A DNA stretch of 64,000 nt from Mobula hypostoma (Eukaryota): positions 16,678,001 to 16,742,000 of the forward strand of contig NC_086097.1 of NCBI RefSeq assembly GCF_963921235.1, given 5' to 3'. How positions within the stretch are numbered: position 1 is the stretch's first letter; the number at the start of each line of letters is the position of its first letter. Below, in pieces: positions 1-64,000 of this stretch. The position numbers and the translations under genes were made by a program. The notes beneath the pieces were generated by a model that saw only the letters and a program-made list of their open reading frames with translations, was not told where the DNA came from and did no database searches.

Positions 1-261
1 GTGATTGGTATTGAATGCCCTGCTGTAGTCACTGAAGAACATCCTGATGTTTGCATCTTCACTATCCAGATGTTCTAAGATTGAGTGAAGAGCCAATGAA
101 ATGTTATCTGCTCTTGACCTGTTGAGAAGGTAGGCAAATTGGAGTGGATCCAAGTTACTTCTCAGGCAGGAGTTAATATGTTTGATCACCAAACCCTCCG
201 AGCACTTTATCACAGTGTTTGTAAGTACTGCTGGATGATAATCACTGAGACAGGTTACCAC

Positions 262-1655
262 ATTCAGTGGCCACTTTGCTTGTTAATACAAATACCCAAT
301 TAGCTAATCGTCTGGCAGCAACTCAATACAAAACAGCATGTGGACATGGTCAAGGGGCTCAGTTGTTGTTCAGCCCAAACACCAGAATGGAGAAGAATTG
401 TGATCTCAGTGATTTAACCATGAAATGATTGTTTAGAGTGGTTTGAGTATCTCAGAAACTGATTTCCTGGGATTTTCACACACAAGTTCATAAGACCATA
501 CGCTAGAAGCAGAATTAGGTCATTTGGCCAATTGAGTCTGTTCCACCATTTCATCATGGCCGACCCATTTTTCCTCTCAGCCCTAGTCTACCTTCCCTCC
601 ATATCCCTTCATGCCCCAACCAATCAAGAATCTATCAACTTCTGCTTTAAGTATACATAAAGACTTGGCAGCCACAGCTGCCTCTGGCAGTGAATTCCAG
701 ATTCACTACTAAAGAAATTCCTTCTCATCTCCATTCGAAAAGGATGCCCCTCTATTCTGAGGCTCTGTCCTCTGGTCTCCATCCTCTCCATATCGACTCC
801 ATCATGGCCATTCGCCATTCGATAGGTTTCAATAAGGTCACCCCTCATTCTTCCGGACTCCAGTGAATACAGGCCCAGAGCCAACAAACGCTTTTCACGA
901 CAAGCCGTTTAATCCTGGAATCATTTTTGTGAACCTCCTTTGAACCCTCTCCAGCTTCAGCACATCCTTTTCAAGGGGCCCAAAACTGCTCACAATACTC
1001 CAAGTGAGGCTTCACCAGTTCTTCAAAAAGTCTCAACATTACACCCTTGCTTGTATATTCTATTCCTCTTGAAATGAATGCTAACATTGCATTTGCCTTC
1101 CTCACCACAGACTCAACCTGCAAATTAACCTTTAGGGTATCCAACACAAGGACTCTCAAATCCCTTCGCACCACAGACTTTTATATTTTCTCTCCATTTA
1201 GAAAATAGTCAACCCTTTCATTTCTTCTACCAAAGTGCATGACCGTAGAATTCCCAACACTGTATTACATCTGCCACTTCTTTGACAATTCTCCTAATCT
1301 GTTTAAGACCTTCCGTGGCCCCTCCATTTCCTCAAAACTACCTGCCCCTCCACCTATCAGTTTCTAGAGTTTACCAAGAATGGCACAAAAAAACAAAAAG
1401 CACCCAGTGAGTGGCAGCAATGTAGGCCTTGTTAATGAGCAAGGTCAGAGAATGGCCAGATCAGTTCAATCTGACAAGAACGTGACAGTAACTCAAATAA
1501 CCACCTGTTACAACAGTGGTGTGCAGGACATCACTGAACACACAATACGTTGAACCTTAAAGTCGATGGGCTACAGCTACACAACAGCTATGAACATATA
1601 CTCAGTGGCCACTTTATTAGGTACAGGATGCAGCTTAATAAAGTGCCCACTGTAT
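262..1655 (+). mobile_element. Internally deleted Tc1-like element (N-terminal HTH relic), interrupted by CR1
   Basis: TIR-like CAGTGGCCACTTT(ATTAGGTACA); decayed transposase N-terminus similar to the minus copy at 32530-32967. Confidence 0.65.
489..1358 (-). mobile_element. CR1 LINE 3' fragment
   Basis: ORFs 624..887 (LGLYSLE..RMRGDLIETY) and 971..1174 (KANAMLAFISRGIEY..PHLEYCEQFWAP). Confidence 0.88.
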
Positions 1656-2091
1656 TGAAAATCTCAAAATTAAACAATGCTGTATGCATATCAATTAAAT
1701 TGATATCAAAAATTACTATGAATGAGCACACATTAAACATTCCATTACAATCACTTTAGATGTAAAGCAAAAAAAAGTATGACGGAAAATTATTACATTT
1801 AATTTTCTATTTATTAAATACAATTGTGAAAATATATACAGTACATGTACATAGTCTTCTGGAGAGGGATTTACATAAAACATTCTCTAACATTAATAAT
1901 ATGCAAAATATTTTTGAATTTTATCTATATTCATAGAAAATGTCAATATAGACACTAAGTAACTACACTAAACAATTGCAAACCAGAGAAAACACTTTTA
2001 TTTTGCATAGCTAATAGTTAAGTCTGGTTTGTTCCCACCAAATGCTACTTCCTTTACCGGAGTTCTTGTGACCAGCTTTACTGTGGACCTA

Positions 2092-2403
2092 ATAATAGGC
2101 ATCCATTAGTCTCGTGAGACCATGGATTTGCGCCTTGGAAGGTTTCCAGGGCACAGGCCTAGGGAAAGTTGTATGGAAGATCGGCAGTTGCCCATGCTGC
2201 AAGTCTCCCCTCTCCATAACACCGATGTTGTCCAAGGGAAGGGCACGAGGGCTGATACAGTTTGGCACTGGTGTCATCGCAGAGCAATGTGTGGTTAAGT
2301 GCCTTGCTCAAGGACACAACACCTTGCCTCAGCCAAGGCTCGAACTAGCGACCTTCAGATCACTAGTCCGACGCCTTAACCACTTGGCCACGCGCCAACA
2401 CAG
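2092..2403 (-). mobile_element. tRNA-derived CORE-like SINE
   Basis: Minus head with A box TGGCCAAGTGG and B box GTTCGAGCC, then GTGTCCTTGAGCAAGGCACTTAACC; (TAT)n tail; TSD CTGTGGAC(C/T)TA; second copy at 33039-33343. Confidence 0.85.
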
Positions 2404-2669
2404 CTGTGGACTTACAACAACTATAAACTGTGTAGCAATAAACTATACTCAAACAGCTAAAATTAATGACATAAAGGATAAAGGTTGACACTGTCAAGGT
2501 CATAAATGGGTAGGTAATCCATATCTAAATATGTTCCACAGAAAGGAGAATTCAGTAGGATGCATGATGGCTAATTACTTACAGGTCCATAGATTAAGTA
2601 AGAGATTCAAGAAAAAAAAATAGCATTTTCCAAACGTGTCCCTTCTGTTTAAGTAATTAGCCCCCAGGA

Positions 2670-2749
2670 CAGGGGTTCCCAACCTTTTTTATGCCATGGG
2701 CTCCAACCATTAACCAAAGAGTCTGTGGACCTCAGGTTGGGAACCCCTG
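2670..2749. mobile_element. hAT-type MITE (80 bp)
   Basis: Perfect TIR CAGGGGTTCCCAACCT / AGGTTGGGAACCCCTG; related copy at 47361-47440. Confidence 0.75.
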
Positions 2750-3131
2750 CTCAATGAACATCAAAGGAGAAAAGGGGCTGGAGGAAAAGAGTTACATGAT
2801 CTTATTTAAAATAAAACAGGTGTTTATTTTAACATTGTATTGTCAAAGTTACTCAATAGTAAGCTTTAATACAGATGAAGCATATAATTATCTCAAAAAG
2901 ATTAATACATTCCACGTTTAACATTAATTAGCTTGTCAACTTATTCCATTTCACAATTACTTTCTTGAAGCACTGTATGAAAACAAATCAAAACATCTCT
3001 AATTGTAAGGCCTCAACCCCCAATAATTCATTACCCACTGGCAACCCCACTTACAAGTCTTCTTAGCTTGAATAAGCTTTGCTGTTACAGATGGCAAAAC
3101 TACAAAGCATGAAGAAAGAGTATAGTAGTGT

Positions 3132-3286
3132 CTTCCACCTTCCTTCTCAGTCATGAAGAAGGGGCTCAGCCCGAAACATTAACTGTTCATTCACTTACAT
3201 AGATGCTGACTAACCTGCCGAGTTGCTCCTTAATTTTGTGTGTGTTGGTTTGGATTTCCAGCATCTGCAGAGTTTCTCATGTTTAT
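3132..3286 (+). mobile_element. Decayed PLE pLTR fragment with degenerate hammerhead (3149-3184)
   Basis: AGTCATGAAGAAGGGGCTCAGCCCGAAACATTAACT followed by agatgctg..gtgtgttg..atttccagcatctgcag tail. Confidence 0.7.
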
Positions 3287-4116
3287 GAAATTGTGGTGGT
3301 AATTTTATTACATATCAAACACAATATACCCAAGTTAGTACACTGTCTAACATTTTATCAAGTCACCAAGTTGTAAGGGTCAGAATGAAAATTTCCCACC
3401 TACTGGTCAAAGGTATTGTCTATTTTATTACCATTTCTATACAACATGCCTAAAAATAGATTTTTAGATAATTAAGAGTCTAAGGATATGGGATTGATAG
3501 AGGAAAGCAGCAATGGAGGTGAAAGACATTCTTGAATGGCAAAGCAGGCACAAGGAGGAAAATGGCCCATCCCTACTTTTATTTAATGTTCATACGTACA
3601 TGGATCGTTAACAAAATTATTGAGGATTGGATAAGAGGACCAAAGAGTCCACTCCTGTTCTTTGGTGGATCTTGAATTTGTCTGCTTAAGTGTATATGTC
3701 ATGGGCTTAAAATTAAAGAGCAAATATTTTTATGTTGGTATTGGTTGCTTTATAACCAGTTTCACTTTTCAATATTACAAAACTGCAAAAACTTACTTAA
3801 TGTATTTTTCACACCTACATATCAACATAATATTAATTTAACTCTTCCACTGCTTATTTTAATATCGTGTTACTCACTGTTACGACTCCTTGAAAGTTAA
3901 GAAAATGCCATGTTATTGAAAGTCATTCCTCGTAAATATTCAAGAGGGAGGGGCGGACACTGGAAGGGCAGATAAAGAAATGCATTAACTAGCCCTATTA
4001 TAGATTACAAGCAGCTGTTTTAAGATAGCAATTTGGTTTAATGTGAAAACAAATTCTTCATGAAAAATGTAAAACAAACAGTTTTTTTTTGGTGCAACCA
4101 GAATATCACTGCCTTT

Positions 4117-4165
4117 TCAAAATCTTGGAGCGCCATAGTCATCTGGCATTCGTTCAATGTTATAC
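4117..4165 (-). CDS. FCF1: FCF1 exon 8 (YNIERMPDDYGAPRF*), terminal coding exon
   Basis: tttcag acceptor; TGA at 4119-4117. Confidence 0.97.
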
Positions 4166-5045
4166 CTGAAAGAAAAATAATCAAGTTGTACAGCAATTGT
4201 TATTAAATTATTTATTAATATAATCCACCCAGAATACAGGCAAATGAAAAATAATTTTCTTTGTTATAGCATTTCACAATTTCAGAAATTTCATTATTGC
4301 CTTAGCTGAATTATTGCCCTGAGGTTGGGAAATATGGAAGACAATTTCTGGGCACAATAGGGCCCCACAAATGAGCAATTAAAGGGCAAATCTTAAATAA
4401 TGATGTGGTGGGATCATGTTTATCCTGAGTTGACAGACAAGACCTACCATCACACAATTCATCCAAAAGCCTTCCGCTATGGTGATACAGTAACCTCAGA
4501 ACAAAGCTATCAACAGACAAGAGTTGTATTACCAAAGGTGCTATATTGAACTGAAGGACTAGATTGTGGTACAAGTTGATTAAGCAATGTTTGAACCAAT
4601 TCCCTTCTAACTGAAAGGTGAGAGCATCACCAGTGAGCCAAACCTTGCAAGAGAAAAGGTTGGAACTCCTTTTTGTCAAGGACAGTGAATACTGGCTAAA
4701 CTCAAGCTGTGAGTGAATATTAAACAAAGAAATGGAGCAGTAGAGGTTGAAAGAACAGGAGCTAAAAATTGTTCTGACATTCAACGATTCAGCATCAAAT
4801 AGGATTACGATAATTCTTCTATGATGGTCAATAGCCAAATGGTCACCATATCAATACCACAATACTCCAATTCTATAACTCAGGCTCATGATTTTGATGT
4901 CCAATTTCCTATTTTTTCAACAAACTGTTCTCCACCCACCCATTTCCTACACAAGTGAGCTGAAAACTAACTTCACATGATTGTTTTCCATCTAACCCAG
5001 AAAGTCAAAGATTACCTTTCAGCTTTTTAGAAAAAATGTTCTTAC

Positions 5046-5140
5046 CTATGATTAGAAATGTACATAATAGGAACACCTGGAATTTTCCGGATTCTCCTCT
5101 TAAGATCTCTGTCCACAGTTGCTACAATGTAACATTTATG
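5046..5140 (-). CDS. FCF1: FCF1 exon 7 ([32 protein letters not shown])
   Basis: ORF 5042..5239; ttgcag acceptor, GTAAGA donor. Confidence 0.97.
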
Positions 5141-5319
5141 CTGCAAATGAAAAGTAGGTTGCCATTTAAAATATAAATCATGTGAAACTGATATCCAACA
5201 GCTTAGAATACTGCCTCGGCGCACAAACTGAAATTGCACAATGGCTCACGAGGCATTTAAATCCAAGGAACTAGATTAATCCGTAACTGCATTAAAAAAA
5301 TGCTTATATTGGTCAGTCA

Positions 5320-5687
5320 GGTGACAGGGTGAAGATACGTCTGTACCAAATGAGCAGTAAGGTGCTCCTTCCATCCGCTAGCCTGCAAGTCACTCTTGGG
5401 CAAGGTGTAGCACCTGCTTAGCCCCTCAATCAGGGTAATATGAAGCTATGGAGCAGGTGGTGGATGGTCGTGTGAGCAAATGGTGCATATCCCAAGTCCT
5501 GGTTATGCCAGCACTGATGCCAGGCAATCTCCGAAGAGTACTGATAATATCTAGGGTTACCTGTCTTGTAAAGACACTGCCCAGAAGGTGGCAATGGCAA
5601 ACCACTTCTGTAGAAAAAACTGCCAAGAACAATCATGGTCATGAGACCACAATTGCCAATGTCATAGGACACGGCACATAATGATGA
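5320..5687 (+). mobile_element. Short non-autonomous retroelement with RTE/Bov-A-like 3' part
   Basis: GGCAATGGCAAACCACTTCTG..TGCCAAGAACAATC..GGACACGGCAC-(ATG)n tail; second copy at 43700-44166. Confidence 0.7.
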
Positions 5688-5713
5688 CTGTAATGGTTAT
5701 AGTCACCATTAAA

Positions 5714-6015
5714 CAGTGGCTCAGCTCGTTGGGCTGTTGTCTCGATCCAGGATCAATCCTGACCTCTGTTGCTGTCTGTGTGGTGAGTTTGCATATTCTT
5801 TGTGTGATGGTATGGGTTTCCTCTCACAGCCCAAAGATATAGAACTTGACAGGTTCACTGACCATTTTAAGTCACCTACTGTGAATGTAGGTGAGTGGCA
5901 GGACCTGGAGGCGGTGAAGGGAATAAGGGATGAATAAAACGGGATTGATATAGCTTTAGTGTAAATGGGTTGGCACGGACCATGTGTACCAAAGGGCCAT
6001 GGTTTTGTGCAGTGT
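5714..6015 (+). mobile_element. V-SINE (HE1-like)
   Basis: tRNA-like head, then GAGTTTGCATATTCT..GGGTTTCCTC..CCAAAGA V-domain. Confidence 0.65.
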
Positions 6016-6509
6016 CACTTTTTCCTCAGATGGACGTGAAACTTTGGAAATGCTGCAAAGATGATCTACTATTGTACCATGGAAGACAAAACATAATTAC
6101 ATGGATAGACTGGACAAGCTAGGAGTTGGCCTTCTTAGAGTAGAAAAGGCCAAAAGGAAATTTGATAGCAACTTTCAGAAAGCATTAATTGGATAAGAGT
6201 AACAGAAACTGTTTCTAAAAGTAGAAAGATCAGTACCCAGGACACACAGATTTAAGGAATGGCATTTCTATTTTATGAGTGGACTACACTGTCAGAGAGA
6301 GCAATGATAATTAGCTTTCAGAAATTAATTACATACTGTACGTGAAGGGGAGAAAGCTTCAGTGACTGGGGAAAGGATGAGGTGGATAGGAGAGTTTTGA
6401 CTGCTCTTCTTAAAGAGCTGTTCTACAATTTTACTGATTATTGAACCTAGCTTCAGCAAAAGAAAACTGTTCAAAATAAAATATTCACTGTAGTACGTTT
6501 ACTTCATAC

Positions 6510-6597
6510 CTGTGTGACTCTTTGCACTAGACAATCATCAGCATACGTTCCTTTGTGTGTGCAGGGTAACCTTTCAAATCGTGGATCCTTTGCTATT
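6510..6597 (-). CDS. FCF1: FCF1 exon 6 ([29 protein letters not shown])
   Basis: cctag acceptor, GTATGA donor, translation. Confidence 0.97.
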
Positions 6598-7260
6598 CTA
6601 GGAATGTAGACAGAGCAGAGTGTCATAATGTTATGACTATACCAATAACATGTTTATTCTACAACTTTTTTTTTGCTTTTTGCTTCAGATCACCCCTTTT
6701 GGAAAACCTGAGATTCCTATCTTCCCAAAAAGCTGCTTTTACTTCCTTAGATAACAGCATATATTTATACAAACGTTTGTAGAATGACTAAAAATGAACT
6801 ATAGGTATTCTGTCCTTTAGATGCCTTTGGAATTTTGCATGCATTTAAAACTCAGACATAACAGCATTGCGTGATCTAGCAGTGATGGAAATTAAGGAAC
6901 TTGTGGAATAAGGAATGATACCAAGGTAGCTGCTCTTCCTAGGTTTAATTTCCTGGTTTGTGAGTTAATAGTTTCAATCCAAGCAAACGAGGAAGCATGA
7001 AGACCCTCAGAGCTTGTAGGTATATAGTACCCAACTACATACTTCAGAAATGAGACAAAGCATCTGATAGGTAATAAATTATCACAACTTTTATATGGGA
7101 GTATATAATAGCTATTTTGCAGACAGGTATGGTACCAGAATGAATGCAAACCTAATCTATTGCCATTCGGGATAGTTATGGAAAGAGCATTGCCCAAGGT
7201 GAATTACTCTTCTTCCAGAAGCATTATGGATCATACAACTTTCACCTGATTGATAAAAAG

Positions 7261-7460
7261 GGGACGGCACGCTAGCATAGCAGTTAGCATAATGCTATTA
7301 CAGTGACAGCTGTAAGGATCATGGTTCAATTCCTGCTGCTGCTTATGAGGAGTTTGTACGTTCCCCCCCCATGACCTCATGGGTTTCCCCCAGGGGCTCT
7401 GGTTTCCTCCCAATTCTAAAGATGTCTGCTTAGGGTTAGTGTGTTGTGGGCATGCTACTC
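7261..7460 (+). mobile_element. V-SINE
   Basis: GGTTCAATTCC B box; GGAGTTTGTACGTTC..GGGTTTCCCCCAGGGGCTCTGGTTTCCTCCCA. Confidence 0.7.
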
Positions 7461-8096
7461 ACGTAATTTTAATTTAGCACAGAGCAGGCCATCTGGCCCA
7501 TTTAATACCAGCCCTGTCACCAGACAATTTACAATGACCAATTAACCTACTGTGGGAGAAAATATCAAGGCCTTACATTGTAACGGGCATTGAGGGGCTA
7601 ATGATTTGTTTTAAAATGTGAATTCGAAGTCTACAATCATTTATCTGTAACTAATGCACTCTGAGTGACTGAAATGTGCCTCGCAACCGAGACATAAAAA
7701 TAACTGTATCTGTACTTTGTTCTGAGAATTTTTATATCTCTGTGGTTCAGCCAGCTTGCCTGATATATTTTTTGAGAACTAACACTTAAGTAAAATGTGT
7801 AGCTGCTCAAGGACATATTTTTGCTACCTCGCTATTCGGTAGCGTTGCTGGAGTTCCACTAAATACTAACAAACTGATTGCTAAGCTTTGCCTTGAAGTC
7901 GTCATGCAGGATTGCAGTGGACTAATTATACATTGTTCTCTAAAATGCTAGACAAAGGCTCAAATAGGGGATAGAATGTGAGGAACTAAGCTAAAAAAAG
8001 TGTAATATTGGATCGGGGTGTAGAATTGTTCTTTTTCTTGTAGTTTAAATTTCTTATGCTTGTCTATGTTTTTATATAATCACCTATATACATGTA

Positions 8097-8181
8097 TAGT
8101 ACTGTGCAAAAGTCTTAGGCACATAAATATATATATATATATATATATAGCTAGGGTGCCTAAGAATTTTGCATAGTACTT
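8097..8181. mobile_element. Tiny Tc1-type palindromic MITE with internal (TA)n
   Basis: AGTACTGTGCAAAAGTCTTAGGCAC ... GTGCCTAAGAATTTTGCATAGTACT; siblings at 8290-8355 and 23506-23572. Confidence 0.7.
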
Positions 8182-8289
8182 TATATTATGTCTTTCCAGT
8201 TACCAAATAACACTGAATACTACTGAGCTAATACAAAGCTAAGTACTCTTATTCTGTTTCCCAATCATTTTCCTATTTTACCCAATATA

Positions 8290-8355
8290 CAGTACGGTGT
8301 AAAAGTCTTTAGGCACTCCAGTCATATACATGCCTAAGACTTCTGCACAGTACTG
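8290..8355. mobile_element. Tiny Tc1-type palindromic MITE
   Basis: TA|CAGTACGGTGTAAAAGTC..GACTTCTGCACAGTACTG|TA. Confidence 0.7.
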
Positions 8356-9223
8356 TATACAGTTCAGTGAGTTTTCCAGTGGTTACAGTCGCCTCCGCAT
8401 TTTTCTGGAAACTTCTTGGTTCCAGTGGCAGGTGCCATATTACTTGAATCTGGCTTATTTTATTGGTTAACTATTATCAATCGAATTTTCTGTTATCAGT
8501 CGCTCTGGTATGAGCAGACCTCACTACTTTCTAGTCTCTCTTCTTTTCCCTTGTTCTCTCTTGTCATGCTTTTTCTCCTTTCTTCTTCACTGCATTTATA
8601 ACAGTTAATAAAACAATTGTAAGCAAGAAGTTTTATGCCTCATTCTTGACTTCCGAAGACCCTTTGGGTCGCAAAAACATCAGGATCCAACAGTAATATA
8701 GATTTTTAAAAAGATTAGTGGTCTATTAGTGTTTAAAATTAAGGTTTATGAACATTTTAAATGGCCAGCAGTTATTCTGTTCCTCTGCCACCGAATCCCA
8801 TTATATCAAATGGTACCATTGCTGTGGTGGCTCTCACAAGGGGATAAAGCCAGCTCTACACTTCAAGTTCCAACTGGAAAAAGTTGCTCTGCACAGATCT
8901 GCGCTGTTCAGAAGCACCAATATTCAGTCCACTGGAATAACTGCACAAGCTTGGCAGATTACAAGGACCACCGTCACAGATGTAGTCCCTGATTTTAATT
9001 TCAAACAACGAAGGCATGCTGTCAGTTCCTTATACACAATCTTATAGCAAGAACATCCTTGAAATGTGAGATATTTTTCATTTGCTTGGAATCATTCACT
9101 AATGCAGTTTAACAAGTCAGAAGTTGGTGGTAGCAGGGTGGACAAGAGAAGCATGTCGTTGAGACGGGAGAACTGAACTGATACTCGCCTAGCAGGATAA
9201 ACCTGCTTCAGAAGTTGTTTTAC

Positions 9224-9296
9224 CTGAGTGCAACTCTGTACTTCTGCCCCAGTTTCTCAATTTCTGCCATCACACAGTCAGTAATACAGGGAATAC
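9224..9296 (-). CDS. FCF1: FCF1 exon 5 (CIPCITDCVMAEIEKLGQKYRVAL-R)
   Basis: ttccag acceptor, GTAAAA donor, translation. Confidence 0.97.
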
Positions 9297-10684
9297 CTGG
9301 AAAAAAATATTCAGAGATTTTAACTTACATCCTTCACTTTATTCCCATTCATCTGAAGAGCTTTCCCCACAATATGCATCATAAAATAAGTAATATTCTA
9401 ATTTTGTGCACACGCTTCATGTCCAACCCAGATATGAAACAATTTTGTTCACAATAAACGATTACATCTCCTCTCCACCCTTGCATGCTGATCCTTGTGT
9501 CTCCATTATTTTGTATTTATGTTTGCAGCATCCAAATATGTAAGTTTCTTAGCTTTTGGATCTTGGATTCTTACAGATGCCTTCCTTTTTCAGTACAATT
9601 TAGATTTTTTGCTTTCCTTTTATTCAATTAATCTTTGCTTATCTGTTTGATCTTTTCCTGTGCCCACTGTATGCCAATGAATTTCTTTCAGCATTTTTTT
9701 TTTTTTTTTTAAAGTATGCTGGTCATCATGTTAGCCCAAGAGCGTTGTCAGGCAAGTGTCAAAAGTTATTATTGCGCTGGAACTGCTTGACTGGAGACAT
9801 AACTAATTCCAGAGGTCAGGCCTTCAGTATTAGTTGGAATACTGTTTGGTATAATCGCTTCTACTGTATCCAGTGCTCTCAGACATTTATGGAGTAAGTG
9901 GACTGAATTACTGATGAGCAGCTTCTATGACCACAGGAATCTCAAAGAAACCGAAACCCTCATCCACCAGGCACCTGCGGCTTAAATTAACAGTGAATGC
10001 TTTGGTCTTTTCATTAACATTCACCTACTATACCTCACTATCCACAAGGATAGGTATGTTCTTGAAAATTCCACATTTGTTAAATGTTTAATTATCTACC
10101 ACAACTTACAACTAGATGCAGCAGGCTTGCAGAGCTTTAATGCAATGAAATATGATGCACACAAACCATGATATGTGGATAAAAACACAATGAGAAGGCA
10201 AGAAACAAACATGGCAAAAATATTGAGAGAATGGAGGGATAAAGTTTTGAGTTAAATATAAAAATTGCCTGTAATTTCCACTGCATCAATGGGAATGGTG
10301 GCAGGGTGGTTACGTTGCTGAAATATTATCCAGACACCTGAATTATGAAGCAAATATGCAAACTTGATAATGTTGATAATAACTGATCTTTTAAATTTCT
10401 GCTAATAGGTGATGAATAGGTTATTGCTGAGGGTCTCAATGATGACAATGCCATTAAAGGAGAGATGATCAGGTACTTACCTGGAGGAGGTTTACTTCCA
10501 CCTTCTAAGGGGCAACGAAGGGCAGGTAACTAATCTCCACATGCCATGGATAATATAGGAAAAGCTCAGGCGATGCAAATGTCATTTGGCAATTAATCAT
10601 CCCACATGTTGATATTGCCTATGCTGCATTTCATGCAGCTGGAGATAACATCTTGCGGTATTGCATTACAAATGAAAATTAACA

Positions 10685-11440
10685 CTGTAATCTCTCACTC
10701 AATGTCGGCAAGACTAAGGAATTGATAACTGACTTCAGGAAGAGGAAACCAGAGGTCCACGAGCTACTCCTCATTGGAGATCAGAGGGGGAAGAGGGTCA
10801 GCATCTTTAAATTCCTCTGTGTTATCATTTTGGAGGACCTGTCCTGGCCCCAGCACCTGAGTGTAATTATGAAGAAAGCACGGCAGTGCCTCTACATCCT
10901 TAGGAGTTTGCAAAGATTTGGCATAACATCCAAAACTTTGACAAACTTCTATACGTATGTGGTGGAGAATATATTGACAGGTTGCACCTCTGCCTGGTAT
11001 TGAAACACTATTGCCCTCGAACGAAAAATCCAACAAAAAGTAGTGGATATGGCCCAACACATCACAGGTAAAAAAAAAGCCCTCTGCACTGCTGAGCACT
11101 GTCGAAGGAAAGCAGCATCTATTATCAGGGACCTCCACCACCCGGGACATGCTCTCTTCTCGCTACTGCCATCAGGAAGAAGGGACAAGAGCTTCAGGAC
11201 TGTCACCACCAGGTTCAGGAACAGTTATTATTCCTCAACTATCAGACACTTGAACCAGAGGGGATAACTGCACAACTTCACTTGCCCCATCACTGAACTG
11301 TTCCCACAAATCAACTCACTTTCAAGGACTCTTTATCTCATGTTCTCGATATTGATTGCTTATTTACTTATTTTTATTATTTCTTTTTTTCTACTGTGTA
11401 TTTGCAGTTTGTTGTCTTTCGCACATTGGTTGATGTCCAT
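10685..11440 (+). mobile_element. Rex1/Babar LINE 3' fragment
   Basis: ORFs 10722..11003 (KKARQCLYILRSL..LTNFY..ENILTGC) and 11043..11267 (HPGHALFSLLPSGRR..RFRNSYY). Confidence 0.85.
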
Positions 11441-11824
11441 TCTGTTAAATCGAAATGCTATCAAGTTGCACTCTTTCTTATGCACAAGTTTAGATGACAA
11501 AAACAAAGATGAATTACTTGACGTAGTTGTTTACAGGAATTGAAGTTTCTATACTTGTTTCTATAATAGGAGTGCATACGACAGTGTTATGTTTTGGGGA
11601 ATTAAGGCTATTAGAACAAGTGATCCCAGAAGTAAACTGTACTCATAACAGTACTTTAAATAAAGTGCTACAGCAGTATATTTCAACCTTGTTACTAAAG
11701 AGAATAAACAGACTGGGAAAAAGGCAAGGAAATAGCAAAAGTAAAAGAATTAAGTGTCTTGATCTTGCTTGTGTGTTCTTGTGATTTCCTAGTCTTGCAA
11801 TCAGAAATTCAAGTCTTTCCTCAG

Positions 11825-12830
11825 TCCACTGCTGTTCATTCTGCTGACCACAACTGTGCTGCAACACACAGCTCAAACCACATCACCAAGTTCGTTGATG
11901 ACACGACCGTGGTGGATCTCATCAGCAAGAACGATGAGTCAGCATACAGAGAGGAGGTGCAGCGGCTAACGGACTGGTGCAGAGCCAACAACCTGTCTCT
12001 GAATGTGAACAAAACTAAAGAGATGGTTGTTGACTTCAGGAGGACACAGAGCGACCACTCTCCGCTGAACATTGACGACTCCTCTGTAGAGATCGTTAAG
12101 AGCAACAAATTTCTTGGTGTTCACCTGGTGGAGAATCTCACCTGGTCTCTCAACACCAGCTCCATAGCAAAGAGGGCCCAGCAGCATCTCTACTTTCTGT
12201 GAAGGCTGAGAAAAGTTCATCTCCCACCCCCCATCCTCACCACATTCTACAGAGGTTGTATTGAGAGCATCCTGAGCAGCTGCATCGATGCCTGGTTCGG
12301 GAATTGCACCATCTCGGATCACAAGACCCTGCAGCGGATAGTGAGGTCAGCTGAGAAGGTCATCGGGGTCTCTCTTTGTGCCATTAGAGACATTTACACC
12401 ACACGCTGCATCCGTAAAGCAAACAGCATTATGAAGAACCCCACGTGCCCCTTATACGAACTCTTCTCCCTCCTCCATCTGGCAAAAGGCACCTTAGTAT
12501 TCGGGCTCTCATGACCAGACTATGTAACAGTTTCTTCCCCCAAGTTATCAGACTCCTCAATACCCAGAGCCTGGACTGAAACCAACCTACTGCCCTCTAC
12601 TGTTCATATTGTCTTGCTTATTATTTATTGTAATGCCTGCAGTGTTTTGTGCACTTTATGCAGTCCTTGGTAGGTCTGTAGTCTAGTGTAGTTTTGCGTT
12701 GTTTTTTAACGTAGTTCAGAGTAGTTTTTGTATTGGTCATGTAGGACCATGGTCCTGAAAAACGTTGTCTTGTTTTTACTATGTACTGTACCAGCAGTTA
12801 TGGTCGAAATGACCATAAAAAGTGACTACT
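11825..12830 (+). mobile_element. Rex1/Babar LINE 3' fragment
   Basis: ORF 11759..12202: KFVDDTTVVDLIS..WCRANNLSLNVNKTKEMVVDFR. Confidence 0.88.
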
Positions 12831-13204
12831 TTAAATAGCAATTCAAAGAACATCCCAAGCATCACCACACACCCCGCTTGCTGCTAGGTTTCAATATCAT
12901 ATTGTCAGGGAAGGATGATCTAAAAAAGCCGATGTTAAAATTTCAAAGATCATCTCTGATGAATTGAGGCTAGAATTTTCAATTGGTGAATGACAGTGCA
13001 CAAGGGAGAGCATGATTAGACACGAACAAAGGAACACTAAATCTGTGAAATTAAGGTAGTTAGACAAAGGAAGATAAAAGCTGTGAAATATGGAGCTGTA
13101 GGAAATATCCAGCAGGGCAAGCCTTATTAATGGAGAGAGGACAACAGAACCGATAGAACAGTGCACCTGGCCAGGTATAGGTGTAAGATGAACCAGGAGG
13201 TACA

Positions 13205-15067
13205 TTGTCTGCTGAAGGCTAGGTCTGTGGCGTTCAACCAACGCTGGCAACCCAGGTCTGTACCAGAAAACCAGGTATGATCTGCGGAGGGCCATTTCAA
13301 GGGCGAAGAGACAATTTTGAACGATGTTAGAGGCGACATCGGATGTATGACCACTCTGGCAGGATTTGCAAGACGTTACTTCCTACAAAGCGGAACCCAA
13401 TAGCATGATGGCAGCGATGCGTTACTACCAGATGAACTCAACGCCTTCTATGCCCGCTTTGAAAGGGAGAAAATAACTAGAGCTGTGAAGATCCCTGCTG
13501 CACCTGATGACTCTGTGATCTCTGTCTCTGAGGCCAATGTTAGGCTGTCTTTAAAGAGGGTGAACCCTCGCAAGGCACAAGGTTCTGATGGAGTACCCAG
13601 TAAGGCTCTGAATACCTGTGCCAACCAACAGGCAGGAGCATTCAAGGACATTTTCAACCTCTCACTGCTGCGGGCAGAAGTTCCCACTTGCTTCGAAAAG
13701 GCAACAATTATACCAGCGCTTAAGAAGAAAAATATGAGCTGCCTTAATGACTATCGCCCAGAAGCACTCACATCTACAGCGATGAAATGCTGAGAGGTTG
13801 CTTATGAACTAGACTGAACTCTTGCCTCAGCAAGGACCTGGACCCATTGCAATTTACATATCACCACACAATAGGTCAATGGCAGATGCAACCTCAATGG
13901 CTCTTCACACGGCCTCAGACCACCTGGACAACACAAACACCTATGTCAGAATGCTGTTCAACGACTATAGATCAGCATTTAATACCATCATTCCCACAAT
14001 CCTAATTGAGAAGTTGCAGAACCTGGGCTCCTGTACCTCCCTCTGCAATTGGATCCTCAACTTCATAACCGGCAGACCACAATGTGTGTGGATTGGTAAT
14101 AATATCTCCTTCTCACTGACGATCAACACTGGTGCACCTCAGGGGTGTGTGCTTAGCCCACTGCTCTACTCTTTCTATACCCATAACTGTGTGGCTAGGT
14201 ATAGCTCAAACACCATCTGTAAATTTCCTGATGATACAACCACTGTTGGTAGAATCTCAGGTGGTGACAAGAGGGCATACAGGTGTGAGATATGCCAACT
14301 AGAGAAGTGGTGTTACAACAACAACCTGGCACTCCATGTCAGTAAGACGAAAGAGCTGATTGTGGACTTCAGGAAGGGTAAGACGAAGGAACACCTATCA
14401 ATCCTCATAGTGGGATCAGAAGTGGAGAGAGCAAGCAATTTCAAGTTCCTGGCTGTCAAGATCTCGGAGGACCTGACTTGGTCCCAACATATCGATGCAG
14501 TCATAACAAAGGCAAGACAGCGACTTTGCTTTATTAGGCATTTGAAGACTTCAATAGATGTACCGTGGAGAGCAATCTGACAGGCTACAACACTGTCTGC
14601 TATTGTGGTGGGGGGCTACTGCACAGGACCAAAAGAAGCTGCAGAGGGTTGTAAATTTAGTCAGCTCCATCTTGGGTACTAGTCTACAAAGTACCCAGGA
14701 CATCTTTAAGGAGCTGTGTCTCAGAAAGGCAGCGTCCATTATTAAGGACCCCCAGCACCAGGGCATACCCTTTTCTCACTACTACCATCAGCTAGGAGGT
14801 ACAGAAGCCCGAAGGCACACACTCAGCGATTCTGGAACAGCTTCTTCCCCCACCCGATTCCTAAATGGACATTGAAACCCTGAACACTACCTCACTTTTT
14901 AAATATATATTATTTGTTTTTTTTGCACAAATTTTAATCTATTCAATATACATATACGGTAATTTATTATTATTTTTCCTTCTTCTATATTATGTATCGC
15001 ATTGAACTGCTGCTGCTAAGTTAACAAAGTTCACGACACATGCCAGTGATAATAAACCTGATTCTGA
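13205..15067 (+). mobile_element. Rex1/Babar LINE, RT-containing 3' portion
   Basis: ORFs 13485..13793 and 13822..14580 ([26 protein letters not shown]); tail AATAAACCTGATTCTGA. Confidence 0.9.
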
Positions 15068-15148
15068 ATAACTGAAGAACTGATTATTTCTAGAATATAA
15101 CTATGCATTCACAGACATTAGTAAACTGGATAATTGTCAGGAACTTAC

Positions 15149-15297
15149 ACTTTGCATATAAACAATCCATCATAGACTGCACAATGTCCAGCTTGGCTTT
15201 GATAGAGAAATTGATGAAATTGGTATCAACCAGGATGTAATACGGAGGACCCAGCTGTGTGTTATATTGGAAGAACAGACAGGAAGGATACTTCACC
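15149..15297 (-). CDS. FCF1: FCF1 exon 4 ([49 protein letters not shown])
   Basis: ORF 15090..15296; ccccag acceptor, GTAAGT donor; PIN motif VDTNF. Confidence 0.97.
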
Positions 15298-15614
15298 CTG
15301 GGGAAAATATAAGATAAGTTACTTAATTTTTATATCTAAATTTTACATTCAGTACAATATTAGACACTGGTACTTTATCTTTCAGAGATGTTTTAAAATG
15401 TGTTTGGAAACTAAGTACAAAAGTTTTCAGCTTCTCAGCATAAATATTCCCACCAAATGAGTGTCATGATACTCAGCACTGTTTTTAATCAGATACTGCT
15501 CATATACCTTGCCACCCTGGTCAAATTCCACCCCACATATATATTTGTACATATGTTGGCAAGTGTGCAGAAATTACCATCTTTTGTTTTCTGCATTTCA
15601 CTTGTCAATAAAAG

Positions 15615-15845
15615 GTCGGCATGGTAGCGATCGGGGTTTGAACCTCCCTGTGGTCTGTAAGGAGCTTCTCCATGACCACATGGGTTTCCTCTGGGTGCTC
15701 CAGTTTCTGATGACATATAGTTAGGGTTTGTAAGAGCATGGCGACAATTGCAGGCTGCCCCGAGCGCAATCCACACTGATTTGATTTGACACAAATGATG
15801 CATTTCACTGTATGTTTCGATGTACGTGACAAACAAAGCTGATCT
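15615..15845 (+). mobile_element. V-SINE with LINE-like tail
   Basis: GGGTTTCCTCTGGGTGCTCCAGTTTC V-domain; ..gtacgtgacaaacaaagct tail. Confidence 0.6.
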
Positions 15846-17333
15846 TACTCTTAAATGGGAAACTGATTCCAGGATGCAACACTGATTAGTAGGCAGAAAT
15901 TACTTCTGATGCCTATGCAGAAGGCAATCTGGTTGACATAATTCTTACAATTCTAATGGAAGTTCCTAGAGTAGAGGGAACGTAATCTATTCATGAGTCA
16001 TAAAAGTGCACAACTTGGAAGTGAACATGCAGATGGTGGCCTTCACCTGTGCCTAGTTAGCTCATGGATTTTGTACCAGTGAGGTTCAATTCGTGTAACT
16101 CTGGTCATTCCCTGCTCCCAACCAAGCAATATTATTCTTATTTCCCACTATTTTTCCCTCTCACGTGCTCATCAACTTCTTTTGGTTCTCTTACCACTTG
16201 CCCAGACAGTAATCAATTAAGCTACCTGGTGATCTTTGGGACACAATAGGAAATCGGAACACCAAGTTCAACTCTACATTGTTACAGGGAAAACTTGCAA
16301 ACTCTACACGAACGGTACCCAAGGTCAGGATCAAACTCGGGTCCCTGGAGATGTGAGATAACAGCATCAACCACTGCACATAATGCCACTGGGCAGACTG
16401 ACGTCATTCAGGGCAGCTACTGGAGTACTGCTGGAGCTGCACTTATAAATACATTCAAGTGTATTCCATTATAGTATTGATTTGACCATGCAGATGGTTG
16501 AAAGGCTTTGGGGTTGGTGATTCATTTTCTCGCCAATGGGACCCCAACACCTCCACCCCCACAAACAGTAAAATGTCAGACATAAGAGTTATACAGAACT
16601 GGACAGGCCCAACTAGCCCACCTTGACAAAAATGTTAAACTATATGGGTCCCATATCCCCATAAACCTTTCCTATTCATGTACCTATCCAACTATCTTTC
16701 AAACATCGATAGTGTAAGTGCCTCAGCCACTTCCCCTGGCAGCCAATTCCATGTACTGACCAATCGCTACATGGAAAAAAAAGTTGCCCCTTGAGTTCCT
16801 ATTGAATTTCTCCCCCCTCACCTTAAACCTATGCCTTCTCGTTCCTGACTTCCCAACTCTGCGGGAAAAATTAAAGATTGCACATTTGAAGACTGGACAA
16901 AGGTTCTTTCACCCGTAACGTTGACTCTGTTTCCCTTTCCACAGATGCTGTCTGACCCGGTGAGTATTCCTAGAATTTTCTATTTTTGTTTGGTTTGCTA
17001 ATGGATGTGACATTGTCTGTCACCATTTTAAATGATGACACATTAATGCTATCCAGGCTTTGCTGCTTTTTGGTGTGCACTATATCATTTGCTACGGAGT
17101 TTCCAACAGAGGTGTAGATGTACAGAATTTTCTGGTGCAGAGCCCCGATGATCCAAGTGCAGATGAAGGGAGAGACCAATACTTGACAATACCGATCTGC
17201 TGCATCACTGTGTGCTCTCAGTACCATCACAGATTTTAGACAGCAGAAAAATATTTCACAAGCACCTCCCTCTAATATTAATCAAGATATTTCTTTAAAA
17301 CTTATAATCTTGAAATTCCAATGTAAAACGTAC

Positions 17334-17405
17334 ACTTCCTTAACTTTCAAGGCACTGGGATCCTCTTTTTTCATCTTCTTAGGTTTTGCTCTTTCACTTT
17401 CTTTT
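17334..17405 (-). CDS. FCF1: FCF1 exon 3 (KESERAKPKKMKKEDPSALKVKE-V)
   Basis: tttcag acceptor, GTACGT donor, phases compatible with neighbours. Confidence 0.95.
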
Positions 17406-17644
17406 CTGAAATAAAAAAAATTTATTATTGTGAAAGATAGCAGCAACCATCTCCTGAAGGGTTTTATGATCTGAGGGAACTTAAATCTGTTTTTTTTTTG
17501 AGAATAAAACTATAACTTGCAAATCAATGCCTTAACACAGGTTAAGAAAGCTAACACAGATCAATAATTCCTTGAAAGGGGAGACACAGGTGGATTGGGT
17601 CATAAAGAGAGCTTCTGGCACATTGGCCTTCATAAATCAAGGTA

Positions 17645-19673
17645 CAGCAGATTCTGGTTAATGGGGACACATTGGGATAAGTAGATTTTGCCCCAATTAA
17701 GCAGCTGTTACAATTAGCCGAAGTTTCATGGAAATAGCTTTAAAAGTTATGAAAAAAGACAAACCACAGTTTAACTGAGTAACAAATTCTAGAATCAACC
17801 TCTGCCTAAGCAGGAACGTGGACCATCACCACAATAGGTCGACAATCTCACTAGCTCTGTACTCGGCCTTGGATCACCTGGACGATAGTCATACCTATTT
17901 AAGACTGTTGGTTATTGATGACAGCTCAACATTCAACACAATCATACCCTCAGTTCTAATCAACAAGCTCTAAAACATGGGCCTTTGTACCTCCCTCTGC
18001 AAATGGATCCTTGACTTCCTCACCGGGAGACCACAGATTGGAAATAACATCTCTTAATCGCTGACAATCAACACCAAAGCCCCTCAAGGATGCATACTTA
18101 GCCCATGGCTCTACTCCGTCTACACCCACTCTACAACTGGCTAGGCAGTTCAAGTGGCATCTAATGATTTGCCGATGACAACTGTTGTTGGCAGTATTTC
18201 AGATGGTGAGGAGTAGACGTAGTGGGGCAATCAGCTGGTTCAGTGACGTCACAGCAGCAACTTTGCCCTCGACTTCAGAAGGCCAAGGAATAGATTGTGG
18301 TCTTCAGGAAAGGAAAGTCAAGGGAACACACAGCAGTCCTCAATGAGGGATCAGAAAGGGGGAGCAGTTTCAAGTTCCTGGGTGTCAACATCTCTGCGGA
18401 TCTACCCTGGGTCCAACATATCGAAGCAATTACAAAGGCTTGACAGTTGCTATATTTCATTAGGAATTTGAGGAGACTTGGTATGTCACTAAAGACACTT
18501 GCAAATTTTACAGTTGTACCGTGGAGAGCATTCTAACTGGTTGCATCACCATCTCATACTAGACTAGAAAAAGCCGCAGAAATGATTAAACTTAGTCAGC
18601 TCCTTCATGGGCACTTGCCTCCCCCGCATCTAGGACACCTTTTAAAAAGCCACGCTTCAAAAAGATGGCATCCATCATTAAGGACCCTCATCACCTAGGA
18701 CATGCCCTCTTCTCACTGCTACCAGCAAGGAGGTGGTACAGGAGTCTGAAAGCACACTCTCAACGTTTCAGAAACCGCTTCTTCCCTTCCCCCGTCACAT
18801 TCTGAACGAACATTGAACCCGCGAATACTACCTCAATTGTTCCCCTCTCTTTTTGCTCTACTTAGACAAAATATAATTCTTTCTTATATATACTTCTTAT
18901 TGTAATTTATAATTTATTACTTAAATGTACTGCTGCCACAAAACAAAGTTCACAACACATGACAGTAATATTAAACCTGATTCTGAAATTATGTATTTAT
19001 ATGAAATACAGAATAAATTAGAATGCTACCAATACTACATTGTTACAAAACTGTGCATTGGTCCCATTCATTACCGATGCAGGAATTCATCCAGTATATG
19101 CTGAACATGTTCTTTTGATTAACTGTCAATGCACAAAATCAGTGAAGATATCTAGTGTAGATAACGGACTGCATACAATGCTTTCAACAATTGCATCCTC
19201 CAAATCTTCATTGTCATTATAACATTCAAGATGATTACTAATCCCTTCAAAGTCATCATAGTTCTTAACTTGTTGAAGTAGAGAAACAGTTTCATTTTCA
19301 CTCCTGGCCGTCTCTGGCAGCTCAAAGCCTGAATGCTTGAAACGGCAGTGATTAAAACATTTCTGAATTGTCTTACTGTTAATTTCCCACCAACTACCAA
19401 TGACAAAAAGAATTACTCTTTGAACACAAACACATGCAACTGATTCTGTTTAAAAACTGTTCCCTCTACGAGCAGCATAGTGTGTAATGGTCACACAAGT
19501 GCACGTGACTGAAGCTAGTTGGAAACTGTTTGGCAACTGTCTCCTGTCTAAAATAAGTAGCGTAGTGTCCCAAATAAACTAAGGGAATCCTGGCTATTTT
19601 TTGTTCTTTAAATGTTGTCCCAAATAAGTGGCTCCCCCAATTAACTGATGGCCCCATTAACCAGAATCCACTG
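17645..19673. mobile_element. Tigger/pogo-like non-autonomous DNA transposon
   Basis: TIRs CAG(CA/TG)GATTCTGGTTAATGGGG, TA on both sides; interrupted by Rex1. Confidence 0.78.
17790..18986 (+). mobile_element. Rex1/Babar LINE fragment nested in the Tigger-like element
   Basis: Decayed RT (FADDNC..), tail ATTAAACCTGATTCTGA. Confidence 0.82.
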
Positions 19674-20746
19674 TATTGAGATCACGAATTAGGATGTTAT
19701 GTTGAAGCTGAGATCAAATTTGGAGTAATGTGTGCAGTTCTGGTCACCTCTGAATGGGAAAGAGATCAATAAGATTAAAAGAGTACAGAGAATATTTACA
19801 AGGAGGTACTTTATACTTTATTGTCGCCAAACAATTGATACTAGAACTTACAATCATCACAGTAATATTTGATTCTGTGCTTCCCGCTCCCTGGATTACA
19901 AAACGACAGTAAATATTAAAAATCTAAATTATAAATCATAAATAGAAAATAGAAAAATGTAAAGTAAGGTAGTGCAAAAAAACCGAGAGGCATGTCCAGA
20001 TATTTGGAGGGTACAGCCCAGATCCGGGTCGAAAACCTGGGTTATGGACTAGGTTGAAGAGGTTAGGACATTATTCCCTCAGGTGCAGCTCAAAAAGGAG
20101 AGGTCTTCTAGAGGTATACAAAATTAAGAGGGGTATAGATTGGGTTAATGTAAGCAGGCTTTTTTCTACTGAAGATGGGCGAAACTGGAACCAGAGGTCA
20201 TAGGTTAAGAGTGAAAGGTGACAAATATAAGGGGGAGCCTGTCGGGGAACTTCTTCACTCAGAGGGTGGGTGTGAGTGTGGAAATGAGCTGCCAGTGAAA
20301 GTGGTGGATGCGGGTTCGATTTCAACAGAAGAGAAGTCTGGATAAGTACATGGACAGGACAGGTATGGAGGGCAAAGTTCGAGGTGCAGGTCAATGGGAC
20401 AAGGCAAAGTAACAGTTTGGCACGTATTAGATGGGCTCTACAGCCTACGACACTTTACCAAGAACATTAACTTGCTAGGTTTCAGAACATATGGAAGTGT
20501 CTCAAGAAATAAAGATCACTCCTTGCGTGCAAATAACACCAAACAATAATAGTATGATAAGCCACTGATCACCTACATCGAGGAAAGATCAATAAGATTT
20601 AAAAAAAAGCACAGAAAATCTGTGAAAGATATCATTTCCCAAACAGAAAGTCCTCAAAGAGTAATGCAGCACAATAACATTGAAATGGGGGCCATTAACT
20701 TCATCTAATCTTTTAGTTTCATCCCAAGCTTAATTTAAAAACTTAC

Positions 20747-20814
20747 ATTCTTGAATCACGCAGACTGATCATTCGCTTCATAGTTGCATATTTTCTTGTT
20801 TTCTTTGCTTTTCC
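20747..20814 (-). CDS. FCF1: FCF1 exon 2 (GKAKKTRKYATMKRMISLRDSR-I)
   Basis: ttccag acceptor, GTAAGT donor, translation matches FCF1 N-terminus. Confidence 0.96.
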
Positions 20815-21324
20815 CTGGAAAAAAGAATCAAACAGGTGGGGGAGGCGAGAATAAGTTCAATACTAGAAAAACGAGAATAACCAGCCCCGAAATAAAGTAG
20901 AATTCTACCAAAATATAGTACTGAAATAAGTTAGCAGACTTAAACATTACCTCAGTCCCTCTCTCCCTCGGTGCTACATGACCCATACCTGGAAGAAACC
21001 CATGCACTTTGGAGAAGGACAGATAAACTCCCCACAGAGGACGCTGGAAATGAACTCCAAACTCCAGAGCTGTAATAGCGTTATGCTATTACAAAATAGT
21101 ATTTTCTATTATTTCAGATTTCCAGCATCTACAGTGTTTTGGCTTCAGAAATCATGGTCATTAGAGACTAGTCTCTCCACTCACTCATCTTCAAATGCAT
21201 CACCATTCTCTTTTCTATGTGCATATACCAGCTGACAATGATACCATACCCATCTCCTTTTCTGCAGTTTACCAATTACTGAGCAGCATATTTCTAGCTT
21301 CTTACAGTTTTGGAGAAAGACAGG

Positions 21325-21610
21325 GCAGGGGTGCAGCCACACAGCCAGAGACCCCGGTTCAGTGCTGACCTTGTGTGCTGTTCTCCTGGAGTTTGAACAT
21401 CTTCCCCAGTAGCAGTGTGGGTTAACTAGCTACTGTAAATTGCCTTTAGCATGTGACTGAGTGATTAAAGCTCACAGTGAGTCATGGGAATAGGGTGGAA
21501 AGGGTGTGGAAATAATGAAGGAGGATTAAAGGTTAATATAAATAGCTGGTCAATATTTAGTGTAGATTCTATGGGCTGAAGGGCCTATTTCTGTGCTGTA
21601 TCTCTTAAAA
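21325..21610 (+). mobile_element. V-SINE (HE1-like)
   Basis: agagaccccggttcagtgctgacc..ggagtttgaacatctt; tail ATGGGCTGAAGGGCCT..TGTGCTGTATCTCT shared with CR1 3' ends. Confidence 0.65.
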
Positions 21611-21809
21611 TAAATCACTGACCTGAAGACCTTTGAGGTAGATAACAAAGCAATATCTGATAAATATAAAAGATCCTGTGATACCTTCCCAGAGCAGGGA
21701 CAGGGCAGTGGCACAGCTGGTAAAGCCAAGGTGCCAGAAACCCAGGTTTGATTTGAAGGCTTAACCTTTTCGTCAGCAAAGCCCTCAAATCAACTCAGCT
21801 GAAACAGCT

Positions 21810-22385
21810 CACCCAGTGGCACTTGGTGAGAGATTTCTGAGCACAAAGAAGCACATGGCCTCTTCTACAGCCATGAGGAGGCCAAATGCAATTTGGAGGA
21901 ATAACACTTCATATTCTCTCTGGATAGCCTCTAACATGATGGCACAAACATCTAATTTCTCTGATTTCCAGTAATTTCTCCCTCACATCTTTTTTTCATT
22001 CCCCATTCTAGGTTTCTTCCTCATCCCTTCTCTTCTCCTTACCTGTCCCTCACCTCCCTCTGCTCCGCTCCTCCTCCTTTTTCCATGGTCCACTGTGCTC
22101 CCCATTAGGATGCTTCTTCTTCAGTCCTTTACCCCTTCCACCTATCACCTGCCAGCTTCTTACATCATTCCCCCTTCTCCTGGTCTCACTAGCTTGTATT
22201 TCCATCTCCTCACCACCCCCCCCCCCCACCTACCACCTTATTCTGGCCTCTGCCCCCTTCCTTTCCACTCCTGATTAAGGGCCTTGGCTCAAAATGTTGA
22301 CTGTTAAGTCCCCTCTATGGATCCTGCTTGACCTGGTGAGTTCCCCCAGCATTTTGTCTGTTGCTCAAAATTTCCAGCATGTGCA
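21810..22385 (+). mobile_element. Decayed PLE 3' fragment (GIY-YIG remnant, pyrimidine-rich pLTR, degenerate hammerhead near 22268-22302)
   Basis: Colinear similarity to 48200-48770 (ccagtggc..catggcctc..ggaggaa-aacac..atattc..tagcctc-aac-tgatggca). Confidence 0.72.
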
Positions 22386-23055
22386 GTAATCTAGTGATTA
22401 CAAAGGCATCATGAATCTTCACCAATTCACAGCAGGCACAAACACCAACAGGTCTTCCATGAAAAATCTACTCAGCCCAAGCTCCACATTTGATTTTAAA
22501 ATTCGATGAGAAGGCAATATGCACTCTGAAAAGGGTCCGAAGATTAGTTAGGAAAGTGGAACAGGGGAAAGATGAACAGAGGGGGTTTGGAGGCCAGTAC
22601 ATCCAATCTTAGCAGTAAAACTAATTCAAAATCAAAACAAAACAATTGCTGCTGGCCTAAGACCACCATGGGGTTGTTCTACTTGCATGACACATCCTCA
22701 TCTCCAATATGATTGTTCCAAAGACTCGAATTCCTTTTTTCAATCCTTCATTAGCAATTAGCAAATATACAATCTTGAAGTGATATTAAGTGGTCAGCAA
22801 AGGTATGAACTTTGCCTGTCCCAAACTATAAATTGCCACAAAATAAGCAAGAGTATGTAACTTATTCTCTTCACTTTTAACACACCCCCTTAATGTGACC
22901 AGTTACCATAATAAACACGCAAAACAGAATACAAAGCAAATAGAGAACAGATACACGGTTCCTACAGGAACTTATGGGTGCTGAAGACTTCTGCACAGTG
23001 CTGTAGTAATTTTATGTATTGCACCGTGCTGCTGCCACAAAAAAAATCAAATTTC

Positions 23056-23147
23056 TTATCAATCATATAATCCCAATTGCTCTGCATCTATTTTCTATAA
23101 TGTTTAAGATGCTGAAATTAATAAAAAGATTGAAAAAGAAAGAAAAG
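23056..23147 (+). mobile_element. Severely 5'-truncated L1-type insertion
   Basis: AATAAA + A-rich tail; TSD AAAAAAATCAAATTTC at 23040-23055 and 23148-23163. Confidence 0.6.
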
Positions 23148-23505
23148 AAAAAAATCAAATTTCATGACATATGTGAGCAATGATAAACCTGATTCTGATA
23201 TGGGTCTCAGTTGTGGACTGAGAGGGGAAAGGAGGCAGGGAGAGGGGAGTCATGGTTTGGAAAGGCGGAAGGAGTGGGAAGCATGAGAGACATTCTACAA
23301 TGATCAATAAACCAACTGTTTGGAATCAGATGGCCTTGCCTGGTGTCTCAGGGCTGGGTGTGTCTGCACTTGCGCCACCCCCACCCCTAGCACTTCTCTG
23401 ACACCCGACACATACCCTTCATACAGAGCTCCGCCCTGACCATTCCCAACGTCCTTTGGTCCTGCCAGATTTATAAATTTGCTCTCCTCTCCATGTTGAC
23501 AAATA

Positions 23506-23572
23506 CAGTACTGTGCATAAGTCTTAGGCACCCTAGTTATATATATGTGCCTAAGTCTTTTGCACAGTACCG
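23506..23572. mobile_element. Tiny Tc1-type palindromic MITE
   Basis: TA|CAGTACTGTGCATAAGTCTTAGGCAC..GTGCCTAAGTCTTTTGCACAGTACCG|TA. Confidence 0.72.
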
Positions 23573-23789
23573 TAGCTCACAAGCAGGTAGGGTGGTAAAG
23601 GTACACTTGCCTTCACTGTTGGGAGTATTGAGTATGAGAGTCAGGAAGTAAATTGCAGCTATATGAAATTTTGGTTTGGCTACACATGGAATAATGTGTG
23701 CATCTTTGGTACACAACGGACATGGTGGCTTTAGAATGGGTGCACAACATTTACCAGGATTCTTCCTACAGGGTACGTGCTACAAGAGG

Positions 23790-24095
23790 TTCTTCCAAGA
23801 AGACCACAACCTGGTCGTGGTTTGGAGGCTTGCGTGCCTCAATGACTTGAGGAGCTATGTTGGCTGGAGTCAGAGCTCAGTGCTTTGGCTGTTGGTAGGT
23901 CAACCCATGCCAACCAGGTTAAAGGGTAGAAGACAGACTAAGAGTGGTCCAGGGCTAACAACCTTGACTGGTAAAACAAAACTAATACAGAAACAGCAAT
24001 GAAGAATCCTTCTACATCTGTGTGCGATGGTATTCCTGAGTCTCCACCCAGGACTTTCATGACTGACAGGAGTGAAAATCGCAACGCTACTGACT
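23790..24095 (+). mobile_element. RTE/Expander-like LINE 5' fragment
   Basis: GTCGTGGTTTGGAGGCTTGCGTGCCTCAATGAC..GAGCTATGTTGGCTGG..GGGCTAACAACC, resembling RTE 5' UTRs. Confidence 0.55.
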
Positions 24096-24753
24096 TGATC
24101 TCTGAGGATCTAACCTGGTCCCAACATATTGATGCAGCTATAAAGAAGGCAAGACAGTGGCGATATTTCATTAGGAGTTTGAAGAGATTTGGCACGTCAA
24201 CAAATACACTCAAAAACTTAAATAGATGTACCCTGGAGAGCATTCTGACAGGCTACATCACTGGTATGGAGGGGCTACTGAAAGAAGCTGCAGAGGGTTG
24301 TAAATTTAGTCAGCTCCATCTTGGGTACTAGCCTACAAAGTACCCAGGACATCTTTAGGGAGTGGTGTCTCAGAAAGGCAACATCCATTATTAAGAACCT
24401 TCAGCAATCAGGGCATGCCCTTTTCTCACTGTTACCATCAGGTAGGAGGTACAGAAGCCTGAAGGCACACACTCAGCGATTCAGGAACAGTTTCTTCCCC
24501 TCTGCCATCTGATTCCTGAATGGACATTGAACCTTCGGACACTAGTTTTCTTAAATTATATATAGTATTTGTTTTTTGCATGATTTTTAATCTATTCAAT
24601 ATACATATACTGTATAAAGTATACTGAGTAAGATTTATTTATTTATCATTATTATTTTACCTTTTTTCTTCTATATTTTGTATTGCACTGAATTGCTGCA
24701 ACTAAGTTAACAAATTTCATGTCACATGCTGGTGATAATAAACCTGATTCTGA
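24095..24753 (+). mobile_element. Rex1/Babar LINE 3' fragment
   Basis: [20 protein letters not shown]..; HALFSLLPSGRRYRSLKAHTQRFRNSFFP; CTGATTCTGA tail. Confidence 0.85.
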
Positions 24754-25429
24754 TGAAGGAAGCCCTGAAAGCCTCCAGAGATGGAAGACGTTTATTGCTG
24801 CTCTCAATGCCAGTGGTTGGACAAATTTGGGTTGCTTTTACTACAGCAGCAGAGGCTGAGGCGAGACCTGATAGAAGTTTACAAGATTATGAGAGGCAGC
24901 AAGACAGTCAGATTTTTTTTCCCAGGGGTGCAAATATCAAGTTGTGAGGACATGCGTTTAAGGTGGGGGGGGGGGGAGTTCGAAGAAGCCACACAGTCAG
25001 GGTTTTGTATTACACAGTGGTGAGTGCCTGAAACAGACCACGAAGGGTGGTAGCGTTAGCAGACCGGGCAAGGTATTTAACACAGGGAATGCAGGCTTTT
25101 GCTCGGCGTTGGAGACTCAAGAACGAAACGTGTTAATTTCTTAAACTCTAAGGTGAGAGGGGAGGGATTTAATAGGATCCTGAGGGACAAAGTTTTCCAC
25201 CCAGCGAGTGGTCAGAGTTGACAGAGTAAGTGCTTGAGACAAGTACATCAACAAGATTTAAAAGGTACTTGGGTTAAAAAAAAGGAAATGGGGCAAATGG
25301 GAGCAGTTTAAGAGAGGAATAAACCAGCTGGGCCGAAGGACCTGTTCCATACTGTATGACTCTTTCGATGGAGGGATATGACTTTATGAAGGGGGAAATG
25401 AGGATCGTGGGCAGGGGGAAGAGAGATTT

Positions 25430-25740
25430 CGTTTCATTCGGCATCGTGCTCGGAGCTAGCGTTGTGGGCCGAAAGACCTGCACAGTCCCAGAGGTCCCTA
25501 AGCGCCTTTGAAGAAGATTCACCCGAAAACCCCACAGAAACAACCCGGAGCGCAGAGACCTCAACCCACCGATTCGGCGACAACCTTACCATCGTTCCCT
25601 GCTCGTGGTTGTCGAACGCCGTTACGTCACCTGTCGGCGCCGACCGCCGACGTCAGCCAAGGAGCGACTACCCCGCCCATCCAGCTTCCGGTTGCTATAG
25701 GTCCCTAGAAACGCGATGGCAGAGGAAGCGTTGTTGGGAA
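25430..25740. promoter_or_regulatory. Bidirectional CpG-rich promoter shared by FCF1 and AREL1
   Basis: The clearest non-repeat CpG-dense stretch in the window. CRE/ATF-like TTACGTCA 25622-25629 and CGACGTCA 25648-25655, palindrome GTCGGCGCCGAC 25633-25644, GC box CCCCGCCC 25671-25678, ETS-type CTTCCGG 25685-25691; lies just upstream of the FCF1 ATG. Confidence 0.8.
25590..25592 (-). CDS. FCF1: FCF1 coding exon 1 (ATG only)
   Basis: Minus strand reads agggaacg ATG|GTAAGG inside the CpG-rich region; phase 0 joins GGA of exon 2. Confidence 0.88.
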
Positions 25741-25887
25741 AGCTGGGAATCGGCTGGTATTCCTCAGCTTTTTAAACATGCAGGGGGAAGAGCCACTGTC
25801 AGAAGAAGTAAAATAGCAACGAAATAAAGCTTTGAGATGGAAGGAGGTCTGACGTCTTGCAAGACTTGAAACCCAGCTCTGGTTATG
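25700..25887 (+). other. AREL1: Putative AREL1 first exon (start approximate), ending at donor ATG|GTAATG
   Basis: Donor-like G|GTAATG at 25887/25888 directly downstream of the promoter and followed by T-rich intron-like sequence; TSS not determinable. Confidence 0.5.
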
Positions 25888-26862
25888 GTAATGCTTATTT
25901 TTTTTACTCTTTTCGACTGAATGTTGAATTTTAATTTAACATTAAAAGAAGCAGTATTAGGATTGGGGCGAACTGCTTCAGTAAAGAACCAGCACAGGGA
26001 CGGTGGGTCAAATGCATGCCCGCCGTCACCATTGACGGACTGTGTTACTGTATTTAAAAAAAACTGTTAAGAGCGCAGTAGATCACCGAAGAAGGACGTT
26101 GTTGTAAAAATATACACAGATGTGCCAAATAGGTTTTACTTTCTAGCTTCCATATGTTATGAAATGCAGTGTGTTTAGAACAACAAACAGGCTTGTCTGA
26201 TAACGGGTGCAAGAGAAAACAAATTCTTTGTCAGTGTTATAAATTATTAATGATCCCCTTTTTCAGTGCATTGGTAATTCGTTTTATTTTACGATCCCAT
26301 TTGTTCATTAATGTCAGATTGAAAGTGGAAAGCTGTATAAAGATACAAGCTATGAACAGAACATTTGTAATTATGCCCCCTCAATAATGAATTAACAGGC
26401 ACTAACATTTTAAAAAAATGTTTTCAGAGCTTTAAGTTGGCAAATTTTTATTTTCTATCCTTTGCTTAAAACACCCTTTTGCCAAGTTGCTATTTCCATG
26501 ACGGACTTAATTTGCAACATACAAAGAATAGTTTTGAGCTCTGATCACAGGTACACAATGACCTTGAATAAAAGTGTGAAACAATTTTAATTTATAAATA
26601 TCGAAGACAGGAAAAAAAACACTTAACCTATTAGTTGATGCTGGGTTTAGATGCATGACCAAAAGGTAAATTCAACAGGACAAAATAATTCTCCATTCAT
26701 TCCTCTTTCTGCATTTAGTGCATAGAACAGTGAGTGCTAACCTTTCTATTTATATATATATATAAAAAAAATCAAAAGCCTGATCTCAATGCTGTAGGGT
26801 TTTGTGGAGACATAATCAAGTCAGGTTTTGCTCTGCATCATAAAGCAACTTGGTAGCTGGAA

Positions 26863-27087
26863 CATGAGAAAATCTGCAGTTGCTGGAAATCCAAAGCAAC
26901 ATACACAAAATGCTGGAGGAACTCAGCAGGTCAGGCAGCTTCTGTGGAAGTAAATAGTCAATATTTCAGGCCGAGACACTTCATCAGGACCTGAAGAAGA
27001 GTCTCGCCCCAAAACATCGACTGTGTACTTTTTTCTATAGATGCTCCCTGCACGGCTAAGTTTCTCCAGCATATTGTGTGTGTTGCT
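26863..27087. mobile_element. Older PLE inverted pair with degenerate hammerheads
   Basis: Minus GTCCTGATGAAGTGTCTCGGCCTGAAATATTGACT abutting plus CCTGAAGAAGAGTCTCGCCCCAAAACATCGACT; degraded flanking repeat TTGG(TA/CG)G(C/T)TGGAA. Confidence 0.75.
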
Positions 27088-27459
27088 TTGGCGGTTGGAA
27101 GTTGTTACAGGAATTAGTTCAATCTTTTTTGTGGCCCACTAACTGTAACGTATAAACTTAATCTTGCAGATTCCTTTTACTGAAGATGCAGATTATTTAC
27201 ATTACTAGCAGAGCAGAACTATGCCTTTTCGTATTCTCATTTTCTCAAAGTATGAATTTCCTCCCAGAAATAACAATTTGAACAATGAAATTAATGGATA
27301 ATTGTATGTGGCTTTGGCAGTGGATTGTTTTCAAATGAAACATGCAAATGTTGATATAAGTTTACTGCAAACACAGCAGAATTTTGATAATCCCAATGCT
27401 TATACTGCATTCTGAAACCTGTGATTCATTATTCATGACATGCTCATTCACGGAGCCAG

Positions 27460-27598
27460 ACGGACAGGTGTATTTTGATTTTCCTGCTCTTTTCATTTTG
27501 GGTGCTGGCCTGGCAACTGAGGTGGAAGAATCTTGGAGAGAAACTGATTGAAAAGTGGTTCAATGCTAACAATCTTAAATGCAAGATCTTATTTGAAG
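27460..27598 (+). pseudogene. AREL1: Relic/open exon A of the ancestral AREL1 N-terminal extension (TDRCILIFLLFSFWVLAWQLRWKNLGEKLIEKWFNANNLKCKILFE)
   Basis: 46 open codons starting ACG, strong G|GTAAGT donor, phase 1 joins (G)AT of 45143; resembles the N-terminus of long fish AREL1 proteins as recalled (unverified). Confidence 0.72.
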
Positions 27599-28259
27599 GT
27601 AAGTCATTGTTCTTAGTTATACTGCAATAAGGGAAAAACTGTACATGCTGGGAATTGGAGATAAGAATGGAAATGCTGAAAACAATCAGCAAGGAAAAGC
27701 TTAGTTAACATTTCTAGTTGATGACCTTCCATCAGTCCTGAGACGTTAATTCTGAGATTTTTTTTGGCGTTCTGAGAGGACTGAGGTGAGGAGAGATTTC
27801 TCAAGATTTATAAGCCATTTTTTAAACCAATGTCCATGGTTGAGATTTATAATTTCAGGATTTAAGGCAATGAAATGGATGAAGCAAAGGATCAATTGTT
27901 ATTGACTGGCTGAGCATGCACCTGGAGCCATGTGTCCTGCATCTGCTTTTGTTCTTTGTGCTTTTTTTCCCCCGACAGACCCTATCCAATTAAGAGTGTG
28001 AGCATTAATTAGACCTTAAGATATGGGAGCAGAATTGGGCCGTTCAGCCCATCAAGTCTGCTCTGCCATTCCATCATGCCTCTCAACCCCGTCAGACAGA
28101 GCCATCAGACAGTCTTCATTTGTTAATCCTTTCATTCCTGGGGTCATTCTTGTGAACATCCCCTGGGCTCTCTCCAATGCCAGCACATCTTTCCCTGGAA
28201 CACACATCAAAGTTGCTGGTGAACGCAGCAGGCCAGGCAGCATCTCTAGGAAGAGGTGC

Positions 28260-28295
28260 AGTCGACGTTTCAGGCCGAGACCCTTCGTCAGGACT
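28260..28295 (-). ncRNA. Minimal type I hammerhead ribozyme motif (PLE-associated)
   Basis: Minus strand AGTC-CTGACGA-AGG gtctcgg CCT-GAAA-CGTC-GACT: intact core, stems I/II, palindromic ACGT stem III, GUC cleavage triplet. Confidence 0.85.
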
Positions 28296-28326
28296 AAGGG
28301 ATCCCTTACTCACTCTTCCTTCAGTT

Positions 28327-28362
28327 AGTCCTGACGAAGGGTCTCAGCCTGAAACGTCGACT
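28327..28362 (+). ncRNA. Minimal type I hammerhead ribozyme motif (PLE-associated)
   Basis: AGTC-CTGACGA-AGG gtctcag CCT-GAAA-CGTC-GACT. Confidence 0.85.
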
Positions 28363-28535
28363 GCACCTCTTCCTAGAGATGCTGCCTGGCCTGCTGTGTT
28401 CACCAGCAACTTTGATGTGTGTTGCTTGAATTTCCAGCATCTGCAGAATTCCTGTTGTTTACATCTTTCCTTGGATAAGGCGCCCCAATACAAAACTGCT
28501 CACATTATTGCAAGTGCAATCCGACCAATGCCTTA

Positions 28536-29500
28536 TAGAAACATAGAAAATAGGTGCAGGGGTAGGCCATTCGGCCCTTTGAGCCTGCACCGCCATTCAG
28601 TATGATCATCCAACTCAGAACCCTGTATCTGCCTTCTCTCCATACCCCCTGATCCCTTTAGTCACAAGGGCCATATCTAACTCCCTCTTAAATATAGCCA
28701 ATGAACTGGTCTCAATTGTTTCCTGTGGCAGAGAATTCCACAGATTCACCACTCTCTGTGTGAAAAAGTTTTTCCTCATCTCGGTCCTAAAAGGCTTCCC
28801 CTTTATCCTTAAACTGTGACCCCTCATTCTGGACTTCCCCAACATCGGGATCAATCTTCCTGCATCTAGCCTGTCCAATCCCTTTAGAATTTTATATGTT
28901 TCAACAAGATCCCCCCTCAATCTTCTAAATTTCAGAGAGTATAAGCCTAGTCGATCCAGTCTTTCATCATTTGAAAGTCCTTCCAACCCAGGAATCAATC
29001 TGGTGAACCTCCTTTGTACTCCCTCTATGGCAAGCATGTCTTTCCTCAGATTAGGGGACCAAAACTGCACACAGTACTCCAGGTGTGGTCTCACCAAGGC
29101 CTTGTACAACTGCAGTAGTACCTCCCTGCTCCTGTACTCGAATCCTCTTGCTATGAATGCCAGCATACCATTTGCCTTTTTCATGGCCTGCTGTACCTGC
29201 ACGCCCACTTTCAACGACTGGTGTACAATGACACCCAGGTCTTGTTGCACCTTCCCTTTTCCTGATCGGCCACCATTCAGATCATCTGTTTTCCTGTTTT
29301 TGCCACTAAAGTGGATAACCTCACATTTATCCACATTAAATTGCATCTGCCATGAACTTGCCCACTCACCTAACCTATCCAAGGCATCCTGCATCCTCTT
29401 AGCATCCTCCTTACAGCTAACACTGCCGCCCAGCTTCGTGTCATCCGCAAACTTGGAGATGCTGCCTTTAATTCCCTCGTCTAAGTCATTAATATATATT
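28536..29500 (-). mobile_element. Young CR1 LINE 3' fragment with open ORF2 C-terminus
   Basis: ISKFADDTKLGG upstream of the 259-aa ORF 28615..29394 (WQMQFNVDKC, LVRPHLEYCVQFWSP, RLRGDL, FFTQRVVNLWNSLP); TTTCTATG tail. Confidence 0.93.
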
Positions 29501-30304
29501 ATAAAGCTTCAGCATTGCATCCTCACTTTTCAAAGGTTAAAAGGTTAATTTATTATCAAAACATGTATCCATATACAACTCTGAAATTTGTCTTCTCCAG
29601 ATAGTCATGAAACAAGAACATGAAAGTCATTCAGAGAGAAGCATCAAATCCACCTGCCCCCCCCACATAAAAAAGAATGGCACCCCAATCATCAGCCTCT
29701 AAGACCTACCTCCCCCCGCACAAAACGGAACATGAATATTAACCTTCCCAATAAACAGCCCCTCCTCCACACAAAAGAACTAACAGGACACAACAGAACA
29801 TCAACGCTCAAACACTTCCCCTCGCACAATAAAACTGAAAAGGAATGGGTGACAAAAAAAAAGTATAAAAGCAATCAATCTGATAAATTCCGCAGTCCAT
29901 AACACAATAGTCCAATTCATAAATGCAGAACAACAATACCATCCTCCGATATCACTGGCATTTATCGAAAGAGAGGGACACCACACGAGGCAGAGAGGCC
30001 TACCCGCCTGCTACAGCAAGCTGCACAGCGATAAGCCGCTCACAGACCCCTCCATGGTAGTGATCAAAAGGAAGGCAGTCGGTGTTGAACTCTCACTTGC
30101 CATCCCCATTCACCCTGATGTCTTAATCTTCCTTGACACTTTAACCAGTAATAATGGGCGCTTTAACCAGTGAAATAGTCAAACATTGGCTTGCACTCAT
30201 CTCAAAGTTTCTTCGCATTAAGCATCAGGGTACGCACTTGCTTCCAGGAACCCTCTGGGAGACATTTAAGGTGAAAAACAGATGGAAAATAAGAAAAAAA
30301 ATTG

Positions 30305-31690
30305 TATTCTAGTCCTCATGAAATGAATGCTAACATTGTATTTGTCTTCCAACTCAACCCCAAGTTGACCTTTAGGAAATCCTGCATGAGGACTGCCAAC
30401 TCCCTCTTCTCCCCATCTACAAAATAGTCGACACCTTTATTCTTTCTGCCAAAGTGCTTGCCTATGCACTTCCCTACATTATATTCCATCTGCTACTTTG
30501 CCCAGTCCCAATATGGCTAATTCCTTCTGTAGGCATCCTGCATCCTCAATACTACCTGCCCTTCCAACTATCTTCGTACCGCCTGCAAACTTGCCCACAA
30601 AGTCATCGATTCCTTCATCCAAATCATTGGCATATAATGCAAAACGAAGTGGTCCCAACACCGACGCCTGCGGTACATCACTAATCACAGGCAGCCAACC
30701 AGATAAGCCTCCCTTTATTCCCACTCTTTACCTCCTGCCACTTAGACAATCTTCTGTCCATTCTAGTACCTTTCCCGTAATACTGTGGGCCTTTGTTAAG
30801 CAGCTTCATGTGCGACACCTTGTCAAAGGCCTTCTGAAAATCCAAGTGCACAACATCCACTGATTCTCCTTTGTCTATCCTGCTTGTTATTTCTTCAAAG
30901 AATTCCAACAGATTTGTCAAGCAAGATTTCCCCTTAAGGAAACCATGTTGACTTTGGCCTATTTTATCATGTTCGTCCACCCTGAAACCTCATCCTTAAT
31001 GCTTAGAATGCAGTGTACTCGATCCAAAACATTCTTGGCCCTGGCACCTGGGAGAAAACATATCATCCGGATGTCTCTTTCATGTCCACCAGATCTGCTT
31101 TCTGCTCCTTTATTTATGGAATTCCCTATCTCTACTGCACTCCTCTTCTCCCCCTTCCCTTTTGAGCCACAGACTTGGGTCCTGTGGCATCTCCCTGGTC
31201 GGTTGTTCTCCTTCCCCCAACAGTATCCAAAGCGATATACTTATTATTGAGGGGAACAGCCACAGGGGTACTCTGCACTGTCTATTCCCTTTCTCTCTTC
31301 TGACAGTCATCCAGGGATTTGCTTCCTGCAGCTTAGGGGTGACTACCTTCTTGTAGCTCCTATCTATCAACTCCTCATTTTTCTGCAGTTCAGTGCTCTT
31401 TGTGCAGACACAGTTGTTAGGGAAACTTGGAAGTCTCCCAGAGATCCCATACCTCACACTAAGAACATGGTTCTACCTCCAGATCCATTCTCAGTGCACT
31501 TGCTCTGTATTGACAGAAAAAAAACTTACTAGAAACTTGGAGCTTCAACCTGTTCTCTCCCAAGCCTGCTGAGCCAAAGCCAGACCACTCTAATAATGCC
31601 AGCCTCACACAATGGCTGTTCCACTTGCACCTTTTTTTATTGAGCAGGAGTAACATCCAGAAAATACTGCTTTTTATATGAAACAATGAG
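30305..31690 (-). mobile_element. Fragmented CR1 (ORF1 and RT pieces)
   Basis: SQHGFLKGKSCLTNLLEFFE..LDFQKAFDKV; VPQASVLGP..KFAGGTK; WMTVRR ORF1-like piece. Confidence 0.85.
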
Positions 31691-32529
31691 TTTACTATAT
31701 GGTTATCAATAATTATCTATGGCACTTCTAAAATAGGATTTGAATACTGCAAAACATTTTCAGTTTTGACACTGAATCTAAATTCAAAATGCCATTGGAA
31801 CATTTCAAAGACTGATATTGAGAACTTGATAATCTCAGATGTTTAGTCCAGTGTCTAGAGCTGGTGTGAACCCCTGTATGAAGTTTGTTTGACAGCTTAG
31901 TGAAATATCTTCTGGCAACTTGTATTTTTCTTTTTTGGGTTTGATGTCTACCACCATCTTATCAAGGCATGTTGTCATGCTGACAGTTTGCTTTCTTGAA
32001 ATTGAAGTGACTCCAGAAACATACCATTTTGACACAGGTGGTTGGACTTGGACCTCAATGGGTCACAGTTGTGTATAACTATCTTGTAGCTTAACATCAG
32101 AATGTTGCTCCTGACAGAAGTGAGATCAAGATTTGTGTATTGTTTGTAGCACTTAGTGTTAATAGAGCTGGGATCATGAATCAGACAAAGCTCCTGTAGT
32201 TTATCCATGCCCAAATTTCTTTACAAATTCAGCTTTGGCATTGTGACTGTAGTTATTAATAAAACTACAATAACAATTCAAGTTTCTTTTTGGATTTATC
32301 AAATACTAAAGGGCTTAGCTTTAAGGTAGAGGGGGAAAGTTTAAAGGACATTTACGAGGCAAGTTTTTTGACACAAACTGGGAGGTGCTGCCAGGGAAGT
32401 AGCATGATAGCAACTTTTAAGAGGCATCTAGTCAGGCAAGTTACCAGGCAGGAAATGGAGGGATAAGGGCCTGTGCAGACAGATGGTATTAGAACGTAAA
32501 CAACAGGAGTATAGGAGTGGAACCAGGCG

Positions 32530-32967
32530 TGGTCATCTGCTGCTGTTACCCACCCACTTCAAGGTTCACTGTGTTGTACATTCAGAAATGCTCTTCTGCA
32601 CATCACTGTCATAACGTGTATTTGAGTTACTGTCAACTTTAACCAGTCTGGGCATTCTCCTCTGACCACTCTCAATAGCAAGGTGTTTCTTGTTTTTCAT
32701 ACCCTTCTCTGTAACCCTGCAGACTGTTGTGTGTGAAAATCCCAGAAATTAGCAGCTTCTGAGATATTCTGTCTGGCACTGATAATCATTCCACAGTCGA
32801 AGTCATTTGGATCACATTTTCTCCCCATTCTGATGTTTGGTCTGAACAACAACTTGAACACATCTGCATGCTTTTATGCATTGTGTTTCTGCCACATGAT
32901 TGGCTGATTTGGTATTTGCATTGACAAGCGAGTATTCTGGTATACCTAATAAAGTAGCCACTGAGTG
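32530..32967 (-). mobile_element. Tc1-like relic (same family as 262-1655)
   Basis: End CCTAATAAAGTAGCCACTGAGTG|TA; decayed transposase N-terminus. Confidence 0.68.
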
Positions 32968-33038
32968 TATGTTGTAAAATTTGTTGCCAAAAAGACCAAA
33001 GTGCTTGTTCCTGTTCTGCACTGTTCTATGTTCTTTGT

Positions 33039-33343
33039 ATAGGCATCCATTAGTCTCATGAGACCATCGATTTGCACCTTGGAAGGTTTCCAGGGTGTAG
33101 GGCTGGGCAAGGTTGTATGGAAGACTGGCAGTTGCCCATGCTGCAAGTCTCCTCTGTCCATGCCATCGATGTTATCCAAGGGAAGGGCACTGGGGCCAAT
33201 ACAGCTTGGCATTGGTATCATCGCAGAGCACTGTGTGGTTAAGTGCCTTGCTCAAGGACACAACACGCTGCCTCAGCTGAGGCTCAAACTGGCAACCTTC
33301 AGATCACTAGACCAAGGCCTTAACCACTTGGCTATGCGCCAAC
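33039..33343 (-). mobile_element. tRNA-derived CORE-like SINE (same family as 2092-2403)
   Basis: End-to-end similarity to 2092-2403. Confidence 0.85.
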
Positions 33344-36300
33344 GTGATTGGCTGATTTGTATACGTTCTTTTTATACGTAGTTCCAAATGTTTAAATTTC
33401 TTTTTTTGGGATTTCTTCACTGCTGAGATTAACAGTTCCTCAACATTTAAATTCAATATCTTGATATTATTATTGTGGGTTATTGACGTTATCCTGATAA
33501 ACAGCTGAATTTCTAAATATAGTACTGCTGTGAGAGAAGGTGAGAAGCCAGAAAATGGAGTTGATTGCAAGAAGACAAAGGCTGGCTGAATGGGTAGATA
33601 AATGGCAGATGAAATTTCATATAGGAAAGTGTGAAGTGATGCACTTTGGCAGAAAGAGCAAGAGGATGAGTTTATTGTGATATGCAGGTGCATTGAAAAA
33701 ACTTGCAGCAGCATCACAGGCACACAGCATTAGATTCAAGATTCAAAATACATTTAATGTCAAAGCATGTATAAATTATACAATCTTGAGATTTGTCTGC
33801 TTACAGGCAGCTACAAATCAAGAAACCGGAAAGAACCCAATTTTAAAAATAAGACCAACACCCAATGTACAGAGAAACAGAAAATAAAACGCAAATCATA
33901 CGAACAGTGGAAGTGAGCAACAGCAATCGGAACCAAAATCCTTAGATCTGAATACCTGGAGTAGGCCCAAAGTCTCAATTTCAGTTCTTCATATTTGCGG
34001 GGCAGATCACCACGAAGCTCACAGACATGAAGCCCGGCGGCCAGCGCTGTCTCACAGCCTCAGTGCAAAATTGGCATGCCTCTGGTCCTGACACCCTGCC
34101 TTTCCAGTCTATCTGAGCCAGTGTTTAAATTGTCCAAACAGCGGATCATACCTTACATTGGGATCCAGGCCCTGTTGCAGCAAAACGCTCTGGGCCAAGA
34201 CTACACCATTCTTAACTTCTCCAAGCCACTCGGTGCTTAGTGTGATCCAACCTTGCACCTGGGTTAGCTGGATGGGCATCGAAATTCCTTTGCCTCAACT
34301 CCTCCTCTCTGAAGTGCGCACTCCAGCTCCATCTGCATCAATTTTGCAACGCACCCCTTTTCTCCTCCCTCAAATTCACTTCACCTTTACTGGCTTTTTC
34401 ATTGTTTGCAGAAATGGTTTACCATAATTTACCTCTGAAAAGATATTATTAATAATGTTTTAGTCAAATTTCTTGCCTTCGAAGTGCTGGTAAGCTGTTG
34501 CTGTCCTCCAGTAGTGTTATCTTAAGCCGAAAATCAGACAGAGACACAACATTAACAAGAAAACATGAAGTAAACATAAATTATGTAAGAAAGCATGCAT
34601 TTTGAACGAAAAATTAACAAAAAGTAATTGTTCTAAAGGATGTTCAAGATCAGAGGGACTTGTCTTTGAAAATGACAGGGCAAGTTAAGAGAAAGGTAGT
34701 AAAGTATATGAGACCCTGGGATTCATACCTAAAGGCTTAAAGAACAAAAAAGTAGTAGAGTTACATGGTGAGCAGAGATTACATCTGGAGAGTTGTATCC
34801 AGTTTTTGGATCCTTAAATTTAGAAGGATGTAAAGATCTGAGCATCCAGAAAAGATTGACTGGAATGATTCAAGGAAAGAAAGATTTCAACAATTGGGTC
34901 TAATAAAATCAGTGTTGAATTAAGGAAGGTTGAGAGAGGTGTTGAAAGAGATGCACTTAACCATGACTGGTTTAGATGGGGTTAATAAAGAGAAACACAT
35001 TTTAAAAATTGAATGAATGATAAAGGTGGATGTGAGGAATAGAGTTTTTATTTACAGGCTAATCGTGATCTGAAACTCTGCCTGCTGAATTGCTGTAAAC
35101 AGAATCAATCAAGAGTAATGAATAAATACTCAAGAAAGAGTAATTTGCAGGAAGTAGAAGCACAGGTATTCTGGATTTGTCTCCTAGTAGCTGGCATAGG
35201 CTTGAATGCTTCAATGAATTGGTTTATCTTGATGTGTTATCATTTTTTAAAATACAGAAATAGACTTTTGAGCAATCTTGATAGAGAGAGATCATTGTTG
35301 CTGTTTGCTGTAGTAAGAGAAGTGATTGTGCAATAAAACTATTTTTGTCTTCTGCATCTCCATTGTTAAAATTAATATTTTCATTTTTCTGCTGTTCATG
35401 GCTGATCTGTAGATAAGCTGTGTTCACCAACACAAAAGATACAGGTGCTGGATATCTTGAGCAACAATCACAAAATGATGGGGGATTGGGGGATTTCAGC
35501 AGTTCTGACATAGCTTCAGGAGCATTGGAGGGAAGGTTTCACTGCCACTTGGATGAAAAAAAGGTTCCTAATACTGTCCTTAAAACCTCAGCTCCAATTT
35601 TCATATTTCTTTTGTCATGACAAATAGATCACACTTTATCCTTTGATAGCCCAGGGATATAAACTACCATCATGCTGTCTGTTCTTGCAATCTATTCCAT
35701 TATTATGATGGTAAAATTACATTCAGTACTCTGTCTAAGTCAGTTTTGTCTTCCTGAGGTGCAGCACAGAAATGAAAGTTCTGTTTCAGATAGGATCTAA
35801 CCAGAATTTAATGTAACCCTTCTAGTAAGGGGAAATAAATTCTCAGAAAGAGGGCTGAATATCAAATGAAATATGTAGACAAAGAAAAAGAATAAGATTA
35901 ATGCTCCAGAATTGAATGTAAAATCTAAAAGTAGTCAAATCAAAATTGACTGGGGGTGGGGAGGGAGAAACTTGGTTCATTCCTTGACAGAGATGAAATG
36001 TCACTGGTGAGGGTATCTTCTGTGTGGACCCAGAATTCCTGTACCTTTGCCATTGGGAACAATGCTTTAAGCTGCCCAGTTATCAGGTTCTGTAATTCCT
36101 ATCCCTATGCCTTTCAGCTTTATCTTAATATTCTTTTGAACCAACTCTACTGCATGCTTAGTATCATCATTTTTGCTTTGTTTACTTTTGTGCAGTGCCA
36201 TGGAAACATATTAATATATTAAAATTCAAAATGAAACAAAAGTTCCTCATTCAGTTTAAATTTCTGCTGCTCTATTCATTATCGGTACCTTATGCAGTTC

Positions 36301-38359
36301 AGAGTTTTTTGAGGCATCTGAATATTATTACTGCAGCAGATTACATCCCAGATAAATTTAATCTGCTACACTTCCAGTATCTGTTGGCTATGGGAGATAC
36401 TAAAATGTGGTTGTGAGTGAGACACTGTCACTCCCATTGGGTGATTATAAAGTGTTTAAGAATGCAATTTCTCATTTGAAAAGTAAGGTCAAAGAAAGCG
36501 TTTTAATTTTGTAGTGGTTCTGGTCAGTTAATGGAAAGTGAGCAGTGTACCTTGGGATAGGTGCAGTGGCAGTTTTCCAAGGTCACTAGTGATGCAACTA
36601 AGAGACGAAGGCAGGCAGCCAAGTTTTATCAGGCAACCAGCTGTGGCCATTTTAGTTGACTGGCAGGAATCCATCGTAGCATTTGGTGGATATACCACAA
36701 TACATTTTGTTTTACTACTTCAGAGATGCCCCTGGCTTCTGCTTGCCTGAATTTTGAAAACTCATTTGAGTTCGAAAGAATGTACAGGTAGCTTGTCGTG
36801 ATACAGTTGATAGCACTTGACGCATGCATGTTTTTCTCGAGAAAAATGAAATTGTTCAATAGATTTACATCTTTTGTTTGACTCTGTGTCACCAGCTTCT
36901 TATAGATAAATTACAGAATAGAATGTGCTGTCCTAATTGTCTATGGGTGATCTACGAAACAGGGTTAAGCTGCAGGCTGTTGGAAAGCTGCAGCTATATT
37001 GTGCTCACAATTATAAAAATGATAGTAGTAAGATGATAAGCTTTTTACTTCTTTCAAAGTGTCCTTTAATAAAGAAAATGATCTTGCATTAATATAGTTT
37101 TTTCCGTATTGTTTTCAGGAAATACTTTCAGCCAATGAAGTACTTTTAAGTGCCCAGTTACCCCACTTAGCTCTGCTCCTCAAAGTGCTGATTCATTATG
37201 GCATATTTAGTCCCAGGGTCCAAAAGCTCATGAGCACATGCCATTTTGAAGACGTGCACAGTTTGAGCACTATGCATGGCTGTACCAGGAATCTGGCTTG
37301 AATCACTGCTGTAACTTCTGGCTGTTGAGCTTATTATCAGAGAGGAACCTCTGGGGTGTGGGGAGCTGTGCAAAAAATTAGGAGAGCTGAACCTACTAGA
37401 TGGTGTTACATCCAAAAGGTGATGAGAGAGATTGTGGGATCTGGGCAATTTGTTATACCAGTCATTTTTAAGTCCCCAGGAAAGGTCTGTGTTCACCCTA
37501 CCAGCATTCTAAACCCTGCATCTCAGTGGCACAGCCTGCCACTGGCTCCCATTCAGCTTGCACCATCTCTCATAGACAGTTCTTCATGTGTGGGGTAATG
37601 AGATCCTTATTTCATAACTGTAGAAGCACTTGTGGGGGTGGGCAGGGTTTAACATCAGACTCCTTGCACAGCCTTGCTAAAGACATTAGGCTCCTGGGAA
37701 AGTGTCCTGAGAGTAAGGTGTAGTCGTTGATGCAAAGTAGAAAGTGTTTTGTTGTTTATAGTCGTTCTGTGATTATTCGCGGGAACTGTTGTGATGTTCT
37801 TTTTATCCGATTTCTTTTAGTTTTGAAGGCAATGTATGAAGAAGAGGAGGATCAGCTTTTCAAGTGTTCTTCTCATTTGTGTCACAATTGGCTGCTGGGA
37901 ATTTGGAGTCCACCTTCATTCGGAGTTGTCATTAGTCTTATTTTAGCAGCATTTAATAATTCAGATATCATGTAAACAAAGAAGCTCTGAAAAAAGTACA
38001 GTAAACTAGTCCTGCATTAAGGATCCATTTAATAATTAATAATTCTGCACAATCTAGTTGATATCTCCTAGAAATATTTTTCTTTACTAACTATCCGCCA
38101 TGAGATGTTTCTTAATATTTAAAAACGCAGATACTAAATGCATGAATATTCCTTCATGGATGAAAAAGATATGGGAATTGTGAGCTGTCTCCAGTGCACC
38201 ATTGGTGTGTTGGTTGTTAACATAAACTAAGCGATTTACTGTGTATGCTTTGATGTACATGTGATAAATAATCTTGAATCTTGCTTGGATAGGCAATAGT
38301 TACAAAAAAACTCCTACCTGAGCAACCACAAAAATCAAACTTGACTCATCAATTTGAGA

Positions 38360-41300
38360 CCACATGACTTGAGCAGAATTAGGCTTTAGCATTCCATTAT
38401 CAACTTTTGCTTCTCTATCATCTTCTCATAACCCTTGACGCCCTGACTAATGAAGGACCTATCAACCTCCACTTTAAATATAACATATGACTTGGCCTCC
38501 ATGACTCTCTGTAGCAAAGAATTCCACAGATTCGCTACCCTCTGGCTGAAGAAATTCCTCCTCATGCATATTCTAAATGGATGTCCCTCTATTCTGAGGC
38601 TGTGCCATTTAGCCCTAGACTACCCACTACTGGAAACATCCTTTCAACATCAACTCTATCCAGACCTTTCAATTTTTGATAGATTTCAATGAGATCCCCT
38701 CTCATTCTTATAAACTTCAGCAATCATTCTTTGTAAACCTTCTCTGGGCCCTTTCCAATGCCAGCACATTGTTTCTCTGATAAAGGGCCCTAAACTGCTC
38801 ACAGTACTGCAAGTGGGGTCTGTTGAATGCCTTTTAAGGTCTTAGCATTACATCCATGCTTTTGTGTACTCATCCTCTCAAGATAAATACTAACATTGCA
38901 TTTTCCTTCCTTTCTACCTACTCTACCTGCAAGTTTTAACTTATGGAATCCTGCACACAGACTCCCAAGTCCCTTTGTACCTCCTTGTTTAGAAGGAATA
39001 TGCTTTTATTCCTTCTACCAAGTGCATGACTATATGCGGTACTTCCCTACACTATACTCCACCTGCCACTTATTTACTAATTCTCCTAATCTGTTTAAGT
39101 CCTTCTGTATTCTGAAATAACACCTCCATCTCGCTGACAGTCAACGCTAGTGCACCTCAGGGACATCTGTGTAGCCCACTGCTCTGTTCTCTCTATGCCC
39201 ATGACTGTATGGCTAGGCACAGTTCAAATGTCATCTATAAATTTGCTGATGATACCACCATTGTTGGCAGAATTTCAGATGATGGCAAGAGGGCGTACAG
39301 AAGTGAGATGTACCAGCTAGTTGAGTGGTATCGCAGCAATAACCTTGCACACAATGTCAGTAAAACCAAAGAGCTGATTGTGGACTTCAGAAAGGGTAAG
39401 AGAAGGGAACACACACCAGTCCTCATAGAGGGATCAGAAGTGGAGAGGGTGAGCAATTTTAAATTCCCGAGTGCCAATATCTTTAAGGACCTAACCTGGT
39501 CCCAACCTATCGATACAACTATATAGAAAACAACACTGCAGTTATATTTCATTAGGAGTTTGAGGAGATTTAGTATGTCACCTCAAACACTTGTAAATTT
39601 CCACAGATGTACCGTAGGAAGCATTCTAATTGGCTGCATCACTGTCTGGTATTGGGGTGGGGGGGTTTGCTGGTACTGCACTGGATCGAAGCAAACTACA
39701 GGGCGTTGAAAAATTAGTCAGCTCCATCATGGGCACTAGCCTGCATAGTATCTTAGACATCTTCAAGGTGCAGTGCCTCAAAAAGGCGGCGTCCATCATT
39801 AAGAAACCCCACCACCTAGGACATCATTTCTCATTGTTACCATGAGGAAGTACAGAAGCCAGAAGGCACACACTCAACAAGGCAGGAATAGCTTCTTCCC
39901 CTGTGCCATCTGATTTCTGAATGGGTATTGAACCTATATTTATACATAAATAAATAAAATAGTTAAATTTATATACTAAAACAGTTTTTTTTGTATTATC
40001 ATGTATTGCATTATACTGCTGCCATAAAGTTAACAAATTTCACAACCTATGTCAGTGATATTAAACCTGATTCTGATTCTTAGAGTGGAATGACATTTGC
40101 AATTTTCTAGACCTCAAGAACCATTCCAGAATCTAGTTATTCTAGAAAGATCATTACTAATGCCTTGACAATCTCTTCAGCCACCTCTTTCGGGTCCCTG
40201 CAGTGTAGTCTATCTAGTCCAGGTGACTTGCCTACCTTCAGACCTTTCAGCTTCCCAAGCTTGTTCTTCTTAATAACAGCAACTATACTCCTGTACCCTT
40301 ACAGTTTTGAATTTCTGACATACCGCTACTGTCTGTCACAGTGAAGACTGGTGCAAGATACTTAAGTTTGTCCAATGTGTTTTTTTTTGTCTCCCATCCC
40401 TGTGTCATTTTCCTGTGACCCAGTATGCACTCTTGGCTCTCTTTTGCTCCTAACATTTCTCAAAAAAAACTTTTGGCATCCTCTTGTATATTATTGGCTA
40501 GCGTACCTTTATATTTCACCTTTTATCTCCTTATGGATTTCCTAGTTGTCCTCTAATTTTTAAAATCTTCCCAATCCTTTAACTTCCCACTAATTTTTGC
40601 TATATTACATGCCCTCTCTTTTGCTTTCATGCTGTCTTTCACTTCCATTGTCAGCTATGGTTGTGTCATCGTCCCTTTAGAAAACTATCTCGCCTTTGGG
40701 ATGTATCCGTGTTGTGCCTTCTGAATTGCTCCCAGCCATTGCTGTTCTGCTATCATTCCTTCTAGTGTTCCATTCCAATCAATTATGGCTAGCTCTTCTC
40801 TCATGCCTCTGTAATTCCCTTTACTCCACTGTAATGCCGATACATCTGACTTTAGCTTCTCTGTCAAACTACAGGGTGAATTCTATTATATTATTATCAT
40901 TCTCTCCTAAGGGTACCTTTACCTTAAGCTCCCTAATCAATTCTGGTTCATTACCCAATTCAGAATTGCCTTTCTCCTTGTGGACTCACCCACAACTGCT
41001 CTAAAAGGCCATCTCGTAGGCATTCTACAAATAATCTCTCTTGGGATCCAATATCAACCTCATTTTCCCAATCTACCTGCATATTAAAATCCCCCATGAC
41101 TATTGTAACTTTGCCCTTTTTACATGCTTTTTCTATTGTCCATTTTAATTTGTACCCTACATCCTGGCTACTGTTCTGAAGGTCTTTTTACACACTAGGA
41201 TTCTATATCTTCCGCTGTACATCTCTTTCTACAGATTTCTATTTATTTTTTTTAACCATCAGAGCCACCCCACTCCCTCTGCCTACTTGCCTGTCCTTTT

Positions 41301-41430
41301 GATATAAAGTGTATCCTTGGATGTTAACTCTCAGCTATGATCCTCTTTCAGCCATGACTCAGTGATGCCCTCAATGTTATAACTACCAATCTCTAACTGT
41401 GCTACAAGATCATTTACCTTATTCCTTATG
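38360..41430 (-). mobile_element. Decayed CR1 fragments, separated by a Rex1 insertion
   Basis: 3' CR1 sequence at 38360-39110; EN/tether piece (WSKGNYRGMREELA.IDW) at 40080-41430. Confidence 0.75.
39112..40080 (+). mobile_element. Rex1/Babar LINE 3' fragment
   Basis: [29 protein letters not shown]; (CTGATT)n tail. Confidence 0.88.
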
Positions 41431-43699
41431 TCAGTTACTGTCTCAATGCCAATAATTTGGAATGGTTCTCTTATTTCTGTTATCCCTTAATGGGAACATT
41501 ACAAGTAGAAGCAGGAATAAGTAACTTGGCCTCTTATGCCTGCTTTGCCATACAATAAGATTATATTTCTAATTCCTTATCTCCATTCACATTGTAAGAA
41601 AATAAGGAGGACATTCAACTGACTGAACTTGTACTGATTCTAAGAGCAATTCTATTCTCTCACTTACCTGTACTTTCCTTGAACCTATCCTCTGAAACAC
41701 ATCAACTAACATGCCCTGATTCTCCTACTGTCTCATGGAGTAAAGGCAACTTGTAGTAGCTGGTTAACCTTTAACCAGCACCTCCTTGGAACATGAGAGA
41801 AAACCAGAGCACCAGAGGAAATTTGCATGGCCATAGGGCAAAGGTGCATACCCCACATGTTCAGAATAACCCAGTTCACTCAATTTCACTTTATATATTT
41901 TTACCAAAGTGAGGCATAGGACCAGAACTAGGCTATTTGTGGCATTGAGTTTGCTCTGCTTATTGATCATGGCTTACTTATTTTTCCTCTCAATCCCATT
42001 CTTCTGCCTTCTCCCCATAACCTTCAAACCATTTCTAATCAATAACCTATCTGCCTCTACTTTTAAATATACCCACTTCAGAAACTTAATAAATTATTGT
42101 TTGTGTGCGTCTGAGTCTTGATGTCAGCTGCTTCCAGTTCAGTCCTTGGCCAGCACACTATTGTGGCTGGGTATCTAATGATTGGTAGGGCAAATGTGCT
42201 GATGGCCCTGATCTTGTTCTTCCCATTCAGCTGGCTTTTAGATTTACTGAGAAGACGCTGGGTGCAAGAATCAGCAGGACGCTGCCGGAAGTTGGGCAGA
42301 GCCCACCAGGAGCAGAGGCTAACTCTGGGAACTGCTCGGGCTCCACGCTGCCATGGAGCAGGGGGTCTGGGATTCAGGTCTTGGTGGAGGGGGTCAAGTA
42401 GGGGTCTTGGGCTGAACCCCTCGCACTTGCACTACATTTGCCCACAAAAACCTCTGGAAGAGAGTGACAACTGAGTCATGCTGGCTCAGACATTGCCCAG
42501 ATTAACAAAGTCCTTGCCAATGTTTGGGGAACGGTGATCATTTGGTGATAAAGTGGCCAAACCATAAATGGATGAGATTGGATGAAAGAGGAGAGAGAGA
42601 TAACTTGTATATTGATTGACTTCTATAATTCAAGGATAGTTTTCATAATCAGTAACTAATGTTTAGCAATGTTAATTACAGTTATCATTTCAATTTAACA
42701 TCCGAACGGGGTTGCTAAATTTAGTCCCTGTTGACCTATTTTGATCACACTTAATAACTTATTTTAATAAGAATATTTTGTGTGCTTTGGTGGATCTATG
42801 AAATAAGATCAGCTGCACGTTTCAAGTACAATATGTGTACAGCAATCAGTTAGGGGAAGCATTGATCAGACACCCTGGGTTTCACTTGAAGTTGCTTTTT
42901 AGTTAACCCTAACTTATTTCCAAATTTGATTTTTTTGTTCCTTCAAGAACCTTCTGTTCTTGGCAATGACAAAGGAAGACTTTTGAGCCACTTCTCAGAA
43001 TGCACAAATGGCTCAAAGATCAGATCAGTATAAGTGCCCCAATCTGGAAGACCTAGATCAGGATGAGGGAGACAACTCTGACTGATGAGATGGCAAAAGC
43101 AGACCTCAATATATTTGAGATGAATTAAGAATACTTTTTAAAGTGGAACTTGTGAACCAAATGTTATTTGGCTCATACCTAACAGCAACAATTTATATTA
43201 CATAATTGAATAAATGGAATGAATGCATACAAATTATTATCAGTCTTGAATGCTGGACAGGTCCCTTCTTGAATATATTTATTTTAATTAGTAAAAGTGA
43301 AGTGGTTCATTGCACTTAGTCAATTTTTTGTTTATTTTCCTATGTGTACAATTCTCATGAATTGTCATCAAACTGAAACAGTAACATTTTCCCAACATGT
43401 AGGACTCAAATGGTCTTTCCAGGCACTTGGTGTATTGTACTCAGCATTCACAACGTGGCTTCCTCTGCAGTGGAGGATCTGAATGCAGATTGAACAATGG
43501 CTTTGCAGTGCATCTACATTTAGTCTGCAGGAGTGGTCCTCCTCTTACAGTTGCCAGATGCATTGATTCTCCATCCCAGATCTACTCTAACCTATCTGTC
43601 TCTGGATTCCTACACTGGTAGTGAGGCTCAACGCAAGCTTAAGGAATGTTGCATCAGTGATGATGAATTCTTCAACTTTAGGTAATTTACTATTTCTTT

Positions 43700-44166
43700 T
43701 GGGTGGCGGGGTGGCGATGCGTCTCCGCCAAAGGAGGCGTAAGGTGCTCCTTCCCTCCGCTAGCCTGCAGGTCACCCTTGGGCAAGATGTCGCACCTGCT
43801 TAAGCCCCTGATCAGGGTCATGTGAAGCTATGGGAGCAGAAGGAGGCGTAAGGTGCTCCTTCCCTCCGCTAGCCTGCAGGTCACCCTTGGGCAAGATGTC
43901 GCACCTGCTTAAGCCCCTGATCAGGGTCATGTGAAGCTATGGGAGCAGGTGGTGGATATCACAAGTCCAGGTTATGCAACCACTGATGTCAGACAGACAA
44001 TCTCTGAAGAGTATTGATAATGGCTGGTGTCACCCATCTTGTAAAGACACTGCCCAGAAGAAATGCAACGACAAATCACTTCTGCAGGAAGATTTGCCAA
44101 GAACAATCGTGGTCATGAGATCACGATTGCCTAAGTCATACAAAATGGCACATAATTATGATGTTG
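43700..44166 (+). mobile_element. Same RTE-dependent element, with an internal perfect 109-bp tandem duplication
   Basis: Similarity to 5320-5687; units 43731-43839 and 43840-43948 identical; flanking ACTATT(T/C)CTTT repeat. Confidence 0.75.
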
Positions 44167-44179
44167 ACTATTCCTTTCT

Positions 44180-44475
44180 GTGGGCGCCATGATAGCATAG
44201 CGATTAGCGTGATGCTATTGCAGGTCAAGGTGTTGGAGTTCTGAGCTCAATTCCAGCACCATCTGTGAAGTGTTTGTATGTTCTTTCCCTGTGACCGTGT
44301 TGGTTTCCCCTGTGTGTCTGGTTTCCTACCACGGTTCAATGATGTACTGGTTAGTGGGTTTATTGGTCATTGTAAATTTTCCTGTGATTAGGTTACTGTT
44401 AAATAGGTGGGTTGCAGTGCGGTGTGGCTCGTTGGGATGGAGGGACCTGTTCCATGCTGTATCTCTAAATAAATG
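44180..44475 (+). mobile_element. V-SINE
   Basis: Head + TTTGTATGTTCT..GGTTTCC V-domain + CTGTATCTCTAAATAAA tail. Confidence 0.65.
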
Positions 44476-45142
44476 AAATGGTCATTTATGATTGTATATC
44501 TGTAATTTTTGACACTTTTTCTTTCTTCATGTCTATAGTCTGACTTCATAGGCTTATATGTTAGGATTGCTCACAGTCCTACTGTCTGAAAACCTAGCAC
44601 AGATAAAAGAAAATGCAGATTATGCGTCATCTATCACATTAACCCATTTGGCATCACCCTATCATCGATACTCACTTTGGTTCTTACTTTTCTATCTCCT
44701 ATCTTCTCTGCAACTGGAAAATACCTGTTTTCTCTCTTTCCCAACTTTGACAAAGGACTTGAATCCAAGATGTCAACTCCATTTCTTTCACAGATGCTTT
44801 CTGACCTGCTGAATCCTTTCCACATTTTCTGTTTTTATTTCTTATTTCCAATGTTTGCAATTTATTTGATTTTAATTAAATATCATTTTTCCCCTGTCTT
44901 TACAGATACTCTGGGCCTGTTTTCTGTTTCCAGCATCTTTTTTACCCTTCTAGCATTTATTGTGATTATTTTTGTTATTTACTTCAGGATTTTTATACTT
45001 CATTTACTCTATGTGCATTAACTTCACTTACCATTGTTATAATATGAATCCTTATCCCTTCAGAAAGCTGTTTTATGTACTATCAGTGATCTGGTTATTC
45101 CGAGAACAGACAACTTAGTCTTTTCTTTTGTTTTATTTACAG

Positions 45143-45303
45143 ATGTGCAGAGATTAGAAGTTTGCTAATATTCAGTCCGTTCTGAAGGGAAATTCCTTGG
45201 GCGACTGTGTGACTCGGGAGTTAAAAGCAGCCTAATACCAGCTGGTAAAGAAGAGCCCTCGAGAGTAGCTGTGTACACAGGGTTTAAAACTTTATTATTA
45301 TGT
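45143..45303 (+). pseudogene. AREL1: Relic exon B of the AREL1 N-terminal extension (DVQRLE..frameshift..AA*YQLVKKSPRE*LCTQGLKLYYY)
   Basis: Long polypyrimidine tract + tttacag acceptor, GTATGT donor at 45304; stops at 45233 and 45266; phase 2 joins 52308. Confidence 0.72.
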
Positions 45304-45549
45304 GTATGTTTTAAAAGAAAATTACATTGTTGAACTTATTTCCTTTCTTGAACATATGATGCTGGTATAACTGGAAAAAACAGGCTAACTGGGAATGAGT
45401 GCTAGAAATTACGTTAACTATGTATCCCAAATGGCAATCAGCAAGAAGTATAAACAAAATTTGGTCATGAGGTTCTGCAGATGTTGGAAATGGAACGTAG
45501 AAGAGTACAGCACAGTACAGGCCCTTCGGCCCATAATGTTGTGCCAAAT

Positions 45550-45790
45550 TTGAGCAACAGGCACAAGCTCTGGAGGAGTTCAGCAGGTCAGGCAGCTTCT
45601 ATGAAGGGGAATAAATGACCAATTTTCAAGCCAAGACCCTTTATTGGGGGTGGGGGGTGTTGTGGGAGAGCAGGGCAGAGAAGCTAGAATAAGCAAGTGG
45701 GTGAGAAGGGGGAAAAGTACAAGCCGGATGGTGATAGGTGACACCAGGTGAGGGGGAGGATGAGAGAGTAGGGAAGGAGGAATGGGAGAG
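45550..45790 (-). mobile_element. Decayed PLE pLTR fragment
   Basis: ctggaggagttcagcaggtcaggcagc..tttcaagccaagaccctt followed by a purine-rich arm. Confidence 0.6.
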
Positions 45791-46065
45791 TCTGGACGGT
45801 GATAACCTCTTCTATCTATCACCTTCCAACTTCTCACTGTTGGAGAAGGTTTACTTAAAATGGATGGGTTGTCTTCTGACTATAGAATAGAGGGTCTAGA
45901 CATGTATCTGCTGGAATGGAGAACAGTGAGAGGGAATTTATTTGAAACACAAGATCCTGAGAAGTCTTGATTGATGTTTTCTTTTTCAGAAGATTCCAGA
46001 CCTAGGAGTCACTGTTTAAAAGCAGTTTGCATACATGTCAAATAAATTAGTGATTTCTTTGAGTA

Positions 46066-46426
46066 ACATAGAATCATAGAAAACCTACAGCACAATACAG
46101 GCCCTTCGGCCCACAAAGCTGTGCCGAACATGTCCTTAACTTAGAAATTACTTAGGGTTTCCCATAGTCTTCTATTTTTCTAAGCTCCATGTACCTGTCC
46201 AGGAGTCTCTTAAAAGACCCTATCATATCAGCCTCCACCACCGTCGCCGGCAGCCCATTCCACGCACTCACAACTCTCTGCGTAAAAAGCTTACCCCTGA
46301 CATCTCCTCTGAACCTACTACAAGCACCTTAAAACTGTGCCCTCTTGTGTTAGCCATTTCACCCCGGGGAAAAAGCCTCTGACAATCCACGCGATCAATG
46401 CCTCTCATCATCTTATACACCTCTAT
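46066..46426 (-). mobile_element. CR1 3' end
   Basis: IEVYKMMRGIDRVD.QRLFP..TRGHSFKV; TTCTATG-like tail. Confidence 0.82.
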
Positions 46427-46905
46427 TGTATTTGGAGCTCTCTTCTTCCAAGGGGAGTGAAACCAGTGTATTTCAAAACTAAGGGAGAGGTAAATAGCTT
46501 CTGGATAAACAAGGACGTGAAAGGTTACTACAGTAGCTGGAAATGCAGAGTTATAGCAGAGCTGCTTCAAGAATCTGAAGGCCTACCTTTCGTCGTAATT
46601 TATGTTTTTGTATATTGAGACATTTGGGAAATAGTCCTGTGCTGTGTTTCAGGTGCAGTGGATACAGTAGAGAAGGAGTGCATTCAGTTTGATGTCTAAG
46701 TGCTTGTTGGAGCAATTACCTCGCACCTAATTTTCAGTCTTTTTATTTTAAGTTTCAACAGATTTTTCATGTGGCACTGCTCATAGTGGATCTAGGCCAA
46801 GGAAATGAATTTAAGTGGGTTGTTTGCTATTTATAAAACAAATGTAACATGCCACAAACTACCATCGCAGCCAATAATCGACAATCCAAATACAGTAATA
46901 TGGCT

Positions 46906-47122
46906 CAAACATGAGGAAATCTGCAGATGCTGGAAATTCAAGCAACACTCATCAAAGTTGCTGGTGAACGCAGCAGGCCAGGCAGCATCTCTAGGAAGAG
47001 GTGCAGTTGATGTTACGGGCCGAGACCCTCGTGATGAAGGGTCTCGGCCTGAAACGTCGACTGTACCTCTTCCTAGAGATGCTGCCTGGCCTGCTGCGTT
47101 CACCAGCAACTTAGATGTGTTT
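46906..47122. mobile_element. PLE inverted pLTR pair, centrally truncated through both hammerhead cores
   Basis: Near-palindrome; TSD TACAGT(A/G)ATATGGCT at 46891-46905 and 47123-47137. Confidence 0.87.
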
Positions 47123-47360
47123 TACAGTGATATGGCTAATGAGACACTGCCTTGCAGCAACAGAGACCCAAGTTCAAAGCTGACCTCAGGTGCTATCAGG
47201 AGAGAATCTGCACCGTCTCTCTGAGCACATCAGTTTCCTCCCACATCTCAAAGATGTACTTGTTAGTAGGTTGATGGGCCACTGTAAATTTCCCTTGGTG
47301 TGTAGTTGTGTGGTAGAATCTGGGGAAGATGATAGAGAATGAAATGGAATTTGTTTAAAA

Positions 47361-47440
47361 CAGTAGTCCCAAACTCGAGTCTATAGACCCCTTGGATAAT
47401 GGTAGGCATCCATGGCATACATAAGGATTTGGAGACCCTG
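47361..47440. mobile_element. hAT-type MITE, degenerate copy
   Basis: Reverse copy of 2670-2749; 8-bp TSD GT(T/G)TAAAA. Confidence 0.65.
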
Positions 47441-47946
47441 GTGTAAAAAGCTGTTTGATGGATGTTGAGGGCTCAATAGTCGGAAGTGCTTGTTTTCATG
47501 CATGATGATTCTGACTACTGTAACTGAAACACACATTTTAATAAGATCTTTTTTTCAAAGTGGTGATTTCACATGGACTCTCTGAATATATGGTTCCTGG
47601 GCATCTGTAAATAAAATTTAGAATCTTGGGAGCAAATTATATTCACAGTCTGCATATATGAAGATATTGCCAAATTAAGAGCAGTGGTAGCAGATGAATG
47701 TCTGCAAAATGAAAAGCAATTTTGCAAGCTCTGTCAATGAAAGTAGAAGCAAGAAGCAACCGAATGTGACAGTGAGATGATTTATTACCCTTGATCCTTT
47801 CTGTCTAGGTGAGAGAATCTTGACTAAAATAGAAGTGTTTAAAAATGGAAACAACAGGAATTCTGCAGATGCTGGAAATTCAAGCAACACACATCAAAGT
47901 TGCTGGTGAACACAGCAGGCCAAGCATCATCTATAGGAAGAGGTGC

Positions 47947-47982
47947 AGTCGACGTTTCAGGCCGAGACCCTTCGTCAGGACT
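47947..47982 (-). ncRNA. Minimal type I hammerhead ribozyme motif (PLE-associated)
   Basis: Reverse complement AGTCCTGACGAAGGGTCTCGGCCTGAAACGTCGACT. Confidence 0.85.
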
Positions 47983-48674
47983 AACTGAAGGAAGAGTGAG
48001 TAAGGGATTTGAAAGTTGGGGGGGGGAGGGGAGATCCAAAATGATAGGAGAAGACAGGAGGGGGAGGGATGGAGCCAAGAGCTGGACAGGTGATAGGCAA
48101 AAGGGGATACGAGAGGATCATGGGACAGGAGGTCCGGGAAGAAAGACAAGGGGGGGGGGACCCAGAGGATGAGCAAGAGGTATACTCAGAGGGGCAGGAT
48201 CTCCCAGTGGCCACACATTTTAATTCCACATCCCATTCCCATTCTGACATGTCTATCCATGGCCTCCTCTACTGTAAAGATGAAGCCACGCTCAGGTTGG
48301 AGGAACAACACCTTATATTCCGTCTGGGTAGCCTCCAACCTGATGGCATGAACATCGACTTCTCTAACTTCCGCTAAGGCCCCACCTCCCCCTCGTACCC
48401 CATCTGTTATTTATTTTTATGCACACATTCTTTCTCTCACTCTCCTTTTTCTCCCTCTGTCCCTCTGAATATACCTCTTGCCCATCCTCTGGGTCCCCCC
48501 GCCCCTTGTCTTTCTTCCCGGACCTCCTGTCCCATGATCCTCTCGTATCCCCTTTTGCCTATCACCTGTCCAGCTCTTGGCTCCATCCCTCCCCCTCCTG
48601 TCTTCTCCTATCATTTTGGATCTCCCCCTCCCCCCCCCCAACTTTCAAATCCCTTACTCACTCTTCCTTCAGTT

Positions 48675-48710
48675 AGTCCTGACGAAGGGTCTCGGCCTGA
48701 AACGTCGACT
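48675..48710 (+). ncRNA. Minimal type I hammerhead ribozyme motif (PLE-associated)
   Basis: AGTCCTGACGAAGGGTCTCGGCCTGAAACGTCGACT. Confidence 0.87.
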
Positions 48711-49264
48711 GCACCTCTTCCTACAGATGCTGCTTGGCCTGCTGCATTCACCAGCAACTTTGATGTGTGTTGTTTAAAAATGGACAAGTTTTAGACTCAT
48801 TGAATTCGAATTTTCTGATATTTTTAGAACTTATGCACATGATTTCCTTAAATTCCACCATTCACCTGTGATTTCATGTCCCTTGATATTTTTAGTAGGT
48901 GAAATATTTCAAATGTAGATGTTGTGATAACAGGAAATCTTAAACCAATGAGATTTGGCTTAAATGCTAAGCCGTCAGAGCAGGGAGAGCACAATAATCA
49001 ACAATGAAATGTTCCCAGGTTGTTTCTAGTTACAGAGGGTGAAATATATTTAGTGGCACACAGATTGCCCGATTGTATGCAATATCTTTTCAGGAAAAGC
49101 ATTCACACTGTAATCATAAAGCAAACCATTGCAGATGCTGGGAATCTGAAATAAAAATAAACTAAACTGAAAATACTCAGCAGGTTAGCTGGTGTGTGTG
49201 TGAAAGAAACAGAGTTAATGTTCCTGATTGTCTTTTTTCAGATGAGCATTTTATGCTAACTTTT

Positions 49265-49960
49265 AAAGGGGGTATATAGAGAAAGGGTCGTACACTTGAG
49301 GACAAAGAAGGTATTTATACATGGAGCTGGAGAAAATGAGTGAGCTACTAATCAAGTACTTTGCATTGAGATGCATGAAAACGAAGCACATGGAAGATAG
49401 TGAGATTATGGAGTATGCTAAAATTCTAGGACAGGATGATATTGATGAGGTATTTGGATTCTTGAAGAACACTAAGCTGAATGAGTCCCCGGGATCTGAT
49501 GGGATATATCCCACGTTATTGAGGGAGGCAAGAGAGAAGATTGCCAGGGGCTTGTTAGGGATCTTTTTTGTCACAAGTGAGAACCCAGAAGACTGGAGAA
49601 TTGCTAGTGTTATTCCTTTGTCTAAGAAGGGCAATAGAACCAAGTCATGAAGTTCTAGGCCGGCGAGTCTTTTATCAGTGTCAGGGAAATTATTGGTGAA
49701 GATTCTTAGAGATGTATGTACTCACACCGGGAATGGCATAGACTTGTTCGGGATAGACTGCCGGGTACCAATTGCTAAGAATGTGGGATCAGGGGAGTGT
49801 GACAGAAGGTCCGGGTGCAAGTATGTGCACAAATGCTTGAATGTAGCAAGGCAAACTGAGAGTTGTTAGCAATACATATAATGTCAAGGTGCTCATAAAA
49901 AGAGGCACTTTGGTACACAAGTATAGAAGTTATGTTGAGCCTATACAAAACACTGCTTTT
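49265..49960 (+). mobile_element. Decayed CR1 ORF2 fragments
   Basis: ESPGSDGIYPTLLREA..PEDWRIASVIPLSKKG. Confidence 0.75.
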
Positions 49961-50599
49961 CCTTTCTATCTTATATACTTCAAGATCATTTTACCCATTG
50001 TTAATCTTGTTGATGATCATTTCCACATGAAATTCATCACTGCACGTGTAATGAAGTAATTTGCCCTGCAGTGTGAGTTTCAGCCTGAGTGGCATACATT
50101 GAAGGTCAAGGCTTCACAAAAGAACTTTTCTTTTTGCATAGTCCATTAGAGTTGTTTAATTATTAGTTAAAGGACACTCTGCAGACATTGGGAGACCTGA
50201 CTTGGCAACTCTGAAATTGACTGCAAGTAGTTCATTCACCTTCCAAAGTCCATGAAGAATGCTCGATGCAGCACTTCACTCTTGAGCTACTTTTGCATTA
50301 GGTGCCCTAGCAGTGACAGTAATGCAGAACTCCACCATCGGAGGTTTCAAGGATGATGTGGTAGCCACTGAGAGAGACTTGAGCACCTGGGCAGGAGATC
50401 TAGACGTGTCCATTCTTCGAACTCTATTCCCAGAGATTTCTCAGATTTAGCAGGCTTTGCTTGAACCTGTATGATAAGCAACATAATCTGCAGGCTCAGA
50501 TTTTCAAAATCCGTAATTCCAGATAAGTGAACTTTTGCAGGAGTGCCATTAGCATGTCCCTCTCACCTATTGATTTCTTTGCACATGTGCAGTCCCTGG

Positions 50600-50660
50600 T
50601 GATCTTCATCATCATCTTCATCACCATCATCATCACCTTAATCATCACTATCATCCTCCC
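50600..50660 (+). repeat. Degenerate (CAT/CAC)n microsatellite
   Basis: catcatcatcttcatcaccatcatcatcacc..atcatcactatcatc. Confidence 0.6.
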
Positions 50661-50952
50661 TGACCTCTTCCCACCTGCACCATTAAGCCCCAATTTCTAC
50701 ACTGCCTTTAAAGCCACTGGACTCCATTTCCTCCCTTTAAGCTCACCAGGTTCACTACAGAACATTGTCTGCTATATCTGTTCCTGTTTTTCCTGGTCTG
50801 TGTTCTGCTATTCTGGAAGGGGAGATATGTTGGTGAAGGGGACAGGGGATGGGGAAGGTAAAACTATGGGGCCCTCACATCACACCCTGTGAAGACAAAT
50901 AAGAAGAGAGCACCACGTATATTGACCTAAAAATATCTTCATGTTGATGTAA

Positions 50953-51183
50953 CAGCACAGATAGTGTAGTGGTTAGTGCAATGCTATTACAGCTCAAAGC
51001 GTCAGGGTTTGGAGTTCAAATCCGGTGCCATCTGCATGAGTTTGTATGTTCTCTACATGGCGGGGTGATTTCCTCTGGATGCTGCGGTTTCCTGTCACAG
51101 AAACATGCGTGGTTACTAGGGCGATGCAGCTCGATGGGCTGGAAGGGTCTGTTCTGCACTGTCTCTCTAAATAAAAGAAAATA
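50953..51183 (+). mobile_element. V-SINE
   Basis: TAGTGTAGTGG A box, GAGTTCAAATCC B box, V-domain, CTCTAAATAAAA tail. Confidence 0.68.
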
Positions 51184-52307
51184 AGATAATAACACAGCTA
51201 TTCTGCCAATTTACTGAACAGGGATGTAATCATTATAATGAAATTTGTGGTGGACTTTGTATGGTCTCTGCTTGAGGAATGGCCTGTCAGCGTAAATTGA
51301 GGGATCTTCTTCACCTGATGAGGTGCTGCCTTCAGGTGGGACCCATCGCAGCCAAGCAGTAACTTTCTTAAGTTCTCACTGTTTTCATCATAATGACAAA
51401 AGGGGAATGATAGTATCCAATGTTTAGCCTCTTATACAAGGGTTGGAAACAGTAATTAATAGTGTAGTAAAGGTTGAGAGGGTGGCAAAGGAAGGGATTT
51501 TTTTGAATTGGGGCAGTGTGTTTCTGTCTTTTGTCTGTCTTCCCTCCCATGGCAAAAGTATGGCCATTGAAAAAGAACTGTTTTTAGTGGTCTGCAATCC
51601 TTTAACATACCTTGTTTGATATGACATATCATATATAAAATTTATTGCAACGTTGCTCTATTGTGTTAGAACATTTTCTTCTGGAGGGGACAATTCAAGC
51701 TGCCTCCTGTGAGGGTGTTCTTTTGGAGGTCCAGGTTAGTCTCCTCCCACCACCCCGAAACAAAATGTTCAATTTGCCTGTGTTTTATTCACTTCATCGT
51801 CACTTCTGAAAGTCTGGGATCTCTCTCTGTAGATGTATTTACTGTTGCTCTATCTGCCAATGGGAGTGTGCTACTGTATTAAACACTCACACAGCAAAGC
51901 ATTGGCATCTGTGGTGAATTTTAGCAATTCCTTATGAGTGGTAAATTCAGTAACGGTCTTCTGCACTTTTGAGCAATTTTACGACAGTTTTGTTTTGAGG
52001 TGAATATGCAAGTAGAAGTAAATACAGTGACATTTAAGCACACCAAAACTAACTGCAATCCAAAACTGCAGCATGGTTAGACCACAGTTGGAGTGTTGTA
52101 CCTAATCTGATCACCAGTGTATAAGAAGCTGTGAAGATACAAAATAGTTTGCATTCTAATAAATTAATTGGCTTTTGATATGGCTGGGTTGCACTTATCC
52201 TCTTTGCTCTCACTAGATGCTTTTAAATTGGTTTCATTTAGAAATAAGTAGTTAGGCAGTTTATGCTTGACATTGTATCAGCTTTCCAATTCCTTGTCTT
52301 CATACAG

Positions 52308-52519
52308 GTTGAAATCACTAGGGTACGGCAATCTAAATGATCTGGTCAAGCTTGGCAGCAAGTCACAAATAGCTCTCAGACTGGGACGACTTCTGTGGTG
52401 GTTACTACAAGTTTGGTAGGAAGGTCCTCCAGCTTTCAAGGGGACTTCTAGAGTGGGAGCACAAGGTTAAGTTTGTTTACAACTTAGCCAGAGGTGCAGA
52501 GCTGAAAAGTGGTCTATGG
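52308..52519 (+). pseudogene. AREL1: Relic exon C of the AREL1 N-terminal extension (LKSLGYGNLNDLVKL..fs..DWDDFCGGYYKFGRKVLQLSRG..VYNLA..fs..RAEKWSM)
   Basis: catacag acceptor, G|GTATGT donor; two compensating frameshifts; entry-frame stops at 52417 and 52468; in-frame ATG at 52516. Confidence 0.75.
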
Positions 52520-52625
52520 GTATGTGAAAATTTAGACATTCATTTAAAATATTCCGACCATTACATCTTCTTTTTCCTCAGTTTAGGGAAGAATGTGTGT
52601 CCTTAATTTCAACTCTTTCCCACAG

Positions 52626-52697
52626 TGGGAGCAGTATTTTTTACCTCTAGTGTCATACTTTGCACTGTAAGAAGAGACCTGATGATTGTCGTCATTG
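52626..52697 (+). CDS. AREL1: AREL1 exon containing the mammal-type start (V-GAVFFTSSVILCTVRRDL-MIVVI-G; ATG at 52682)
   Basis: ctttcccacag acceptor, G|GTGAGT donor; MIVVIG corresponds to human AREL1 MFYVIG and splices in phase to 54405. Confidence 0.85.
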
Positions 52698-54404
52698 GTG
52701 AGTATACTTTGAATTCCTTTCATAGGTTTCTAAAAATGAGCAGTTGAGCTCTTTGATATGATGTATACCTTTTAAAGACGTTTGTCAATCAAAAGTCAGA
52801 GCAAATTTATTATCACATATATGTCACCATATACAATCCTGAGATAAATTTTCTTGCAGGAATTTACAGGAAAATAAAGAAATACAATAGAATTTATGAA
52901 AACTAATCATAAAGAAAGACTGACAAACACTCAGTGTACAAAAGAAGCCTTTGAAAATCCATGCATGGTGATGAAAAATTTTCTGTACATTCTTTGAAAC
53001 AAGTATCCTTCAATTCCCAGCTTTTTAAAAAAAAAAAGTTTTTTGGCTTCTTTATTTGAGAGATGTTTTCTGAGTAAATTGACTTTGCTTGCCCTTAGCT
53101 CAAAAACCTAACTGGCATAGAGCTGTCAGAGGACATCCTAGGCCAGAACTTCCATAAATGCCTATTAAAAGAAAGTTTTGAGTTGCTGTAATGCTGTTCA
53201 TAAAAGTCATATAAAAATGAGAGCATCATTTACAAAGGATAACAGAATGGCGTTGTCAGGCTTCCCCGTGTAACACTACCCTGAAGCTGACAATGCTGCA
53301 GTATTGATGTGTTACAAGTTCTTACAGCTGTTGGCAATCAGCCCAACAAATGTAGAACCTGAATCTGGCATCTGAGGGGACGTACTACAATGCAAATAAC
53401 ATTTCCAACTGCTGGGGAATATGCTTTGAAATGAATGGATGCTGTGATGATGGGAGGGACAGAAAACTGTGTGCCCAGGTAATGAAGAGGACCCAAGTAA
53501 GTTGCATGCAGGGGAGGAAAATGAAGGGTAATCTGTGAGGAGAAATGCTGCAAAAATGCAGACTGTATTTTGAGAATCACTTTGGGAATGCATCTCAGTG
53601 CCCACTCCTGTTCCAGCAGGCTGAAGTTAAAGTAAACGTCTTCTCTCTTTAAGAGTGGATGTCTTTCCCAGTGTAGCACTGTGCAGCAGACTTTGAAATG
53701 TGGCAGAGTTTAGCAGCAGACTGAAATGTTCCTGGAGCTCGGAAGCTGAAAATGATTGACCTCAGTAGGCAAGGCATTTGAGGCAACCTAAAAGCAAACA
53801 CAAAACAGTGAATGTTAAAAAATTACAAGCAGAAGATGCTGGAGAAATTCAACAATTCAGAGGTGTTAGCTCTGCTTCTCTCTCCACAGTTGCTATTTGA
53901 CCTGCTGAGTGTTTTCACTATTTTCTAACTTGGTTACAGTCAAAGCAAATGAGAAGGGTTGTATTTGAGCTCCTAAGAGATCACAAGTCTGAGGCCCAAG
54001 AATGCAAGATGAATCTTAGCCTTTTAAATAGCACGATTTCATGGGAAAAGGGATTAATAATAAAAAAAAACTGTGATTTTGCAAGTAAGAATTGGTGATT
54101 TTGGATTGGTGAAGTTAACAGTTTCACTGCAGATCACACTGTTGATGTTGTTTGAGGGCAGTTTCTACATTCTCCCTGGAATTCCATGGGCTTCCTCCAA
54201 GTACTCTGGTTTCCCCTCACTTGCCAAAGATGTGCTCTTAAATTTCACCTTGTAAACATGGTTGACAGGGGAATCTTGGGAAGTTGTCATGTGTGTAAAA
54301 GGGAATAAGTTACAGTGAAAGTAATTAAGTGGAGTAGTGTGACTGATGAGAATGGTCTAAGACCTGGCATCAACTCAGTATATGATTTTTCTATCCTTGT
54401 ACAG

Positions 54405-54631
54405 GTGGAATTGCAGTTTCCATCATAGCTTTCTTCTTTACTGTGAAGTTTATTTACGAGCTCGTGGCACGGGTAATTAATTTTCTTCAAAATGACAACA
54501 GAGGAAGGCAGGGGAACCGTACCATTTACGACTATGTCCGTGGGAACTACCTGGATCCAAGGTCATGCCTAGTTACCTGGGATTGGAAGGACCCTCAGGA
54601 AGTAGGGCGTATCTTGACCTTCAGAGTACAT
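54405..54631 (+). CDS. AREL1: AREL1 exon (GIAVSIIAFFFTVKFIYELVARVINFLQNDNRGRQGNRTIYDYVRGNYLDPRSCLVTWDWKDPQEVGRILTFRVH): apoptosis-resistant HECT E3 ubiquitin ligase 1, gene continues beyond window
   Basis: gtacag acceptor, GTGTGT donor; TIYDYVRGNYLDPRSC..WDWKDP matches AREL1; FCF1-AREL1 head-to-head synteny as in human. Confidence 0.94.
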
Positions 54632-57098
54632 GTGTGTAAAAATATTTTAAATCTCTTTACTTTCAAAAGAATTGAAAAACTCAATTTATTGTATATTTGA
54701 GGGGTGTAATTAAAGCTGGCTGTAAGTAGGCAGTTTTACTATAAATGTGAAGTTTGGTATTATAATGGTGAGCTGCGGTTGCATAAATATATCCATAAGA
54801 CCTTGTAAGCAAACGCTTGCCCACATATGTAAGATTTTGATGTAAGGTGTCTTAAATATAGATTATTTGTGAAGCTGGATCTATTGAAGATGTTTTTCAT
54901 CAGTCTGAGGCACCTTTCAAAATGTTTCAAAGAATTTCACATAATTAAACAGATAAAGTTGCACAACAAGATCCAACATAACAATGGTTGTTAATATACC
55001 TGTACACGTGAACTACTGGAAGGGGCAGGCTTGGCCTCATTTTAACAATTTGTAAAAAGTAATCCTTTTAAAGTGACTATATTTACACAGACTTCTGGGT
55101 CAAATGTGAGTATTCAAGTAAACCTTCTGTTTGAGCTGCTTTCTTGAATTTCTGAAGTTGGTATAGTAGTATTCCTGCTATCCTATGAGGTAGGAAGATA
55201 GACAGACTTTCGACATAGTGACATATATTTCTAAGCAAAATTTTCTGCATGTCTTGGAGGGGAACTTTGAGACATTAGTCTTACTTTTTAACTGGAACTA
55301 TTTCCCAAAACTTTGATTCAGAGACTCTGACAGCCAAATGGTATGAAAGAAGAGGATTTTTAATCTTTCACTTTGTGAATTATAGTGCCTATCAAAAGTA
55401 TTCACCCCCCCCCCCCAGAAGTTTTCGTGTTTTATTGTTTGACAACATTGAATCACAGTGGATTTAATTTGGCTTTTTTGACACCGATTAACAGAAAAAG
55501 ACTCTTTTGTGTCAAAGTGAAAACCAATCTCTACAAAGTGATCTAAATTGCTTACAAACATAAAATACAGAATAATGGATTGCATAAGTATATACCCTCA
55601 TCAACAGTATTTAGTAGATGCACCTCTGGCAGCCATTATAGACTTCAATCTGTGTGGATAGGTCTCTATCAGCTTTGCACATCTGGACACTGCAATTTTC
55701 CCCATTCTTCTCTTCAAAGTTGCTCAAGCTCTGTCAGATTGCATGGGTATTGTGAGTGAACATCCCTTTTCAAGTCCAGCTACAACTTCTCAATTGGATT
55801 TAAGTCTGGACTCTGACTTGGCCACTCCAGGACATTAATTTTGTTGCTTCTAAGCCATTCCTGTGTAGCTTTGGCTTTATCCCTGGGGTCAGTGTCTTGC
55901 TGGAAAACAAATCTCCCAAGTTGCATTTCTCTTGCAGATTGCATCAGGTTTTCCTCCAGGATTTTCCTGTATTTCCCTGCATTTATTTTACCCTTTACCT
56001 TCACAAGCCTCCAGGGCCTACTGCAGTGAAGCATCCCCACAGCATGATGTAGTCATGACCATGCTTCACAGTAGGGATGATGTGTTTTTGATGTGCGGTG
56101 TACGGCTTACACTAAACATCATGTTTAGTCTGATGGCCAAAAAGCTCAATTTTGTTTTCATCAGACCATAGAACATTTTTCCAGCTGATGTCAGAGTCAC
56201 CCACATGCCTTCTAACAAACTCTAGCTGAGATTTCATGTGAGTTTTTTTTTCAACAATGGCTTTCTCTTTGCCATTCTCTCATAAAGCTGCAACTGGTGA
56301 AGCACCGGAGCAACAGTTGCGTGCGCAGTCTCTTCCATGTTCAGCTACAGAAGCTTGAAATGCCAGAGTTGTCATAGGTCTCTTGGTGGCCTCCCTCGCT
56401 AGTCCACTTGCACAGTCATTCAATTTTTGAGGATGACATGCTCTAGGCAGATTTACAGCTGTGCCATCTTCATAACTGAATGACTTAAATGTACTCCAAG
56501 GGATATTCAGTGACTTGAAAATTTTCTTGTATCCATCTCCTGACTTTTTTTTTAAATTTTATTTTTATTTGGATGAGGAGTTCACAATTATCATGTACTT
56601 TTTTCACACATATAACCTTTTCCATTTTTTTATATGTATAAAACTACAATTATTTATACATTCTTAAGTACACATTGAGATGATATAAAAGCAAAATAAA
56701 CATTTAAATAGATAATTATGTACTGTGGTAAATCTAACCTATTAGGCTAAGTAATGAAATTAGTTGTTAAGAAAAATGGTAATAATAGTTTCCATACAAC
56801 CCTTCTGGACCATTTCCACTGGTCCAAAATGTTGCATACAAGCCTATATACCAACCATTGTAGGTGTTTATATCCCAATTTGTTCGTGCTTGTTCCTGCC
56901 CGCAGACATAATTATCCAATCCCTATGTACTTATTTACTTAATTTTTTCATTTTTTTTTATCCCTTTCCCAAATCTTTCCCTTTACTTGTGTTAATTCTC
57001 TATTTTCCAAAAAAAAATAACAAACATTTAGACTAGGGGTGCTTACGTTAGCAATATTACTGTGTTGATGAGAAGAGCAATATAAATCATTAGGAGAG

Positions 57099-60000
57099 TC
57101 ATCTAAAGTCTGCTCGCATTGGGGTTATATATTCAATCCATTTATTCCAGATTTGATAAAATGTTTCTTTTTGAGTTCTCAGGGAGTAGGTCAACTTTTC
57201 CATTTTAAATATTTCCAAGATAATTTCGTACCAATCTTCTAATGTAGGTGGTATTGGATTTAGCCATTTTCTAGTGATTGATTTCTTACTTGCCGCTAAG
57301 AGGGCCTGCAGCAACTTTATATCTTCCTTCTGTTCAAGGAACAATACATGCCCCAAATAGAGCGTCTCAAAGTTCAGAGGTATCTGGGACCTAAGTACCT
57401 TAACTAATGTTCTATGAATACCTTCCCAAAATAGACTTAATTTAGGGCAATCCCAGAAAATATGAAAATGATTTGCCTCCTTGGAGCCGCACCTTCTCCA
57501 ACACATCACATTTGTATCTTTATATTTTTCCTGATATGGGGTCTTGAAGTATCTTATAATGTTTTTCCAACAATGTTCTCTCCAAGTCAAAGAATTAGTC
57601 GAGGACCATTGAAAGCTGCAGATTTTCCCCCAAGCCTCCTCTGAAAGTACCAACCCCGCTTCTTTCTCCCACTTCTCTTTAATATACAGTGTATTTACAT
57701 TTTTAGCATGGGAGAGTGCATTATATAGGCGAGAAACTGATTTACTAGATATTGAACTGCAAGCCGAATTCAGAATCTTGAAAAATTCTAATTCTACTGT
57801 TGATAGGTCTGTATATCTACAACTCTGGTTAACATAGTTTCGTATTTGAAGGTACCTAAAAAAGTCATTATGTTCTAGGCCATGTTTGTCCTGCAGGATT
57901 TGGAAACTTTGTAATACTCTTTTATCTATAAATGAGAGGTAGGTTGTAAGACCTTTCTTTATCCATAGCTCAAATCTTTTATCTCCTCTGTTGGGAAGGA
58001 ATTCGGTATCATATGCACACCATCTAAAGAGTTTTAACATGTTATTAATTCCACATGAATTAACCACCTTCTGCCATACTTTTAATGTAAGATTTATCCA
58101 AGCATTATTAAATTTTTCCAACTGGGCCATCAATCCTTTGTCAGCTATTGAGGCCTGAAGAGGAAAACTGTCAACTAATCCAAATTCTATTTCCTTCCAT
58201 CTAGCCTTATATTCCCTATTACACCAATATAACAGAGGGGTTATCTGTGAGGCATAAAAATAATTTCTCAGGCAAGGAAGAACCATACCTCCTCCTTCCT
58301 TCCCTAACTAAGGTGTTATATCGAATTCTAGGTTTCCTTCCTTGCCAAATGAAGCGGGAAATCCATTTGTCCCATTCCCTGAATTGATTATCATCCACCT
58401 CCACTGGTACAGTACGGAAAAGATATAATAACCGAGGAAGAATATTCATTTTTATAGTATTTATCCTTGAATTTAAACTTAAAAATGGGATAAGATTCCA
58501 TCTATGCATATCTGCTTTTATCTCTGAGATTAATGGCCCATAATTTACCTGTGACAGTGTTGAAAGATCCTTCGGCAGGGTTATTCCTAAATATTTTAAT
58601 GATTTAGCTTCCCACTTAAGATCGTATGTATCCTGCAATTTTTTTGGATGGTGTATAATTTAGGGACATAACCTGCGTTTTCTTTACATTTATTTTATAA
58701 CCTGATATTTTCCCAAAGTCATCCAACAGTGTAAACAATCCTATAAATGATTTTTCTGGTTCACTCAGATAGACCAAAACATTATCTGCGAATAACGCCA
58801 CTTTCTGTTCAATCCCTGCCACCTTGATACCTTTTACGATTTCGCTCTGTCTTATTAGTTGGGCAAGTGGTTCAATATATAGCGCAAAAAGGAGAGGAGA
58901 AATTGGGCATCCCTGTCTAGTGCCTCTCTCTAAAATGATGGAGTCAGTGAGGTCCCCATTTATCTTAATTCGGGCTGTTGGGCTGTCATACAGAGTCTGA
59001 ATTACTTTAATAAACCTTTCTTGAAAGCCGAATCTTCCTAACACTCTGTATAGGAATGCCCAACTAACCGAATCAAAAGCTTTCTCAGCGTCCAATCCTA
59101 CTACCATTGTCTCTGTCTCGTTCTTTTTAACCTGTTCTAATATGTGCAGAGTTCTCCTTATGTTGCCCTGTGTTTGTCTTTGTTGAATAAATCCAGTCTG
59201 GTCTAAATGGATTAGGCCAGGTAAAAGCTTTTCCAATCTGCGCGCTAATATAGATGTAAATAGTTTGTAATCTAAATTAAGAACACTAATTGGCCGATAA
59301 TTGCCACATTCTAGTTTATCTTTACCCTCTTTAGGAATAACTGAAATAATCGCTTCTCTCCAGGAAGGTGGAGTTTCTCCTCTCTGCAAGATCCAATTAA
59401 AGGTGTTAAGTAGTAATGGGGCTAACTGTGTCTTCAGGGACTTGTACCACTCTGAGGTAAACCCATCAGAACCCGGGGACTTTCCAGCCTTTAACCTAGA
59501 GATGGCCACGTTCAGTTCTTTGACAGTTACTGGTTCTAATAAACTTTCATTTTGTAAATCTGTAAGTTTAGGTAGATCTAAAAAATTCAATACACTGTCT
59601 ATATAGGGCTCAATGGGGGCCCGGGGTTGGGAGTACAGCTCTCGATAATACGTTTCAAAACTCTCTTGAATTTTCCCTATTGTACTCTCCACAAGCTTTG
59701 TCTTTGGATTCTTTATTTTATGAATTGTATTGTCTGCTTGTTGTTTTCGTAATTTATATGCTAATAATCTAGCTGATTTACCTCCTACTTCATAATTCTT
59801 TTGTCTCAGGTAAAGAAAATTTCTTTGAGTTTCCAACGTATAAATATCATCAATTTCACTTTGCAATTTCCTAATTTCCTGTTTTCGATTTGAATTACTT
59901 TTGTTGCTATCTCCAACTTGAAGTTGTTTTAATTTTCCTTGAAGGTCTGCTAATTTTTGTGCATTGATTTTTTTCATGTGAGTAGTAATGGAAATAATTT

Positions 60001-60886
60001 TCCCTCTCAGTACAGCTTTCAATGTATCCCATAAAATCACTGGTGATGTTTCTCCCGTGTCATTAAGGTCTAGATATTCTTTGATTTCTCCCCTTACTCT
60101 CTCCATTACTTTTGGGTTATTAAGTATATGTGAGTATAGCCTCCATAGTGTTTTCCTCATTTTCCTTTCCAGGATTAGAGACATAGAGACTGGGCTATGA
60201 TCCGACAGATCAATTGTTGCAATATTACAGTTTTTTATCCTGAGTCTATCTGTATTAAAGATAAAGAAATAGTCTATCCTTGAATAGGCTGAATGAGGGA
60301 AAGAGTAATATGTATAATCTTTACTAGTAGGGTGTAATTCCCTCCAGACATCTATAATTCCCAACTCCTCCATCAATGAATTCACTTTCCGAGTCAGAGG
60401 TTTATTCTGAGTAACTATTCTTGAAGAATCTATTATAGGATTTAATCTAATATTAAAATCCCCTCCACAAATTACTACCCCTCGAGAACTGACCATTAGG
60501 TCAAAAATGTGTCTATAAAATGACCATTCACTACCTGGAGGAGCATAAACATTCAGCAATGTTATTTCTGTACCTTCTATTCTTCCTGTGATTTTTACAA
60601 ACTGTCCTTCTTTGTCTCTAGTCTCTGAAATATGTTCATAATTAAGAGTACTTGATATTAAAGTAGCTACCCCTCTTTTGTGACTCAATTTATATGATGA
60701 ATAAAATACATGCTTAAAGCCCATTCTTTTTAATTTTCCATGTTCAGATTGGCTCATATGTGTTTCCTGGAGGAAAGCTATTTGTGCCCTCTCTTATTTC
60801 AATTTAGACATAATCTTATTTCTTTTAATTGGATTCAAAACCCCATTAACATTATAGGAAATTATTTTTACCAATTCAGTTTGCAT
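57099..60886 (-). pseudogene. L1 ORF2 (APE endonuclease, RT, CCHC), disrupted
   Basis: Starts MQTELVKIISYNVNG at 60886; TAA at 60796-60794; FLQETH, GGDFN, SRIDY, SDH; GTRQGCPISP; catalytic motif reads FADN; frameshifts near 58640 and 58310; C-terminal CWRRC..H..WDC. Confidence 0.92.
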
Positions 60887-61248
60887 TTTTCTCTAGTAGA
60901 AAAAAAGCACTCTCCTTTTCTAACCAAACAGTAAGCAATCCCTTCTCAACAGTAAACCAAGACATATAACCACACCCTAGACATTTCTGAATGTCTAACA
61001 TTTGAAAATTTTCCCCGACTTCCCACAGTGAGGCCTGAGCACCGACCCGCCTCAGTTCAGAGGGATAACCTCTATCTTCACCCTGTGTTAGAGGGCCCTC
61101 AGCAGTTTGAATAATCATAGAGAATTTTCTCCTATTTATGTCTCGACCATATTGCTATCATTCAAATTATTCCGCCTAGATTATTTTCAGTTACCAGTTT
61201 TCATTTTACTTTTAAGTCCGATTTACTCTTTTCAGTCATTTCTCTTAA

Positions 61249-62235
61249 TTAATCTGTATTCTCTGTACATTCGCATCTGAATATTTGCAGCTTTTCCTTG
61301 TAGTTTGACACTCTGGTTCGAGTGGAGCGTCCTCGCCCCACTAACTGCCACGACTTCTGCCGAATCCTCTCCAGTAGCGACTCTGGTTGGGTGATAACTT
61401 TAATAGGCAGTCCCCGGTCCGCCAGGTCCGACGTTGCCTCCTCCACCGTAGCGTAAGTTTTTGTCCCTTCGTCGTAAAAGACTCTCAGCCGAGCTGGATA
61501 CAGGGTCTGGAATCTGATGTTGTTTTCCTTCAGGACTCTCCGTGTTTCCGTATATTCCTTCCGTCTGGCAAGAATCCCCGGTGCGTAGTCGTGGTCTAAA
61601 CTGATTTTACAGTTGTTCCACATGAAACCTTTCTTTTGCCATGCTCTTTTAAGCACCTCTTCCTTCGTTCTGTAACTGAGAAATCTGATCAGAATCGATC
61701 TGGGCTGGGCGCCTGCCGGAGGCTGTGGTGCCAACGCGCGGTGAGCCCTTTCTATCTGTAGGTCTTTTGCGGCCGGTATATCAAGGTTCCCTCTAAGCAG
61801 CTTCTCCACGAAGGGAATCATCAATCCGGGTTTACCTTCCGTTCCTTCGGGAACTCCGTAGATCCTCACATTTTCCCTTCTCGAGCGGCCTTCTTGATTT
61901 ATTAGTTTCCACTGGAGTTGGTCTTGTAGCTTCAGCATTTCTGCTATCACTTCCTCGGCATTTTGTAGCTTCTCTTCAATTCCAACAATCCTCGCTTCGG
62001 CTTCATCTATCCGCGAGTTAGTTTTTACTATTTCTCCTTTAATATCTTCCAGCTGTTTGCTGTTATCTTGTCGGAACTCGCGAATCTCTCCGAGAATCAA
62101 AGACAGAGTCACCGATTCCCCCTCATTATCTCCGTCCTGGCTTGCCGTGGGGGAGCTAGGCCCTTCGCCTTGCTGCATCTCTTTATGTTTATCAGCCTTC
62201 GAAGCGGACTTTTTATTCTTGTTCTTGGACATCAT
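61249..62235 (-). CDS. L1 ORF1p (coiled coil + RRM-like, 328 aa, intact)
   Basis: EGRSRRENVRIYGVPEG, IERAHR, PRSILIRF, YPARLRV motifs. Confidence 0.92.
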   Translation of the reverse strand: MMSKNKNKKSASKADKHKEMQQGEGPSSPTASQDGDNEGESVTLSLILGEIREFRQDNSKQLEDIKGEIVKTNSRIDEAEARIVGIEEKLQNAEEVIAEMLKLQDQLQWKLINQEGRSRRENVRIYGVPEGTEGKPGLMIPFVEKLLRGNLDIPAAKDLQIERAHRALAPQPPAGAQPRSILIRFLSYRTKEEVLKRAWQKKGFMWNNCKISLDHDYAPGILARRKEYTETRRVLKENNIRFQTLYPARLRVFYDEGTKTYATVEEATSDLADRGLPIKVITQPESLLERIRQKSWQLVGRGRSTRTRVSNYKEKLQIFRCECTENTD

Positions 62236-64000
62236 CCTTGCCCCTTTTATTAATATAGTTATGCAATATTAAGTATTTGCCTAAATTCGATTTTGGGGCA
62301 GTTTACCTTCTTTTTTGTCGAGAGACCTTTTCCTTACGCCGCCATTCCCTTGATGACCCGGAAGTCCTCCCCATCTCCTGACTTTCAATAACCTTTTCGC
62401 AGAGTTGCTTGGAGTGTTTTTTTTTTGTCTTCATGGTATAATTTTTGCCAGGATACTGACGCATCAGCAGTTGGACCTTCCAGATACAGGTCTATTTTTA
62501 CTACACTTAGTTGAAACACCTTGACTGCACACAGGTCTTCAAAAACAGATCGCCATTAGCTGATTATGTGACTTCTAAAATCAGTTGGCTGCACCGGTGA
62601 TGATTTGGTGGATCATATTAAGTGGGGGGGGGGTGAATACTTAATGCAATCAATTATTTTGTGTTTTATATTTGTAATTAACCTATATCACTTTGTAGAG
62701 ATCTGTTTCCACTTTGACATGGGTCTTTTTCTGTTGATCAGTGTCAAAAAAGCCAAATTAAATCCACTGTAATTCAATGTTGTAAAGCAATAAAACAGGA
62801 AAACTTACAAGGAGGGGTGAATACTTTTTATAGGCACTATATGTATTACTGATTTAGTTTGAATGCAAGTTGCAATAAAGACAGCTGAATGATATTCAAA
62901 GTGATCTGTGATTCATGGTGAAGAGGAAAACTATTGACTGCAGGAAGGTATAGATTATTTTGATATGTAGATGTGTAAAATTGAACTCATAAAACTAATG
63001 AACACTAGCTCATTATTCCTTTAGCACTATTTATTGTAATTTATAGCAATTTATATCTTTGCACAGCCCTGCAGCAAAGCATGTAAATCAATTGTAATCT
63101 GATTTTAAGAAATAGGACATTAGGGGAGTGCAATTAGACAAGAAGTATACTATAAACGGAAGAACAGATCAAACTTATAATGTTTCTCTACTGTCTCTGT
63201 GGCAGGCCAGGTCACAAAGATCATTAAAAATAGGATATATTCCTTCATTGGAAAAGCTACAAGATATAAAAGCTGAGTGATTATGCAAAAACTGTGTGTA
63301 TTTTGGATTACAACGTAACAGGCAAAATGTGATTGCTAGTAAAAAGGTGCAGAGGAAATTTATGAGAATGTTACTAGGACTGGAAGTTTATAACATTGAG
63401 GGAAGACTGTATAACCTGCAATTGTTTACTTTGAACTGTATAACATTATGAAAGGTCTATATTAAGTAGGTAGGAAAGACCTAAATTGAAATGTATGAAA
63501 ATGAGGAGCAAATCTAAAAAGTTTAAAATTATGAAAGGCATAGATAAGGTGGATGTTAAGTCTTTTCCCATGAGTAGGGAGTCCAGTACTTGAGGAATAG
63601 GTTTATGACTCTTTTAAAGCTTACCCCAGTCTTGTATCAATCTCTTCAAGTGAGAAAAATCAGAAATATAGATACAAGTTGGCTTTGAGTAAGGCAACAT
63701 ACAGCATTTGGTTCAATATCTTCAGATTGAGGAGAGTAGACAGAGACAATCTACTTTTCATTGTTGAGAACCCCTATCTAAAGCATGTGGACATTGGTAG
63801 GAATTGGAGTCTGGGCTGGATCAATTATTTGTATTTTAACAAAAATTCACGGTGTGGGCTCAATGAAACACTCACTTGCATAATTAAATATGACTGTTTT
63901 GCAGATATAGAAGAATTGGAATGCTCCCTGCTTCTCAATCTCTCACTCTGTACCTCATGTTGCAAATACTCTCAACATTTAGGAATGGGGTTTGCAAGGC

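Follow-up and report, generated by a model that had tools for sequence, protein, structure and literature searches.

Decayed N-terminal exons of AREL1 in the ray Mobula hypostoma and the apparent loss of a tandem SAM-like module in batoids

Human AREL1 (KIAA0317) is described, in the available part of PMC12864862, as an ER-resident protein with a single transmembrane domain at its very N-terminus, and the human-centred picture emerging from the accessible sections of this and a second report (PMC12864862, PMC3673628) is that of a single N-terminal transmembrane helix followed by filamin and HECT domains. Sharks, chimaera and ray-finned fish retain a longer form, of which a cephalopod has a more distant counterpart. 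The long form measures ∼1020 residues in ray-finned fish, 1019-1022 residues in four sharks and 995 residues in the chimaera model. The N-terminal ending given for teleosts in an initial annotation of the present locus (..EKWS..GA...C...RDLMFYVIGG) matches the retrieved ray-finned fish sequences. The module specific to this form is conserved (36 invariant columns in an alignment of 11 species), and the ancestral protein would have carried about 175 additional N-terminal residues comprising a hydrophobic segment and a helical linker with two SAM-like domains between them, with a second hydrophobic segment following the module directly ahead of the transmembrane helix that opens human AREL1. Our AREL1 comparison set consisted of sharks, chimaera, ray-finned fish, batoids and a cephalopod. 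Models from the carpet sharks Chiloscyllium, Stegostoma and Hemiscyllium are short or flagged (the last as 'LOW QUALITY').

The window analyzed here, a stretch of 64,000 nucleotides of Mobula hypostoma DNA (NC_086097.1, positions 16,678,001 to 16,742,000), covers the 5' end of AREL1. Four exon-shaped segments with AG/GT boundaries and chained phases had been proposed in this region, and all four were recovered at their claimed coordinates with canonical splice sites. The features discussed below are the following:

25100..25900, no strand assigned: CpG island some 1.6 kb 5' of exon A, putative AREL1 promoter
27460..27598, + strand: fossil exon A, hydrophobic segment 1 and beginning of SAM-like copy 1; donor GTAAGT; frame open; start reads ACG
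45143..45303, + strand: fossil exon B, end of SAM-like copy 1, linker and start of SAM-like copy 2; acceptor ...tttacag, donor GTATGT
52308..52519, + strand: exon C; acceptor ...catacag, donor GTATGT
52308..52515, + strand: fossil part of exon C, remainder of SAM-like copy 2 and helical linker; frameshifts at 52378 and 52487
52516..52519, + strand: last full codon of exon C, ATG 52516-52518 and first base of a split Val codon; likely present start
52626..52697, + strand: exon D, hydrophobic segment 2 and start of segment 3; acceptor ...cccacag, donor GTGAGT; probably still coding
54405..54631, + strand: AREL1 coding exon 2, transmembrane helix and beginning of the cytosolic part; intact

The local phases across the A/B, B/C and C/D junctions are 1, 2 and 1 (junction codons G|AT=D, GT|G=V and G|TG=V), and with the junction of exon D and exon 2 (G|GT) the splice phases of the chain lead into the AREL1 frame. 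Coding exon 2 is 100% identical over 75 aa to AREL1 of Hemitrygon akajei and 87-91% identical to sharks, and the remainder of the gene was found as 16 colinear exon matches spanning residues 2-845 of a ray AREL1 model.

As had been anticipated in the initial annotation, the N-termini of long-form AREL1 from sharks, chimaera and ray-finned fish gave significant and colinear alignments to these segments. Using tblastn, exon A was matched by the Scyliorhinus long form with an E-value of 2.2e-16 (72% identity over 47 aa), exon B with 4.5e-4 (3.2e-5 using Heterodontus) and exons C+D with 1.2e-15 (3.3e-17 using Heterodontus), all matches lying on the + strand and in gene order. Elsewhere in the window, the long-form queries produced no match at E < 0.1, and none of 104 reversed or shuffled control queries reached E < 1e-3 (minimum 0.005). 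Moreover, genome-wide six-frame searches with shark proteins, one covering exons A+B and one running from exon C onward, matched this locus alone, revealing no second copy of the module. Judged by these alignments, the segments are decayed orthologous exons of the long-form AREL1 N-terminus.

Lesions were determined by frame-aware alignment, with an identical outcome for all three shark references. The stops, the ACG start and the three frameshifts listed previously (∼45160, ∼52378 and ∼52490) were thereby confirmed: the start codon site at 27460 reads ACG where ATG is expected; exon B carries one additional base at 45163, a TAA stop at 45233 (Q in sharks) and a TAG stop at 45266 (W in sharks); and exon C carries one additional base at 52378 and two at 52487. 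Codons are additionally lost in frame at 27489, 27573, 45156, about 45175-45184 (two), 45253 and about 52381. Consequently, no open reading frame with a start codon runs across the module. Small indels, the typical long-read error, account for three of the six disabling lesions, and one may ask whether the animal in fact has an intact long form that was corrupted during sequencing or assembly. The three other lesions are substitutions, however, and 13 of the 35 columns in exons A-C that are invariant in intact orthologues are changed in the ray; independent assemblies and annotations of other batoid genera likewise give no intact module among the members listed. In addition, four DNA runs, which may derive from the source sample, contain a fraction of 1.00 of 51 sampled words of 52240-52760, an interval spanning both exon C frameshifts. 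We therefore regard such errors as an extremely improbable explanation.

Identities between the ray and Cetorhinus amount to 69% (A), 45% (B), 61% (C) and 91% (exon 2), compared to 75%, 63%, 73% and 87%, respectively, for Cetorhinus and Callorhinchus, an older pair in which the module is intact. Across sharks, identity to the ray is 69-71% for exon A and 43-45% for exon B. The changed invariant columns of exon C are F121, D122, G133, Y136, D138 and L162; in exon D the single invariant column and 10 of the 11 near-invariant ones are kept. These alignments show that constraint on exons A-C is relaxed in the ray.

Exon A itself is strikingly well preserved for old neutral DNA, with 46 open codons and both indels in frame. 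The lack of any stop or frameshift in this exon, together with phase 1 at the A/B and C/D junctions alike, raises the possibility that part of the chain is still translated, for instance as an A-D isoform joined in frame (G|TG), initiated at a non-AUG codon or in an upstream exon and supplying hydrophobic segments without the SAM domains. Against this stand the absence of an in-frame ATG in exon A, an in-frame TGA just upstream at 27436, the change of 5 of its 10 invariant columns (M1, T7, E20, E33 and Y43) and the absence of such an isoform among the batoid models listed, so that we consider continued translation of exon A very unlikely, if slightly less so than assembly error.

Translation would instead begin at the end of exon C. 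The codon at 52516-52518 encodes M in batoids, V in sharks, A in chimaera and I, L or F in ray-finned fish, and every one of the six batoid sequences covering the site has the batoid-specific ATG. It is the first ATG whose frame is open into exon 2, and the 27 residues read from it via exon D into exon 2 all agree with the N-terminus of Mobula hypostoma X1 (27/27). A second in-frame ATG in exon D at 52682 corresponds to the mammalian-type start (compare Mobula X2). Both candidate ATGs lie in a weak context, with T or C at -3. ATG 52516 is the likely start in use, and the protein would begin MVGAVFF… with hydrophobic segments 2 and 3 and all downstream parts retained. The loss of coding exons proposed initially thus applies to A, B and most of C, which have decayed, whereas the terminal ATG codon of exon C and exon D are probably still coding.

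The fate of the dead exons at the RNA level is suggested by their surroundings. The CpG island at 25100..25900 has a CpG observed/expected ratio of 0.75-1.03 (window mean 0.29) at a GC content of 0.48-0.55; the sole other comparable CpG-rich stretch in the window, at 61.0-62.1 kb, lies inside a LINE, and a by-eye search beside the island recognized no first exon of a neighbouring gene. With the promoter presumably still located upstream of exon A, the retention of canonical splice sites in the dead exons would be accounted for, and these exons would be spliced as a 5' leader. NCBI batoid models start in exon C, and transcript-derived ORFs from skate cover exons B, C and D. Together with the canonical splice sites, these models and ORFs suggest indirectly that exons A-C may be used as 5'UTR in Mobula hypostoma. 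A complete A-B-C-D leader would carry five upstream ATGs. Among the runs containing the sampled words none is recorded as RNA, and four runs that we guess to be RNA of the same organism contain 0.45-0.57 of the words.

The nature of the lost module was evaluated on intact orthologues. The SAM-like character suggested initially was borne out in that SAM_1 and SAM_EPH were each matched by 10 of 11 intact modules at E <= 0.1, all scoring under the Pfam cut-offs (best intact vertebrate module on SAM_1, 22.7 bits against 23), while the cephalopod AREL1 (P0117) passes SAM_1 (35.4 against 23) and SAM_2 (23.9 against 20.5) with two stretches for each. P0117 and the vertebrate module are related with an hhalign probability of 94.8%, and the intact modules of gar, bichir and cephalopod contain two SAM_1 stretches each. 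Translations of the ray remnants matched no SAM family in Pfam, returning two chance-level rows (MetW and ERG4). An AlphaFold2 model of the module built from the 11-sequence alignment had a mean pLDDT of 51.8, and a Foldseek comparison of this low-confidence model to the PDB gave no match at E <= 0.001; in the first 11 rows, all non-significant, six are titled SAM or tandem SAM and four others are Eph-receptor complexes, which we take to be SAM-SAM complexes. A profile of the module alignment searched against PDB sequences returned four rows (E 0.32-4.7), zero of them SAM chains. The lost module is best described as a hydrophobic segment followed by a tandem SAM-like pair.

Regarding its distribution, queries with the module from shark and with the N-terminus from skate in word-indexed searches returned 3 and 2 clusters, respectively, not enough for a vertebrate-wide map of the module. 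A HMMER library search gave 54 matches at E <= 0.001, mostly single-exon fragments that appear teleost-like by eye; tetrapod long forms would be invisible to this search because 50%-identity clusters hide them.

Batoid models were drawn from a protein cluster of which 15 of 38 members are listed, and a long batoid isoform may lie outside that listing. Among the members listed, an intact module is absent from the named models of Hemitrygon, Mobula, Amblyraja, Narcine, Pristis and Leucoraja, which represent four orders. Five of these models open with MVGAVF (Hemitrygon X1 and X2, Mobula X1, Amblyraja and Narcine), whereas Mobula X2 starts with MIVVIGG and Pristis X2 with MGG. Leucoraja X1 and X2 and the transcript-derived ORFs P0045, P0047, P0048 and P0051 continue across a degenerate remnant of exons B and C, which is out of frame where the conserved WGYFYGDYHKF stands in sharks. 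Lesions shared between species were judged via predicted proteins of batoids and sharks.

A recent loss private to the species or family, with the short forms of other batoids being annotation gaps or separate events, would fit the open frame of exon A and its remaining identity to sharks, as well as the skate ORF, which is in the shark frame at 52487 and lacks the ray frameshift there. The shift at ∼52378 likewise has an unlike net length in ray and skate; a single frameshift common to both was rejected, the position being the same and the net length differing modulo 3. Nevertheless, the absence of the module from the listed models of four orders, the ATG common to all covering batoid sequences and the skate remnant, itself degenerate, shifted at the same spot and sharing with the ray D122>G in a column invariant in 11/11 intact sequences, argue against a recent event, which we consider improbable, though the least so of the three alternatives. 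The module loss accordingly looks batoid-wide rather than species-specific in these predicted proteins, and we would date it to the batoid stem. The idea of a lineage caught in the act of conversion has to be abandoned, six batoid genera being already without an intact module among the members listed, whereas the suggested independence from mammals holds: because sharks, chimaera and ray-finned fish still carry the module, the batoid and mammalian losses are separate.

Overall, we consider it highly probable that batoid AREL1 lost a translated tandem-SAM module by decay of exons A, B and most of C, that the start moved to 52516 and that the dead exons were kept as a leader; this explanation builds on demonstrated homology, lesions, relaxed constraint, absence of any other copy and short forms in other batoids. 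Exons A, B and most of C would have ceased to be translated in batoids and then decayed, and this decay explains why the AREL1 models of batoids fall about 175 aa short of those of sharks. We found no description of the decay of batoid AREL1 N-terminal exons in the literature. The locus offers a clean and datable case of domain loss via exon decay, with a moved start codon, in an otherwise strongly conserved gene, and it carries a warning for annotation, as gene predictors may read through fossil exons (compare the skate models).

More broadly, human-type AREL1 would be a product of reduction: an additional tandem SAM-like module, which we did not find mentioned in the available parts of the AREL1 literature, is carried by most fishes and by a cephalopod. 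SAM domains commonly mediate self-association, so the module is a candidate for regulating how AREL1 clusters at membranes. Its presence in a cephalopod would make it older than vertebrates. A wider model, to which we give somewhat less than an even chance, holds that the ancestral AREL1 spanned the membrane several times and combined a HECT ligase with a tandem SAM, which was shed repeatedly (on the batoid stem, in the mammal line and possibly in carpet sharks), the batoid loss being coupled to a new ATG at the end of exon C that preserves a two-segment membrane hairpin and the dead exons forming an obligatory leader behind a distant promoter. If true, this ER-lysosome contact ligase would be able to dispense with its SAM module, whose role would lie in oligomerisation or regulation, and the lineages lacking it would provide natural knock-outs for comparison.

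The closest system is long-form AREL1 itself (Scyliorhinus canicula X1, 1019 aa; Lepisosteus oculatus, 1022 aa), which shares gene, exon order and splice phases with the ray locus, with homology over all four exons; the ray protein is about 175 aa shorter, and its exons A-C have no start, two stops and three frameshifts. Human AREL1, as far as it is described in the available sections, resembles the batoid form in having no SAM module while keeping the transmembrane helix, filamin repeat and HECT domain, whereas the batoid start probably lies 20 residues earlier (MVGAVFF…RRDL-MIVVIGG), so that the second hydrophobic segment is kept. Similar to the tandem SAM proteins Caskin1 and SARM1, AREL1 of gar, bichir and cephalopod has two SAM_1 stretches, and tandem-SAM structures top the non-significant Foldseek rows; unlike in those proteins, vertebrate AREL1 modules remain under every Pfam SAM cut-off and are flanked by hydrophobic segments of a HECT ligase. 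Finally, as in partial (exon-level) pseudogenisation with N-terminal truncation and a new start, the lesions are confined to some exons of an otherwise intact gene and the dead exons are presumably left in the 5' leader, whereas the ray remnants differ from other such cases in being alignable even to ray-finned fish and in the lineage-specific ATG occupying precisely the final complete codon ahead of the portion that is kept.

Using the intact coding exon at 54405-54631 (exon 2) as query, we retrieved 49 candidates, 41 of which were AREL1 proteins. A long form of AREL1 exists: the protein measures ~1020 aa in ray-finned fishes (bichir and gar through teleosts), and sharks carry models of similar length (Scyliorhinus canicula X1, 1019 aa; S. 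torazame X1, 1022 aa; Cetorhinus and Mustelus, 1021 aa each), with a model of 995 aa in Callorhinchus. Intact ray-finned-fish forms hold ~203 residues ahead of the GGI(A/T)VS motif. In an alignment of 11 species, 36 columns of the extra N-terminal region are invariant and column identity averages 75%, which marks the region as a conserved, functional module in lineages with the long form.

The initial annotation had read four exon-shaped segments upstream of exon 2 as a fossil of this N-terminus. We confirmed their positions, found canonical splice boundaries in all of them, and regained the described junction peptides when the segments were translated and joined by script. These segments and neighbouring features are as follows.

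Features of the AREL1 5' region (window coordinates)
11708-14577: reverse-transcriptase fragments (Pfam RVT_1), upstream of exon A
25100-25900: CpG island (candidate AREL1 promoter), ~1.6 kb upstream of exon A, the sole CpG island outside a transposon (LINE)
27460-27598, plus strand: exon A
28618-29508: reverse-transcriptase fragments (Pfam RVT_1), in the A-B intron
45143-45303, plus strand: exon B
52308-52519, plus strand: exon C
52626-52697, plus strand: exon D
57099-62268, minus strand: long LINE-type retrotransposon in AREL1 intron 2, with endonuclease and reverse-transcriptase domains

With the N-termini of seven long forms as tblastn queries against the window, exons A to D were all matched, in gene order and on the plus strand, in agreement with the proposed homology. 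Exon A was matched at E 2.2e-16 by Scyliorhinus and still at 1.7e-6 by gar, exon B at 4.5e-4 by Scyliorhinus and 3.2e-5 by Heterodontus, and exons C and D together at 1.2e-15 and 3.3e-17 by the same two sharks. No other place in the window was matched at E < 0.1, and 104 controls with reversed or shuffled queries gave no match at E < 1e-3 (minimum 0.005).

All 75 residues of exon 2 match AREL1 isoform X2 from the stingray Hemitrygon akajei (100% identity); since this exon is also intact, the window represents the 5' end of AREL1 from a stingray-like batoid. The remainder of the gene follows as 16 colinear exon matches across the following 66 kb (~90-97% per exon to the Mobula hypostoma X1 protein), and translation from ATG 52516 across exon D and into exon 2 gives 27 residues identical to the X1 N-terminus. 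When a shark exon A+B protein and a shark protein from exon C onward were searched against all six frames of the complete 3.48-Gb assembly, only this locus was matched, with no second copy of the module. The CpG island at 25.1-25.9 kb is a plausible AREL1 promoter, and no first exon of a neighbouring gene was recognised near it. The intron 2 LINE contains ORFs of 725 aa (endonuclease and reverse transcriptase), a 402-aa continuation and 339 aa upstream, and is overlapped by a CpG-rich stretch at 61.0-62.1 kb; on the minus strand at 55780-56560, ORFs resemble by eye, in translation, the C-terminal region of a Tc1/mariner-type transposase.

Lesions were called by a purpose-written dynamic-programming alignment in which frameshifts were allowed, and the calls were the same whichever of three shark references was used. 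The ACG start, both stops and the frameshifts described initially were all recovered, together with seven in-frame codon losses.

Lesions in exons A to C (window coordinates)
27460: lost start codon, ACG
45163: frameshift, +1 base
45233: stop TAA, where sharks have Gln
45266: stop TAG, in place of the shark Trp in the EWL motif
52378: frameshift, +1 base
52487: frameshift, +2 bases

Identity between the ray and Cetorhinus amounts to 69% in exon A, 45% in B and 61% in C, with 91% in exon 2, as compared to 75%, 63%, 73% and 87%, respectively, for Cetorhinus and Callorhinchus, an older pair in which the module is intact. Within exons A to C, 13 of 35 invariant columns are altered in the ray; exon D retains its single invariant column and 10 of 11 near-invariant ones. 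By these comparisons, constraint has been lost over exons A to C in the ray, and exon D is well kept.

Exon A is nonetheless remarkably well kept for a sequence possibly untranslated since the batoid ancestor, which lived ~200-270 million years ago. Chondrichthyan rates are slow, and slow rates combined with service as the first or a leader exon may explain this preservation. A much less likely alternative is that some isoform still reads exon A. Exon A carries no stops or frameshifts, unlike exons B and C, and a direct A-to-D splice (27598/52626) would be in frame, the phases of the two exons matching.

Among the cluster members listed (for the largest cluster, 15 of 38), every named batoid AREL1 model is short or degenerate. 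The models Hemitrygon X1 (845 aa) and X2 (785 aa), Mobula X1 (845 aa), Amblyraja (842 aa) and Narcine X1 (842 aa) start with MVGAVF, Mobula X2 (825 aa) with MIVVIGG and Pristis X2 (821 aa) with MGG. Leucoraja X1 (938 aa) and X2 (933 aa) read through what remains of exons B and C, as do four unnamed ORFs (P0045, P0047, P0048 and P0051) on contigs of 2.0-5.6 kb; three of the four must be spliced transcripts, because the entire 928-940-aa protein is contained within their contigs. The skate remnant lacks both hydrophobic segment 1 and SAM copy 1, has the Trp of EWL substituted, and is frame-shifted where sharks carry a conserved WGYFYGDYHKF stretch; there, the skate TGATSMLITTSLEGRSS is 70% identical to the window's third frame at 52380-52430. 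Ray and skate have D122>G in common, in a column invariant in 11/11 intact sequences. The shift at ~52378 was not accepted as one event common to both, since their net indels, as implied by the tblastn frames, differ modulo 3, and the ray frameshift at 52487 is absent from the skate.

Among other sharks, Orectolobiform (carpet) sharks are possibly losing the module too (retrieved proteins P0008, P0058, P0059, P0061 and P0063): the NCBI models for Chiloscyllium punctatum and Stegostoma begin with MFIVVGG, an older Chiloscyllium model is missing ~25 residues of exon C, and the long Hemiscyllium model is flagged LOW QUALITY, with several conserved residues altered. Shorter isoforms of 825, 915 and 989 aa (P0054, P0060 and P0062), arising from alternative 5' ends, are also predicted for sharks whose long form is intact, so short and long AREL1 may have existed side by side before loss of the module.

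As to the nature of the lost module, all five full-length long forms scanned gave sub-threshold Pfam SAM matches near residues 28-58 and 88-146, the top score being SAM_1 in gar (22.7 bits; cut-off 23). When modules were searched in isolation at E <= 0.1, 10 of 11 matched SAM_1 (lowest E 3.6e-6), 10 of 11 SAM_EPH (3.1e-6) and 9 of 11 SAM_2 (1.1e-4). A full HMMER search with the module profile against 1.84 billion representatives (E <= 0.001) yielded 54 proteins, mostly single-exon fragments. They include P0117, a 957-aa protein with HECT and filamin domains whose 90% cluster contains 'AREL1 [Acanthosepion pharaonis]', a cephalopod sequence. P0117 exceeds the Pfam cut-offs for SAM_1 (35.4 vs 23) and SAM_2 (23.9 vs 20.5), with two stretches each, and in hhalign its alignment to the vertebrate module extends across 148 columns (probability 94.8%, E 5e-8). 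The Pfam matches together with the cephalopod protein thus bear out the 'tandem SAM-like' label and indicate that the module is older than vertebrates. An AlphaFold2 model of the module was of low confidence (pLDDT 51.8); Foldseek returned no match to it at E <= 0.001, the top rows being mostly SAM or tandem-SAM entries, and a profile search of PDB sequences recovered no SAM chain. Passages on the family characterise it by a transmembrane domain in PMC12864862 and by filamin repeats in PMC3673628, and list it only in a count table in PMC2837046; a SAM module is mentioned in none of these passages. A literature search for AREL1 with a SAM domain gave nothing relevant, the sole match being unrelated mouse neuroanatomy.

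In the window, exon C has ATG (52516-52518) as its last full codon. All six batoid sequences covering the position carry M there; sharks have V, the chimaera A, and ray-finned fishes I, L or F. In a joined A-B-C-D leader, this would be the first ATG with a frame open into exon 2, the five upstream ATGs opening uORFs of only 2-16 codons, and gene predictions in four batoid genera start there. These predictions and the preservation of exon D make ATG 52516 the likely start codon, an assignment we infer rather than read directly, given the weak contexts of both this ATG and the mammalian-type candidate at 52682. With this start, the fossil would end at 52515: the four-segment reading holds for exons A, B and C up to that position, and not for the well-kept exon D, which follows the likely ATG.

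Hydropathy windows place a first hydrophobic segment at about residues 1-23 of the long form and a second, long stretch that precedes and takes in the conserved transmembrane helix (176-231 in gar). The batoid protein would retain two adjacent hydrophobic segments if started at ATG 52516, whereas human AREL1 has one.
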